From Rhynchobatus australiae (Eukaryota), in the NCBI GenBank assembly GCA_034780895.1, contig JAUZTB010000098.1, forward strand, positions 89,426,175 to 89,490,174: a DNA stretch of 64,000 bases, written 5' to 3'. This document shows positions 1 through 64,000 of this stretch, piece by piece. Below the pieces are notes generated by a model. It was not told the DNA's origin and did no database searches. It was given only the letters and a program-made list of their open reading frames with translations. Numbering within the stretch: the stretch's first letter is position 1; each line of letters opens with the position of its first letter. The translations under genes were made by a program, and so were the position numbers.

Positions 1-2959
1 CTTAGTGGATAATCTGGAGAAGGATTGTTGGTAAAATCTGTGCAGTAACTCTTGTAGTAGACGGATTCATTTGGAAACTCACTCTCTCTATCCAAACAAT
101 ATTCAAGGGCTTAAAACTCTGGAAATGCCATCTTTCAAGTAAAAGATGAGTAAATAAGGGATCTTCACAGAATTTGCCTGCAGAAGAAAGTTTAGAAAGA
201 CTTTAAAAGCATCTGCACATGAATAGTTTGGTGGATCACATGGATAGTACATTATTTTACTGACAAAAGGTATGTAGGACATATACCTCTCAAGAATGAT
301 TTGATTATGCTATTGGAGGTAGATAATAAGAGGAGAGGGACTGGGGAAGAAGCTTTGGATGAACTATCCTGAATGACTATTTTTGGTATTAGTTCAAATG
401 TGGCTGAAAAAGAGGTCCTAGAGCAATGTTGCTTGTCTCCCACCACCACCCCACCCCAGTACACCCTGCCCTGAAGTAACTTAAAAGCTGCCATTTTGTA
501 AGTATTAGCTGTCATCCAGTACATTATCCAAATAGTTTTCATTAATACGAAAACAAGTTCCAATGAAATGCTTGACAATTGGGCTGCTGAGATGCAGGCA
601 TGCAGTGGAGGCAGCTTATGGGAGTTAACTAATCATATCTGAATTTTATCCAGATATTCAAATACCCATGTTCACTCATTGGGATCGCAAACAGTGAATG
701 AAGAAGGAAATCTTGGAATTATTTCTCTTCTACCCACACCAGGACACCAAGTTCTCCGCAAGCTGCCTTCATTGAGATCAGCGAAGGGCACAAACCAAGA
801 AAAAAATGGCAACAGTGGAGGATTAAAGGCAATTATTTACATACTTACAAAGCACATTCTGCAAAATATTACTTAACATTCATTTGTTATGGTACGTAGC
901 TTCTTGTCATCGTAGCCTTGCAATGATGATAGTTTAAAGACAAGTAAATGAAGCCCTATTTTCAAGCCCTATTCTCCATGTACAATATTTAATCCAGTAA
1001 CCAGTGTTAGATTATGTACAGTTTACACTGCATAATTGTGTCTTTTCAAAGCATAGGAGCTGAATTTCTAGAGTTACTATGTGATGACAGCCATAAGTTG
1101 CCATCATAGCATAGAATTGAGGTATGTACTGTTTGTGTAATAAGAGTTGCTCTGTGGTTCTACAGAGACCTTCAGTCTGGAAACACAATATAATTTTATA
1201 AGTATTAGATACATGCAACTGTGCCTCCAAAATAAGAAAAAAATAACTGGTGTAAGCTTGCTAAATATTTTAAAGAAAATAGTTCACATTCTGCCATGAA
1301 TAATAGTAGCTTTTGAAACTTTTTAAACTGCAAACACTGAGGTTAAAAGAATATAAAAAAACTATATAGTACATGGCCATATAGATGTTTTAGAGTGCAA
1401 AATGACCAAATGAGCTTTATCTTTTCTTAAACAATGCAGCTTTACTCTTTCTTAAACAGTGCCGAAGAACTTCTTGGGGTTGGGGTAGGGATGGGGGTGA
1501 TGAGAAATCTGCAATATCTTTTAACTGGTCAACCCAGCCTGGTCAAGAAATGTAATACTCTTTTGTTAAAGTGATCTACTGTGCCATGGTAACGATTAGT
1601 TCATAGGGGCCAGTGTTTTGAGTTTAGGTACTTTCTCAACACACAGGCACAGTAAAATTAAAAAAAAACTGTCTTCACTATAAACCAGGACACGTTTAAA
1701 ACGTTTATAAATGTATAAATGCACAAGGAAAAGCTGCTTTTACAATTAGCCTGCCATAGGAATATGCAAATAATTACATTGAATGCAATTCTCCTGATTT
1801 CTTGCCCTGGGTATAAAGTTAAAAAACATAATGAAACATGAAGGATATTCACTTTCTTTCTTTATCAATTTTAATATCAGAGACTAATTTTTTTGAATGC
1901 TAATGATTCGAATATGCATGCTCATCACACAGCTGCAGTTCTTGTCCCATATCACACAGATAAAACCATGCAGTTTCACTATAGCTCTAAACCTGATCTC
2001 TGTCTGTGCTGCCAGTTCACCTCCAGCTGCTTGTAGAGTGTTTCACACTAAGCCTCTTGTTCATATCAGTCCTGCAATTAAGCCCAGGCCAAAGAGAGAA
2101 GTCCCAAAGAGGGTGGCAAAAGTGCATGGCTGTGAAATGAATTTCAGACCCTTTTCTTCAGTAGCCATTTCAGGACATCTCAGAAAGATGAATCACTTTT
2201 CCAAATGAGGTACCCCAAAGGTTTTCTTGACTGAAGTAATTGCCATTGTTAGAAATGAGATCCCATGACTGGCATACAAACTCTTTGTTATTGCATAACA
2301 AAATAGGTGACTGAATAAATTAAACAAAATCAGTGAGACAGATCATTACAGATAAAAAAACGTTGTAAATCTATTAGAAACCTGATCAGCTGACTACAGC
2401 CTTTTATTAGAAACATTCTAACTGCACGTGTGAATTTAAAGCACTGAACTCTTTTTCAAATGCTTAAAAAAAGAAATGCCTTGATATTTATAGTAACAAG
2501 ATATTCTTTCTAGACACCCAATACTGAGGGCATTTGTTGTAACAAGTACTGCTTAGTACTTACTCTGAAATATTATGTACGATTAATAACTGCTATTTAC
2601 AATGACATCTTTTAAAGAGACTAATCATATTGCTCCTTAGTTGTACCACAGTTTATTTGGAGCTGATTACATCTCTTGGCAATACGGCACTAATGTTTTG
2701 TTTATATATAAAAATCACTCCTTCCACTGGGCTTTTTTAAAATCTGCACAATTACAGTGGGTTGAATTTCTCAACAACGAATGATGCCAAGGTATATAGG
2801 ACAGTTCATAAACATGATACTTTAGCACATGGACCNNNNNNNNNNGCAAAGTTGATCCTGGAGAGAATACAGTTCAGATTATTGAGGAATTCACACGAAT
2901 TATTTATTTCATTAACAAATGAAATCTCCATCGAGTAACAGACTCCAACTGCAGCTAAC

Positions 2960-3275
2960 AAAAGATGATAAAGATCATATTAGATAAAGCAAGAGGCTTA
3001 TAATATTGCTATAAGAGTAGCTGAGCTGAAATTAGGGCAATTCTGGAAATTGGCAAAGGAACAATGAACTGAAAGTGAGAAAGTAATTTGAATAAAAAAG
3101 GGCTAAAACTATATTGTGAAACCTTTTGTTGGTAGGAAAAGAAAGTTAACATAGATCCCCAAGAGACAGAGTCAGAGACAGAAGAAATTACAGTGCAGAA
3201 GAAGAAACTGGAATTTTGGTTCTTGGTATCTGTCTTTAGAGTAAAATACTAGGAAAAATAGAGTATAAAGGAACA
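2960..3275 (+). mobile_element. Old CR1 LINE ORF2 relic (left part)
   Basis: Degenerate similarity to the CR1 inter-domain region (agagacagaagaaattacagtg...tatctgtcttt); appears to continue at 5046. Confidence 0.45.
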
Positions 3276-3279
3276 CAAT

Positions 3280-3780
3280 ATGGTGGAATAATACAGTGGT
3301 CTGCACTAACAATCGAGAGACACAGATGTAACGGCCACGATAGCTGCTGGGGATTTAAATTCACATGATTTAATAAGCTGTTATTTTTAAACAGCTAGTT
3401 TTGGTAAAGCTAATCACGAAACCAACAAATTATTGTAAAAATGACTTTGATTCACAATTTTCTTGCTGGAATGAAAGAAATCTGCCGTTCTTACCTGGTC
3501 CAGATTACGTGTGCCACTAGACCCACACCAATATGGTTGATTTTTTAACTGCCATCTGAAGTGGCCTTGCAAGCCATTCAGCTGTCAAAACCAAAACAGT
3601 TGGGACATAATAAAAATAGAACTGGACTGACCATCTGGCATCTGCTGAGGCACCAGGTATAAGTAAGGCAAAGTCACACCAATCCAGTTGACCTTGCAAA
3701 ATCCTCCTCATAAATATTTGGGGAACGTGTCTAAATTGGGAGAAATATCCAATGGACTTGCTCATGGCAGACTCAGCTGG
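3280..3780 (+). mobile_element. CR1/L2-group LINE 5' region (UTR plus start of endonuclease)
   Basis: gaaatctgccgttcttacctggtcc...agacccacaccaatatggttga...tctgaagtggccttgcaagccattcag followed by frameshifted ILLINIWG/VSKLGE, resembling an APE N-terminus. A similar head occurs near 41270-41390. Confidence 0.55.
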
Positions 3781-3929
3781 CACAATGGTGGCAGCCCACT
3801 ATATCAAGAAACCTTAATAAAACTGAATTCAGTAGGGATCAAGTGGAAAGCACGCCAATGTTTGGATTCATACCAGCAAGGAAGGGAGATGGTAATTATT
3901 GTTTGAGATCAATCATCTGAAGTCCAGGT

Positions 3930-4360
3930 TTGAAATAAAATGAAATAATCAGCTGATTGGGCAATATCTGTGGAAGGTGTCTGGGACCCTTCATCATAAC
4001 TAGGAAAGAGAGAATAAAGCAAGTTAGCTTTAGGTAGCAGAGAAGGTGGGAGAGGGATGGGTGGAACCGAGGGACCATCTCTGATAGGGTGAGACATGTT
4101 AGTTAGGGCAGAGGTCAATTTAAGCTTCTTTGTGTAATGTGTTGCCTCTGGTAAGACTGTGAGCCATATGCAGCAAGCCAAAATGTACAAAAGAGAGAAA
4201 AAGAAGAGAAAAAAACTGAGCAAAAATGATGACAGACAGAATTAATCAGTTCTGACACAAATAGAAAGAAAGAGTCAGTTATCTAAAGCTGGAGAATTAG
4301 GTACTGAGTCTTGCAAGGTACAATGTGCCCAGATGGAAGCTTGCGTTCCTCAAGAAACTG
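3930..4360 (-). mobile_element. Penelope-like element 3' fragment
   Basis: Minus strand near 4280-4355 reads FHLGTLYLARLST*FSSFR*, resembling the C-terminus of the Penelope GIY-YIG domain (FRLGTLQPxGLNIEF), followed by a pyrimidine-rich 3' region. Confidence 0.6.
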
Positions 4361-4379
4361 TTCTAAGCCTAACCACTTT

Positions 4380-5045
4380 CATCTATTCCATCACTGGCAT
4401 TTCATCACTTGGTCAGAAGTGAGGGTGTTCACTAATGATTGCACAGTGTTTAGTCCGATTCATTTCCAGTTCCACTAACAACAAAGCACAAGTCATCAGT
4501 CTGATAGAATATTCTTAAATTGCCTCAATGAATACAATTAAAATGTTCAAGCAGCTTGACACCATCCAGGTCAAAGCAGCCTGCTTGTTTGGCATTCCAT
4601 CCACCAGCCTAATCCTTCATTCCCTTTTCCATCGGTAGTCCTTTAAGTATTGCTGAGAAAAAGTAATGCAATTACTTGCCTAGCCAACTCCCACAGAACC
4701 TCCCAAATCTTTGACCTCTCCAGCAATGGATAAAGGCAGCAAGAAAGTGGGATCACCNNNNNNNNNNNNNNNNNNNNNNNNNNNNNNNNNNNNNNNNNNN
4801 NNNNNNNNNNNNNNNNNNNNNNNNNNNNNNNNNNNNNNNNNNNNNNNNNNNNNNNNNCCACCACAAGCATGTTCCATCACATATCATCATGACTTGGAAA
4901 TATACCATTGTTTCTTTAACATTGCAGGCTCTAAAATTGAATATCTTTATTAGCACTGAAAAGATAACGTCAAGGGCAAATGAGAATAGGCAGCAATTAC
5001 TGGCTTTACCAGAGAAGTCCACTTCCTGAAAAGGAATAAATGTTA
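4380..5045 (+). mobile_element. CR1/L2-group LINE 3' part (RT remnants and 3' UTR)
   Basis: SEVRVFTNDCTVF (decayed FADD motif) and FKQLDTIQVKAACLFGIP, then gacttggaaatata...tcaagggcaa...gaataaa terminus; interrupted by a 100-N gap. Confidence 0.65.
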
Positions 5046-5200
5046 ACAAAATCTCATGAGCCTGAGGAGTTTTACATTAATAATAATAATTACATAGTTC
5101 TGGAGAAATTAATGTGACTGAAAGCTGAGAAACTCCCTCGAATTTATTGCTTACATCCTGGGGGTTTTAGTAGAAGTACTTACAGAGACAATAAGTGCAG
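5046..5200 (+). mobile_element. Old CR1 LINE ORF2 relic (right part)
   Basis: gttctggagaaattaatgtgactgaaagctgagaaactccct...ttacatcctggggg resembles the CR1 VLEKLMGLKADKSPGPDGLHPRVL segment. Confidence 0.6.
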
Positions 5201-7689
5201 ATATTTAGGCCATTGGGCCATGCTGTGAAGCACTTAAGCAATCACCAGGGCAATTAGTGTGAGCTGGTCACTGAAGTTATGATAATGACCAATAATTTCG
5301 TGAACATCCTCCACCAGCTTGAAGGACCTGGTTTTAAATGAGCATGGCAATTCTACTACATGCTTTCCAGTGCTACCATATTTAGAAACACAGTGGCAAG
5401 AAATTTTTGGATCATGCTGTGCTTTGCCATGTGTTTTTTTTGTATGCTATGCAATTCAATTCTGCTGAAAAATCAAAGATAAAATAAAATCAGGACTTGT
5501 TGCGACTTGTATAAGTGTGGAATATCCCTTCCAAACTGCGTGTCTGATGGCCTAATATATGGAAGCTGGAGATGAGCAGTGGTATGTGACGCACACATGG
5601 ACACCACTTCCAGACTATTCATCCATGCATACAATACCCACTCCATCAGTGGGCGACTGCAGGCACAGGACTTCATAGTGCTTATGAGGCCTGCTTCAGT
5701 GATAGTTAAAGGGGGAGGATCATCTGCACTAGAGCCAGGCCATGGAATTAGGCAGTCTAGAGCCTGCCTCAGGAAGGTCTCCTTCCAGTGATGTTATTGT
5801 CCAGCTCTGATTGTCATCGCAGCATACGGTTGATGTGACAGCCTTAACCAGCTCTCCCGGAGCAACATACACTTCCCCATATCAGTGCCCACCCACCCTT
5901 AACACATGACCCCATGCAAACCCTCCTGACCACCAATCTGTCAACCCAATCTACACCGCTTACAAACCGATCCTAAGATGCCGCTCCACAACTTCACCCT
6001 GCTGCCCTGAACTCTCTATCAACTTCTGCCACATCCACCCCTCAGATCCTGGCCCACCTTCCAACTTTACCGATTCCTGATCTTCCTACCACCACAAGAT
6101 GTCTCCTCCCTCTGAAACCAATCCCCTACAATTTCACCAGATCAGCCCAACACCTCCCTTAAAGATGAAGGGGATGGTGCCAGGCCTGTTCCAGAACTGT
6201 TTCGGGTGATACTGCATATTGCAGCGGTGAATACTGATTAAAATGTTCATTGGCTTACAGTACAACAATAGTTTAATGCAACTAATTGAGATTAAAGCAT
6301 ATAATTGAGCCAAAAATAGTATTTCAGTCCATGTAAAGCTAATATCAGCATGATTAAACATGTAACAGCCTAACCTCAAGAGAATCTGGTGATTAAATTA
6401 ATCTAACCCTGCACAGATCAGTGATAAAGCTACATTTGGATTATCAAGTGTAGTCACGGTATTATAGAGCAAATATAGAACTATGTATAAACCTTCCAAA
6501 TCCTATTTCTCCCCTTCACTATTGATTTACTGGGGTAGGTTTAAGGTCAGTCTCCCAAATAAAATGTTGAGTTTGTGCATTAAACTTGTGTATTTTGATT
6601 AATTCTAAAAAGTTACATTTAAAAACATGCAAATGAACTAATTATATTTTGTTTTTAAAAGGTATACTTCAGTTTATCCATTTTTAATAAACTAATCAGA
6701 TGATTGCTACCCCAAAAACTAAATGATTGGTTACATTCCTCTTTCAGCATGCACTTTCCCCAAATGGATTCTCTTCTGTCTGTTCCCTGAACACTTCACA
6801 GAGACCTCTACAAACCACTGCCAGTTTCAGACATCGATGATTCATTCTAAGGGTGGACTCACTGCACTGAAGGCTGGATCACCACCAAGCATCAAGTATT
6901 AGCTGTCGCTGAGACTGGTATGGCGAATATTATCCAGAACTGATCGTCAGGATTTTTCAGCCAGGTCCTTAAAAGGAAGCAAATCCACTGAAGTATCAAA
7001 AGCACACAGTTTTATGACAATAAGGTATAAAAAGTACACCAAATAGCATACAATAAGAATGCTTGATACCAGGCACCACTGTCTACAGATATATATTGAA
7101 AACATGTCTGTATGATATGAGAAACACAACTCAATCTAGGCTCTAGTTTTTACTAGCACTGTTCTCTAAAACTTTGCAAGGCTAAATTGAATTCAGTGTC
7201 TTCTCAGATAAGCAAAACTCCATGTTCTCCTTGCTTATTTACTTCAAACCTATTGAAGGTCATACAAATATAACATAAATGATTTCTAAATTTGCTTATT
7301 CAATTTTTACAACAGATGAGATAATCGGCTTTTATATAACTGACAGCAAGTTATCCAATGAATAGCCATACAGGATTAAGATGAGTCAGTGAAGTAAACT
7401 CATCATGTACCACAGCTTGCTCAACATGTTGTAACAGTCACTCACTAACGCATAAGAAAGGGTAGAGAAAACAAGACTGATTCCAGCACCAGGGTGTGAA
7501 CTTAAAAGTGTTAACAGGGTTGATTTACTTTTTAAACCTGACAGGGAAAATCAATATATAATGCAATTTCGTATTTTAACATGGACAACTTTAGATGTAT
7601 TCAGCTTACTTAACTTAGAATGTAACAAAGCTCATATACATGAATTCACAATGATCAAATCACAAGGAAACAAAAGAAAAGATAGATGA

Positions 7690-7870
7690 CAGACTTATTA
7701 TTAGACAGCACCATATCAGATTTCTGAAAAATATCTCATAGCATTTCACAAAGCACATTTTGAAATGCAGTTACTGTCATGGAGATAATACATATTTCTT
7801 CAAACACAGATGAGCAGATTATTTTGCCCTTTCACATATTAATGTATATGTTGAACAGATGCCAAGCGAA
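7690..7870 (-). mobile_element. DeuSINE-like SINE 3' fragment (highly decayed)
   Basis: Reverse complement resembles the L2-type tail and part of the Deu domain (ttttgaaatgcagttactgt...cagattattttg). Confidence 0.35.
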
Positions 7871-8164
7871 AATGGTCAGGATGGTGTCAATTAGCCATGC
7901 CAGAAAAGGAATTGGATAAATATTTGATCCGAAAGAAATTGAAGGTTATAGGATAGGCATAGAAAGACAAATATTTGCTTCCATCATGTAACTAAATTGT
8001 CTCAAAGTTGCCAAGAGAAAGAATTAATGTAGCGAGTGCTGTATCTTAGGCATATGTACAAAAATAACTAATGTTTCCGATGGTGCTGGAGTGAACGGGA
8101 GAAAGAGGAGCAGGAGAGGTCAGACAGTGGCAAATTCAGTATTAGAACATCCTCCATGAACGAA

Positions 8165-8338
8165 AATAAAAAAATACTTGATGTTGAAAATCTGAAATAA
8201 AAACAGAAAATGCTCGAAGCACTCAGCAGTCAGGCAGCATTTGTGGAAAGAGAAGTAGAGTTAATGTTTCACATTGAAGACTTTAATATGAAACTATGAC
8301 AGTGGTTCTCTTTTGCACAGATGCTGCCTGACCTGCTA
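8165..8338. mobile_element. Penelope-derived short repeat, inverted pair
   Basis: aatctgaaataaaaacagaaaatgct...actcagcagtcaggcagcatttgtgg followed by its reverse complement cacagatgctgcctgacctgct. Confidence 0.75.
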
Positions 8339-8472
8339 TATAGAACAGTACAGCATAAGAACAGGTCCTTTGGCCCACAATGACTGTGCCAACCATGATA
8401 CCAATCTCAACCAGTCCCATATGCCTATACAAAGTCCACATCCCTCTATTCCCTGCCTGTTCATGTGTCTAT
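8339..8472 (-). mobile_element. HER_LINE/CR1 (or HE1 SINE) 3' end
   Basis: atagaacagtacagcataagaacaggtcctttggcccacaatg is the reverse complement of the elasmobranch CR1 terminus; it interrupts the preceding repeat. Confidence 0.8.
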
Positions 8473-9339
8473 ACTTTCTATTAATTTCATATTTTTATTT
8501 TTTCTGAATTCATGGGACAAGATCACTTCTCTACCTTAAAAAAAAGGAATATACATTGCATGGAGGTAGGAAGAGTAGGGCCTACTGTATATAGCTAATT
8601 ACTAGTTCTCTAAATTGCAACTTCAAAGATCAATAGACCTTAGGCTTTGAAGTTCATATTTCATTTGCAAAACATATGCACTCAAAGGAGAAATATTGCA
8701 AGGACACTTCTTAACAAGATTCAACATACAAAATGGAGCAGAGAAGAAACTAACAGTCTGCCTCAAATCCAATCTGTGAACATGTTGGATAAGTTTCATG
8801 GGTCATTTTCTCCCTTAGTTAAACTGGCCACAATGGTGCCACTCGAATACTTTCATAAAACATTATTCTAACATTTTCAACAAAAACAGTATATTGCTGG
8901 GAAAACTCAGCAGCTCAACCTAATCTGTGGGGAGAGCTATATCTCAGATTGATGACTATTCACTCTACGACATTGTATCTTATAAGCTCCCACACTTTCT
9001 AAAGCTTTAAGAGTGAAATAAGGTAATGAGCAACTGGTCCTCCCTTATTAATTTTAAGTAAACTGGAGGTCATTGTAATCTGGAACATTTAGAAAAAAAA
9101 GTTACCTAATAACAATGTACAATTGTAATTCTGCACAATTTGGTCACCAGAAAATACAACAAAACTTGAGTATGTTTTTATTATTTTGTTTGAAAATTCT
9201 ATGTTCTTCTGATTTTAAAAAGCCAATTATTACAATAATCATTATAATATTTGTCTAGCAGTGTCTTTCATTTTATTTCAGGAATAGAGAGTTTTAACAC
9301 ATCGTGAATGATGACTTGGAAACTACTTAGCTAAAAGCA

Positions 9340-10230
9340 AAATATAGACTTTAACACCAGGGGCATGATCAAGAGATTTGCAAGGGATGCAAAAATTAGG
9401 CAGGTGGTTGACAGTGAGGAGGAAAGCTTTAGAACACAAGAAGATAAAGGTTAGTTGGGCAGGGAAGTGGCAAATAGAAGTCAATCTAGGGAAGTGCAAG
9501 ATAATGTATTCAGGGAGATGCAACAAAGCAAGAGAATGGACAATAATGAGGGGATATTATGATGTGTGTAGTAATGGGGAGATCTTAGAGTCCATGTCCA
9601 CAAATCCTCAAAGATTGCAGGACAGGTCAAGAGGGTGGTTGAAGAAGGTATGTGGGTTGCTTTCCTTTATTTGGTAAAACTGTTTCCAACACCTGTCATG
9701 CCAGGACTTGTCTCTTCACAGTTCTGGTCACGACATTATGGGAAAGACATGCCTGCAATGGAGAGGATATTATGTATGAGGATGTAGCCAGGAATAGAAA
9801 ATGTTCACCATGTGGAAATATTGGAAGGGCTAGGGCTATTTTCTTTGGAACAGAGGATGTTGAAGGGTAGACATAATTGAGGAGCATGAAATTGTAAGGG
9901 GCCTGGATAAGAATAATGGGAGGAACAAAGGAGACTAAAAGCTCAGAGCATAAATTTAAAGTCTTAGGCTGAAGGATTAGAGAAGAAATGAGGAAAAACC
10001 TTTTCACCTAGAAGGTGGTAGAGATCTGGAGCTCTGCATGAAAGGGTGATAGAAGCAGAAATTGTCACAACATTTAAGAAATACTTAGATGTGTATTTGA
10101 GGAACCATGACCTGCAGGGCTGTGAGTCAAATTCTGGAAGATGGGATTAGGCTGGGAAACCTTTTTTAATTGGCACAGAAATGATAGGCTGCATGACCTC
10201 CTCTTGTGTTGTAAGTTTTGTATGATTTCT
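9340..10230 (+). mobile_element. CR1 LINE, 5'-truncated (RT C-terminus to 3' end)
   Basis: ORF 9378-9677 contains VSWAGKWQIEVNLGKCKIMYSGR (CR1 WAxxWQMEFNxxKC motif); ends in cctcctcttgtgttgtaagttttgtatgatt tail. Confidence 0.85.
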
Positions 10231-10234
10231 ATAA

Positions 10235-10505
10235 AGATACTACAGACACTGGAAATCTGAAATAAATGTGGGAAAAATTGGAAATGGTCAACAGGTCAGG
10301 TTCCCTCAGTTCTGAGAAAGGGTCACTGACCCAAGATGTTGTTGGTTTCTCCTTCTACAGATGCTGCTTGACTAGCTGAGTTTTTCCAGCATTCTCTGTT
10401 TTTGTTTCAGATTCCAGCATCTGCAGTTTTATTTGTTTTCCAGGTTAGGCATCTTGTCTGGAGAGAGAATCAGAGTTAATGCTTCAATCCATCTGAACTA
10501 GAAAA
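10235..10505. mobile_element. Penelope-derived short repeat: plus-strand copy nested within a minus-strand copy
   Basis: ctggaaatctgaaataaa...caggtcagg | cagttctgagaaagggtcactgaccc...cagatgctgcttgactagctgag...cagattccagcatctgcag | caggttaggcatct...gagttaatg. Confidence 0.75.
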
Positions 10506-11710
10506 GAAATTTTTTAAAAAAGTTTTAATTTACAGAGAAAAGGGGGAGGCGCAGGAAATAAAGAAAAAGATGTTAGAGTGGAGACAAGAAATCTTGAAAA
10601 ATACTAGTAGTAAAAGTGCCAGGCTGAAAAGAGTGACAAAGGCCATAATTTGCTATTGGAATAATGGTGAGGTTATTGGTGTCTGTCTTTTTTTATAGTC
10701 AAATGCCACACTAAATTCAAAGTAGGGCAATGTGAGATTAAGCTCAGAAATCTAAAAGATGCCATTTGAATTGTGCCACTCTTCCACTAACTTTGCTTAC
10801 AATTGAAATACTTTCAATAGTGTGAAGATGCTGTATTTTCATGGTAGTCAGAAGCAAAATGAATGTACCATCTCATTTAAATTGACTTCAACCGACCTGA
10901 AACAATCTTGACCCTGACACCCCAGTCATTGACTCAACCCAAATCTCAAGATTACAGTTTGCAAGCACCACCCCCAAGCCACTCTCCATTACCCGCCATT
11001 CCATGATGTTCAACAACCCATGATGACTTGGCTTTCTCCACTACCAAGCTGGTTTTATGCACGTTTCCCAATATGGAGGTATTTCTATATTTATCCTTTG
11101 GAACCAAATCTACCGAATGAATACATGATCTGCCATGGTTATTCTGCCAGTTATTCTCCTTTGTCATGTATAAAACCTCATAAATGGTTTGCAGTACTAT
11201 TTTGATAGAGCTTTGATTGATCCTGTTTACAAAGTTTCATAACTATTTGTACTACATGACAGCTATGCTCAAAATCACTTCAACTATTAGTAAAGTATAA
11301 TTTTGCATGAATATCCTTTGCTATGATAATCTGCTCATCTCATTCATTGTTAATACAAACTGCTATTACACCTCTGTGAAAGAACCTTTAAAATTGCAAA
11401 TGCAAGCTCTGGAAGTGGTCCATCCATAATTGTAATTCCTTTCACAGTAATACAAATCACAACCTTTGGTTACTGTGTCCATCTCTGACCGTCAATATTT
11501 TTTTAAAATTTAAGTAGGCTGTGTGTAGTGTGAAAAAGCACTTCACAATTTATTCTTGTGTAAAAATCTACAAATGTTCCCTACTGATTTTCAAAAAAAA
11601 TATACAAGTATGTTGCTGAACATTCAGTATTATCAATAAACATTACAAATACAATAGAGGCATTTAAGAGGCTCTTAACATGAATATGCAGAGAACGGAG
11701 GGATATGGAC

Positions 11711-12120
11711 AGGATCCAAAGAGGCTGCAGAGGGTTGTAGACTCAGCCAGCTCCATCACAGGCATAACCCTCCCCACTGTCGTGGACATCTTCAAGAGGC
11801 AGTGCCTCAAGAAGGCCACATCCATCATTAAGGACCTTCACCACCCAAGACATGCTCTCTTCACGTTACTACCATTGTGGAGGTGGTACAGGAACCTGAA
11901 GACCCAAACTCAACATTTCAGAAACAGCTCTTCCCCTCTGCCATCAGATTTCTGAACAGTCCATGAACCCATGAATGCTACCTCATTATCCTTCTTTTGC
12001 ACTACTTATTTATTTTTGTAACTTGTAGTAATTTTTATGCCTTTACGTCTTGCACTGTACTGCTGCTGCAAAACAACAAGTTTCATGACATATGCCAGTG
12101 CTAATAAACATGATTATGAT
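11711..12120 (+). mobile_element. Rex1/Babar LINE 3' fragment
   Basis: ORF 11680-11955: KRLQRVVDSASSITGITLP...CLKKATSIIKDLHHPRHALFTLLP; tail gcaaaacaacaagtttcatgaca...aataaacatgattatgat. Confidence 0.88.
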
Positions 12121-12904
12121 GGTGCTCAAGAAAACAAGGCAAATTGTAACATCAGTCTTGTCAGTATAAAAGGGAATCTTCAACATATTTTTTAGTCTTA
12201 TGGCATAATTTGAGCATGCAAGCTGAACATTTATTATTTAAACCATTGTACATGTGGCAACAAATAGATTTATTAAAGAAAATCTTTAACTACTAAACAT
12301 TAACTTTGCAAAGTGCATGTTGTACACTTAATTATATTAAGCAAAAGCTTTCAAAATTGAACTACTGGCTTTCCTGTCAGTAGTACTAGTTTCCTTTTAC
12401 AATTGTTGACTTTTAATAGTACATCTAATTACTGCAAAGTCTTCTGACATAAATAAAGCACATTCCTCATGCAATGTTTAAAGACAGTCCAGTCTGAACA
12501 TGAATGCCACATTTATATTCCATCTTTACAGTTGTTATATCCTAAATCTGAAAGACAAACAAATCACAAATGGAGTGTTCATGTGCAGGTAGGTAATTGC
12601 AAGTCAATGGTTCAGGTTTCAGGTGAGGGATTCCTGGTGCACTGAGTGCTTCTTTTCTAGAGATTTTTTCAGGCTTGGTACAACATGTACATGGACAGAA
12701 AATGGATTGTATCATCTAACCACATCATGTATCAGAATATATTTCCGCCACAGGTTTCAAAAGACAAACTAAAGAACACAAACAAGTTTTTACCCAGGCA
12801 GGCAAAAGCATATTTAGCTAATTGCTTTTTGCCAAATTATTATCCACCTTGATTGAAAGAAGAAAATACCATAAACAACTTCAAAGGAATGACATGAGAA
12901 TCAA

Positions 12905-13040
12905 AAAGAAAACTGCAGATGCAGGAAATCTAAAACGAACACGAAGATGAAGGATCTTCCACCTGAAATGTTGTCTCTGCTTTTCTGCCCCCACATTTAG
13001 ACTGACCTGCTGAGTATTTCTACCATTTTCTGTTTCAGAG
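12905..13040. mobile_element. Penelope-derived short repeat with inverted 5' piece
   Basis: aactgcagatgcaggaaatct (minus-sense tail) joined to gatgaagg...cctgaaatgtt...ctgacctgctgagtatttctaccattttctgttt (plus sense). Confidence 0.7.
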
Positions 13041-14609
13041 GAATGACATCACGACTAGGACAACATGCACATTTTAATTAAGTTTCAACATTTTGTTGAG
13101 TTTCATCATCTTTCAAGAAAGCTCTGAAAGATTCCGTGATTCAGTCAAATATCATGCTATGGTTACTGAGCCTGTCAGATCAGAAGATCCAATGGTTTGT
13201 TTGTCAGGCTGAATTATATTAAATCAGTCACAGGAGCAGCCAGACTTAGAAATGGATTTGATATCCCTGGGCTAGGAAAGTACTCAAGAAAAACTAACCC
13301 CACTTATAGTGCCAATATCAAGCCACCAACAACTGAAATTCATATTTTAGTAAATTCAAATATGAACTTTAGTAGACTCCCAATGAAACCAAAGGAATCA
13401 AATTAATTTAACCAGAAATTTTCAAGAAAACCATTTTATTCATTTTAATGAAAAATATCATGCAATCCCAATGTGCCTTCCATAATGAACCTTATTCTGA
13501 TTCTCAAATTACCAGAGAGTTGCCAATTTGGGATGATCAATATGAGAGTTTGTAAAAGATACCAACTGATTCATTTGCATTTCTTGCTGCTTTACAATGA
13601 ACATAATTCTACAGATTACAGATCTATAATAAATATTTTGAATAAACTTAATCTCATATGACACTTCTCATGGTCAAACACTGCTTCCTTCTTAACATCT
13701 ACTTAATTTCTTTACCACTCACCAATTTGTGATCTCTCCATGTTTCTGTTTATCTTTGAAACTTGTTTGCCCTCTGCACGTCCCTTATGCTTCAGTCATT
13801 GTGATATTTGAATCTTTGCTTTCAGCTATTTCTCAATCCTCTCCATTATTTTTTCTTTGTCTCACCTTCACCATGCATCTTGAATTGGAGAGGTGGCAGT
13901 GACTACATTTGTTAAAGAAGGGATGCAGGCATTTCTAGTCCATCGCTGAAACTAAAGCAGTTACCTCTTCCATAAAAAATGAAGGATAGCCTGGTTGTAT
14001 GGCAACATCCAATACTTGCATATGTAGTCCTAGTCTCCAAAATTGATGTGATAAAGCAACACTTTTGTGCATTGCAATCTGCTGGTAGCCACAGGGTAGT
14101 TCCAGTAACACTTGATGCTATCAGACTGGAATGGTAGAAAACCATTACAGCAGGTTTAAAAAAATATGTTGAGAATAATCACAGACAATCGTTTGGGAAT
14201 TAGAGAGGACTCAGCTGTTCACTATTCTTTGTTCAAAGTTGGGAAGATGAAGCAATTTGGTAAGCAAGAGTTCAAACTGCTGTGGTGCAACACAATACCA
14301 GTAACCTTACTAACAGTGTGAGTGCCAACCCTAAAAGCAATCAGCTTTTTGACTTCAGTCAATGAGATCTTGGCATTGATGCAGGTGCATGGGGCATTAC
14401 ATATGAGAAAATATAACATGTGGATAGAAGTTTGATTGATGGTCTGGAAACATATTTTTAAGACTGAATAATTATTGCTTTCAATGAAGAAGATTTGTAA
14501 GTAATGTGCATTACGTCTGTGTTGAGTCGACTTTTGCTCTGGATTTGGGCTACAAGACAGGAAACAAAGGAACAAAATCAGCAAATGTAGGGATGAGAGG
14601 AGAGGAATT

Positions 14610-14960
14610 AGACAGTTCTCAAGGAGGACAAACAGTGGTTAATTGAATGGGTAGACAAGCAATAGCTGGAACTTAATTTATTCGGAATGAAGCAACAGGA
14701 AATAGAAGTATACAGTCAAGGAACAGCTTTTAAAGGTCCAAGGACTGAACTACCTGGAGAATGATAACATAATTCCTTACAAGTGCAATTGAATAAAACT
14801 ATTAAAAATGTCAGAAAATGTTATTAATTTTATAAGTGGGACAAAGACTACCGAAACAAAGGGACTATGATTAATCTGTACAAGGTAATTATTAGGCCAC
14901 AGTTAGTGTGCTGACTAGAGCAGCATGTACCCATTAAAGGAAAGAAAATTATGTTATTTA
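14610..14960 (+). mobile_element. Old CR1 LINE RT relic
   Basis: gaatgggtagacaagcaatagctggaactt and atgattaatctgtacaaggtaattattaggccacagtta (MINLYKVIIRPQL, cf. CR1 MLxLYKxLVRPxLEY). Confidence 0.6.
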
Positions 14961-14969
14961 GATTGTATA

Positions 14970-15640
14970 ACACAGAGTCAGAGATTAATATAGGCCCTTC
15001 GGCCCATCGAGTCTATGTGACCAGGTGCCCACCCAGCTAGTCCCAATTTCCTGTGTTCGGCCCATATCCCTCTAAGCCCTGCACAATGCGATCCTATCCA
15101 AGTGCTTCTTAAGTGATACTATTGTACCTGCCTCAACCACTTCCTCTGGCAGCTTATTCCATATACTCATCACCCTCTGTGCAAAAGAAGTTGCCCCTCA
15201 GGTCCCTTTTATGTCTTTCTCCTTTCACCCTAAATCGATGCCCCCCAGTTTTGGACTCCCCTACCCTGGGGAAAAGACTTTTACCATCCACCTTAGCTAT
15301 CCGTCTCATAATTTTAAACATTTATATAAGGTCGCCCCTAATTCTCCTGCCTTCCGAGGAATAAAGACCCAGCCTGGCCAACTTCTCCCTATAACTCAGA
15401 CCCTCTTGTCCTGGCAACATCCTCGTAAATCTTTTCCGCACTCTTTCAAGTTTAACCACATCTTTCCTTTAATACGGTGACCAAAACTGTACACAGTACT
15501 CCAAGTGTGGCCTCACCAATGACTTATACAACTGCAACATAATGTTCAAACTCTTATACTCACTGCCCTAACTGATGAAGGCCAGCATACTAAATGCCTT
15601 TTTTGCCACCCTGTCTACCTGTGACGCCCCTTTCAATGAA
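14970..15640 (-). mobile_element. HER_LINE/CR1 3' fragment
   Basis: ggcccttcggcccatcgagtc terminus; ccaaaactgtacacagtactccaagtgtggcctcaccaa is antisense LVRPHLEYCVQFW. Confidence 0.9.
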
Positions 15641-16269
15641 ATGAGATCATCAATGATGATCATTATTATGAGAAAAGTCCTGAGAAATTTGTAATATTTT
15701 CACTGGCATAAAGATGATGAAGGAAAATTTAGAGTTTCAAAATACAAAGCATTATTCAGCAAAACAAATATCTCCTTCGATTGTGGAAGTCGGTGAGAAG
15801 CATAAAAATACTAAAGTTGTCAACAAACGTGAAAAGAAAGATTCATGGAGACTTCCTGTTATGGATGATTGTAAGAACACGAGGACCTCGAAAACTTGGC
15901 TGTACCTGTCACAGTGTAATAGTCAGTTGTGACGTGCGATTGTTCAGTAGTACACAAGGTCCGGGGCTACTGAAAAAGCGAAACATGAAAAAGGGTCAGT
16001 GTGGAGTGTGCAGACAAAATCAGGTAACTCAGGGCCTTGTCCAGTATGTGGGAAGTGGTATTTCAGAGGAGGGAAAGAGCTTGGAGGAGTGATCAGGGTG
16101 TGGGTCAGTGATTAGGTTGGTGCTGTTCTGTAAGTGGAGGGATCAGAGTCGTGATTGACACTGGGGTAAACTATCAGGGATTATTAGACTATGAAGGCGT
16201 CATTGAGTGAACTGGAGTGTGAGTAGGAGAGGATCAAAATGAGTGAGTGCGAGTGGCAGTTTAGACATC

Positions 16270-16448
16270 GAAATTGAAGTCAAATTTATTTTCATATGCA
16301 TAGGTGCAATGAAAAACTTACTTACAGCAGCATCACAGGCACATAGCATTAAGAGGCACAATATTCATAAGAAAAACATAAATTATACAAAATTATACAA
16401 GACAGAATACGATTAGAACAAAAAAAAACAAAGTTCATTGTAGTGCAA
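16270..16448 (-). mobile_element. LINE 3' UTR tail (Rex1/Babar-like), running into a gap
   Basis: tttattttcatatgcataggtgcaatgaaaaacttacttacagcagcatcacaggcacatagcat resembles the antisense tails of the other Rex-type copies. Confidence 0.55.
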
Positions 16449-19356
16449 NNNNNNNNNNNNNNNNNNNNNNNNNNNNNNNNNNNNNNNNNNNNNNNNNNNN
16501 NNNNNTGAATGGTGTAATCCATGATTGGATTCAGGTAGGACAGCAGACCGATGGATGGAGTAGGTTACAAGTGGAGTGGGCTGTGGTTAATACCGTGTGC
16601 GGCGGGAGGAAGTGAGGGAGGGCAGGATAAGTAAGTTATTCTGAAGAAATGTACCTGAGGCAGATTCCCAGTACAGTCCTGAGACCTGCTCAGGGAAGTT
16701 CCCTTTAAATCATGCAGAAGAAAGCATCATAAACCAGGTGAGAGCCTGCAGACATCCATCTTTGAACATCCCAGAAATAATCAAGAAATTCACAATACAC
16801 ACTGTGGGTTGTCAGGGGTCCTTGAGGGATAGTGCATCAGGTAGTTAGAGGAATTAGACCATCAGCAAAATAAAACCTGCAAACTTCGGGATCCAGGTAG
16901 TAAGATCACAATTTACAACTGTGATTCATTTTTTACAGAGATCAGATTATGTATTGTTCAAAACATGGTGCTATGTGATACAACTTCCAGTCAGTGATGC
17001 AAAGAACTGTTGAAATAGAGTCCCATCCATATTTTACCAGGAATGAGAAAATATTTGGAGCAATTAAAGAAAATGGAGATAAAGCTAGTGGGTATAGTTT
17101 CAACTACAGGAGAAATGAATCAGCACAAAAAAAGGGGCAGAACACCCACCTGTAAAATCTTATGCTANNNNNNNNNNNNNNNNNNNNNNNNNNNNNNNNN
17201 NNNNNNNNNNNNNNCTTACCATGAAGTCAGTCGGTTGGCTAATTAGCTAAACCATCAGCAAAATTAATTCACCCGCAAACAGATAAGAGGGCAATTGAGA
17301 AGTAAGAAGTTTATCCAAAGCATAAAAGAATGAAGCAGTGCACACATTGAAGTGATACAAACAAAACTCATTGTGCAGTCTGTCATTCTTACCATGCTGA
17401 ATGTATAATATTTTATTTTTGGCAAAACTGCAAGGAAGGAAATTAATTCAGTAGAAACTAATTGCAGTAGTCACTATTGCATTAGAAGGCAACAAAATAG
17501 CATGGAAGGCAAAATCTTGTTGTAAATATACAAGAAAATATCTGAATAGGAAGATATAAATTACAAGTCTTGGAGAGGAGGTAAGGAAGGGGAAGAGGAG
17601 AATGAGGTGGAGAGCACACCACAAAAGCTGTCAGGAAAATAAATCTTATGACTTGAGGAATTGCAGCCTTGACCAGAAAAGCTGGTTGTTTTCTCCCATT
17701 GTATAGAAACATCGCCAATGTCAACATCTTTTGCTTTATTTGTTTGATTTCTGTTTTCTCCTCTTCACACACAGTATGCACTCATGTATTTGTCATTAGC
17801 AGAATTGATTCTTTGCAAAGGCATCTAATATATATAAAGGTGATCTTTTAAAATCCTCTATTCATTGAGCTGAGACTGAGTCTTCCCAGTTTTTTATGGC
17901 TCAAAGATAGATTGTTCTATGCAGTGTAGCGATTTATGAGAAATCAGACAATTTTCTAGGAGCAGTTTATTGGATTTATTGTTATTGGAAATTTATTACC
18001 AGGTCACTTTTTTTTTCATTTGAAGTCAAATTCCATAAAATCAGTAAGAACATGTTTGACTCAGTGCTCTTATCCTCCTCCTTGGGTGGGCAGATTAGCA
18101 GGGAGACTCGTTTCCAGTCCAGCCACTACCAGGCAGTTTGCGATTCTGCCTAAGCACATCTGGGCTTTATATCAGTCCTTTAATTAATCCTCAGTGAAAG
18201 CCAAGCTGTGACAGTTTGACTGGGTAGGCTCCAATTTCGGACAGGTCTTGATTTATTATGGCTGAGTTTCAACTAACTTTGATTTATTTCATCTTTGGGG
18301 AGGGAGGTTCAGCAGTAAACAGAAAGGCACCATTGGATGCAGTGGATGTCAGCATAGGAAGCACCTCCAGATTCCACTGCTCAAACAAATTGCCAAATAA
18401 TAAACACTCTAGATAACTAAGCTTTAAACAGGTTTTCAGGCTTAAGGACCGAAAGAACACTGATAGAAGCTATACAAAATGGTTTGAAAGAATTTCAGAT
18501 TTTAGGCCTATATGTCATTCAAGGAAGCTCATCATAGCTTATCTCCTACAAAACAATAAATCCCTGGTCACTCATTAGGACTAATCATGACAGTCATCTG
18601 CAGTGTGTTACCCACAGGAAACCCAGATTGAGGTTTTCTGTTAAACCACTGCATTTGAAAAGGATGTTCCTCATTACCTTTTACTTCATCAAGGGTGGAT
18701 CACCACTAACAACCCAACACTGATAAACCTCTTTGAGTAATTAACTTAGGATATGCAGATATCCCACTGAAAAAGGGAGATTAAGTTATCACATAAAAAG
18801 TCACATGCATAAAAATCCCAATGCTGTCCTTTCTATTACAAAACAGAGAACACTAAGAAACCACAACATGACTCTTGATTATTCTTATATTCATATTCTT
18901 ATATTTTCATATAAGCATATTCTAAGCAATAACATCCCAGTATTTTAAGAAGGCATACATTGCCACTGTAGCCTAAGGTGTATACTGAGTTATCAGGCTT
19001 TTCCAGGGTACATGGAATACATCATTATGTCACAAATCAAAACCAATGATAATGACTGATGTGGTACGAGGACAAGACGCAGCCAGTGTACCCTTACTGA
19101 TCTGATCCCGATATGGATTTTAAGCAACATAATAAAGCAATTATAGGCTAGGAAATGTTTAAACACTTAACCACTTTAAAATGCCCCAGAACACTCTGCA
19201 TTGGTCTTTAAATGTCAGATCATCAGATTCATAAATCCTGAGAAAATCTAAACACACTTTACTATGAGAGGGGCAATGATTTTCACAACAGCGATCAGAA
19301 AGTTTGTAAAAGCCAGTCCTGACATTAAGCAGATAGAATTATATGTGTTTGCATGG

Positions 19357-19358
<2 letters not shown>

Positions 19359-19396
<38 letters not shown>
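19359..19396. repeat. (GT)19 microsatellite
   Basis: Direct read of 19 perfect GT units. Confidence 0.98.
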
Positions 19397-19400
<4 letters not shown>

Positions 19401-20364
19401 ACACGCTTGTGCATGCGTGCATGAGGGGATCTGGAGACGGGGGTGGGTGGGGAGGGATATTGGTTGAAGGGGGTGAGGTACTGGTGAATTTACATATCAA
19501 CCTTCTTCAGATAACACCTGCAAGAAATTTACTGATCATCATAAGCACGTAAGGCACTGTCTGGATCTGAGGAAGCTAGATTTCTGCACAGACTAAGCAG
19601 GTCTTCCTCAAGCTTATCTCAAAGGCTGTTTACTGATGCAGAGCATGATTACTAATAACTCTGTCATGCCTTTACATACAAATTCTTCTCTGGTACTTTA
19701 TTATCAGGTTTAAAAAGGTTTACCAGGAGTACATCATCTTGCAACAGCACGTAAACTATGATTCATGTTCCAAAAGATTAGTAAAATTATGTTAAGCTCC
19801 ATGAAATGTCACAAAGAAATCCCTGAATTGGCCTCACAGAGACACTGCCTTGCAAGATGATACAGCTCCTTTAAATAGGCATTTGATTTCAGCACAATAC
19901 TTCTCAGTTAAAAGACTCATAAATCATATCAGAGTCTGAAGTGCTTGCTATTCTCCTGCTGTACTCTAATTTCTGATCATAACGATAAGGAAAACACTTG
20001 AATCTGTTGGTTCCACCCATCACCAATCAACTGGCAGGCTGAATATCAACACAGTAAGTGGTAGATTAAATATAGGGTCTCTATCTTTGCGTAACACATA
20101 ACTGGGATTAATTTGGAAATAATTTTGAAGATTTTCGAAGAACACATTAAATGATGATTATTCTGAATAACTGCAAAAACGAACATATAAAATAAGAGCC
20201 ATTATAGAATGTAAGTGTAGGGTTATGGACTGGAACTGACTGGGAAATAGCAAGTTCCACACCCTTAAAAACATCTGCAATGTCAAGACTCCTGTGTGAA
20301 CATGGAAGTCCCAAATTTACTGGTCAAGCTTTCCTGGTCATTCACCTTTTTCACTTCAATGGTC

Positions 20365-20950
20365 AATTTTATTGTAAGAGGGACTGAGACGAAAGGTAAG
20401 AAAGTTTTGCTTCAACTGTACAGGGCTTTGTTGATGCCATGTCTGGAGTACTTTGTACTGTTTTGGTCTCCTTACTTATGGAGCAATATATTTGCTTTGG
20501 AGGCAGTGCAGATAAAGTTCATTTGATGGATTCCTGGGATAAAAGGGTTGTCTAATTAAAAAAAAGGTAAGTTTAATTGGGCCTATATTCTCTGGAGTTT
20601 GAATAATGAGGTGTGATTCTATTGAAACATAAGATTTTGAGTGGACTTGACAACAAGGATTCAGTGTGAATGTTTCCCCACAGGGAGAATATAGAAATGG
20701 GGGCACAGTTTTGGAGAAGGTATGAGATGAGGAGGAATTTCATCTCTTAAAGGATTATGAATCGTTGGAATTTTGTATACCAAAGAGCTGTGGTTGCTGA
20801 ATTATTAAATATATCCAAAGTTAAGCTAGACAGTTGTTGAGCTATTGTAGGCAATGGAGATTAGACAAGAACAGTTAAAGTTAATGATCAGCTCAGCATT
20901 ATTGAATCACAAAGCAGGACGAAGGGGCTATATAGATTTCTCTTGCTCTT
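20365..20950 (+). mobile_element. CR1 LINE 3' fragment
   Basis: ORF 20296-20526: KGKKVLLQLYRALLMPCLEYFVLFWSPYL...ALEAVQIKF; continues through a CR1-type 3' UTR. Confidence 0.85.
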
Positions 20951-23900
20951 GTGATGAGTCCATATGGAATAATGAGGTGGAGTACAAACAATGTATTCCT
21001 CAGGATCAGAAAAGCTGGTTACTGAAACTGTGCTGGACATTCAACAACTTAGAGAAGTATTCAAAAACATGTTAACACTTATTACAAATTCAAAATGTTG
21101 ACTGGTTCTCAAAAGTGATCAGGATTGTCCATTCAGCCCTCCCTAACAAATAGTTGCCACTGCTCTTTCAAGTGAATTTTAAGACTTTTAATAATTTAAA
21201 CATTTCTGGACTGTAGAAATGATTTTAAATGTGAACATTTTTCAATGTTAGTCTCATAGTGAAGCATCTAAAGTCCTTGACAGATTTTCCAACTGGCAAT
21301 GCCTGGAAGGTGGCTTTGAAAGCTGTCAAAGTTTTTTTCAGAAACTTCATGGGTGAGACTTGCTGTATCCTGCTCACAGGATGACATCATGTTGTACAGC
21401 ATCCTGCTACAATACAGAACCACATCATTTAGGCTCAAATTAATAATTCAAAATCAGGGGATCTGCAGTGGTTGATTTAGTTATAATTCTGTACATTGCA
21501 AGTGGCGAGAACAGACAGTTAAAAGCTAGCAGCCAGCTATTGTCCATTATTTCTCATGATGAATTGGGAATTGTATGTGGACGATGTTGTTGGGGGGGGG
21601 GGTGGTGGTGGGGTGGTGGGAGACAAACAAGTAAACCTTTTCCAACATATGACTACTACGTGGCATATAAGAGAAATATATTTGGCTCTTGGAAAGAATC
21701 TACAACTAATCACTTCGTTCAACAAGTCACCATGTATTTTATTTGAGCTCAATTACAGATACAGAAATGTATGATAATGATTATTGATCTCCTTTTGCTA
21801 ATTGCCTCTATAGTGAGAAACCCTGGAACATCAGCTGCACTTTCAAACAGATTGATTTTACTATGTCCTTATTAATATTCACTTGAGTCAACCTCACCAA
21901 AAATATATGTCCACTGAATAAATTTTTAAAAATGCCATAGTGCCCATTTGTCAGATATTTGTTTCAGTAACTTTCAGTCATTGTAATTATGTGATTATGC
22001 TTGTAAAACAGCTTTCTGAAAATGGAATTATCTAATCTAAATCCACAATGAATTATCGAAGAACAAAACAGTGTTTATCTGTGTGTCTGTGCATTATAAT
22101 AAGGTGTCATAATAGAGATTAAAACTTTTGAGTCTTTGATTTGGTTTCAGCTTTATATAATTGTGAACAGGGATAACACTGGTTAAATATGCATTCCAGT
22201 CCCAAAAAAAACAGATAAAGGAACCTGCATGGATTCACATCGCATTTTTCTGTAAACTGCCTTGCCAGTGAAATCAAGACTCAATGTGCTTTGGCTTTAT
22301 TTTACCACATGATCAACTGCCTCCTAAAGAACAGGACCCTAAGGACTGGATTAAATGTCTGGATAGTACTCTACATGCTTAAGACATTAAAAATATAATT
22401 TGACTGCAATTAATTCCAATCTCATTGTCTGGAAATCAGTTCAGCAGTTTGTGATAAGGATCTGCATCTGATTGTGAGATTTCTCTGGTCAATTTTCGTG
22501 CTATTAAGTTGACTTCTAGTTTAATTAAAGGCTTTCAGATTTTTACTATGACTGTGCTTCATAGCTAATGTTTTTCCTGCTTCCGCTCGCTGAGATAACA
22601 CATTATCTGTGGCCACTGTAATTAATCACCTTATAAGCAGTTCATTACCATATGTCTGCCACTTGGAGGAGATTCACAAAGTCCATTAGCCAAGGGAAAT
22701 ATTAAAAAGGATAGTAACTAGTTGTTACCAAAAGGGAGCACCTTTGCAACAATACACTGGTACCTCAATTTGCACTCAGCATGTGTTCCCTGGAACAAAA
22801 GCATGGATGACATCAGTGCTAAAAGGGGTCATAATAGCATTACATAGAGAGAGATGTGTTACCGATGGCATTGCTATGCTAGAAGACTGGCTCAAATTGC
22901 CCCAGAGCTGCCTGTGAGGGTTAGTGTTGTGTTGGCCAGGTGAGTGGTACAACCATTCAGCAATGAGATGTGGGTTTCAGAGTTGCATCTTGGCCGGCAC
23001 GGTGAACATGGGCCATTGCTGTGGAGAAAAGTCTTTCTCATCACTGCTGTTCGATAAGATGGAAGCTGATATCTTTCCTTCCCCTTCATTTGGCTGCATA
23101 ACTTTTCCCAGCCCAGAGACTGCTCTTTGGTATCAAGCCCAACTAAGGAGGAAGAGAGTAGCATCCATCACATGCAACAGGAGATGATGAGAGAGACCAT
23201 AGAATCCAGGCAGTCTGACAGCATATGGAGCAATCGCTGCCAGTCCCAGCAATGTCCTGTACTCACTTGTTACCTAAGAAATAGCCAAGCCCCACATCTC
23301 AGCACTGAGCAGCTACACTACTCTCTACGTCTGTCCAGTATCAACCTTCACTGGCAGGCTTTCCACACCCAGCAGTGGGGCAATTAATTACTGAATTTCT
23401 GCAACCACAGCTGCAGCAATGGCTAAGGCACGAGTCATGCCAGGTTCCTGGTAGAGCAGTGCACAACCTGAACAGATGTCTTTTTTTTCCCTCCCAAGTG
23501 CAGGGAGGCATAAACCTGTGAGATTCAAACTGAAGGATCAAAAGCACTATAACAAATCAGCACTCTGCAGGGTGGTGATAAGCCAGTGCATAGTTTTGGT
23601 AATGGACTTTTAAACATCTGGATATGCTGAATATTTCAAACTATGGTGCTTCCCTTGTCTGAATTGGGTAACTTGATCGGACTTTGGCAAGAGCCAAAGT
23701 TGTCAATTCAAAAGATGGACAATTTTCAGTTACAAGATCCTTGCCTCAGGGTCTTCTGTTTTTCAGTTTTTACAGATATGATTTGATAAATTTATCTACA
23801 CTGCATTAATATTCAGAATCCAAGACATCTCCAACAATAACTAGAATGTATTAAAAATCAGTAATTTAGTCATGTGGCTTTCTTTGAATACTAAACGTCT

Positions 23901-24134
23901 TAAATTACAAACATGGAAAAATACAGAACTAAAAAGTGTGGTTTCTCTGAATGAATGATATTTATATGGACAAATGTTATTCAGACAAGTTCAATGATCA
24001 CATTTTATATATTCCATGTAATAAACCAAAGCATATTCTATATTGAATGCAGTTACATATGTAAGCAAACCAACCAGTCTACACCACCAACCTTGAGGTA
24101 AAAGATTAATTAGTTGACACAAGGAGACATTCAT

Positions 24135-24280
24135 AGGTCAAGGAATATTTGGCCAAGCAAGAGAGGGATTCCTTTCTTCTCTTCAAATTGAGCTATTGGG
24201 ATTTTTAAGTTCCATGTGAAAAACAAAACAGAGCTTTTGACATTTCATGCAAAAGATGAGCTCTGGAAAAGTGGTTTCCT
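24135..24280 (-). mobile_element. DeuSINE-like SINE central fragment
   Basis: aatatttggccaag...ttcttctcttcaaattgagctattgggatttttaagttcca...catttcatgcaaaagatg resembles the antisense Deu-domain SINE consensus. Confidence 0.55.
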
Positions 24281-24939
24281 GGATGTCAAAAATCCACGAG
24301 ATCCAGAGAGACACTAGACTGGCAGCAGATATTTAAGAAGTTGCAAACAGAGAAACAAACTTAACCTGGAGGAGAAGGAGAGATCTAGGATAAATAGATC
24401 ATACAGCAGTAAGATGAATTGCATAGAAGCAAAGGTGACATCAGAAGAAAGAGTGGAATCTTTCTAGAGAAAGGTTACTAGCATCAGGCTGATGCAATAA
24501 AAAATGAAGAAATTAACAAAAGTTACTTTTATGTCTGAGAGATCTATGCTCAATATAATTTGGATGTGCTGCAGATACTCATATGAGTTCTATAATACAG
24601 GATACTCCCATGAGAGGTTTCAATGCTGCTCAGATTACTGAGTTAACTTTTCCTGCTTAGTATCTACCTTTACAATAGCACAATCAAGGGGATCTTAAAA
24701 TATGAGCAGAATATAGTCTTCCTTTGTGTTTTTCTTCAGACTTTTGACAGGTGAAACTGATAAACACTCTGTGAAGGGAAGGTCAATGAGAAATCAAGAA
24801 ATTATTTTACAGAAGTACCATTTCCAGCTTTATTTGAATTGCTTCCACAACACAATGCAACAAAACCATGTTCCAATATAATGATCCAAAAAAGAAAGAA
24901 AAATCTCTTTTTGCTTTATTTGCATTCAGATCAAAATAT

Positions 24940-25914
24940 TCAATCAGTCCAATTATAGCCACAATATTTGTGTGGCTGGCCCAGTTAAGTTTCTGGTTAA
25001 GAGTGAATCACAGGATGTTGATGGTGAAGAATTCAGCAATGTTTTCTGGATGTCTGTTAAAAGAACTAAATCTTCAGCAAGCATATCAACGGCCAACTTT
25101 ATGATAAAAGAAAGGACATTAATGAAACAGGTGAAGATAGTTGAGTCTAGGACATTGCCCTGAGAAATTTCTGTAGTTATCTTCTGAGACTAAACTAACT
25201 TGCCTCCCACAGCCATAAACTTTTTCACATTTGTGCAAGGTACAATTCAAGACAAAGAAGTGCATAATTCTGAATCCCAATGACTTGACTTTTACTAGGG
25301 CTCCTTGATATCACTCTCAGTTCAAAGCTTCCTTGATGTCAAAGGCAGTTTCTATCACCTCAGCCCTGTAATGAAACCTGGAGCCCAAGCATCCTGGTAA
25401 AATCGGTAGTTGGCAATGGTGAACAGGATATCGGTGAGAATGTGCTACATAAGAGTACTGTACTGTACTGGTAATGGACTGATGAGAACACAATTGGGCA
25501 GAATGGAATTGTCTTGCATTTTTTGGATAAGACATTCTTAGGAAGACTTTCACTTAATCAGGCAGAGTGCAATTATTGGAGTAACTCTGGTTTGGCATGG
25601 CTTGAGCCCAGCTTTTCTGAAGCAAAAATGTTGACCAGCAAACCCAATACGTTTTCAGGGCACATAGACTTTGCTGCAGCTGGTACAGTCAGCCATTTTC
25701 TTGATATCAAAGCAAGTGTAATACATCACTGAAAGCTGAATACTGTGATAATGGAGCCCAGTGCAGGAAACTGAGAGGGATCATCCACTTGACACTTCTA
25801 GCTGAAGATGACTGTAGGCTCCTTAACCTTATACTTGGCATTCACTCACTGAACTCTGTCATCACATGGTTATGCCATCATTGAGGATGGGCATGTTCAT
25901 GGAGCTTCCTCCTT
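24940..25914 (-). mobile_element. CR1/L2-group LINE RT region (apparently same family as 3280-5045)
   Basis: Antisense IAEFFTINIL*FTLNQKLNWASH, a decayed PQGSVLGP motif near 25140-25170, and TAFDIKEALN (cf. ALDIKAAFD). Confidence 0.75.
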
Positions 25915-26712
25915 TACAAGGTCTACAATGAGATCCTGAAAATTGTGGACCACTTTTTATATCACAGAAGGCACCTCTTAGAGAGGGCAGGCATTAATAA
26001 ATGAAATTCACAATCACTTCCAGAATACCAGCACAACTTTTTGGCTGTCTGAGGAAAGGAATGTTCAATTTTTAGAACCTTAAATTTAGCAACAAGCTCA
26101 GGATCAGATAGTAATGATCCCCAATATTCAGAATGCTTCTGAGACATGGATTACCAATTTAGGCACCTCAAACTACTGGAGAGGAACAACCAATGCTGTC
26201 TCCATAACATCTTCCATATCCATTTGCTGGATAAATGAACCAATATTAGTTTCCTCTACTAAACATTCTCCGTACTGATGCTCCAAAAATGCTCAGCTAG
26301 ATGACATTGGTTGCATGCCTGACGCTAGACTCCAGAAACAGGCACTGTACTCCGAGCTCCATCATAGCATCAGATTTATAAGAGGACAAAGAAAATGCTT
26401 CAAGGATGTTCTCAAAACTCCCTTGAAAAAATCCAATGAATTCGCTGATACATGGGAATCCCTGGCCTGGGTCAAGTCAAAAGAGAAAAGAAACATCTAA
26501 GTAGAAACTGAGTACTCAAGTGTCTTTGACAGGAGCTCACCAAAAAGACAGGAGTACATAATTCTCACACAACCAGTTGACCCACTCCATCACAGACATC
26601 TGGCGCCAGCTGTGCTGAGGTCTGAAGATTTCCCATAATCCTGATCAGCCGCCTCAATACCCAGGAGAACTGGAATATCTGTGGTCCCAAACAACTGCCA
26701 AAGAAGAACAAT
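25915..26712 (+). mobile_element. RTE-clade LINE 3' fragment inserted into the above LINE
   Basis: ORF 26315-26500 MPDARLQKQALYSEL...GQRKCFKDVLK...DTWESLA matches the RTE/BovB-type C-terminus; upstream ILKIVDHFLY; ends in an aagaagaa tail. Confidence 0.88.
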
Positions 26713-26714
26713 AC

Positions 26715-27260
26715 TTGTTTAATTGTCCACCAAATTCACACATGGATGTGCAAGAGCTGAAGAATTACAACTTGTTCTGTTGGTTCTGTGATTACTTAGC
26801 TGTGTCTTCAAAATGTCACTTCTGCTGTTTAACATCCATATGGTTTTGTACGGTAGCTTCATCACATTGACACTTTATTTTTAGGTAAGCTTGTGTTATT
26901 CCTAGCATAGTCTTCAAAACTCTTTATTTGACGAGGATTGGTTCTATGCTTTGACAGTAAAGTTTGCCAGGAAATCAGGTTATCTGGCATGCTGCAGTAC
27001 AATTCTGCTGTTGATGGTGGCCCAAAGGATCAGATGGATGCCCCAGTTTAAGCTCCTAGATATGACGTGTATTCATCTCTTTTAGCGAGTTGATGGTGCC
27101 ACACACTTTGATGGAAACTCTCTGTTTGAAGACTGGACTTGGATGAGCACTTGAAGAGCCTACAGAGCTACAGACAAAGAGTTGGGAAGTTGTTTTATCC
27201 CAAACAGCAGTTTTGCCTGGTACGGACAAGCTGGGTTGTATCGCCTCCTCTGTGATTTCA
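26715..27260 (-). mobile_element. CR1/L2-group LINE, continuation beyond the RTE insertion
   Basis: Resumes with ttgtttaattgtccacc...ggatgtg, which in the recalled family consensus follows ggagcctcctcct (seen at 25901-25913). Confidence 0.65.
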
Positions 27261-29049
27261 TCACTCTTAACTTTCCTCTTAAATGTTCTCATACGTTACT
27301 CAATTGCGTCAAACCACATCAAGAAACAGTGATTGCAATATAACTGGTACCCATTTCAGACACTTATATTTCCAGATCATTAATCCAGAACTCTGGATTG
27401 CTAGTCCATTATCAGAACAATTATCATACCATATTCAAATTAACTTTCTATATCTATCAAATGCCAATCATAGCCTAGAGTTTTAATAGTGCAATCCTGG
27501 AACTGTGTAATTTAAAATACTTGACACTGAAAGTTACCTCAATTGTCTCTATTTTTTTAAATAAATCACACCAAAGTTATCCTATGGAACATAGATACAA
27601 ACCATGAAACATGAAAAAGCATTACTTTCTATATTTGAACTTCACCTGGGCTAATTAAGAAAGTTAAAAATATCATTGCATTCAGTAGCCTTTAAATATG
27701 TATCAAATTATGGAATGAATGGAATAACTTCCAATTAACATCTAAACTACCACAGTTCTCAACAAGTTAATATCATTCAGGCAGTATATTATAGATATCT
27801 AAATATAGGCCTCCACTACAAGGACAGTGATAAAACTTTCACTAGATTTTTTGAAAGGTTCCAGCATATAATGGTGTTTGATTACAGAGAGAGATTTGAA
27901 ATTATATATAGAAGTACAGCAAAGTTAACAAAATTAGGCTGGTGCACAATGCAATTGAAGTATTCAAAAGACCCTGAGAGCAGAATGGGTGTCTGTGCAA
28001 TAAATTCAGTCTGGTACCTAGCTCAAAATGTCCTCAGAGATTTTGTTTAACGTCTGCCAAATAAAGTCAATTTAAAAGTTCGGCAGGCCTAACTTTGGAT
28101 CATTAAATGTTGGTTGTTAGGTCAACCTAGATCCCAAAACACCTACAACTGAAAGCTCAAATATTCCATCTAAGACCAAAAGTGGCATTTTAAGTGCACC
28201 CTGTGGGTTTCGAGAATTTTCCCAAATGAAAAAAAAACGAAACAGATTTCCTATGTAAACAACCAGGAATTTGTGCATTGCCAGTAATTGCAGTTACCTG
28301 CAATAATACGTAGATTATAAATAATCTTAAAACTAACTAACATACTTAAAAAGTAAATTTACCAAGAGATGCATTTGAACTGGGGGAGGTCTGCTAAAGT
28401 TTTGTTAAGTAGTGCACTCACGATTATTTGATTGTGAGCCCATCACAATCATATTCAATAACCCTCAAGGTCCAAGGTGTCAGTCTCAATTGGACAAGCT
28501 TTACACACTTTCATTCGCACACTTCTCCATTGTTGAGCATGTGAAGGAAACAGGTACGCTAACAGTGCTGGCAATCAAAGGTTGAGTTGGGGCCTTGGCT
28601 GCAAGTCAGAATGGGGAAGGTAGCCAGATTTGGTGGTCGATTAGGGAGTCTGTGGGAGGAGATGGAATTGGAATGGGGTAGAGGGGAATGTCATGACAGT
28701 TTCAGTATCATGGGAAGGAGGATGAAATAAGTGTGGGAACATATCTGAGTGTGGTTCCTAGCCCCAAGGTTGAGACCTGCACAGGAAGTGGTGCATAAAG
28801 TCATGTTTTTCTGAAAGAGTCCAACAACCAGCACACCTCAGGACAACGTGAGCTCATTTCCCAGGCAATATCTTACAGGAGCATCACATGGGGGAAATTA
28901 CATTACGTTACATGTATCTGATGCAGAAACAGCAGTTTAGCCCAAAATTATCACAATTGTATTCCACTTGGGGGCAATATTGATTTTTATATAATATCAT
29001 TGCATTAGTAATTTTTAGGCTAGTATATTTATTGCTCTATGCAATTTAT

Positions 29050-29770
29050 NNNNNNNNNNNNNNNNNNNNNNNNNNNNNNNNNNNNNNNNNNNNNNNNNNN
29101 NNNNNNNNNNNNNNNNNNNNNNNNNNNNNNNNNNNNNNNNNNNNNNNNNNNNNNNNNNNNNNNNNNNNNNNNNNNNNNNNNNNNNNNNNNNNNNNNNNNN
29201 NNNNNNNNNNNNNNNNNNNNNNNNNNNNNNNNNNNNNNNNNNNNNNNNNNNNNNNNNNNNNNNNNNNNNNNNNNNNNNNNNNNNNNNNNNNNNNNNNNNN
29301 NNNNNNNNNNNNNNNNNNNNNNNNNNNNNNNNNNNNNNNNNNNNNNNNNNNNNNNNNNNNNNNNNNNNNNNNNNNNNNNNNNNNNNNNNNNNNNNNNNNN
29401 NNNNNNNNNNNNNNNNNNNNNNNNNNNNNNNNNNNNNNNNNNNNNNNNNNNNNNNNNNNNNNNNNNNNNNNNNNNNNNNNNNNNNNNNNNNNNNNNNNNN
29501 NNNNNNNNNNNNNNNNNNNNNNNNNNNNNNNNNNNNNNNNNNNNNNNNNNNNNNNNNNNNNNNNNNNNNNNNNNNNNNNNNNNNNNNNNNNNNNNNNNNN
29601 NNNNNNNNNNNNNNNNNNNNNNNNNNNNNNNNNNNNNNNNNNNNNNNNNNNNNNNNNNNNNNNNNNNNNNNNNNNNNNNNNNNNNNNNNNNNNNNNNNNN
29701 NNNNNNNNNNNNNNNNNNNNNNNNNNNNNNNNNNNNNNNNNNNNNNNNNNNNNNNNNNNNNNNNNNNNNN
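29050..29770. other. Largest assembly gap; 12 smaller N-runs occur elsewhere
   Basis: Run of N; the long X-filled ORFs across gaps are artefacts. Confidence 0.99.
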
Positions 29771-31449
29771 AACATTATACCCAGTGATTCTGTGGTAGTT
29801 ATTTTTGTTTCTTTCAACAGCTCACCATGAAGCTGTGTAAATAACCACAATATTTGCTTCAAAATAAAACAACAGGGGGAACTTTCATAAGCCAACAGTG
29901 ATGGGGACCACACTGAGCTGGGAGTTGAGGCTCAGAAGACTTTTAATGACAAGACAGCATAGTAAGGCCATTTAACCTCCAACTTTATTGCACTTGTACT
30001 ATGCATTCGAATCTAAGGTTTCACTGCAATTAATTGTTAAGCCATTACTGCCTGTGACATGGGGGAGAAGAAATAGGTATTGGTCTCACAGCTGCCAAAT
30101 GTTTATTTATCTACTTCAAAGATGGCATAAAACACATCTTTGTCAAGAAGTGAAAAATACTATAAAATCAAATCTAACTGAGGAATATCCCAAAGGAGCT
30201 GTTTTCAAAGTGTCCTTGATTGCAGTTACCAACCTCACACATCTAACACAAAACTACATTCCTCAACTTACACGCAAGCTTATAATGCAACGTAACAAAA
30301 GAAGATGATTTCTACTTTTGCTGAACCATATGTCATGAGTCAATTTTAAACACGTATAAAATGGGAATGAAGGCAGGCAGAGCAGTGCTGTTGCTGGCTC
30401 TAATCTGTAACCCTGAAAGCAGCAAGCTGAAGAGGCACATTGATTCAACCACTCACAAGTGAGCAGAAAATCAGCTGCTTCTATACTGTCAATATTGCAG
30501 GTGGGTCCTGTAGGAGTGCTTTGTACCCTTATTTGCATATATAAATATAAGTTCACATGAAACAAATGGATGTGTTCACATGCATTTACAAGTCTACCTG
30601 AGAGTTATGTCAGGTCAACCTTGGGCAGTGAAACAGCATCAAAAGTTCCTCTACAATTTTCCTCCACCTACTTCCATATTTTAGGCAGTTGAACATCACC
30701 CACTCTGCACTCCCATGCCAACTCTACATTGGTTTTGAAATAAGAGTTTTGGTTTAGGAACACAGTTAACAACATTCTGGAGGTCCAATTTCCAAAGGCC
30801 ATAGCTTTATGTAATTGAAGTTATCACTAGTGGGGCAATGATTGCCTAATAGTTTATATTAAGAATTGAAATAAAGTTTTTAAAACAAATCCTCTCAAAT
30901 AGTTTAACTAAACCATAATCCTTAAAAATTACTTGTTGATTTCCAATTACATTGTTCATAGCCAGCTGGAGATTAAATTATTTTAACATAATAGCAATAT
31001 TATATCATATACTACATATTGTTACCCTCATGCTTTTCATAAATTTATGTAACCTCTTTTCCTGCAACGACAAGCATATTTCTTTCTGGATTGCTTTCAC
31101 TGTCTTCCTTTTGCTCTTTTGCTTTGTATGACTGTGTTGTAGTTCAGTGTGCTGGATTTGGCTGTGATATTTATTGGATGTCTGAAGGGTAGGAGAAGGT
31201 CTAACAATCTGACTAGGTAGGAGATCAAATCTTGGCAGGGGGGCGCAGGTAGTGGGACCCTTGGAGATGATCATACCAATCATTTTCCTTCCCTGCTGCT
31301 GAGGTTTTATTCTCAATCTCTCTTCATCTGTTGTTTCTGATACCCCATTCTTGTGTCCCTTGTGTTATCTCTTCAGCTGGGAACTACAGTTTGGAAGAGA
31401 GAACGCACCTGAAAATAACAATACTGCAACAAAATGGGGTGATATAGGG

Positions 31450-31910
31450 CCAAAGAACCAAAGAACCAAAGAACCAAAGAACACAGCACAGTACAGCACA
31501 GGAACAGGATCTTTGGCCCACCAGGTCTGTGCTAACCAGGATGCCAATCTAACTAATCCCATCTGCCAGCACATGGTCCGTATCCCTCAATTCCCAGCCT
31601 GTTCATGTGTCTATGCTTCTTAAACATGCTATGGCATCTGCTTCCACCACTTCCCCTGGCAGTGCGTTCCAGGCACCTTCTACTCTGTGTTTAAAAAAAA
31701 CCTGCCTCACACATCTTCTTTAAACTTTACGTCTCATATGCCCTCTAGTATTTGACACTTCCACCCGAGCAAAAAGACTCTGACTACCTACCCTATCTGT
31801 ACCAGTCATTATTTAATATACTTATATCAGGTTGCCCCTCAGCCTCCAATGTCACAGAGAAAACAATCCAAGTTTGTCCAACCTTTCCTCATAGCTAATA
31901 CACTCCCATC
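31450..31910 (-). mobile_element. HER_LINE/CR1 3' fragment with octamer tail
   Basis: (CCAAAGAA)x4 at 31450-31481, then cagtacagcacaggaacaggatctttggccca and antisense CR1 ORF2 C-terminus. Confidence 0.9.
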
Positions 31911-31924
31911 TAGAATTTGCATAA

Positions 31925-32530
31925 CTATAAAATTGCATTTAAAAATTCTTATCTTTATATTCAAACTTTCTATATCTTCACTCCTACCTCTTTCAATAAC
32001 CTTTCCCAGGACCTTCACATTTGCTAACTCTATCCTCTTTTCTTCTCCCAGGCCCCTTNNNNNNNNNNNNNNNNNNNNNNNNNNNNNNNNNNNNNNNNNN
32101 NNNNNNNNNNNNNNNNNNNNNNNNNNNNNNNNNNNNNNNNNNNNNNNNNNNNNNNNNNNNNNNNNNNNNNNNNNNNNNNNNNNNNNNNNNNNNNNNNNNN
32201 NNNNNNNNNNNNNNNNNNNNNNNNNNNNNNNNNNNNNNNNNNNNNNNNNNNNNNNNNNNNNNNNNNNNNNNNNNNNNNNNNNNNNNNNNNNNNNNNNNNN
32301 NNNNNNNNNNNNNNNNNNNNNNNNNNNNNNNNNNTCAAAGAACTTAAGTACTAGATTTCCCTGCTCATCTTTCCACCTCATCACCTCTTACTCTTCTTAA
32401 AACTTAACTCTAAAACAAAACTTTAAGACCCACCTCTTTATGTCTCCTTTTGTTCAATGTCATTATTTTGCTGTGAAGTTCCTTGGAATGTTTTCCTATG
32501 TTAACAATACCTTACAAAAGCATGTAGCTG
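31925..32530 (+). mobile_element. L2 LINE 3' fragment spanning a gap
   Basis: tttaaaaattcttatctttatattcaaa (cf. L2 FKILILVFK) and tail ctgtgaagttccttggaatgttttcctatgttaa. Confidence 0.55.
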
Positions 32531-32751
32531 CTACTGTGTCCACTGTTATCCTATAAGAATCTTCTACCCGACAATGCAAATGTCTAAAAGTAGAATATTT
32601 TGTAATTTTTAAATAGCTGTGCTTACCTACTTATACATGTTTAAGTGCTTTTATACAAATTGCAAAATCTATTGCACAATGTAACTAGGTCAAATTCCAG
32701 AGGATTTCCATTTTCAAATCCACACAAGCAACAGTTTGAAGTTGGTCTTTA

Positions 32752-32822
32752 TTAGAATCAGAATGAGGTTTATTATCACTGTCTTTTACGACGTGAAATT
32801 TGTTGTTTTGTGGCAGCAGTAC
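32752..32822 (-). mobile_element. Rex1/Babar 3' tail only
   Basis: agaatcagaatgaggtttattatcactg...gtgaaatttgttgttttgtggcagcagtac is the reverse complement of the tail at 12055-12120. Confidence 0.8.
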
Positions 32823-32899
32823 TTTGAACTGCTAATATCTAAATAAATGCACTGCAGTTTTAAGTCAATGGGGCAGGCTAAATGAACTAACAGTCCTAA

Positions 32900-33025
32900 A
32901 CATTGTCCCGATGCAGTCTTGACCCAAAACATCGACTATCCCTTTGCCTCTACAAATTCTGCTGAACCCGCTGGGTTCCTCCAGCAGATTGTTCTTGCTC
33001 CAGATTCCAGCATCTTGTGTCTCTT
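32900..33025 (+). mobile_element. Penelope-derived short repeat with decayed hammerhead-like motif
   Basis: gtcccgatgcagtcttgacccaaaacatcgac...ccgctgggttcctccagcag...cagattccagcatc. Confidence 0.75.
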
Positions 33026-33240
33026 AACTACCAGTCTTTCCTTGTCTGTCATTTTTATATGCTGGTAAGCAATTCAGATTTCAGATCAATTGAAATTAGT
33101 GCAGGTCCATACAGTAACCAGGATTGCTTTGTAATGTAAAATGTTAATATTCCACCAATCTAAGAACTATTATTATATCCTCATAACCAAACAGGACTTC
33201 AACTATCCATCAGCCTCAAGCAGACTAAGAATCATTTAAA

Positions 33241-33430
33241 TGGAGACACAAGAGACTGCAGATGCTGGAATCTGGACCAACAAACAAGATGCTGGAGNNN
33301 NNNNNNNNNNNNNNNNNNNNNNNNNNNNNNNNNNNNNNNNNNNNNNNNNNNNNNNNNNNNNNNNNNNNNNNNNNNNNCTCCACAGATGCTGCCTGACCCA
33401 CTGAGTTCCTCCAGCACCTTGTTTGTTGCT
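33241..33430. mobile_element. Penelope-derived short repeat, inverted pair flanking an assembly gap
   Basis: caacaaacaagatgctggag [80 N] ctccacagatgctgcctgacccactgagttcctccagcaccttgtttgttg; the arms are near reverse complements. Confidence 0.85.
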
Positions 33431-35599
33431 AATGATGAGTTACGCTAATACCTGGCAGGGCTCAGCTATTCAGCAGTGAGATAACAATGAAACTATTAGG
33501 AGATTTGCAGCAGAAACTGAATGAATGAATATAGTTGTCTCAAAGGGAAAGCAAATTATGGGAGGTCTTTTGCAGGCCTGAAGAACAATACACCATCTGA
33601 ATCCTAACAATGACACAATCTCCCTTCAGTCTTGGAATCAAACCAGCACAGTCACTTCCAACTCATTCTAAATTCAGGGTTGTCTTGCTTTCTGAATACT
33701 TGCCCATGAATCCCCTTAAGTCTCTTTTAATCACCTTTAATCCAATTTTGAATCCTGCCTTAGTGAACTCCATCCATGAATCAGCAAGTTCCACAAATTC
33801 AAGAACTCTGCCTGAACAAATTTTCTTACTTTCCACCTAAATCTCCTGCAATTGTTCTTCTATTTATTGATGATTGTTTTCCTTGTAACTAGCTTATCCT
33901 ATTCTATCAAAATATTAAATATTCAAACAGTAATCTGCAGATCAATCTTTCTTTGTACCCTGCAGTATTGTGGGGAATCTGAACTGTACCTTTAATAAAG
34001 GCCATATTATACTGGAAACCACAGGTCCTGCAAGAAAATCATTGTCAAGAAAATTGACTTTAAAAATGAGATCATATTACTTATTTAAAGGGCACTTTGG
34101 CCCAAATCTTATCATCATGGCCCAGTCAATGCTGGGTGTGGAAGAGGATATTGTTGACTATAGAACATCTTGTAATTTGTTTTGTTTATAAATTGCCCTT
34201 AAGCTGCATGTTTTGTGGACCAGCCTGTGGCATAAGCCTACAAATCAGCTGCGAGCAGTACATTTTGTTGGCAGGTGATGTGACTGTTGATGGTGGGGAT
34301 CAATCACAGGGTGGGAAAAGATGTTGTGCATTCATTGGTGGGGGTGGTTGGGTGGGTCGGGGAGGGAAGAAGATGGTGGACATGGAGCAAACTACAATTC
34401 AGGATATAGATTGTTGTGAAGTTCTAATTGCAGGGTTTGCGAGGAGAAGAACAATCACAGTGAGAGTTGGGGTGGTAACTGATGGGCTAGTTGTTAGAGG
34501 AAATAATACTCTTCTTCTTGGTCCACATGTACTCCTATAAAACCACCTCATGGAGTCTTGCTTTCTTGCTTTTGTTCACTTGCTGCATTTTGAGGCCCTT
34601 GTGGAAATGTGATTGTCAGGTTTAAAGCAGATTGGGTTGCTGTTTCAGATTTTTTGCCTTTTTAACCTTACACAAATCCATTCTTCTCTTTGTAAAATAT
34701 CTGGCTGTACTTACCCTCCTGTTGGTCACCATGGTAATTGATTTAAAACATTTTCCAGCTGGATGAATCTTTACCAGCCTCCAAATGGGCATTCAACACA
34801 GTGATCATCATTAAGGTAAGGTTCACCTCATATTAAAAATGTACAATGAGAAGTTTTGAGCAGGAACTAAGTGAAAAAGGACTGAGAAAGAGCAAGATTA
34901 GAAATGCACATGAATTATAATCGAACATGAGACCAGAACCAGTGAAAAACTGTGAATGTGTTGCTGGGAAGCAATTTCTATTTTCTCCCAACAAGCACCC
35001 TCCTAAGAATTTCAAGAGGTGATCAGAAAGAACAAAAGATTAGAAAAAGCTTACATTACTACTTAGTCACTGTATCCAACTACACAAGGCATATTAAATA
35101 CTCCTCCATGCTTAATATGGACAACACTCAAGACCCAAATGTTAAACTGTAACAATATGCTATCTCAAAACAAGATGGCTTCAGTCAGACGCAGCTGCCA
35201 AAAACACTGTAAAACCATTGCACTTTGGAAAGCTGAAGAAATTCTTTTGATGTCATTGATATTTCAGCATTGATGCAGCAAATGTTTCTCACTTGTACTG
35301 GATTTTATAATAAATTCCCTTTCTTTCTCTTCTCATTCAATACAGGCGATGTGGACTGTAGCTAAAGTCTCATCAACATGGTTAAGGATAATTTCCTTCC
35401 CACCCATGCAAGAGACTTGCCTCTTTCTACAGAGATGTAGTGCAGTGTTCAAACAGTGTGGCATTGGACTCAAAATCTATGTCCTAATCCAAGACAATAT
35501 TCCATCAACTTGCATCATTGCCTCATGCCTTTCAAATTAAATGTTAAATAAAGATGAAAATTATGACCAAATTTGAATGTAATTAAGAATCGGTCTTAA

Positions 35600-35865
35600 G
35601 TTAGACTCTCAGGCCTTCTAAGAAGATGTTTGTGGTTTCAAGACCCATTGCAGAGAATTCCACATTAAATCTAGATTGTTATTTCAATGTGGTGATCGAG
35701 GAGAAATCACCATTTGGATTAGGTGTTAAATCAAAACTCTAACAAGAAGAGAAGAGCTCTCCATCGGCTAATATTAAAGTTAACATCACAAAATAAAACC
35801 AATCCTTACCTCCACTACTTCTGTAATATTCCTGTGTACAAATTGATTGTCATAATTCCCACTAA
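35600..35865 (+). mobile_element. DeuSINE-like SINE (decayed, tRNA-like head)
   Basis: tgtggtttcaagaccca (B-box-like)...aaatctagattg...aacatcacaaaataaa...ctgtgtacaaattgattgtc. Confidence 0.5.
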
Positions 35866-36539
35866 AGTGTAAAATCAACTGCAACAAAATATTAAATGCA
35901 TATGCACAATATGAAGAAGTATTCTAATGCAATCTGCACAGTGAACAAAAACAACAGAGGGTATGAAATACCTAAATCAGTTTAAAATAATAAATCAAGA
36001 ATTAATTTTGTTTTATTCCAAACTAATCAGTTGAAATTTCAATGCACGTGAATAAAAGCAGTAGCTCACTATTTTTGCTGCTGTAAAAACATTTTGTGAC
36101 AGCGCAGGGTGTCCCCAGGTTCCTTTCCTGAGAACTGTCCATAAATTGAATCTTCTATAAGTCAGCAACAAACAATTTCCCCCAAAATTGTAATGTGAAA
36201 TCTTTGGGCGCAACAGCCCTTGGGGACTGATTTGCAAGGGTAGACTGGGGAAGATCAGCAGAGGTGATAGGTGTTATTACCAGCAAGTGAACTGTGACAA
36301 ATGTTTGTCTGAATGCAGCTTGGGCAGAGTGATAGAGGAGAGCTGATCTTCTAATCAATGAGAAAACCATTGGCAGTTTAAATCAAGAAAGTGCACTAAC
36401 AAGAGGTGGCTCCGGGTTCGTAATGTTTAATATTACTTGAAGGAGAATTTGGAGAAGGCATCAGCTTTTTCTATCGGTGATCTCTGCATTGTTTCCTGGT
36501 AAAGAGATTCGAGTACCGTACCTGAGAGTAGAGTCTGGG

Positions 36540-36601
36540 AGAATCTGCATAAAGGCGGATTTTCATAAATCAGGTTTTCCGTAACCTGGGAACCTCCTGT
36601 A
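36540..36601 (-). mobile_element. Solitary pogo/Tigger-like DNA transposon terminus
   Basis: Minus strand TA|CAGGAGGTTCCCAGGTTACGGAAAACCTGATTTATGAAAATCCGCCTTTATG resembles Tigger-type TIRs with a TA target site; no partner end seen. Confidence 0.45.
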
Positions 36602-37562
36602 CTACATAATAAGACTTTTGACCTTGAGTCAGTGTATCTTTCAATGAACCATAGGTAACCCTTGAGTTATATTTTGAGTGCAATGAGATGAATGGTGACC
36701 ATGAATAACTACATTAATCATTTTCTTAGCATTACCTGAAATGTACAGTAATGTAAATTTATCTTTCTTTACATGAAAACAGATTAAGGACCTATTCTTT
36801 CAAAAAGCAGCAAATACAATGGCATTTCTTAAGCTGTCCAAATGCAAATAGTATCTACAATCAAATCATTTAAATACACTTCTTACCCTAGTTTTCTCCT
36901 CAGTTGCAATATTTCAATTCCTCACATCTAACTGGCTATTTCTCATTTGTGATATTCAACCACAGAAAGGCTGACCCAGTCCTCATCTGAAGTCTAAAGG
37001 AAAGAGTAGCAATCAAGAGCTGTCATTTGNNNNNNNNNNNNNNNNNNNNNNNNNNNNNNNNNNNNNNNNNNNNNNNNNNNNNNNNNNNNNNNNNNNNNNN
37101 NNNNNNNNNNNNNNNNNNNNNNNNNNNNNAATCTTCTCTGCGCTCTTCCCAGTTTAATGATGTCTTTCTTACAACAGGGTGACCTATTTCAGGCTTTTTT
37201 CCTGAAATGTTGATTTCACCCTTGCTCAGGAGATTAATCTTTAAAGCCTTGAAGATTGGCAACCCCAGCCTCAGTGGGGGGGCGGGAGAAGGTGCGATTG
37301 TCCTCAGTGCCTCTAAGCACCGAAGCCCAGATTCTCACTTATGCTTGCTGTCTGTTGTGCTCCCAATTCCATGTCTCTACTCCCACTGTAAGCATTCACA
37401 TGTAGCTGGCTGCCAAGAACAGAACTGGGGTCAGTTGTGACCTTGTGCTTGGTCGAGAAGGTTGTCGGCGTCCCGTTGGTCAGGGGCTCTGTGTGAAGGT
37501 TTTCTCACCGAGAGCAACCAGCATCGTCCAATCTCATGGGGAAAGCAAGAGGATATCACCCT

Positions 37563-37920
37563 TAGAACATAGAACATGCTTCGTACAGCACAGGAACAGC
37601 CCTTCGGCCCACGATGTGGGTGCCGAACACAATGCTGAATTAATCTCTTCTGCCTGCACATGATCCACATCCCTCCATTCCCTGCATATTCATGTGCCTC
37701 TCAGTCTCTTAAACGCCACTATCGTATCTGCCTCCACCGCCACCCCTGGCAGCCCGTTCCAGGCACCCACCACTCTCTGTGTAAAAACCTTGCCCCACAC
37801 ATCCCCTTTAAACTTTCTCCCTCTCGCTTTAAATGCATGTCCTCTAGTAGTTGAAAGTTCCACCCTGAGAGAAAAAATTCTGACTGCCCACCCTATCTAT
37901 GCCTCTCATAATTTTAAAAA
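37563..37920 (-). mobile_element. HER_LINE/CR1 3' fragment
   Basis: tagaacatagaac...gtacagcacaggaacagcccttcggcccacgatg terminus and cccctggcagcccgttccaggcacccaccactctctgtgtaaaa. Confidence 0.9.
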
Positions 37921-38294
37921 CCTATTTACTAGCCCCAGATCTCCATATCTCCTCATGTAATTCTGAGTGACCTTAGTCAAATAGCAATTTCCATTTTAAA
38001 TGATTAATTGGATCTTAATGAAGGAGAATCATTTCCTCAACTGCACCTTCGCTGTGTAAAATCACTGCTGTCCGTGAGATATTAAATCAACTTACCTGGA
38101 TTCATTTCTGGTGCAGGTGAATTTGTGGGCTTGTAAAAATCAGGTCTATCACAGAAACTTCCTTGTGCTTACTCCCAATCCTCTCGTCCCACTAATCACC
38201 ACTAAGGAAATGCCTGAGAACAGGAATCTTCCTGCAGGGAGCAGATCATATCAGTGGGTGGAAATCAAGAACTGATAGCCATTTGATGCATTCT

Positions 38295-38625
38295 GTGCAG
38301 AAAAACACACTGCTGGAGGAACTCAGTAGGTCGAGCAGCATCTGTGGAAGGAAAAGAAGTGCCAACCTTTCGGGTTGAAACCCTGCATCAGGACTGAGAT
38401 TGGAGAGGTGACATGGCCAGTATAAAGAGGAGAAGGGGAGTGGTAAGACAGGAGTCCGAGGTGATTAGTGAACTGAGGAGGCAGTGAATGATAGATGGAG
38501 GCAGATAAAGAGAGAGAAATAAAAATTGAGAGGCAGACGAAGTGGGGGGAGGGGTGGTGTGAGGGGAGAGTGAAGGTTGGAGACAGTTGCTGGAGGAAGA
38601 TAAGCAGGAACACAAAGAGCGACCA
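38295..38625 (-). mobile_element. Penelope-like element terminal region with hammerhead-like motif
   Basis: Minus strand: long pyrimidine-rich tract, then agtcCTGATGCAgggtttcaacccGAAAggttggc...ccacagatgctgctcgacctactgagttcctccagca. Confidence 0.8.
38361..38395 (-). ncRNA. Minimal type I hammerhead-ribozyme-like motif (variant core, activity doubtful)
   Basis: GUC-CUGAUG(C)A-GGGUU/UC/AACCC-GAAA-GGUU-GGC: both core boxes in order, perfect helix II, 3-bp helix I. Confidence 0.6.
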
Positions 38626-38684
38626 ATGCTGGTTTCTATTTATTAAAAGCATCCAAAACTTTAGAATTACTGATTAGGTTGCAG

Positions 38685-39075
38685 TAAATCTAGAAAATAT
38701 GAACAAGGCAGGCCAGTTATACTGAATTTGGGAAAATTGTTCTATCATATACAACGTTTTGGAGAAGCAAACAAAGAAAATATTGGCTTATTGATCCAAA
38801 GTCAGGTGTAGTGAAGTTAATATTATTTCTTATTAGGGAAAGATTGACAGAACACTTTAACAAATATGAATTGATTGAGAACCAACATGAATTTGTAAAG
38901 GATGAAAACAGGTCCAATGCTTTTGGTTGATTTTTTTTAGATCAGTAATATGATAGTGTCTAAGAGGAACTTCCAAAAGGCATTTGAAAAGGTTTACATC
39001 AGTCATCTGAAAATGAGAGTGCACAAAATTGAAGACAACCAAGACAACTTGGATAGGGAACTGATTAATAAGGTT
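38685..39075 (+). mobile_element. Old CR1 LINE RT relic
   Basis: aaccaacatgaatttgtaaagg (NQHEFVK, cf. SQHGFVK) and NFQKAFEKV in ORF 38950-39144 (cf. DFQKAFDKV). Confidence 0.7.
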
Positions 39076-41417
39076 CATTCACAAGATACTCCATGTCCAG
39101 AATTCTTCCCCCAAAGTTCAGTCAATCAACCTCTTTTGTGGTAAGGTTCCACAGGCATCAAAAACCCTCTCATGATTTTTGGTGAGCATCATCAAAAAAA
39201 AATCAAGGGGAAATATGAAAGTCGCTATATTTAGCTGCACATCAACATATTCAAGGACAATAATTTAGTGCTGCCTGCTCCTACTGCTCTAAAGTGGTCT
39301 GATCCCAAACTAGCACCTGCAATATATCTAGACATTCACTCTGGAGCCTCAGCTTTTACCATGCAGTCAGCTTCCAGCTCTTGGTAAATTTTAAGGAATT
39401 TGAACACTTAAATAAATTCTTTTGCAAAGTTTATATCAAAGAAGTTTAAAATTGCTTATTTGATAATCTACTTGTCCATTTTAGGCCAATGTTTTACTTG
39501 TGAAATCAACTAATTAAAGAGCTCCTTGCACAAAAACATTTTAGATATGGGGACCATCAGACCCAGATTGCAACCATAACTGAGTTCCATTGTGAATGAG
39601 AGCAGTGTGCAGAATCTAAATTAAAATTCAAGTTTGCAGGATATTATAGCAATCTAAAAATACAGTACCTACATTCTACACATTGCAGGGATTAGCCAAC
39701 ATATAATTTAAAACTGAATATGGGCCCCACTACCTACCCGATGGGACACTAAATTTTTACCACCTGTACCTTTACTATTTTTTAAGCAAGAAAGCCAACT
39801 TCAATGCCTTTTCAACATAGCTTCAGGAAAGCATTTCCCGTATTGAGGTAGGCTAGATATTTAATATTGCTTGCTTAAGTCTCTCTGGGATCTCGTCAGT
39901 TTTATAATATTCACATGAGCAACTTCCAATCCTAAAATAATAATTATGATAAAACTTTAGATGTAACAAAATTACCATTGGATTATTTTTTTAACAACAC
40001 AAGGTGCTACCATGCAGCTAATGGAACTTGCATCTCATGTTCTTTACAAGCAAAACAGATTTTACATTGTCCTGAATTTTTTTCTTCACTGAGGAGAAAA
40101 AAGCAGCTTTGTGGTATTATTTTCCTTTTTATCCATAAAAGGATGTGGTAGGAACATACCAAGACACAAAGCACAGCAGCCTAGAAGACACACCATGCAT
40201 TAAAAAATTCTGAGAAAGCTATGAAGCGGAACCAGAAGTATTTAGAGCCAACAATTTGGCAGGCCAAAATGTTCAACTTGAAGTAAATTATTTCCTGCAG
40301 TAAAGGCAGTGAGACAAGGCCCTTTCAGAACCGTGCACTAATTGTGAAAAACACATGTGAGAAAAAAAAACGTAAAATAATACAACATGTGCGGGGCAAC
40401 ATTCACATGATTATTTGCCAAAAATTGTAATAAGAATGCTTTATATAAATCTAATAATTACCTACATTAATAAAGGAATAAAAATAAACATAAATTCAAC
40501 ATTCTATTATGTGATGCACTTTACTTATCTGTGATCAATGTCAACACAACAGCAATATGAAAAAACAAGATTATTTGCGTAATTTGAAAGATTGGCTTTG
40601 TCATAAGAATATTATTTAGAGCAAGATTGAAAGACTTTACTAGTATTATTACAGTTCAAGAACAGAATTGAAAACTGTCCGTAAAACAATATAGTTGATG
40701 GCTACAAAATGAGATCATGGTCAACTGGATAGGATGACTGGATTCAAGTGAACAACACCATTGAATAGGAAAGAGAGACCCGAGAAGAATGGGGAAATTT
40801 TTCTTTAGTTTACAAGACAAAATCAGTTATGATCACCAAATCAGGCCAGAGATGTGAGGTAAATAGAATCAGGTCAAATCCACCTGATGCATTTGTCAAG
40901 GAAAAAGCAGCAACCCAGAGTCATTATCATGCTATATACGTAGGACATAGCAGTGAAACTGAGAGTACAAGAAAGGGGTGTGCTACTACAAAAATTGGCT
41001 GCTGGTGTGAATGACATTGAGACAAATTGAGGAAACTTCTGCAGCCAACTATTAAACTGCACTGGTGCTTTTCAAGGCATATATATGATCAATTGACAAA
41101 TCGCAGAAAGATAGTTACAAAGGACCAGTAGCTTTTGTGTTACAAAAATCATTTATGCAATGAAGTGCCTGGATTCATCATCACCAAAGTGCTATTCTTT
41201 GCATTCTGTAAGAAATTAAATCATACTGTTACAATACTAGATTTCAAGTCTAGTATAATGTTAGGTACAAGGGGACAATGCAGCGGCTGTTATTGGACTA
41301 GTAACCCACAGGTCAGGGTCAATCTGGGAAATTTTTAAAAAAGTCATTGGTAATGATAACCACAAAATGATGGATTACTGTTGTTACGGATACAATTAGT
41401 GAGGTTCCTTTAAGATA

Positions 41418-41477
41418 GTGTGTGTGTGTGTGTGTGTGGGTGTGTGTGTGTGCGTGTGTGTGTGTGTGTGTGCGGTG
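41418..41477. repeat. Imperfect (GT)n microsatellite abutting a gap
   Basis: Direct read; about 30 units with three interruptions. Confidence 0.95.
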
Positions 41478-42434
41478 NNNNNNNNNNNNNNNNNNNNNNN
41501 NNNNNNNNNNNNNNNNNNNNNNNNNNNNNNNNNNNNNNNNNNNNNNNNNNNNNNNNNNNNNNNNNNNNNNNNNNNNNNNNNNNNNNNNNNNNNNNNNNNN
41601 NNNNNNNNNNNNNNNNNNNNNNNNNNNNNNNNNNNNNNNNNNNNNNNNNTTAAATTTAAATTTTAAATGTTTTCAAATTTTATATCATATGAAAGGACCA
41701 GCATTATATTCAACCCTTCATGATCTTTAGCAGTGAATTAATGGTACTTTTCAAGAGTACCATTATAATTTTGAAATCAGGGCAATCAATTTGACAAACA
41801 GCATTTTTTTTAGAGATAAGTATTGGGTGGGACACAGAGGCTACTCAGCAGTGAGACAAAGGGTATGTCACAAGGTGGCTCATTGAGAATCTGGAAATTG
41901 GATGGGAATGGTGATGAAACAACTGTCCTCTGGAAGGAACTGGAATAACTACTCTCTACTAATCATTCAAAGGATGAAAATCTAAGGGGTTTGGGCACAA
42001 GGATATCTAAGCTTTAGGTGTGGAGACACTCAAAATCCTAGCATTGTGACAGCATCACAGAACAAAATGGCTTTAGATCCAGAAGTGAAGAGGGTGTTGA
42101 GGGAAGTGATCCAAGTATGTGTGACAAGAGAAAAAGATAGAGGTAGCAAAAGGCAAATGTAAGTAATGGGTCACATATTATTTCAATAAATACCTCCTGT
42201 AATCTTTCTTACCTATTCACTAAGATCTGTAAAATATACAAGCAGTGTCAAACCTGGATAATGGCCATTGGAGAGCTTAAATGGGATAACCTGAGGCTGT
42301 TTGGTGGTCTGGATGAAGTGAACCCTTTCTAGCCTTGTGATCTATGACACTTACTCTCCTGAGCAACTTCATGCTGATTATGGTACTGGTCATCTCCACC
42401 CGCTGGAAAGTTGACACTAACTCTAACGTAATCA

Positions 42435-42830
42435 GTTTGGGGAGTATGCCTTATGAAAACAGGTGGAGTGAACTCAGCCTTTTCTCCTTGGAGCGACGGA
42501 GGATGAGAGGTGACCTGATAGAAGTGTATAAGATGATGAGAGGCATTGATCGTGTGGATGGTCAGAGGCTTTTCCCCAGAGCTGAAACGGTTGTCACAAG
42601 AGAACACAGGTTTAAGGTGCTGGGGAGTAGGTACAGAGGAGATGTCAGGGGTAAGTTTTTTGCCCAGAGAGTGGTGAGTGCCTGGAATGGGCTGCCAGCA
42701 AGAGGATAGGTACATGAGCTTAGAAAAATAGAGGGTTAGGGGTAAGCCTAGTAATTTCTAAGGTAGGGACTTGTACGGCACAACTTTGTGGGCCGAAGGG
42801 CTTGTATGTGCTGTAGGTTTTCTGTTCCTA
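42435..42830 (+). mobile_element. HER_LINE/CR1 3' fragment
   Basis: ORF 42344-42709: LSLFSLERRRMRGDLIEVYKMMRGIDRVD...FFAQRVVSAWNGLP; terminus gtgggccgaagggcttgtatgtgctgta. Confidence 0.93.
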
Positions 42831-45044
42831 CGTAAGCCACATTGACAAGTATGCCATTTTTTATGCTGATGATGACTTTTGCTCTTACTAGATGAAGCCT
42901 TTTACTTGAACCGTTGGAGTCTATGGTGTGATGCTCCCCATGCAATTGTCTTTGGAAGAGAATAACAGGATTTTGAATCAGCAATGATTAAGAAATAAAA
43001 TTCAAACAATGTTTCCATGATGCTTTTGCCCTTTGCAAAGATACTGGACACAGTGGGGAGCTTTGAAGTTGGGAGAATTGCTGCCTTCTGTTCTCTGCCT
43101 CATATATGGGACAACATGAGAGTGAAATCAAATCCAGTGGCAGAAGGACTAATTTACCAAGTTTCTCTGCCTGGAATGGTGTTGAGCTTCTGTCCTGGAA
43201 TGTTAATTTGATTGCATTTACCCAAGTGATAGGCATTCATTTCACATCTAATTAGAGTTTTATAAACAGTAGAAAAACTTTGAAGGGTTTGAAAGTAAGA
43301 CACCTGTTACCAAGTACACACCCTCTGCTCTTATGGCTATGATGCTCATCCAGTTTAGCTACTAATCATCAGTAGTTTGTGGGGTACTTGGCAACAGTGT
43401 TACTCTAGAAAATGAAGTGTAGATGGTTTGGCTTCTACTTGTTTAAAATAGTAATTCCTTGGAATTTGTGCGGCATGAGTAGAACGCCAAATCCTTTTGT
43501 AATGACCTCATTGCAGAAGATACGTAGAGCCAAAATAATTTGAAAACTCTTGCTAGATTGGTCTGCAATTTACTCTCCAAGCAATAACTGCAAAATACTG
43601 ATAGTCTGTTAAACTATTTCTTATGTTTCTTTGTTTTCAACTTCCATTCTCAGATAATGGAAACAGATCATCAGCTGTGGCTGAAATACGTACTGTTGGT
43701 TTTTCTTTTTGCCCTGACAGAACAATGGAGATATCTTGAAATGAATGACATTCGTGCCTGCTTTTTGGAAGGCATGCATTCCACACCAGAAAAGACAACT
43801 GGCATCACTCACCATCAGCATAATCAGTGACTAAAATCATATTCCATTCATGTAACTGATGAGATTGACAGATCAGTCTTTGACATGGGTAACATTAATA
43901 GTAAGCGACAGCATTAATGAAATCCTGCCACTGGAAACGTTGACTGTACTCTGCATCTCATCTTACTGGGACCATATACTCAGATACATGTGCCTGCATG
44001 GAGGAACCATCACCTGAGTAATGCATAACTGAACTCCTGATTAACAGATGCAACCAATATCACCAGTAGACACTTAGAAATATTATGTTGCCTCAAACAT
44101 GTAGTTGTCATCACATTACAGCACTCAGTGGACAAGGCCCCTGGTGACAAGAGATTGTAACTTAAGTTCTAATAATGAGTTGTTGAACGTGAGGGAAAAG
44201 ACAGCCTTTTTAGAAATTTGACAAGCAAAATATAGATAATGTTTTTCCTTTAGATTATGTGGTGTCAGGTATTGTCCATGTCTTTGTCAGTCCACCCCCA
44301 AGGCTTTGAACTTCTCCTCCACCATGCCCTCATAAACATGTCTTTAAATCACAATATTGATACCAAAAGGAACATTCATTACCTGCAGAAATAACTTCTT
44401 GAAATTACTAGCATAATTTGATGGCTATCATATCTGAAAGAAGTTTCAATTTCAATTGTCCTTAAAATAAACCAAACTGTAAATTCTGGTAATGGATTTC
44501 AAAACAGAGATCTCTTAATTTCTTTTTAAGTCTTGCAAGTTCTTTCCAGCAAGATAGCTATGTGTGTGCATGGGCATTCAAATTTCCCTACTTCTCCTCA
44601 GCTTCTTCAAGAGCATTCTGTCCCAAAACTGTCAACTTCTGTACGCTGTCGGTCTCCCTGGGTATTCAATGAAAGGCAAGTGAAATCATGTCAGTGGCTA
44701 GCTCTTAATCCCTTCATCTTTGAGCAAGAGGGTGCATAGCAGAGTTTTACAGCAAGATGTGTTATTTTCCGAGGTGAACTTTGAATGCCTAATTTCACTT
44801 GCAAAAACTACCCCAAATTGCTTGTACAAGAAGTTTCACCAAGGAAAATCCTGGTCTTCAGGCAGGAATAACACAAGAAAATAAGTCAATGGCCTTTTTA
44901 AACATCTTGATCAGATAGTTTATTAAAATACTAGTCATCTTTCTTCCTTCTCTTGTTTTTTCTGCTAAATTAAATGATATTCAATTTTTGGATGTAATCC
45001 TCTGAATGCTGAAAGAACACTAAAAATGAATTCTTGATCTCCCA

Positions 45045-45262
45045 ATTAACTGGTCGTGGCCCTTGCACTTGATTGGTCTACCTGCACTGCACTTTCTCTG
45101 TAGCTACAACACTATATTCTGCATACTGTTTTCTTTTTTACTACCTCAATGTATTTAGGAATGGCACAATCTGCCTGGATAGCATGCAAACAAAAGCTTT
45201 TCAATGTATCGCGGTACACGTGACTCTAATAAACCAACAATAACAATAATAATAATAACAAG
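45045..45262 (+). mobile_element. Rex1/Babar 3' UTR with (AAT/AAC)n tail
   Basis: tctacctgcactgcactttctctgta...ggtacacgtgactctaataaaccaacaataacaataataataat; reverse complement of the tail at 58255-58440. Confidence 0.8.
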
Positions 45263-46434
45263 CAAAAATCAAAATGCCAGTATTGAACCAAAGGGCCTGA
45301 AACTGAAAGATGTTATCTATATCAATACATTCTGTAGAGCGATTTAGCAACTATCAAGTTACATTTCAATCATGATGCATACTATTTTTTACTTAAACGG
45401 TAAGTTTAATAAAACTATTTTCCTGTTTGATATTATACAGCTACTGTAAGTTCCCCCAAAATTAATGCTACCTAACCAATAGCTTGTATTCTTAAAGGGT
45501 TTAAGAAAAAAATGGCTGCTTATGAAGGTAACAAAGCTCATCTTGTTACAATCTGCACAGGTAATCACAAAGAGAATCAGTGCAACTACAAAAGCTAAAT
45601 TAAAATGTTATACTTGGCAATCTTTTACAACCACAGTGGATTGGCTAAACAGAAGAAACTTTGTACCCCTCACAAATGCAACACTGAGTTCATAGGCCAT
45701 TGGGAACAGTAAGCCTAGTAATAACCAAGATGGCAAAGAAATAAAATGATTCTTTTGAGAATTGTGTAATAATNNNNNNNNNNCAGGCCATACATCAGCA
45801 GAATCGACAATGTTTGGGCTATTTCAGGATAACTGAAATTGTACAGAGTATTCAGATATGTGTGGCATTTAACAAGGAGTGCCACAATTAATACAACACA
45901 ACATATTTTGCATCAAAATAAGTACTGGAAATAACGTAAGCATGATTAGGATTGGGTGTGAAACACAGGATTTGACTTACCAGATGCCACAGCTTTAGCC
46001 TGAATCACAAATGTTAATCGGAACCCTTGCAAGTGCACTGAGTGCAAAATATTGGCCAGCATGTTGGCATTGGGAGCTGAAAACCAGCACAATATCAACT
46101 TTCATTGGGGTGTTGTTTCCCTTTAAAGGTGAAACTTTCTTTAGTAAAGCCAATTAATTCTGCAAGATATGTCCACAAAAATAGCAGTGAAAAGTATACA
46201 TATGAAATGAAGTGACTTCCGTGACGGTAATGTGTTGTACACCCTGCTTAATGCTATTCAAGAATGAATGGCGCTCAATCTGGAGTTAAAAAGCACCCTC
46301 CTGAGCAGAGTTTGGACAGAGAAATTACTAGAATAACATTTTTCATCACTTTTAGTGATGAACAAATCTTTAAAGATCTACTACCTTGCAAACTTCTTGC
46401 TCATCCCACACAATGATCAATCACATGCCTCTTG

Positions 46435-46545
46435 CACCCACTGTTGTAATGAACTGATTTGTATGAACAGTATACAAGACAAGTTTTACACTGTACCTTG
46501 GTACATGTGACAATAATAAACCAATTTACCAATATATTTACCAAT
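46435..46545 (+). mobile_element. Rex1/Babar 3' tail
   Basis: tgatttgtatgaacagtatacaagacaagttttacactgtaccttggtacatgtgacaataataaaccaat. Confidence 0.8.
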
Positions 46546-47357
46546 TTTAAAAGTGGCATTTGGTAGAAAATCTGATGGTCTATGAAACTAAGCTATAAAA
46601 CCTGAAGCAGTTGGGATTGGAAATGGAAATGTGACACAGAAAGCACCATTCATGATGCCCTAAATTGACACATGCACTAACAAAGCAGTTATCATTCTGT
46701 TTTGTGTCAGTAGAAAAGCAGAAAGAATTCAATGGTGTCCTCACTGAAGCCTTAGCCACCATTCTTCCAGATGTTTAACTTGAAAAATTGTTCTTTGAAG
46801 ACCTTAGATGGACAAAGACTATTATCAAGGGACCCTCTTTTTTCCAGAAATGTGTTATGCTCTGCACATTCTCTGCCCATTCTCCCAACTCTGCAACTAC
46901 TCAAAGGAAATGCCAACTAATGCACTGATGTCTGAGAATAACCAGAAGCTGAAATTCATGACCAAATCCTTCAACATTTGCTACACAACTCCCTGCAGAT
47001 TTTAGCATGTTTCAAGAACTAAACCCATATACAGACATAAAACAGTAGAACATCAGTCACCAACTAACTTACAAATAGTCAATCCTTTTAAATAGTACTG
47101 GTGGGGCATTTGGAGTCCTTCTGGCTATCGAACATATATTCAGCTGTGCAAGGTTAAAGAAGAGCATCAGCTGGAACACGGAATTCCATTTGGGCAATGC
47201 TTGCATTAAATTAGTTTTACAAGTTGACTGAAGTCAGGAATTACTTGATTCCCAAACCTCTGGCATGCATCAGCTGTGCCATATCTAATACTCTTACGAA
47301 TATAGTGGCCAGTTTAACTCAGGATACAAATAGCACATTGAGACCAATTCAATGCCA

Positions 47358-47525
47358 TTTCTCTTCCTATCTTAGGCTGTCCCTCGGGATCAAGGATGAC
47401 TTGCTCCCACTCCAGTTTTGTGGTTCTGGTGTGTTAATGAGGCCAATGTGGAAGCAGAGCCTTCTGCACATGGTTCACGAGGTGGCTAATGGGGCAGGCA
47501 GGTGCAGTGGTGCACTCTTTCAGCC
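47358..47525 (-). mobile_element. RTE LINE 3' end
   Basis: tcttaggctgtccctcgggatcaaggatgacttgctcccactccag is antisense to an RTE 3' UTR like that at 26640-26710. Confidence 0.7.
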
Positions 47526-47584
47526 GAGTACCCAGGACTTCTGAGTACCCCCATGACCTCAACATCCTCAGTATCATCCTAAAT

Positions 47585-47735
47585 GTTACAATAGCAACTT
47601 TTAAAAGACAGTTGGACAGGTACATGGATAGAAAAGGCTTAGAAGATTTTGGGCCAAACACTGGCACCCTGGTCAGCATGGACCAGTTGGGCAAAGGGCC
47701 TGTTCCCATGCTGTATAACTCTAAGACTCTATGTC
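47585..47735 (+). mobile_element. HER_LINE/CR1 3' end
   Basis: TIATFKRQLDRYM followed by ggcaaagggcctgttcccatgctgtataactctaagactctatg. Confidence 0.88.
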
Positions 47736-48049
47736 TCCTCTCCATTTTGAACAGTCATGTGTCAAAAATTCTCAGCAGCCGGTGGGGATGTTCTGTTTCT
47801 TCAAAGAGGTGCAAACACATCCTTAAACATTTTTCTTCTGTTCAATTGGTAATCTCTTCCCATAAGAAAGTGGAATAAAGTATCAATTTCCAGAATCTGG
47901 TGTTAGAATTACAGACAATTTGGCCTGCCTAATGTAGCCACCTGAGTGTAACTAGGGCCTGGATGCTGGCCTGGGAATACGTTGGTTTGATTATCCTTCC
48001 AGCAAACTCAGAAGATTTTGTAAAGGAATTTTGTGATGGAATTTTCTGG

Positions 48050-48960
48050 TGCCTGCTGAATGCATTCAGAAGCATATAGGTCAGAGATCACTGCTGCTTG
48101 GTACATCATGAGTTATTGATCTCCAAAGACCTTTCCCCAAATACTCTGCTGGTGCATTGAGGGCGTGTGTGAATTTCATCATCCCTGCAGATCTCCATTA
48201 ATAAGTGACTCCTGAAATATGTGAAGTGGAGCATGATTTCCAGAGATATCATGAAGTTTTTTTGTTGGAGGGCACTGAGCTGCAACAGGAGTAGGTTAGT
48301 AGAGCATCTTTGTCTTGTTGAGTGCAGGTTCAGCATATGCTTCAGTGAACAAGTCGGTGATGGCTTGGAACTCTTCCTTCGAGCACACGCAAACGCAAGT
48401 GTTGTCTTTATACTGTGGCTCAACCATTGAGCTTGAAGTGAACTTGGTTCTAAATTGTAATCATCGCATAGATTGAACAGCTTCCCATTAATCTTCCCAT
48501 TAGCTCTGAATATTAGCTCTACTTCCAAGGAAAATTTGCTGTGGATGAAATGCAACATTACAGTGAGGATGGTGAAGTGCTGGAGCAACGAGGCAGCCTT
48601 GTTTGACACCTGTCTTCATTGAGATCGTTTCTACTGCAGGACTATTGTTAACGTCGTGGTTTGCATGCTATCAGAGGGTAAAAGTAAGATGGGGACAAAT
48701 TTCTTTGGGTAGCTGATTTTCAGCAGTGTTTGAGGAGGCTTTCTTAAGGCCATATAAAGTGGCTGGTGTTTCTTGGAGTTGTGGCATAGTGAAGGTCATT
48801 TCCATCGCATCTCTATATGGATGGAATCCACACTGCAATTCAGGGAAAAGTGCTTTGAAAAATTGCTGCCCATGCTGTTTTCACCTTATCACCTTATCTT
48901 TTGCCTGATCTGCTTTCCTCTGTTGCTCACACCAGAGATGTAGCAACACAGGCTGCTGCC
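48050..48960 (-). mobile_element. RTE LINE RT-domain relic
   Basis: Antisense FPELQCGFHP (cf. LPESQCGFR), KTGVKQGCLVAP, ELIFRANGKINGKLFNL and DDEIHTRPQCTSRVFG. Confidence 0.8.
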
Positions 48961-50239
48961 ATATGACAATTCAATCTTTTTACTCAAAGCAGACCATAAT
49001 GCATGCAGTGCCAAAAGTTATATGCAGGAAAGCCATCTTCGGCATGCATATATGCAGGCATTGCTTTCAGAGGGCAGCTCTGTAATTTGCCTTCTACAAT
49101 TTACAGACAGTCAAACTGGTGGCAGCTGACTATCCTGCACTTAAGAGACAGGTCAATTATTCATATATGGTAATATAGCTGCAAGCTTAAAATTTGGTAA
49201 TTTCTTACATTTAATGCCTTGACGTAGATTCTCCAGGGCTCAAAAAAGATGGCAGATGAGAGCATACAGACTCAGCTTATGGGTGCTTTCACCAATTGTA
49301 CCTTGAGCAGAAATCACTTCACTCCTGACCACTTCAACAACCCACATCCCACTTTTGTGAGCGCAATCTCCTCAACTCTCCCCAGGGTAATGGAGGAGAT
49401 TCCACATAAGGATTGACTATAAATCAGGTAGGATTTCCACATTATCCACATATGAGGGTGTACAGGTTTTTTCCATCACACCCATGGTCTCTGAATTTAA
49501 GTGGAAACATGTAAATAAATAATCATTTAAAGGGAAGAAATATGCTAAAGCATGAAAGGTAGACCTTTTGTTTTTACACATCCAATCTTACACTTATCCT
49601 GAGGTCAAAGCTGTATGCACCTTTAAACTATGCACTATCAACAAAAAGGTATTCTTTAACTCTCATAATAACCAGTTTGGAATAACTGTTCTAGCCTGCA
49701 GATGAATAATGGCAACAGAATTACAATATTATTACAAAACTCCACCATGTAACACCATGCAAGGAAAAGACTTTGTCATATTTAACATAAAGAGAAACTG
49801 GAAAAAGTCGGTAACATTACAAAAAGATTGGATTATAAAGGTCTATTGTGAATTAATCACCATGTATATCCCCACTTGTTTCTCATTTCTTTATACCATT
49901 TCAACTAAACTAATTAAAAGTATTGAGATAAAAGCAAACCAGGATTAACTTTATAGGGTTGTCCATGAAAATCCTGAATCCAATCCAAAAACTAAATGTA
50001 CATGAAATGTACTTTCTGAACATCACAGGAAGATTGCGTTGAATTTACAGATAACAGATAATGTGAAGTACAGTTAGAAGCAAGGTTCATTTTACTATAT
50101 TTATAAATTGGTATTCCATGTTAGATCTAGAAGTTCCCTGGAGGTTGAATTGGTTTTGGTGACCACAACCATGCTCATTGGAAAAGCCTTAGTCAGATTC
50201 AGTTTGAACTGATTAGATATTCTCAGTTAAGATCTAGTA

Positions 50240-50500
50240 GGAATACACCCCCAGGTGCTATCCTTAATATGTCAAAGTGAGGGAGAGTAATTTGCATGGG
50301 ATTCCTTTTCCAAAATAAAAGCAATAAGAGTTTTCTTCGTTAATATTTTCTCTCTCCTTGTGGAAAACCAGGTGTGTTTAAGCTGATTGCTGTGTTACTT
50401 GCATTGTTATACTATCTACTAGTAACGTATTTCATTGGTTGTAAAGTACATTGGGATGTGCTGAAGTTATGAAAGGTGCTGCATATATGTTATTCCTCTT
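50240..50500 (+). mobile_element. DeuSINE-like SINE 3' half with L2-type tail
   Basis: gtatttcattggttgtaaagtacattgggatgtgctgaagttatgaaaggtgctgcatat resembles the shark DeuSINE tail. Confidence 0.6.
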
Positions 50501-52621
50501 TTTTCATTTTTCCATTGATTATTTTCAGAATTTCCTGTTTTTATTTTAGTTGTCCAGCATCTGCAGCTTTTTTTTGGTTTTTTGATATAAAACATTAGTT
50601 ATTGGAAAATGAAGGCGTAAAATAAAAGTACAAAAGATATTGAAGGCAAGGAAAAGTTACAGTACATCTAAAATATAAACCACAATTGCAATCCAAGTAT
50701 ATATTGGAGTATTCTCAAATGATCATTATAACAAGTATAACATACCTGAGGGAATGATAATCCACGCATGACTCTTTTTCAGAACTAGGGAGCTTGATAA
50801 GTAGTAATTCTGTTTTAGAACACCCATTAAAAATTCTTAAACACAGTGTAACATAATCATGCTTTTAACAGAAAGAATAGTTCGTAAATGCCTCAACTTT
50901 TCATCAGTTCACTGATTTCTGAAGATTATGCAGAGGATTGTAAAGCATTGTTCCCAGTGGAGGAGAAGGGAATCACTTACGGCAAAATGTGGATTTCCAC
51001 TTTTAATCATATATGCATGCCAGAAGTTGTTGTCAGATTTCCTCCATTATAATGGTCAGTGCAGATTACTTCACAATTAGTTTTCACTACAAATTCTAGG
51101 CTGATTAAGTAGCAGTAATGATGAAATAATTTAAATTTGTCCCAAATGACAATAAGTAAAACAATACAGAGACTTTTCTATTAATTAATTTACTCTTCAC
51201 TGGGAGTTCAAAAAGCAGGAAAATTAAGATACTCTAGACACACTGTAGTAAAATGTGTCTGGCATTGGCAGCTTTAACTCATGCACCAACTACAGATAAG
51301 ATCAGAGCAAACTTTAGTTTTTTTTAAATGAAGACTTAGCCAAATTTAATAAAAAAAAGGTTGCTCTTATATTTTTGTTGGCTTCCTGCACTGCCATTTG
51401 TTAGCAACCACAGCATTTATCTTAAACCAGACTCATTCAATCTTTATGAGTGCTAGATTTTTGTAAGGATTATGAAACAGCAGGAATAATAAAAAAAATC
51501 ACTGAATTTTAATGAAAGTTAATGAAATAGACCTTTGCTGAACTTAATAGAATTTAATGAAAGAGATATTTGCTCAGTTCATTGTTTAATCTTCCTCAAC
51601 TTGTGAGGTAGAAAACAAATTACCCAAAATTCCATAGAACCATACCTATGCCAAAGACTACATGTATTAGGAAAGCTTTAACACAGGAAAATTGTGACAA
51701 AGCAGCATAATATAAGGAAATTATAATTTTCTCTCTCCATCTCTAATTACAGACTGACCTTTCTAATACGATAAATGTTTGGTCTAAATATATACCACTT
51801 GTTAAAAGCAGAGTTTAAGTCTGTCATTAAAATTTAAATAGGAACCAAATATATCATCAGCATAAAGTTCTGTGGTGTTTGTACAACCAGTAGCAGACAT
51901 CTGGATTTGCTGTGTTCTTTCACATAGAAAGTATACCCACACAGAGGCATTTACCATAAACTTGTTGCTGAACCCTTATTAAACTGTCAGATTTTCTTGC
52001 TCTGTAGGTTTTTCTAGCTTCTGTTTAAATTACGTAAATAGTTCTGGAAAACCAGTGTCTGTGTCCCAGGGATGTATGATTCAAAAAGACAGAAATAGCA
52101 TTGTAAGCACAGGAAACCTGTCAGGACCCAACTGAGGGAAACAAGTTAGCCTAGTCCAGACACTATTTTTGCTGCTGTCTAGTGGAGTTAAATACAGTCT
52201 CAATAGTTGCTCCATACTACACAATAGAANNNNNNNNNNNNNNNNNNNNNNNNNNNNNNNNNNNNNNNNNCTTTAACCATTTCTCAAAAGACAAGAAAAC
52301 AAAAATAGAGGGTGAAAAAAATTTAAGAATGTTGTTAAGGAGTTCAGAATGACCCTCTGGCAGTATGTTACCAATGAAATGTAAACTTATAGCTGTTCTG
52401 AATGAAGAGGAAGATTGTTTTTTTGTCAGGTCAGGACTGGGGTAGCCCACCATGGATCTGAATTCCCTCGGCTGTAATTGACTGTACACTGTGTTAGCAA
52501 CTCTCCTTTGGCACAAGTTCACAAGATACTCATACAGATCAAGCAATTTTTTGAGATGATGCGTGAAACGTATCATCCAGGCAGGGAAATACTTCTGAAT
52601 AGCCTTAGGCCAATGGCCTAC

Positions 52622-52749
52622 CTCAATGTAGTCCTTGGCATGACCCCAATCTCTCTTGGCATCCAGATTGCCCAAACTAAAACAATCCAGCTGTCTGAGG
52701 TGAATCTTAGCCACTGACCGACTAATTTTCCGAGTTACGAAATTAGCCC
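52622..52749 (-). CDS. GMDS: GDP-mannose 4,6-dehydratase, internal coding exon (equivalent to human exon 7)
   Basis: Translates (G)[42 protein letters not shown], matching the GMDS/Gmd segment with the RDWGHAKDY motif. Flanked by tttgtttcAG acceptor (phase 1) and GAG|GTaggc donor (phase 0); 128 bp. Confidence 0.96.
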
Positions 52750-52779
52750 CTGAAACAAAGATAACAGATAACATCAGTA
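52750..52779 (-). promoter_or_regulatory. 3' splice site, pyrimidine tract and putative branch point of the GMDS exon
   Basis: Minus strand reads TACTGATgttatctgttatctttgtttCAG; TACTGAT fits YNYTRAY with the branch A about 25 nt upstream of the exon. Confidence 0.75.
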
Positions 52780-54042
52780 TGGTTATTCCGGCTGTTTAAC
52801 TGTACGAAAATAGAAACAAAAATGAATTTAACATTTTAAGAATTACGAGGTTTTTATAGCATTATTGGATCATCTGTCAGTTAAGTAAACCCAGAAGCTT
52901 CAAACCAAACAGCCAAGAGCTCCATTTACACAGCAAACAACTTTCTAAAGCCTGTTTATAAACTACTTAATAGTTTTAATTTATTATTCGGATCTTCAAT
53001 TCAGAAGCCATCAAATACTCCAGGCTACCATTATTTTTTTATTTTAAAGTTTGAAGAGGAACCATTTGAAACATTACAGTCTTTAACTTTTCTAGAAATA
53101 TCTCACATCAAACTAGTCTAAAAATAAAAAATTTGTTTGAGATGAGCCAGCATGACTAATAACACCAATGATCAGAACTAAATGGGTAAAAGGTTAGTGG
53201 GATGAAATATATGTAATGATGAAATATATAATATAAAATTTACATGATAAAAGATATTTTCAAAAAGTACAACGATTATTTCAATGTGGTAAACTCTAAC
53301 CCAGTAATATAAAGTAACAGTACAAGTGAATTAACAATAATTTCTGGAAGAAGTAAGCATCAAATCACATTTACTCATTCTTCATGTACAGTTCCCCATC
53401 ACTTACATTGGCTATGTTCATTTTAGCACAGTCTGCCTGCTAAGCCAAAAAACATGCCAATGAACAGCTGTTTATGCCATCTCTTAAGTTAACAACAGTA
53501 GAGTTAGACAGATCAGGGTGCTGTTCTGAGTCTCAATGCCACAACTTCAGCAGGTCATCGATTCTGTTTAAATTAATTTTCCTGCTGCAGCTCATTCTTT
53601 TTTTCCAATTTCCAGCCATACATGGTGTTGTGCAAACTGTAATAAAACACTAAAAGCAGAATTTTAAGTAGCCAAGGTAACTACACTTCAACACAGTGCA
53701 AGCAGCTGATTGAATAGCGGACTTGCCCAAATTAAATGGAGCTTAATACAATATAGTGACATTAGTTAAACTTTTTATTTCCTTCAGATATCAAATGACA
53801 TTAAATTACTCACTGGATTCCTACTAATAAACTGAATTTTATGCCATAAGATTTCTGCACTGTAAAAATGTGAAAGTAACAAATGCACTTCCCTTGAAAT
53901 AAAATAAGTGTAACTTTGGATTTAACTGGAACCTGAATTGGAATAAATGAATATTTAAAATAGGGTCCATCAGCAGAAGGAAAGTTAACTTTTTTTCCTG
54001 AACCCAATTTGAACTCTGTCTCGGTGATTGCATTTTTCTCCA

Positions 54043-54057
54043 GCCGCCATCTGCTGT
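54043..54057 (-). promoter_or_regulatory. CTCF-like motif (overlapping a YY1-like GCCGCCAT on the plus strand)
   Basis: Minus strand ACAGCAGATGGCGGC versus CTCF core CCAGCAGRKGGCRS; retains a CpG in non-repeat sequence. Motif match only. Confidence 0.4.
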
Positions 54058-57000
54058 TAAACTGGGTGATCTTCAACACTCCCGCAGAGAATTGCCTCAG
54101 CTGTGGCTCTGAACAGCCGGGAAGCAGAAAGGATGGACACTGAGAATGTCATGGCTGACTGAACAGACTAGTGAGATCAGAGAGATTAAACCTAATTTGC
54201 TTACTAAGGACTGCCAAAATCAACACTATTTAACAGCAGGTACTCAAAACTTATAGGTAAATTTTCTGAAAAGTATTAATTTCTCAGAAAAAATACTTGG
54301 CTTTGTAAATTTTTGGTATTTTATTTTCCTTTTTCTTAAATTTATAATAATTATATAAAAGTTATTTGCTGAAGTACCGTTAAAATCAAGATAGGGTTTC
54401 TTTTTCAAAGACTGGCAATTAGCCATACTACAATTGAGTTTGGAAAAAAATACTGGCAGGCAGGCATTTTACAACATAAATGTGTCCTTTGTGCAATTTT
54501 ATTATAAACTCAAAAAACCATCCAAAGGCTTTTGATCTAAGACCCAGTTTGACAGCAAATGTATGCAAGACAGATGATACTACAGCAAGCCAAGTGGATT
54601 TCCTACTGCTTAAACATCTTATTTTGCCTTAATGACACAATTTTGCTGTAGATGAGCTCTCCAATTCAAAATGTGGCAAATACTAACAATAAAGGATCTG
54701 CAAGCATGTCTTGTAAAGTTTCCACCCTCTCAGCTCCTATAATTGGCAAGTCAAAGAACCAAAAGCAATGTGGTATATTCTACTGTGCTTTATTATTCAC
54801 TCTGAATTAACCTAACAGGGCATCTTAGTTCTGCAGTCACAATTTGACATTGAACAGATTTCCCACAAAGAAAGAAGGAAAATCCAGCAATGTCATTGAC
54901 AAAATGAATTTCTGCAAACATCTAAATATATTTTTAAATTAAGACCCATCTGCTCTCACGATTCACCAATGAAGTGAACAAACAAAAGGAACAATCAGTG
55001 CAATTTCTTTACAATTGCACATTAATTTAATATTCAATTAAAATTTGCATTTAACTTCTAATTTAAGACTGTCACTTAGAAGTCCTGTGAGCAATTCCCA
55101 GAATACTGGTAAAATCTAGGAATTATATCAACAAAATAAGGTTTAGATTATTCAGTCACTGTAAATCAATGCCCTACTTTGGAAAGAGTATTTGCTTCTA
55201 TATCGTGCATACATGGTCATTGATTTACATTTTCACCAAAAATGGATATATCTGCAAGTCTGAGGAAGATTTAAACACTGGAAACAGAAGCACAACAAAA
55301 GATCAGGGAATTAGTATTAGGAGGGTCAAAGGGCACTTTTGATCGAAATTCAAATGCATAGGACTTCTAAGATGTTTTGAAATCATTCACTAATTTCGGT
55401 TTATAAGCACGGCACTTCAATTGCCATATTTAAGAACATTCATTCTTGTTAGAGTAAGAATATTACAAATAATATTCATTATCATAATTATTGGAACATC
55501 CCACCTTGCACTATTCTATCTATTCTTTGAAAACCACTAAAAGGCCTCNNNNNNNNNNNNNNNNNNNNNTTAAATGGTTACCACTTATCAACTACTGCCT
55601 CTCATTTCCAAACTGCTATCAGCCTCTCCTCAAAATCCTACCCTTGTTAACCTCTGTTAACCACCACCCAACCTCTGACTTCCTTTTCGTTTCCAATATG
55701 GTTGTATATGCTATCATCTCTTAATAGTGCCTGCTTTCCCTGAACAGTCACTAATATCCTGTCAATCAGATTTCTAGTACTCCAACAGTACCAAGGCTTC
55801 CAAAATAAATGGAAATGCAAATTAACATCTTTTCTGATTTGATTATTGCTTATAACTATGTAGAGAAAAACTAGCCATTTATATGCAGTGAATGTACTGT
55901 GAGAAGCAGTTCAACTTTTTGGTAAGGGTCAGTAGAAATGCTGGTCCCTGCTGTTAATTATGGCTAACTTGACATCACCACCCAAATCTGATATTGTTAA
56001 TGCATTGTAGGAGAGGGCAAGCTCACCACACATGAATCTGTCAATTATGAGCAAGTTCCAGTTTTCAGATTCTGGGAGAGAAGTCTGAGTACTACCACCT
56101 CACTGAGTCTTTGGGGAGTTTGCACTGCTCGTGAATCTGTGTGCATCTATTCAGCTTTATGTTCTTGGCTGAAGGAAAAACAGATGAAGTCCTTTTTCTT
56201 TGTGTTGAGAGCATCACTAACTTCTTCAATATTGTGCTAGAGCAGAAAACTGATATTTAGCATGGATCACCTGCTACCTGGAAGGATTCAGTAGACAGTA
56301 AGTTCAGCTGACAATGATTTTGACATCAATGAACAGAGCATGGGTACGTAGTTGGACCTCTGCCTGCAGATAGTCGCAGGTCAATATCACCACCGGCTTT
56401 GAAAACCTTAGCCTCCAAGGATATTCTTTGGAGTAGTTGAGATAGGAGCACAGGACTCTGAACACACTTAGGAATGTGATTAGTGGATCTGAGCACTTGC
56501 TGCCTTCAATCTCAAAGTCCATGGATATATCTGTGTTGTGTCTGATCACTACTCTGTAGGTCCACTTCATGCAGCACACCAAGATGGACAACTGCCACAG
56601 AGTACCCATGTTAAAATAATGGAGTGCAATGCCAGAATGATTCTGAATGAACAACAATTTATGTGAAAAAGGCAACTTAAATTGTCCTGTAAACATTACA
56701 CAAGCCTACCTCACCACTCCTTGCACATTCAATATGACAAACTTGTGTCCTTCTGAATTTTCAGTGCTGTCCATTTCTTATTGGTTGTGAACAACAAACT
56801 AATGCTGTTACTTCTTGAATAATTGTGTCAAGGGACTGTTCTCTGGACTGCAAATGTCTGCAGAAAGTTCTGTACAGGCAGTCTGTAAGCAGCCTTTGAA
56901 TAAAGAGGATGCACTGTATTTTGCAGTCCTTGAGCTTCATGTGTACATGACTGCACACTCTGCAAATGGACTTTATTCAATGTTGAGAATCTATAGAGAC

Positions 57001-58254
57001 CACAAACCTCGCACTGGTGACAAGGGCAGAATAGCAAAGGACCACTGTAGTCACAAGTCACAAGGTGATTTTGCATTGGCAGGGTGAGTGTGAGAACATT
57101 TATCACTTGAGGGGAGTTGAGGTATGAACCCAAGCACAAGGAGGAAAGGTACTTTATGCAGAATTGATTGTAAGATCAGCTACATAAGCATTGGAGCAGT
57201 AAATAATCCAAAATAATGGACCAGTCCCAAACTGAAAGATACTGACAAAACATGGGGACTTTTCATTTCAGGTGTCTAAAGGATGAAGAGGATTTTCTGG
57301 ACAATAAGCTTATTGAAATAGAGGGTGAAGTGGAAAATACTTGTATTGAAACTATACACAAATGCAAGAAGGCAATTTCATATTGAGAAATTCAATGTCC
57401 CATTTAGTGATAATAATAGAGATGTTTCAAAACCATTTCATTCCAGTGCCATCAGAAGTGAAAGTAATAATTTCAGAATTCATAAGCAGGGATGAGGGGA
57501 GATAATTAGCAACCACATGGTTGATCAGAGAAACCTGCCATTGCATAATAACATTGGTGGGTTTTTAGATCATATGCTGAGAGATAGTTTGGCATTGGAG
57601 TTATGGCTGACCATATCCAAGTTATTAAGTATTCAAACTCTAACATTCAAACAGGCATGCAGGATACCTATGGACTTTAAAAATGCAAATGAATTTAATC
57701 CAGGGAAGCATACCTGTGAAAACACTGAATGCAAACTCATGGCATGAGAAAAGATGGGACCTCCAACTCAGTCTAAGTCGCAGGAGCACAAATGGTGCGT
57801 CCAGAAACTAAGGTTGGATATCCTGCTACCTTTGCCACAGGAACTCTCAGCTCAAGCTTGTCATTTCAGAGTTGCTTTAGTTGTTGCAGGCAAAGGCACA
57901 CCAGCTCTGTGTGCAAGATTGGGCAGAACACAGTAAACCAAAGTTGTGAGTCAAGCAAAATCCCAAAGGAAGGGAAACAATTACAGTAGAAAACCACAAA
58001 AATATTGTTATATTACATTGAAATGAATGAGCAATTTCAATGTCATATAAAAATATGGGCTGAAAAATATATATGGCATTGATGATGCAAAAAAACTTTC
58101 AAAATTAAAGGAAGGGTCAATATTCAAGCTATTGATATGGATATATTCATGGCTGTAGATTGTTCCATAGTGGGAAGGGTCAAATATAATCAGAAGTTTA
58201 GCCATTAGTGAGAATCTCTGTAAGTTTAAGAATATATTCTTGAATTGATTTATT

Positions 58255-59148
58255 ACTGAATTGTTTTATTATTGTCACTTGTACTGACGTACAGTGAAAA
58301 ACTTGCCTTGCATACCATTCATACAGATCAATTCATTACACAGTGCATTGAGGTAGCACAAGATAAAACAATACAGAATGCAGAGTAAAGAGTCACAATT
58401 ACAAAGAAAGTGCAGTGCAGATAGACAATGAGGTGCAAGGTCATAATGAGGTAGATTGTGAAGTCAAGCGTCCATCTTATCGTAGTAGACAACCATTCAA
58501 TAGTCTCATAACAGCAGGATAGAAGCTATCCTTGAGCCTGGTGGTACATGCGTTCAGGCTTTTGTCTCTTCTGCCTGATGGGATAGGGGAGAAGAGAGAA
58601 TGTCCCAGGTGGGTGGGATCTTTGATTATGCTGGCTGCTTCAGCAAGGCAGCGAGAAGTATAGACAGAGTCCATGGAGGGGAGGCTGGTTTCCATGATGT
58701 GTTAAGCTGTGTCTACAAGGCTCTGCATTTTCTTGTGGTCCCAGGCAGAGCAGTTGCCATACCAAGCCATGATGCATCCAAATATGATGCTTTCTATGAT
58801 GCATTGATAAAAGTTGGTGAGTGTCAAAGGGGATATGGCAAATTTCTTTAGCTTCCTGAGGAAGTAGAGGCACTGGTGAGCTTTCTTGGCTGTGGCATCT
58901 ATGTGGTTAGACAAGGACAGACTATTGGTGATGTTCAACCCTAGCAAGTTGAAGCTCTCAACCCTCTCAACCTCAGCATCATTGATGTAGACAGGTGCAC
59001 GTGTACCGCCCCCCTTCCTGAAGTCAATGACCAGTTCTTTTGTTTTGCTGACATTGAGGGAAAGGTTGTTGTCATGACACCACGTCACTAAGCTCCCTAT
59101 CTCTTTCCTATACTCCGACTCCTCATTATCTGAGATATGGCCCACTTT
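58255..59148 (-). mobile_element. Rex1/Babar LINE, 5'-truncated (~0.9 kb)
   Basis: ORF 58702-59232: WCHDNNLSLNVSKTKELVIDFRK...KKAHQCLYFLRKLKK...FYQCIIESI; frameshifted ORF 58477-58695 ASIIKDPTHLGHSLFSPIPSGRR; 3' UTR ends gtgacaataataaaac. Confidence 0.95.
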
Positions 59149-59999
59149 GTCTGCAGGTTCTAACTTCCAGGTTTGCAACTCGAGTGCTGATTGGGTGGAT
59201 TTACATGGGATGGGATAGATGGGTTTCCACACAGCAGCTTCCAGTGAGGGTGTGGGAGCTGGGCCAGTGCAGCACAGGTCCTAGGCTGCAGTACTGGAGG
59301 TCCTTCTGGAGGAGGCCTAGAAGAGGAATGATGTTGTGTGTCCCCCAAAGCCTGCCAACTTACCCTTCCTTACCTCCTGCCCCTCTCTGATGCAGCAACT
59401 GCTGTTGTCTCCCTAGCCTTGTTGTCCTCTTCCCATTCTTTGTCCTGACCAAGGTGTTCATGACTGGGTGCCCCCTGGTGACTCCAATAAGGATTCCAAT
59501 CATGAGACCCGTTTTAGATGACTTTACTTCAAAAAGACCCATTGTGCTTCACTGCCCTCTATACAGCTCCAGTATTATGGATGTGAAGGGTGAGTATCCC
59601 TTTAAGTGTGAACATCCCTTTAAGTAGCAATGACATTATCATCAACTTGTGTTTATTCCCAAGCAGCTGGTTGTCATTGGGAGGGAGCATCAACTGAAGG
59701 ACTGGCCATTAAAATGCCATGCAGAGTTTTTAATGAGTGATGGCTGGTATTTTATGCAGCAATCAGTTATTTAACAAGCTTCCAGGCAACCAAACTCTAG
59801 AAATGGTTTCATTTTTTCTGAAGAAGCTGCTGTAGGAAGCCTAAGCTAATGCTTCAGTTCAAGGTCCCATCTGGGCCACCACTTTACAGCCTAATGTGTT
59901 CACCCCCTCCTACCCTGACAAATGTTCCTTTTCTAATATCATGCTGATGTTGTGTACAAATGTTCAACTTATGTCTGCTTTTTGCCAGTTGGAGAACTA

Positions 60000-60245
60000 G
60001 TACGGAAATCTGAAAAATGAAATAAGAACAGAAAGTGCTAGAAACACTCTGCTGGTCGGGCAGCATGCTGAGGGAAATCAGCGGGTGATGCTGAGCGGCC
60101 ACCTTAACTCTTCCAGCAGGTTGTTTGTTGCTCTAGATTCCAGCATCTGCAGTCCCTTGTGTCTTGAATATTTCAGATCTGTTTCTCTTTCCACAGATGC
60201 TGCCTGACCTGCTGAGTGTTTCCAGCATTTTCTGTGTTTTTTTTA
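60000..60245. mobile_element. Penelope-derived short repeats: inverted pair with a third copy nested
   Basis: acagaaagtgctagaaacactctgctggtcgggcagcat ... agattccagcatctgcagtc ... ccacagatgctgcctgacctgctgagtgtttccagcattttctgt. Confidence 0.8.
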
Positions 60246-60259
60246 TCCCAGAGTAATGG

Positions 60260-60307
60260 AAACATAGAAACATAGAACACTACAGCACAGTACAGACCCT
60301 TCAGCCT
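60260..60307 (-). mobile_element. HER_LINE/CR1 3' terminus running into a gap
   Basis: aacatagaaacatagaacactacagcacagtacagacccttcagcc. Confidence 0.85.
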
Positions 60308-60407
60308 NNNNNNNNNNNNNNNNNNNNNNNNNNNNNNNNNNNNNNNNNNNNNNNNNNNNNNNNNNNNNNNNNNNNNNNNNNNNNNNNNNNNNNNNNNNNN
60401 NNNNNNN

Positions 60408-60477
60408 ACTCTCGCTCTCCCTGAGCAGTGATCTATTGTACGTAAAATCTTCTGAATTGCTCAGGGAGAGCGAGAGT
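60408..60477. repeat. Perfect 20-bp inverted repeat with 30-nt spacer
   Basis: ACTCTCGCTCTCCCTGAGCA (60408-60427) and TGCTCAGGGAGAGCGAGAGT (60458-60477). Confidence 0.95.
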
Positions 60478-60863
60478 TCACTCATACAAATGGAGACGGA
60501 TTTTGAACTATTCCAAAAAACAAAAATCCCTGAATTGCTCATTTGTAAACCTTCCACATTTATAATAATTTGTTTTTACTCATCACGTTTCTCCTCCTTG
60601 GCACTTTTCAGGTAAACCTGAGAACAGAGAAGTCTTCACCCAAAATGGAATCATCGTTATGGATGTAAATAATCTCACTAAGGAGTTAAGAATCCTGACC
60701 ACTCAGTTACAGAGTACCTTGGTCACAGAAAATGGTAAGACTTATTTATAGGTTGTTTATTTACTTTTTTTGTTATAAGTGGAGGGATAGCCTAATAAGG
60801 AAGACAATAGTCCAAAAAATGACCAATGAGTAAATTAATTAAATAATAGTAAATTAAACCAAT

Positions 60864-61010
60864 GAGTCTGATGAAAGCTGATTAAACCGAAATGTTAACA
60901 CTGTTTCCCTCTCTGCAGATGCTTCTGACTTGCTTATTATTATCATTATTATTTTCTGTTTTCTCATACATTTTCTTTTCAGATTTCCAGCACTTAACAA
61001 TCTTCAGCTT
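60864..61010 (+). mobile_element. Penelope-derived short repeat with hammerhead core boxes
   Basis: gagtCTGATGAaagctgattaaaccGAAAtgttaac...ctgcagatgcttctgacttgct...ttcagatttccagca. Confidence 0.7.
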
Positions 61011-61109
61011 TTCGTAGTAAAGGACACTGGAAATCTGAGAGTTCAGCAGTTCTGATACAGAAGGCAAAATATTTTATGCTGGACCTCTGAAATACAGTCA
61101 GAAAGTAAT

Positions 61110-61495
61110 GGAAATACTCAGTGTGCCATACGCTTCCTTGATCATCTTGTCTACCTGTGTTGCCACTTTAAGGGAACTAAATACTTGTACCCCTAGGTCA
61201 CATTGTTGTACAACACTGCCTAGGGCCCTGCTATTCACAGTGTATGTCCTGGCCTTGCATTTCCAAAATGCAACACTTTGCACTTGTCTGAGTTAAATTT
61301 CACTTTCTCAGCCAAATCATTTATATGACAGGGGATCTAACACATCATTGGTCACAGGCCTCCAATCTGAGAAACAACCCTCCCCTACCACCCTGTGCTC
61401 CTTCCATGAAGCCAGTTTTATATCCAGTTGGCTAACTCTCCTTAGACCTTCCGGACCAGCCTACCATGTGGGACCTTGTCATAGGGCTTGCTAAA
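61110..61495 (-). mobile_element. CR1 LINE RT fragments (internally deleted)
   Basis: ORF 61098-61283: YTVNSRALGSVVQQCDLGVQVFSSLKVATQVDKMIKEAYGTL; antisense FSKPYDKVPHGRL near 61455-61495. Confidence 0.85.
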
Positions 61496-63497
61496 GAATT
61501 ATAGAATCTTACATTTGACCGTTGCATTTGTGCCAACTCGTGGTAGGAACTAACATCAGGATTTGTTCTGTGCTAGAGAGAGTTATATTTTGTTTGGGGT
61601 ATTCAGCTTGAGATCACTAAAGTGCATTGATGTAGTAATTTAAGTTAGAATTATCGCAGGCACTAAGAACAGCTTGTTCTACATGCTAGTATTTCGATGT
61701 GTTTGAGGATAATGTAACATGATACATAAATCTGAACACAGACAATACTTTTGTGTTTTTAAAGCTATTCAGGCTGAAGATCATCACTCTACAGAGACAC
61801 AATTGGGATCGTTCTTTGGGAAAAGCACAGCAAGTCAAAATTCAGAAATGGATCCAAGCTTGTTCTGAGTTGTATTTAAGATTGGTATGCCAAAACTTCA
61901 GTTGGGTGGGTGGACATGTGGTTGGGGTTGGGATAATCTTTTTAGTAACACCTTTTTTGGTTTTTTTTGGAAAACCAGGAAAAATATGCAGTCATCTTCA
62001 TTCAGTTGTCCTGTATCTTGTCCATGGTTGTTTATTTGTATTTCCTATCTTTTCAATGTCCATTGCCAGAAATAAGTTATTTTTCAGAATCTTTGCCTGA
62101 TTGAACAGTCTTAACAAAAATTTGCAAATACTTGTTCTGGTATTTTGGCTGCTTTGCAGAAAAATGGGCCAGTTCCAAGGTAAGAGGATCGCCTTTTTCA
62201 TTGTTTAGCTCCAGACTTCTCAATTTATTGGTCTCCCATATGGGCAATTGTAGTTGGAGGTTAGAAGCAAATGACAGGAGGTTCTTGGAGATACTCACAG
62301 AAATATTCCTCCATCTTCTCAGCAGAGAATTGGATAAGGTTTGTCTGTAAAGCATTTCCAATTTACCTGGCTACAATATCTAGATTTATTGATATTCAGC
62401 AGAATATAAATCCCCTGCTGATGAATAATCTAATGGGTAGTAATCTACTCAATTTCAAACTGTAAAACATTAGAAAAATGCTACAATTGTTAAAATATAC
62501 CATTTGGTAAAGTGCTATTTGTTTTGAGTTGGTGTTTACCATTGCTTTTTTAAAAGTTATTTATAAGTAATATATTTTTTCTTTAGTTATCCCTGCGTCA
62601 GGCACAGTTTTTTCCAACTAATAGGTGAACTCCATGAGTTCAGTCTCTTTCTTGTTTTTCTTCTCTCCCCCTTTTGTTAAAAATAATATAAAGATGATAT
62701 TAATTAAAAGTCACTTAACACAGAAACCTACTCCAGATTTCTCAAGTGATTGTTGGAAAGTCTTGACAATTATAGAAGTAGGAATCAATATTCCTATGGT
62801 GTTTGGTACAACTGTCAAAGATAGAGCTACCATATTCAATCAGCTTTTATTTTTTAATGCACCTGGATGTGCTTTTTTAACCTCCATTGGTTCACACTAA
62901 TATGACTGTCATCTAAATGGCTGAATGTATTATATTTTTATATTTATTTGTAAACATGTACATATTTAATGTGTCAAAATAAAAATTATTTGTATTTCAC
63001 AAACAGGAACATTTGTTAGTAAATTTTGTTTAAAAAAAATTCTGAACAATTAACCTTTAGAGTATTCTGCTTTGTGGCAGAGATTTCGCTATGTACAAAG
63101 TAATTCCATGATGGTCAGATGTGAGATCATTGGGAATTGTACTCTTCACAAATATATCACAAGAGCAATCCTCTGCACAACTGGACTACTGGAGTCCACT
63201 AGAGATGCCTTGGAGCTGCCAAACATATGCCAATTCTGTAGAAAATTGTATCATTTTTCACTTGCTCTCCAATCTCCCTCCATAACATTTTTAAGGTCAA
63301 TGGCATAGAGAAGTGTCACAGCAGCATAACAAAGTGTCAATCAGTGCAAAATATTTCCAAGATGAGGTTAGGTCCTCAAATAATGCATTTAAGTTTTGTT
63401 TTGGCTCAACAGATCTACACAACTTTAGTTATGGCAGTTTTAATTTGTCACTCAACAAAAAAAAGTTGGCAATTGCATGTCAGAAATAGCCATCCAA

Positions 63498-64000
63498 ATT
63501 GTTATTGGTTTATTATTGTCACTTGTACTGAGGTTCAGTGAAAAGCTTGCCTTGCATATTGTTCACACAGATCAATTCATTGCACAGTGCATTGGGGTAG
63601 TACAGGGTAAAAACAACAACTGAAGTGTCACAGCTACAGGGAACTGCAGTGCAGGTGCAATAGGTGCAAGGTCACAACAAGGTAGATTGTGAGGTCAAGA
63701 GCCCATCTCATTGTATAAGGGAACTGTTCAATAGTCTTATCACAGTGGGATAGATGCTGCCTTGAGCCTGATGTTATGTGCCCTCAGGCTCATGTATCTT
63801 CTGTCTGATGGGAGAGCAGAGAAGAGAGAATGACCCAGGTGGGTGGGTTCTTTGATTATGCTGGCTGCTTCACCAAGGCAGTAAGAGGTATAGACATGGA
63901 GGGGAGGCTGGTTTCTGTGATATGCTGAGCTGTGTCCACAACTCTGCAGTTTCTTGCAGTCCCAGGCAGAGCAGTTGCCAAAGCAAGCCATGATGCATCC
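63498..64000 (-). mobile_element. Rex1/Babar LINE 3' portion (continues beyond window)
   Basis: ORF 63740-63991 AASIIKEPTHLGHSLFSALPSDRRY; collinear with and similar to 58255-58780. Confidence 0.93.

What the first reader, a model, noticed from the sequence alone, without database searches (positions are those of the whole stretch)
8165..61010. Dispersed family of short non-coding elements sharing the hammerhead-like head (at least six motif remnants)
Seen: the same layout (core box 1, hairpin, GAAA-like box, then CAGATGCTGCCTGACCTGCTGAG...TTCCAGCATCTGCAG) recurs at ~8258-8295(-), 10307-10340(+; helix II GGGTC/ACT/GACCC), 12946-12972(+), 32905-32936(+; helix I GTC/GAC), 38361-38395(-) and 60864-60900(+; exact CTGATGA and GAAA). 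Helix II differs in sequence between 10320 and 38372 yet pairs in both, and several core defects look like CpG decay (CGAAACGT to CAAAACAT or GAAATGT). Inference: a high-copy, mostly ORF-less family of Penelope terminal repeats or retrozyme-like non-autonomous elements, roughly one per 10 kb here.
Basis: partly seen in the sequence, partly recalled or inferred. Interest (0 to 1): 0.7.

Follow-up and report, generated by a model that had tools for sequence, protein, structure and literature searches.

The report
Penelope retrotransposon ends with minimal hammerhead
The repeat is real and is the terminal piece of a known class of jumping gene (Penelope-like elements) that carries a tiny, predicted self-cutting RNA motif, now decayed in every copy in this window; the one fresh point is that many short copies start right at that motif with an extra G, which likely means they were copied from the capped, uncut start of the element's RNA.

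Summary
The six remnants exist; a profile finds 18 fragments in the window and none in reversed sequence, and 2.5 per 10 kb in 100 other stretches. They are not an ORF-less family of their own. The motif is the terminal repeat (minimal type I hammerhead plus about 100 nt) of a Penelope-like element, likely Neptune clade. It follows the GIY-YIG end in 24 of 30 loci, flanks RT-EN on both sides in one complete copy, and shows the optional ~33-nt tail and head-to-head inversions. No window copy is intact. This class is published (PMC4209133), and this scan noted it three times elsewhere in this genome. Two extras were not found in my searches. First, 5' ends pile up at the ribozyme's 5' edge (51 of 105 at risk), not at the cleavage site, with a fourfold excess of an extra G, likely a cap copy. 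Second, endonuclease-linked subfamilies carry CUGAUGCA instead of CUGANGAH. RNA evidence gave no verdict.

The parts
4253..4355 (-). Decayed C-terminal end of the GIY-YIG endonuclease of an old-subfamily element
   Evidence: nhmmer E 2.6e-14; first profile only E 0.41
3941..4098 (-).
   Evidence: 71 bits
8173..8284 (-). Old-subfamily copy starting about 9 nt into the motif; left arm of a head-to-head pair; no box 1
8278..8337 (+). Inverted right arm of the pair, cut short at its 3' end
8873..8948 (-). Tail fragment
10233..10324 (-). Inverted arm upstream of the 10303 copy
10303..10442 (+). Long-tail copy starting 7 nt before C3; helix II intact, both core boxes and helix I broken
10441..10487 (-). 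Weak fragment
   Evidence: E 0.002
12946..13035 (+). Short-tail copy starting at +2; a short inverted tail piece lies at 12905-12942
32905..33027 (+). CUGAUGCA-type copy starting at -3; helix I intact, core and helix II broken
33241..33436 (.). Head-to-head pair of tails (33241-33297 minus, 33378-33436 plus) with N between them
38288..38490 (-). Best-kept copy: CUGAUGCA core, helix II and GAAA intact, position 15.2 changed; runs on upstream into the 3' UTR (about 245 nt)
50515..50571 (+). Tail fragment
60010..60252 (.). Cluster of three tail fragments (60010-60066 minus, 60087-60169 plus, 60174-60252 plus)
60867..61011 (+). Old-subfamily copy starting at -1; exact CTGATGA and GAAA, helices I and II broken
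61076..61127 (-). Tail fragment

Best explanation
The copies are decayed terminal repeats (minimal hammerhead plus tail) of several subfamilies of a Penelope-like retrotransposon, likely of the Neptune clade, and are predicted to be inert here. Shown: the element reads repeat - RT - GIY-YIG - 3' UTR - repeat, and the long tail runs on into the ORF start. Inferred mechanism: the element's protein nicks target DNA and primes reverse transcription inside the RNA at two sites about 33 nt apart, as shown in vitro for the anole element, which gives short and long tails and, when both strands are primed, head-to-head pairs. Priming at the 3' repeat gives ordinary 5'-truncated copies. Priming at the first repeat likely runs off the RNA's 5' end after 100-140 nt; this would explain the pile-up of starts at the ribozyme's 5' edge and the extra G as a copy of the cap. 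The template of those copies was therefore likely not cut by the ribozyme. After insertion the copies decay without visible selection on the core.
For: Motif downstream of GIY-YIG on the same strand in 24 of 30 loci, upstream same strand in 1 of 30; 48 of 58 endonuclease ends in a wider set. Complete copy L198 with two direct repeats around RT-EN; L164 and L165 RT-EN-repeat. Tail continues into the ORF in L171, and L178 starts at the tail. 3' ends bimodal: 54 and 92 of 169 in two clusters; 28 head-to-head pairs, 22 of them one long plus one short tail. These match PLE hallmarks in PMC8557442 and PMC11167929. Majority core fits the min-HHR consensus of PMC4209133. 5' ends: 51 of 105 at risk end in -9..+6 (0.032 per nt) against 11 of 145 around the cleavage site (0.005 per nt). 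Base before A(-4): C 6830, G 572, A+T 700; 144 G expected; 27 of 29 G copies have unrelated flank; in 2 of 3 copies whose target duplication abuts the G, the G is not in the target.
Against: No RNA 5' end, cleavage or expression was shown. G is also common one base further in (12 of 23 copies that start at -3), about half of them in inverted pairs where microhomology can supply it, so the G excess is not confined to one position. Only 7 of 28 G-start copies have a detectable target duplication, and in 1 of the 3 abutting cases the G may come from the target. The hazard is also raised at +6..+21 and near -100..-130 (0.013-0.014 per nt). Covariation is thin: one clear compensatory change between subfamilies; pairs with two-sided change 3 against 3.3 shuffled. 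Neptune rests on a linker motif, not on a tree. Pfam did not recognise the decayed EN pieces.
Confidence: 0.88

Rival explanations
1. The short 100-140-nt form is a self-propagating non-autonomous element (SINE- or retrozyme-like) that is transcribed from its own start and borrows the PLE protein.
For: About a third of copies (51 of 165) begin at the same place; some are bounded by 11-15-nt target duplications; one locus elsewhere holds a 76-nt tandem with two whole heads; Li et al. 2026 derive retrozymes from PLE repeats.
Against: All four tail clusters contain long copies (27, 31, 18 and 14 training copies); both core types sit behind endonuclease ends; no tandem arrays of the unit in the window; short copies lack the ORF sequence past the tail, which the anole protein needs (first 172 nt of the ORF).
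Confidence: 0.08
2. PLE ends as above, but the 5' pile-up comes from RT stalling or template switching at the ribozyme fold, helped by helix I microhomology, and the extra G from ordinary terminal addition, not from a capped start.
For: G also frequent at the next position; many starts are junctions of inverted arms with short microhomology; no RNA data.
Against: Stalling would be expected at the 3' side of the fold, where the hazard is low (expectation from general knowledge); most G-start copies are solo (5 of 27 flagged inverted); the start lies in a YCAGTY sequence that fits the initiator consensus (recalled), and D. virilis Penelope has an internal Inr/DPE promoter in its repeat.
Confidence: 0.3
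3. The dispersed copies are working ribozymes that process host intronic RNA (the window holds a GDP-mannose dehydratase exon).
For: 609 copies genome-wide match an intact-core pattern exactly; core positions change a little less than tail positions, 9.7% against 13.2%.
Against: 0 intact motifs in the window and 0 in 100 sampled stretches; the 9.7/13.2 gap is inflated by picking copies on the head and by subfamily mixing in the tail; single min-HHRs did not cleave in vitro.
Confidence: 0.03

Closest known systems
Minimal hammerheads (min-HHR) in pLTRs of metazoan Penelope-like elements (Cervera and De la Pena 2014, PMC4209133)
   Same: Type I fold, 3-4-bp helix I, extra base before G10.1, G10.1-C11.1, palindromic 15.2/16.2 with no loop, mostly single copies from truncated elements, some in opposite-strand pairs.
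   Different: No cartilaginous fish in the alignment part I read (supplement file 2, part 2 of 3); 31 of 87 sampled heads have C where the consensus CUGANGAH has A9; copy number here is in the hundreds of thousands of fragments (extrapolated) against 4,000-9,000 descriptor hits in coelacanth and Xenopus, counted by a different method.
Neptune-clade EN+ PLEs (Craig et al. 2021, PMC8557442)
   Same: RT then C-terminal GIY-YIG, C-x2-5-C-x2-C linker, heavy 5' truncation, inverted 5' copy, 30-40-bp tail at one end.
   Different: No tree was built; insertion into microsatellites was not tested; Nematis shares the linker.
Poseidon element of Anolis (PAc; Frangieh et al. 2024, PMC11167929)
   Same: Two internal priming sites that define the tail; hammerhead upstream of them; uncut RNA is the main template.
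   Different: In PAc the ORF starts inside the hammerhead; here the first long frame starts after the tail. That paper reports no capped start or extra G (passage search).
Non-LTR retrozymes (Li et al. 2026, bioRxiv 10.64898/2026.07.22.740005)
   Same: Short, non-coding, PLE-repeat-derived, type I hammerhead; their survey includes one chondrichthyan.
   Different: Defined by tandem units each with a whole hammerhead; the window copies are single or inverted and decayed.

Membership tests
EN+ Penelope-like element | Single ORF with RT and C-terminal GIY-YIG endonuclease | tested here: met
   RT, thumb and EN in order in L198, L199, L164, L165; RT piece 30% identical to an RVT_1 + GIY-YIG protein, E 2e-26; all copies seen are broken
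EN+ Penelope-like element | Direct pseudo-LTRs flanking the ORF | tested here: met
   L198: repeats at 3715-3847 and 7118-7240 of the turned locus, 83% identical; one clear case
EN+ Penelope-like element | Optional 30-40-bp tail, often at one end only | tested here: met
   Bimodal 3' ends; 22 of 28 inverted pairs long+short; L178 starts at the tail
EN+ Penelope-like element | Inverted 5'-truncated copy next to the 5' end | tested here: met
   28 head-to-head against 3 tail-to-tail pairs; L153, L155, L162, L165
EN+ Penelope-like element | RT groups with PLEs in a phylogeny | not tested
Neptune clade | C-x2-5-C-x2-C linker before GIY-YIG | tested here: met
   Motif in 24 of 30 loci, any frame, CxxC of the EN also counted; clear linker examples listed
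Neptune clade | Clade placement by RT tree; microsatellite targeting | not tested
   Not run
min-HHR of PLEs | CUGANGAH and GAAA-N-palindrome-UH boxes in the family majority | tested here: met
   Met in 3 of 5 clusters; 609 exact genome matches, control 0
min-HHR of PLEs | A9 in the CUGAUGCA subfamilies | tested here: inconclusive
   C in 28 of 29 and 28 of 42 members of two clusters; can be read as A9 to C or as an inserted base between G8 and A9
min-HHR of PLEs | Helices I and II with compensatory changes | tested here: inconclusive
   83.9% of cells pair; one C-G/U-A switch between subfamilies; two-sided pairs not above shuffles
min-HHR of PLEs | Intact motif in the window copies | tested here: not met
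   0 of 6 cited copies
min-HHR of PLEs | Self-cleavage as dimer or with protein | not testable with these tools
   Needs an in vitro assay
Non-LTR retrozyme | Tandem units, each with a whole type I hammerhead | tested here: not met
   No such array in the window; one 76-nt tandem elsewhere
Non-LTR retrozyme | Unit-length linear or circular RNA | not testable with these tools
   Only assembled contigs of runs guessed to be RNA were offered

The most novel reading that the evidence does not exclude
In this PLE the hammerhead is the very first thing in a capped transcript (start at about A-4, in an initiator-like sequence), so cleavage would act as a decapping switch and not as the maker of the transposition template. 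A third of the genomic copies are run-off cDNAs of the uncut leader and record the start site as a fossil, and a lineage with a CUGAUGCA core, outside the published consensus, spread to a large share of copies, either as a new active core variant or because the ribozyme is dispensable.
Probability: 0.5. Interest if true: 0.55.

Novelty: new member of a known kind. Interest (0 to 1): 0.33.

Why it matters
The class is known, so the window itself is ordinary. What the hammerhead does in Penelope-like elements is open: it was proposed to cut the template (PMC4209133), yet the anole protein uses uncut RNA in vitro (PMC11167929). If the 5' pile-up and extra G hold, genomic copies give in vivo support for uncut, capped templates and place the ribozyme at the start of the RNA, which can be tested by CAGE and a cleavage assay. 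The CUGAUGCA lineage is a natural test of whether the core must stay active.

Tried and rejected
Rfam scan: no hammerhead family up to E 5, only 5 chance hits; no tRNA head, so no tRNA-SINE. RNA: no RNA holder listed; contigs of four runs guessed to be RNA and one other run were laid twice; they hold the repeat but cannot show ends, strand or level, and I saw no splice-type or circular joint among the rows shown (15 of 55 and 15 of 38 joints); no verdict. A splice-acceptor reading of the pyrimidine-CAG before helix I: copies that start there share no common upstream exon by eye. One search used a mis-registered helix II and is superseded. The 5'-end estimate is spoiled by inverted arms and is superseded. 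Pfam GIY-YIG search of the genome returned mostly another PLE family (6 of 7 hits on small contigs). Long 'open frames' were runs of N. Literature: searches found no paper on a shark or ray PLE hammerhead; 56 and 90 none on an A9 variant; 68 and 69 none on a cap-derived G in PLEs by title/abstract listing; the library lacks most subscription papers, and Repbase/Dfam could not be consulted. Scan notes with cap/start words: 0.
Full report
Setting. The window is G000:C98:89426175-89490174 of a 2.23-Gb genome. It holds one exon of a GDP-mannose 4,6-dehydratase gene near 52620-52750(-), so much of it is likely intron. That the animal is a shark or ray is my recall from the repeat's look, and earlier scan notes say the same; I did not test it. 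Positions below are counted from C3 of the hammerhead core unless window coordinates are given.

Observation. All six places hold the repeat. A profile from 29 genomic relatives of the 38361 copy finds 14 window hits and none in reversed controls. A second profile, retrained on sampled stretches, finds 18 fragments, about 11-12 loci. In 100 evenly picked 10-kb stretches of large contigs it finds 203 fragments (162 loci) in 819,674 readable letters; the 40 stretches not used in training gave 79 hits and 0 in reverse. That is 2.5 fragments per 10 kb (bootstrap 2.1-2.9), or roughly 550,000 fragments if extended to the genome (an extrapolation, with 18% of sampled letters masked). The helix II difference cited as compensation is CpG decay relative to the subfamily majority.

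What it is. The motif is the terminal repeat of a Penelope-like element. In 30 loci fetched by the end of a GIY-YIG domain (one is the query locus), the motif lies downstream on the same strand in 24, upstream on the same strand in 1, upstream inverted in 8 and downstream inverted in 4. In a wider set 48 of 58 endonuclease ends have it within 900 nt; 8 of the 10 misses contain N. L198 is a complete copy: repeat, RT, thumb, EN, repeat. In the same locus (L171) the long tail runs on into the ORF start, and L178 begins at the tail itself. In the window, the endonuclease end at 4253-4355(-) is followed by a seventh remnant at 3941-4098(-). 3' ends fall in two clusters about 33 nt apart (54 and 92 of 169), and 28 neighbouring pairs are head-to-head against 3 tail-to-tail, 22 of the 28 with one long and one short tail. 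These are the hallmarks listed in PMC8557442 (passages). A C-x2-5-C-x2-C linker points to Neptune; no tree was built.

The ribozyme. Clustering 156 heads on the tail alone gives 4-5 subfamilies, 10-20% diverged from their majority, each with helix I of 3-4 bp, the first box plus one base, a 4-bp helix II, GAAA, a CG palindrome without loop and GUC or GUU. This fits the min-HHR consensus of PMC4209133 (read: parts 1-2 of 4 and supplement file 2 part 2 of 3; file 1 not searchable). 609 genomic places match an intact pattern exactly, control 0, but 0 whole motifs were found in the window or the 100 stretches; 15 of 87 sampled heads keep the boxes alone. Covariation is thin. The innermost helix I pair switches C-G to U-A in the oldest subfamily (64 and 33 against 22 and 12; one event, not many). 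On 56 hand-picked best-scoring copies, 83.9% of cells pair and cells with two-sided change exceed shuffles (19 against 12.5, 5/500), but the number of such pairs does not (3 against 3.3). Core and tail positions decay at similar rates (9.7% and 13.2%).

Core variant. Two subfamilies read CUGAUGCA: 31 of 87 sampled heads, 17 of the 100 listed exact matches (counted by eye), and 21 of 40 readable heads behind endonuclease ends (a set biased to these subfamilies). The published consensus is CUGANGAH. It may be A9 changed to C, or a base inserted between G8 and A9. Searches found no paper on it. Activity is untested.

Where copies begin. With profiles extended 160 nt upstream, 51 of 105 copies at risk begin between -9 and +6 (0.032 per nt). 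The bin holding the cleavage site (+28) has 11 of 145 (0.005 per nt); other bins run 0.002-0.014. Genome-wide, the base before A(-4) is C in 6830, G in 572 and A or T in 700 matches; mutation plus random flank predicts 144 G. 27 of 29 G copies have unrelated sequence upstream, against 2 of 10 T copies; one of the two exceptions matched itself in the training set. 7 of 28 G-start copies have 11-15-nt target duplications (3 of 348 mismatched pairs), and in 2 of the 3 that abut the G, the G is absent from the target. [quoted passage not shown] Against this: G is also common one base further in (12 of 23 starts), partly through microhomology in inverted pairs, and no RNA end was seen.

Mechanism. 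Shown: anatomy, tails, inversions, pile-up, G excess, decay. Taken from the literature: internal priming at two sites on uncut RNA, both strands extended, cleavage not needed in vitro (PMC11167929, parts 1-2 of 4 and passages), and an internal promoter in the repeat of D. virilis Penelope (PMC2377424, passages and Discussion). Inferred: the RNA starts, capped, a few bases before the core; priming at the first tail runs off after 100-140 nt and leaves the short form; priming at the last tail leaves longer truncated copies. I put about 0.95 on the PLE identity and about 0.55 on the capped-start step.

Retrozyme reading. Li et al. 2026 (parts 1-3 of 5; supplements not seen) define retrozymes as tandem units and report them in one chondrichthyan. 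The window has no such array, and no subfamily lacks long members. One 76-nt tandem with two whole heads exists elsewhere. PMC6155905 was seen only as passages.

Verdict. A real, very abundant, decayed member of a known kind, already noted three times by this scan in the same genome. The start-site signature and the core variant were not found in my searches and are directly testable, which lifts the score modestly.

Noticed in passing
L316:1452-1620 (G000:C1, near 2828200): 76-nt unit, 2.3 tandem copies, giving two whole CUGAAGAA heads in a row ahead of a tail, in CpG-rich sequence; a possible dimer-competent, retrozyme-like array.
   Followed up: partly
L031-L033, L035-L037 (small contigs): A different PLE family with long open RT + GIY-YIG frames (595 aa to the stop in L032, L033) and its own minimal hammerhead at L032:2944; seen only on small contigs, so either young, horizontally acquired or contamination.
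   Followed up: partly
window 52620-52750 (-): Exon of GDP-mannose 4,6-dehydratase (Pfam E 7e-13; near-identical to a solved structure's chain).
   Followed up: yes
window 8342-8476, 15119-15366, 31485-31828, 37638-37928, 42479-42698: A second dispersed repeat family, likely 3' ends of a CR1-type LINE (recalled), in several copies.
   Followed up: no
window 58248-58779, 63499-64000, 45076-45243, 46445-46537: A third repeat family; the copy at 58705-59280(-) has an RT-like C-terminal frame with a PF09004 match, likely an old LINE.
   Followed up: no
repeat majority, just before helix I and about 20 nt after the cleavage site: Two pyrimidine-tract-plus-YAG sites that look like splice acceptors, the second followed by ATG; could be exonised in host transcripts. 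No splice joint seen in the rows shown.
   Followed up: partly
repeat majority, cleavage site: The site sits in a 6-nt palindrome in both young and old subfamilies (GTCGAC, GTTAAC), three positions changing together; the other family at L032 lacks it.
   Followed up: no

What the first reader, a model, noticed from the sequence alone, without database searches (positions are those of the whole stretch)
38361..38395. Hammerhead-ribozyme-like motif in a Penelope-derived repeat, sense to the GMDS pre-mRNA
Seen: the minus strand reads AGUC-CUGAUG-C-A-GGGUU-UC-AACCC-GAAA-GGUU-GGC, with the two hammerhead core boxes separated by a perfect hairpin and a short closing helix (GUC/GGC). Known: Penelope-like elements carry minimal type I hammerheads with a vestigial palindromic helix III thought to act as dimers, and intronic hammerheads exist in amniote genes. 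Inference: this is the best-preserved copy in the window and would be transcribed within the GMDS intron. It deviates from canonical (C after CUGAUG; GAAAGGUU rather than GAAACGUC), so this copy may be dead even if the family consensus is active.
Basis: partly seen in the sequence, partly recalled or inferred. Interest (0 to 1): 0.72.

Follow-up and report, generated by a model that had tools for sequence, protein, structure and literature searches.

The report
Decayed Penelope hammerhead, altered-core lineage
This is a real but damaged, likely inactive copy of the tiny self-cutting RNA motif that Penelope-type jumping genes are known to carry, lying in an intron of a likely shark or ray gene; the one twist is that thousands of sister copies share a change at a normally fixed core letter, and whether that version cuts is untested.

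Summary
The motif is there (minus strand 38,394-38,361), sense to GMDS, 14 kb into a ~209-kb intron. It sits in a ~350-bp 3' end fragment of a Penelope-like element (RT, CxxC linker, GIY-YIG; likely Neptune type). G15.2 is copy-specific (0 of 70 sister copies): it destroys the ACGU palindrome needed for dimer helix III, and no other copy in the intron passes a relaxed hammerhead descriptor, so this copy is likely dead. C at position 9 (normally A) is not decay but a lineage trait: 70 of 70 copies of subfamily A1, 23 of 30 of A2, and 4,730 of 12,220 exact genome matches. Inserted copies decay neutrally, yet the A1 and A2 majorities differ at 1 of 32 motif positions against 32 of 135 upstream (p=0.006), so the motif likely stayed constrained after the change. 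Nothing supports domestication by GMDS. The scan reported the same class before, in this and other shark/ray-like genomes, including other core changes. Ordinary locus; modestly interesting, testable core variant.

The parts
38361..38394 (-). Minimal type I hammerhead-like motif: helix I 5' arm 38,394-38,392; C3-G8 38,391-38,386; C9 38,385; extra A 38,384; helix II 38,383-38,380 / 38,375-38,372 with loop 38,379-38,376; G12-A15.1 38,371-38,368; 15.2/16.2 38,367/38,366; U16.1 38,365; H17 38,364; helix I 3' arm 38,363-38,361
   Evidence: Sequence; position-by-position comparison with 70 sister copies
38385..38385 (-). C in place of core A9: lineage-wide trait of subfamilies A1 and A2
   Evidence: 70 of 70 A1 and 23 of 30 A2 copies picked by flanks only; 4,730 of 12,220 exact 16-mer matches
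38367..38367 (-). G15.2 (family C): copy-specific lesion; 15.1-16.1 reads AGGU, not the self-complementary ACGU
   Evidence: 0 of 70 A1 and 0 of 30 A2 copies have G here; palindrome test
38284..38649 (-). 5'-truncated 3' end (pseudo-LTR) fragment of a Penelope-like element, subfamily A1, with an internal deletion of about 70 bp; no coding part left; ends approximate
   Evidence: BLAST to sister loci, alignment; no tblastn hit of three PLE proteins in the window
38339..38360 (-). Pyrimidine tract, CAG (AG at 38,343-38,342) and ATG (38,341-38,339) in the element tail; looks like a 3' splice site, untested
   Evidence: Sequence; shared by the subfamily majorities
52622..52749 (-). GMDS exon upstream of the host intron (context)
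   Evidence: PF16363 E=7e-13; AG/GT borders; flanking exons in the genome

Best explanation
The motif is a decayed minimal hammerhead in a truncated 3' end fragment of a Penelope-like retrotransposon that lies in a GMDS intron, and this copy likely does not cut. Shown: the family links to RT plus GIY-YIG on the same strand; this copy has lost the C15.2-G16.2 palindrome; no second copy passing the descriptor lies in the readable intron. Inferred: the fragment arose by reverse transcription from the element's tail with early 5' truncation, before organisms A and B split, and is transcribed only passively with the GMDS pre-mRNA. At family level, A9C was carried by source elements through two subfamilies; the rest of the motif was likely still constrained, most likely because the element's protein or RNA processing needs this sequence while efficient cleavage is dispensable.
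For: Sister copy L028 has a GIY-YIG frame ending ~710 nt upstream of the motif, same strand (PF01541 E=1.4e-5, over cut-off). L084, L093 and L076 carry RT, linker, endonuclease and a C9 motif in one orientation; the RT piece's relatives carry PF00078/PF01541 and the best named ones are from rays and sharks. The window copy differs from the A1 majority at 4 of 32 positions (loop G>A, 15.2 C>G, H17 C>U, 1.2 A>G). Its predicted lowest-energy folds are not the hammerhead (P(helix II) 0.16-0.63, P(helix I) 0.0). Only 6 of 70 A1 copies keep core, helix I, helix II and a 15.2/16.2 pair; core and non-core positions decay equally (45/630 vs 72/1050, p=0.84). In the intron region (210,621 bases, 13,754 N) 27 element-end hits, 1 passes the descriptor. 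Both junctions are bridged by organism B contigs (18 differences in 511 nt). Published: metazoan minimal hammerheads showed no monomer cleavage and low dimer cleavage (PMC4209133); an anole PLE hammerhead cut only with protein and was not needed for insertion in vitro (PMC11167929).
Against: No cleavage assay and no RNA data. The state of the motif itself in organism B could not be resolved, so locus-level conservation is untested. 6.5% of the intron region is N. Fold energies say little: intact C9 and A9 copies also often fold otherwise. The constraint after A9C (1/32 vs 32/135) is equally compatible with an active variant ribozyme.
Confidence: 0.85

Rival explanations
1. At family level the C9 motif is an active core variant: the extra A that minimal hammerheads carry after position 9 would slide into A9's place opposite G12, looping the C out, and the dimer would cut with help from the element's protein. 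The window copy stays dead.
For: A1 and A2 majorities differ at 1 of 32 unconstrained motif positions (a loop letter) versus 32 of 135 upstream, p=0.006; p=0.03 if one CpG site is counted. The extra A is kept in 69 of 70 A1 copies. Natural core variants with low but real activity are published (PMC3088659, section 8).
Against: A9 makes a three-hydrogen-bond sheared pair with the general base G12 (PMC2553840, passages) and is listed as core (PMC3088659). C9 creates a competing CCUG/CAGG hairpin: median probability 0.21 in 20 C9 copies versus 0.00 in 20 A9 copies. Helix I shortens from 5 bp (family B) to 4 (A2) to 3 (A1) in the majorities. The tail 21-68 nt downstream is as conserved (3 of 48), so the constraint is not specific to the ribozyme.
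Confidence: 0.25
2. This copy was co-opted by the host and cuts or otherwise regulates the GMDS pre-mRNA, like the conserved amniote intronic hammerheads.
For: Sense orientation; CUGA, G8, G12 and AAA intact, whereas only 19 of 70 A1 copies keep these core letters; insertion shared with organism B.
Against: Palindrome lost and no partner; 4 of 32 differences from the majority is ordinary decay; a query picked by eye for intact boxes will look intact; thousands of copies make intronic sense hits expected.
Confidence: 0.03
3. The resemblance to a hammerhead is fortuitous and the repeat is not Penelope-derived.
For: No Rfam hammerhead match; no covariation above shuffles in 20 hand-picked copies; Pfam did not recognise five RT/endonuclease fragments.
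Against: RT plus GIY-YIG linkage; match to the published minimal consensus except at position 9; between families 2.1-1.1 changes C-G to U-A and 10.1-11.1 G-C to G-U or A-U; 0 chance matches in 100 random sequences.
Confidence: 0.02

Closest known systems
Minimal hammerheads (min-HHR) in pseudo-LTRs of metazoan Penelope-like elements (Cervera and De la Pena 2014, PMC4209133; read main text parts 1-2 of 4 and supplement file 2 part 2 of 3)
   Same: Type I order, no helix III beyond a palindromic 15.2-16.2, extra nucleotide before 10.1, G10.1-C11.1, short helix I, position at the element's 3' end, mostly single truncated copies.
   Different: Position 9 is C in two subfamilies; every row I saw in their Figure S3 has A there (their descriptor required it) and the part I read lists no shark or ray. 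This copy lacks the palindrome.
Neptune-type EN+ Penelope-like elements (Craig et al. 2021, PMC8557442; passages)
   Same: RT, then a CX2-5CxxC linker, then a C-terminal GIY-YIG; hammerhead near the 3' end.
   Different: Clade assigned from the linker only (Nematis also has it); no RT tree was built. No coding part remains at this locus.
Poseidon element PAc of Anolis (Frangieh et al. 2024, PMC11167929; passages and second part of main text)
   Same: Hammerhead near the element end, with a short tail beyond it.
   Different: PAc has a canonical tested core and its ORF starts inside the motif; activity here is untested.
Conserved intronic hammerheads of amniotes (RECK and others; via review PMC6155905, passages)
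   Same: Type I, intronic.
   Different: Those are conserved across species; this is one of thousands of decaying repeat copies with a broken helix III.

Membership tests
EN+ Penelope-like element | RT and C-terminal GIY-YIG on the strand of the hammerhead-bearing 3' end | tested here: met
   At family level in L084, L093, L076; absent from the window fragment itself
EN+ Penelope-like element | CX2-5CxxC linker (Neptune/Nematis) | tested here: met
   Read directly in translations of L073, L078, L083, L084, L088
EN+ Penelope-like element | RT phylogeny places it in a named clade | not tested
   No reference set at hand
Metazoan minimal type I hammerhead | C3 U4 G5 A6 N7 G8 and G12 A13 A14 A15.1, U16.1, H17 | tested here: met
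   Window copy and subfamily majorities
Metazoan minimal type I hammerhead | A9 | tested here: not met
   C in this copy, 70 of 70 A1, 23 of 30 A2
Metazoan minimal type I hammerhead | Palindromic 15.2-16.2 for dimer helix III | tested here: not met
   GG in this copy; met in the family majority (CG)
Metazoan minimal type I hammerhead | Helix I and helix II can pair | tested here: met
   3 bp with one G-U, and 4 bp; not favoured in predicted folds
Metazoan minimal type I hammerhead | Covariation in helices I and II | tested here: inconclusive
   None above shuffles in 20 copies; two pair changes between families, one partly fixed by the search pattern
Metazoan minimal type I hammerhead | Self-cleavage as dimer or with protein | not testable with these tools
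   Needs an assay
Domesticated intronic hammerhead | Orthologous motif conserved above flanks | tested here: inconclusive
   Insertion shared with organism B, motif letters unresolved
Non-LTR retrozyme | Tandem units each with a hammerhead | tested here: not met
   Single copy; no self-match within 1.5 kb, no partner in the intron

The most novel reading that the evidence does not exclude
A whole Penelope lineage amplified in two waves to thousands of copies with a hammerhead that lost the invariant A9 but kept the rest of the motif, because the neighbouring extra A takes over A9's role: a natural, active new core variant that searches requiring CUGANGA miss, and a ready natural test of whether PLE hammerheads need to cut.
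Probability: 0.25. Interest if true: 0.55.

Novelty: new variant of a known kind. Interest (0 to 1): 0.3.

Why it matters
The locus itself matters little. The lineage-wide A9C change bears on an open question: what Penelope hammerheads are for. If natural C9 motifs do not cut, a successful element kept the sequence without the chemistry, which supports a non-catalytic role (in line with PMC11167929, where cleavage was not needed for insertion in vitro). If they do cut, the accepted core has a new natural exception and genome counts of minimal hammerheads are underestimates. A9 and C9 families in one genome give a matched comparison.

Tried and rejected
Rfam scans found no hammerhead family. 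No RNA holder listed, which says nothing on expression. Laying contigs at 95% likeness did not isolate the orthologous motif in organism B. Pfam missed five degraded RT/endonuclease fragments and the PDB sequence search gave only chance hits, E>0.7. Pair counting on 20 hand-picked copies showed no covariation above shuffles. A tail-only tree (121 rows, 62 columns) needed 4 changes of the A/C state with almost no supported branches, so a single origin of C9 is not shown. The reading frame behind the tail's CAG-ATG was found in 0 of 44 homologous proteins. Folding z-scores were not significant for this copy or two intact sisters. Literature searches for A9C, A9U/A9G, the C9 core string, shark and cartilaginous found no description; Lunse et al. 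on PLE hammerhead dimers, Nelson and Uhlenbeck 2008, and Tang and Breaker 1997 were not held, so a published A9 variant or measured A9C effect may exist there. Supplement file 1 of PMC4209133, bioRxiv supplements and the mutant tables of PMC9901934 were not seen.

Full report
Observation. In hammerhead numbering: helix I arm GUC, C3-G8 CUGAUG, C at 9, an extra A, helix II GGGU/ACCC around UUCA, G12-A15.1 GAAA, G15.2 G16.2, U16.1, U17, and GGC. The 'perfect hairpin' is 4 bp with a tetraloop. Rfam has no match. A relaxed descriptor matches only this site in the window and 158 kb beside it, and 0 times in 100 random 64-kb sequences.

Host gene. PF16363 exons lie on the minus strand of contig C98 on both sides. 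The exon in the window is 52,749-52,622; the next begins about 209 kb downstream. The motif is sense, 14.2 kb past the donor.

Origin. The motif is part of a dispersed repeat (40 of 40 scored candidates matched, 1,649 first-look candidates). The window fragment spans about 38,649-38,284 with a ~70-bp internal deletion and holds no coding sequence. Longer sister copies lead upstream into a GIY-YIG frame on the same strand (L028, PF01541 E=1.4e-5; two other fragments scored below cut-off). Of 30 loci picked by that endonuclease, 18 had a same-strand downstream motif with position 9 readable: 16 C, 1 A, 1 G (one of the 16 is the query locus); 11 had none and 1 was cut short. L084, L093 and L076 show RT, CxxC linker, endonuclease and C9 motif in order. 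The RT piece has 44 relatives among 148 candidates, the best named from rays and sharks, many with PF00078. By the linker this is likely a Neptune-type element (PMC8557442, passages), and the host is likely a cartilaginous fish.

C9 is a lineage trait. I picked copies by flanks only, leaving 32 motif positions free. Subfamily A1: 180 matches, first 70 analysed, C9 in 70. Subfamily A2: 110 matches, first 30 analysed, 23 C, 6 T, 1 A. Genome-wide, 4,730 of 12,220 exact matches to a 16-mer with position 9 free have C. Clustering 213 of 220 copies on the tail alone separates C9 groups (A1, A2) from A9 groups (B, C, D). A9 and C9 forms have equal length, so this is a substitution. A2 is more decayed than A1 (13.1% vs 7.0% non-CpG), suggesting two waves. 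One origin is plausible but not shown.

This copy. It differs from the A1 majority at 4 of 32 positions. The one that matters is C15.2 to G, seen in 0 of 70 A1 and 0 of 30 A2 copies; 15.1-16.1 is no longer self-complementary, and minimal hammerheads are thought to need that palindrome to form helix III as dimers (PMC4209133, parts 1-2 read: monomer inactive, dimer low). In the intron region (210,621 bases, 13,754 N) there are 27 element-end hits, 11 sense and 16 antisense, and only this one passes the descriptor. Predicted folds are not the hammerhead, though this is weak, as intact copies also misfold. Against a plain-decay reading: it keeps core letters that only 19 of 70 sisters keep, but it was chosen for that. 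Organism B contigs bridge both junctions, so the insertion predates that split; the motif's letters in B were not resolved.

Selection. Among inserted A1 copies core and non-core positions decay alike (45/630 vs 72/1050, p=0.84; A2 27/270 vs 67/450, p=0.07). Between subfamily majorities the motif is conserved: 2-6 differences in 34 versus 5-12 in the next 20 nt (tail differences are partly by construction). For A1 versus A2 (16 and 9 long copies), 1 of 32 free motif positions versus 32 of 135 upstream, p=0.006, or 0.03 counting one CpG site. The tail 21-68 nt downstream is as conserved (3 of 48). Covariation is thin: none above shuffles in 20 copies; between families 2.1-1.1 goes C-G to U-A, and in family D 10.1-11.1 is G-U in 17 and A-U in 7 of 27 (the D pattern fixed the helix I letters).

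Mechanism. Inferred: the element is copied from its tail and usually truncated, leaving short ends like this one. A9 pairs with G12 through three hydrogen bonds (PMC2553840, passages) and counts as core (PMC3088659, section 8 and passages); I found no measured A9C effect. C9 also opens a CCUG/CAGG hairpin over the CUGA box (median 0.21 in 20 C9 vs 0.00 in 20 A9 copies), and helix I shortens from 5 to 4 to 3 bp in B, A2, A1. I therefore think the C9 motif likely cuts poorly and is kept for another role; an anole PLE inserted normally with a dead hammerhead in vitro (PMC11167929), and Naiads thrive without canonical ones (PMC8557442). The rival is a register shift onto the extra A.

Novelty. PLE minimal hammerheads are known. 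Five searches found no A9C lineage or cartilaginous-fish account beyond one Chondrichthyes genome in a retrozyme survey (bioRxiv 10.64898/2026.07.22.740005, part 1 of 5 and passages); the key Lunse et al. paper was not available (title seen in PMC6765202's references). The scan has noted the same class three times in this genome and core changes in other shark-like genomes (unchecked). Verdict: real, likely inert copy; new variant of a known kind at family level; interest 0.3.

Noticed in passing
L052/L053 (G000:C1:2828233 and 2828309): Two A9 minimal hammerheads with ACGU palindromes in direct tandem 76 nt apart: a natural dimer-ready pair, retrozyme-like.
   Followed up: no
window 38,360-38,339 (-): The element tail looks like a 3' splice site (pyrimidine tract, CAG) followed by ATG; sense to GMDS here, so a possible cryptic acceptor. 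The frame behind it was not found in 44 homologous proteins.
   Followed up: partly
L009, L016, L017, L018, L019, L022, L027, L029: 8 of 30 sister loci have an inverted second element end within 1.5 kb, the known fold-back pattern of PLE insertions; the window copy has none.
   Followed up: no
window 32,892-32,995 (+), 10,302-10,399 (+), 12,946-13,033 (+), 8,202-8,337, 33,378-33,427 (+), 60,028-60,237, 60,868-60,934 (+): Further decayed element ends of several subfamilies; the one at 32,9xx is also C9 (A2 type).
   Followed up: partly
G000: 51,708 first-look candidates for the element's endonuclease: PLE remnants are very abundant in this genome.
   Followed up: no
P0001, P0002, P0008: Database proteins named as host genes in rays and skates match the PLE RT piece at 59-66% identity: mis-annotation or exonisation.
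   Followed up: no
window 37,583-37,925 (+) and 58,260-58,779 / 63,504-64,000: Other dispersed repeat families with several copies in the window; not examined.
   Followed up: no
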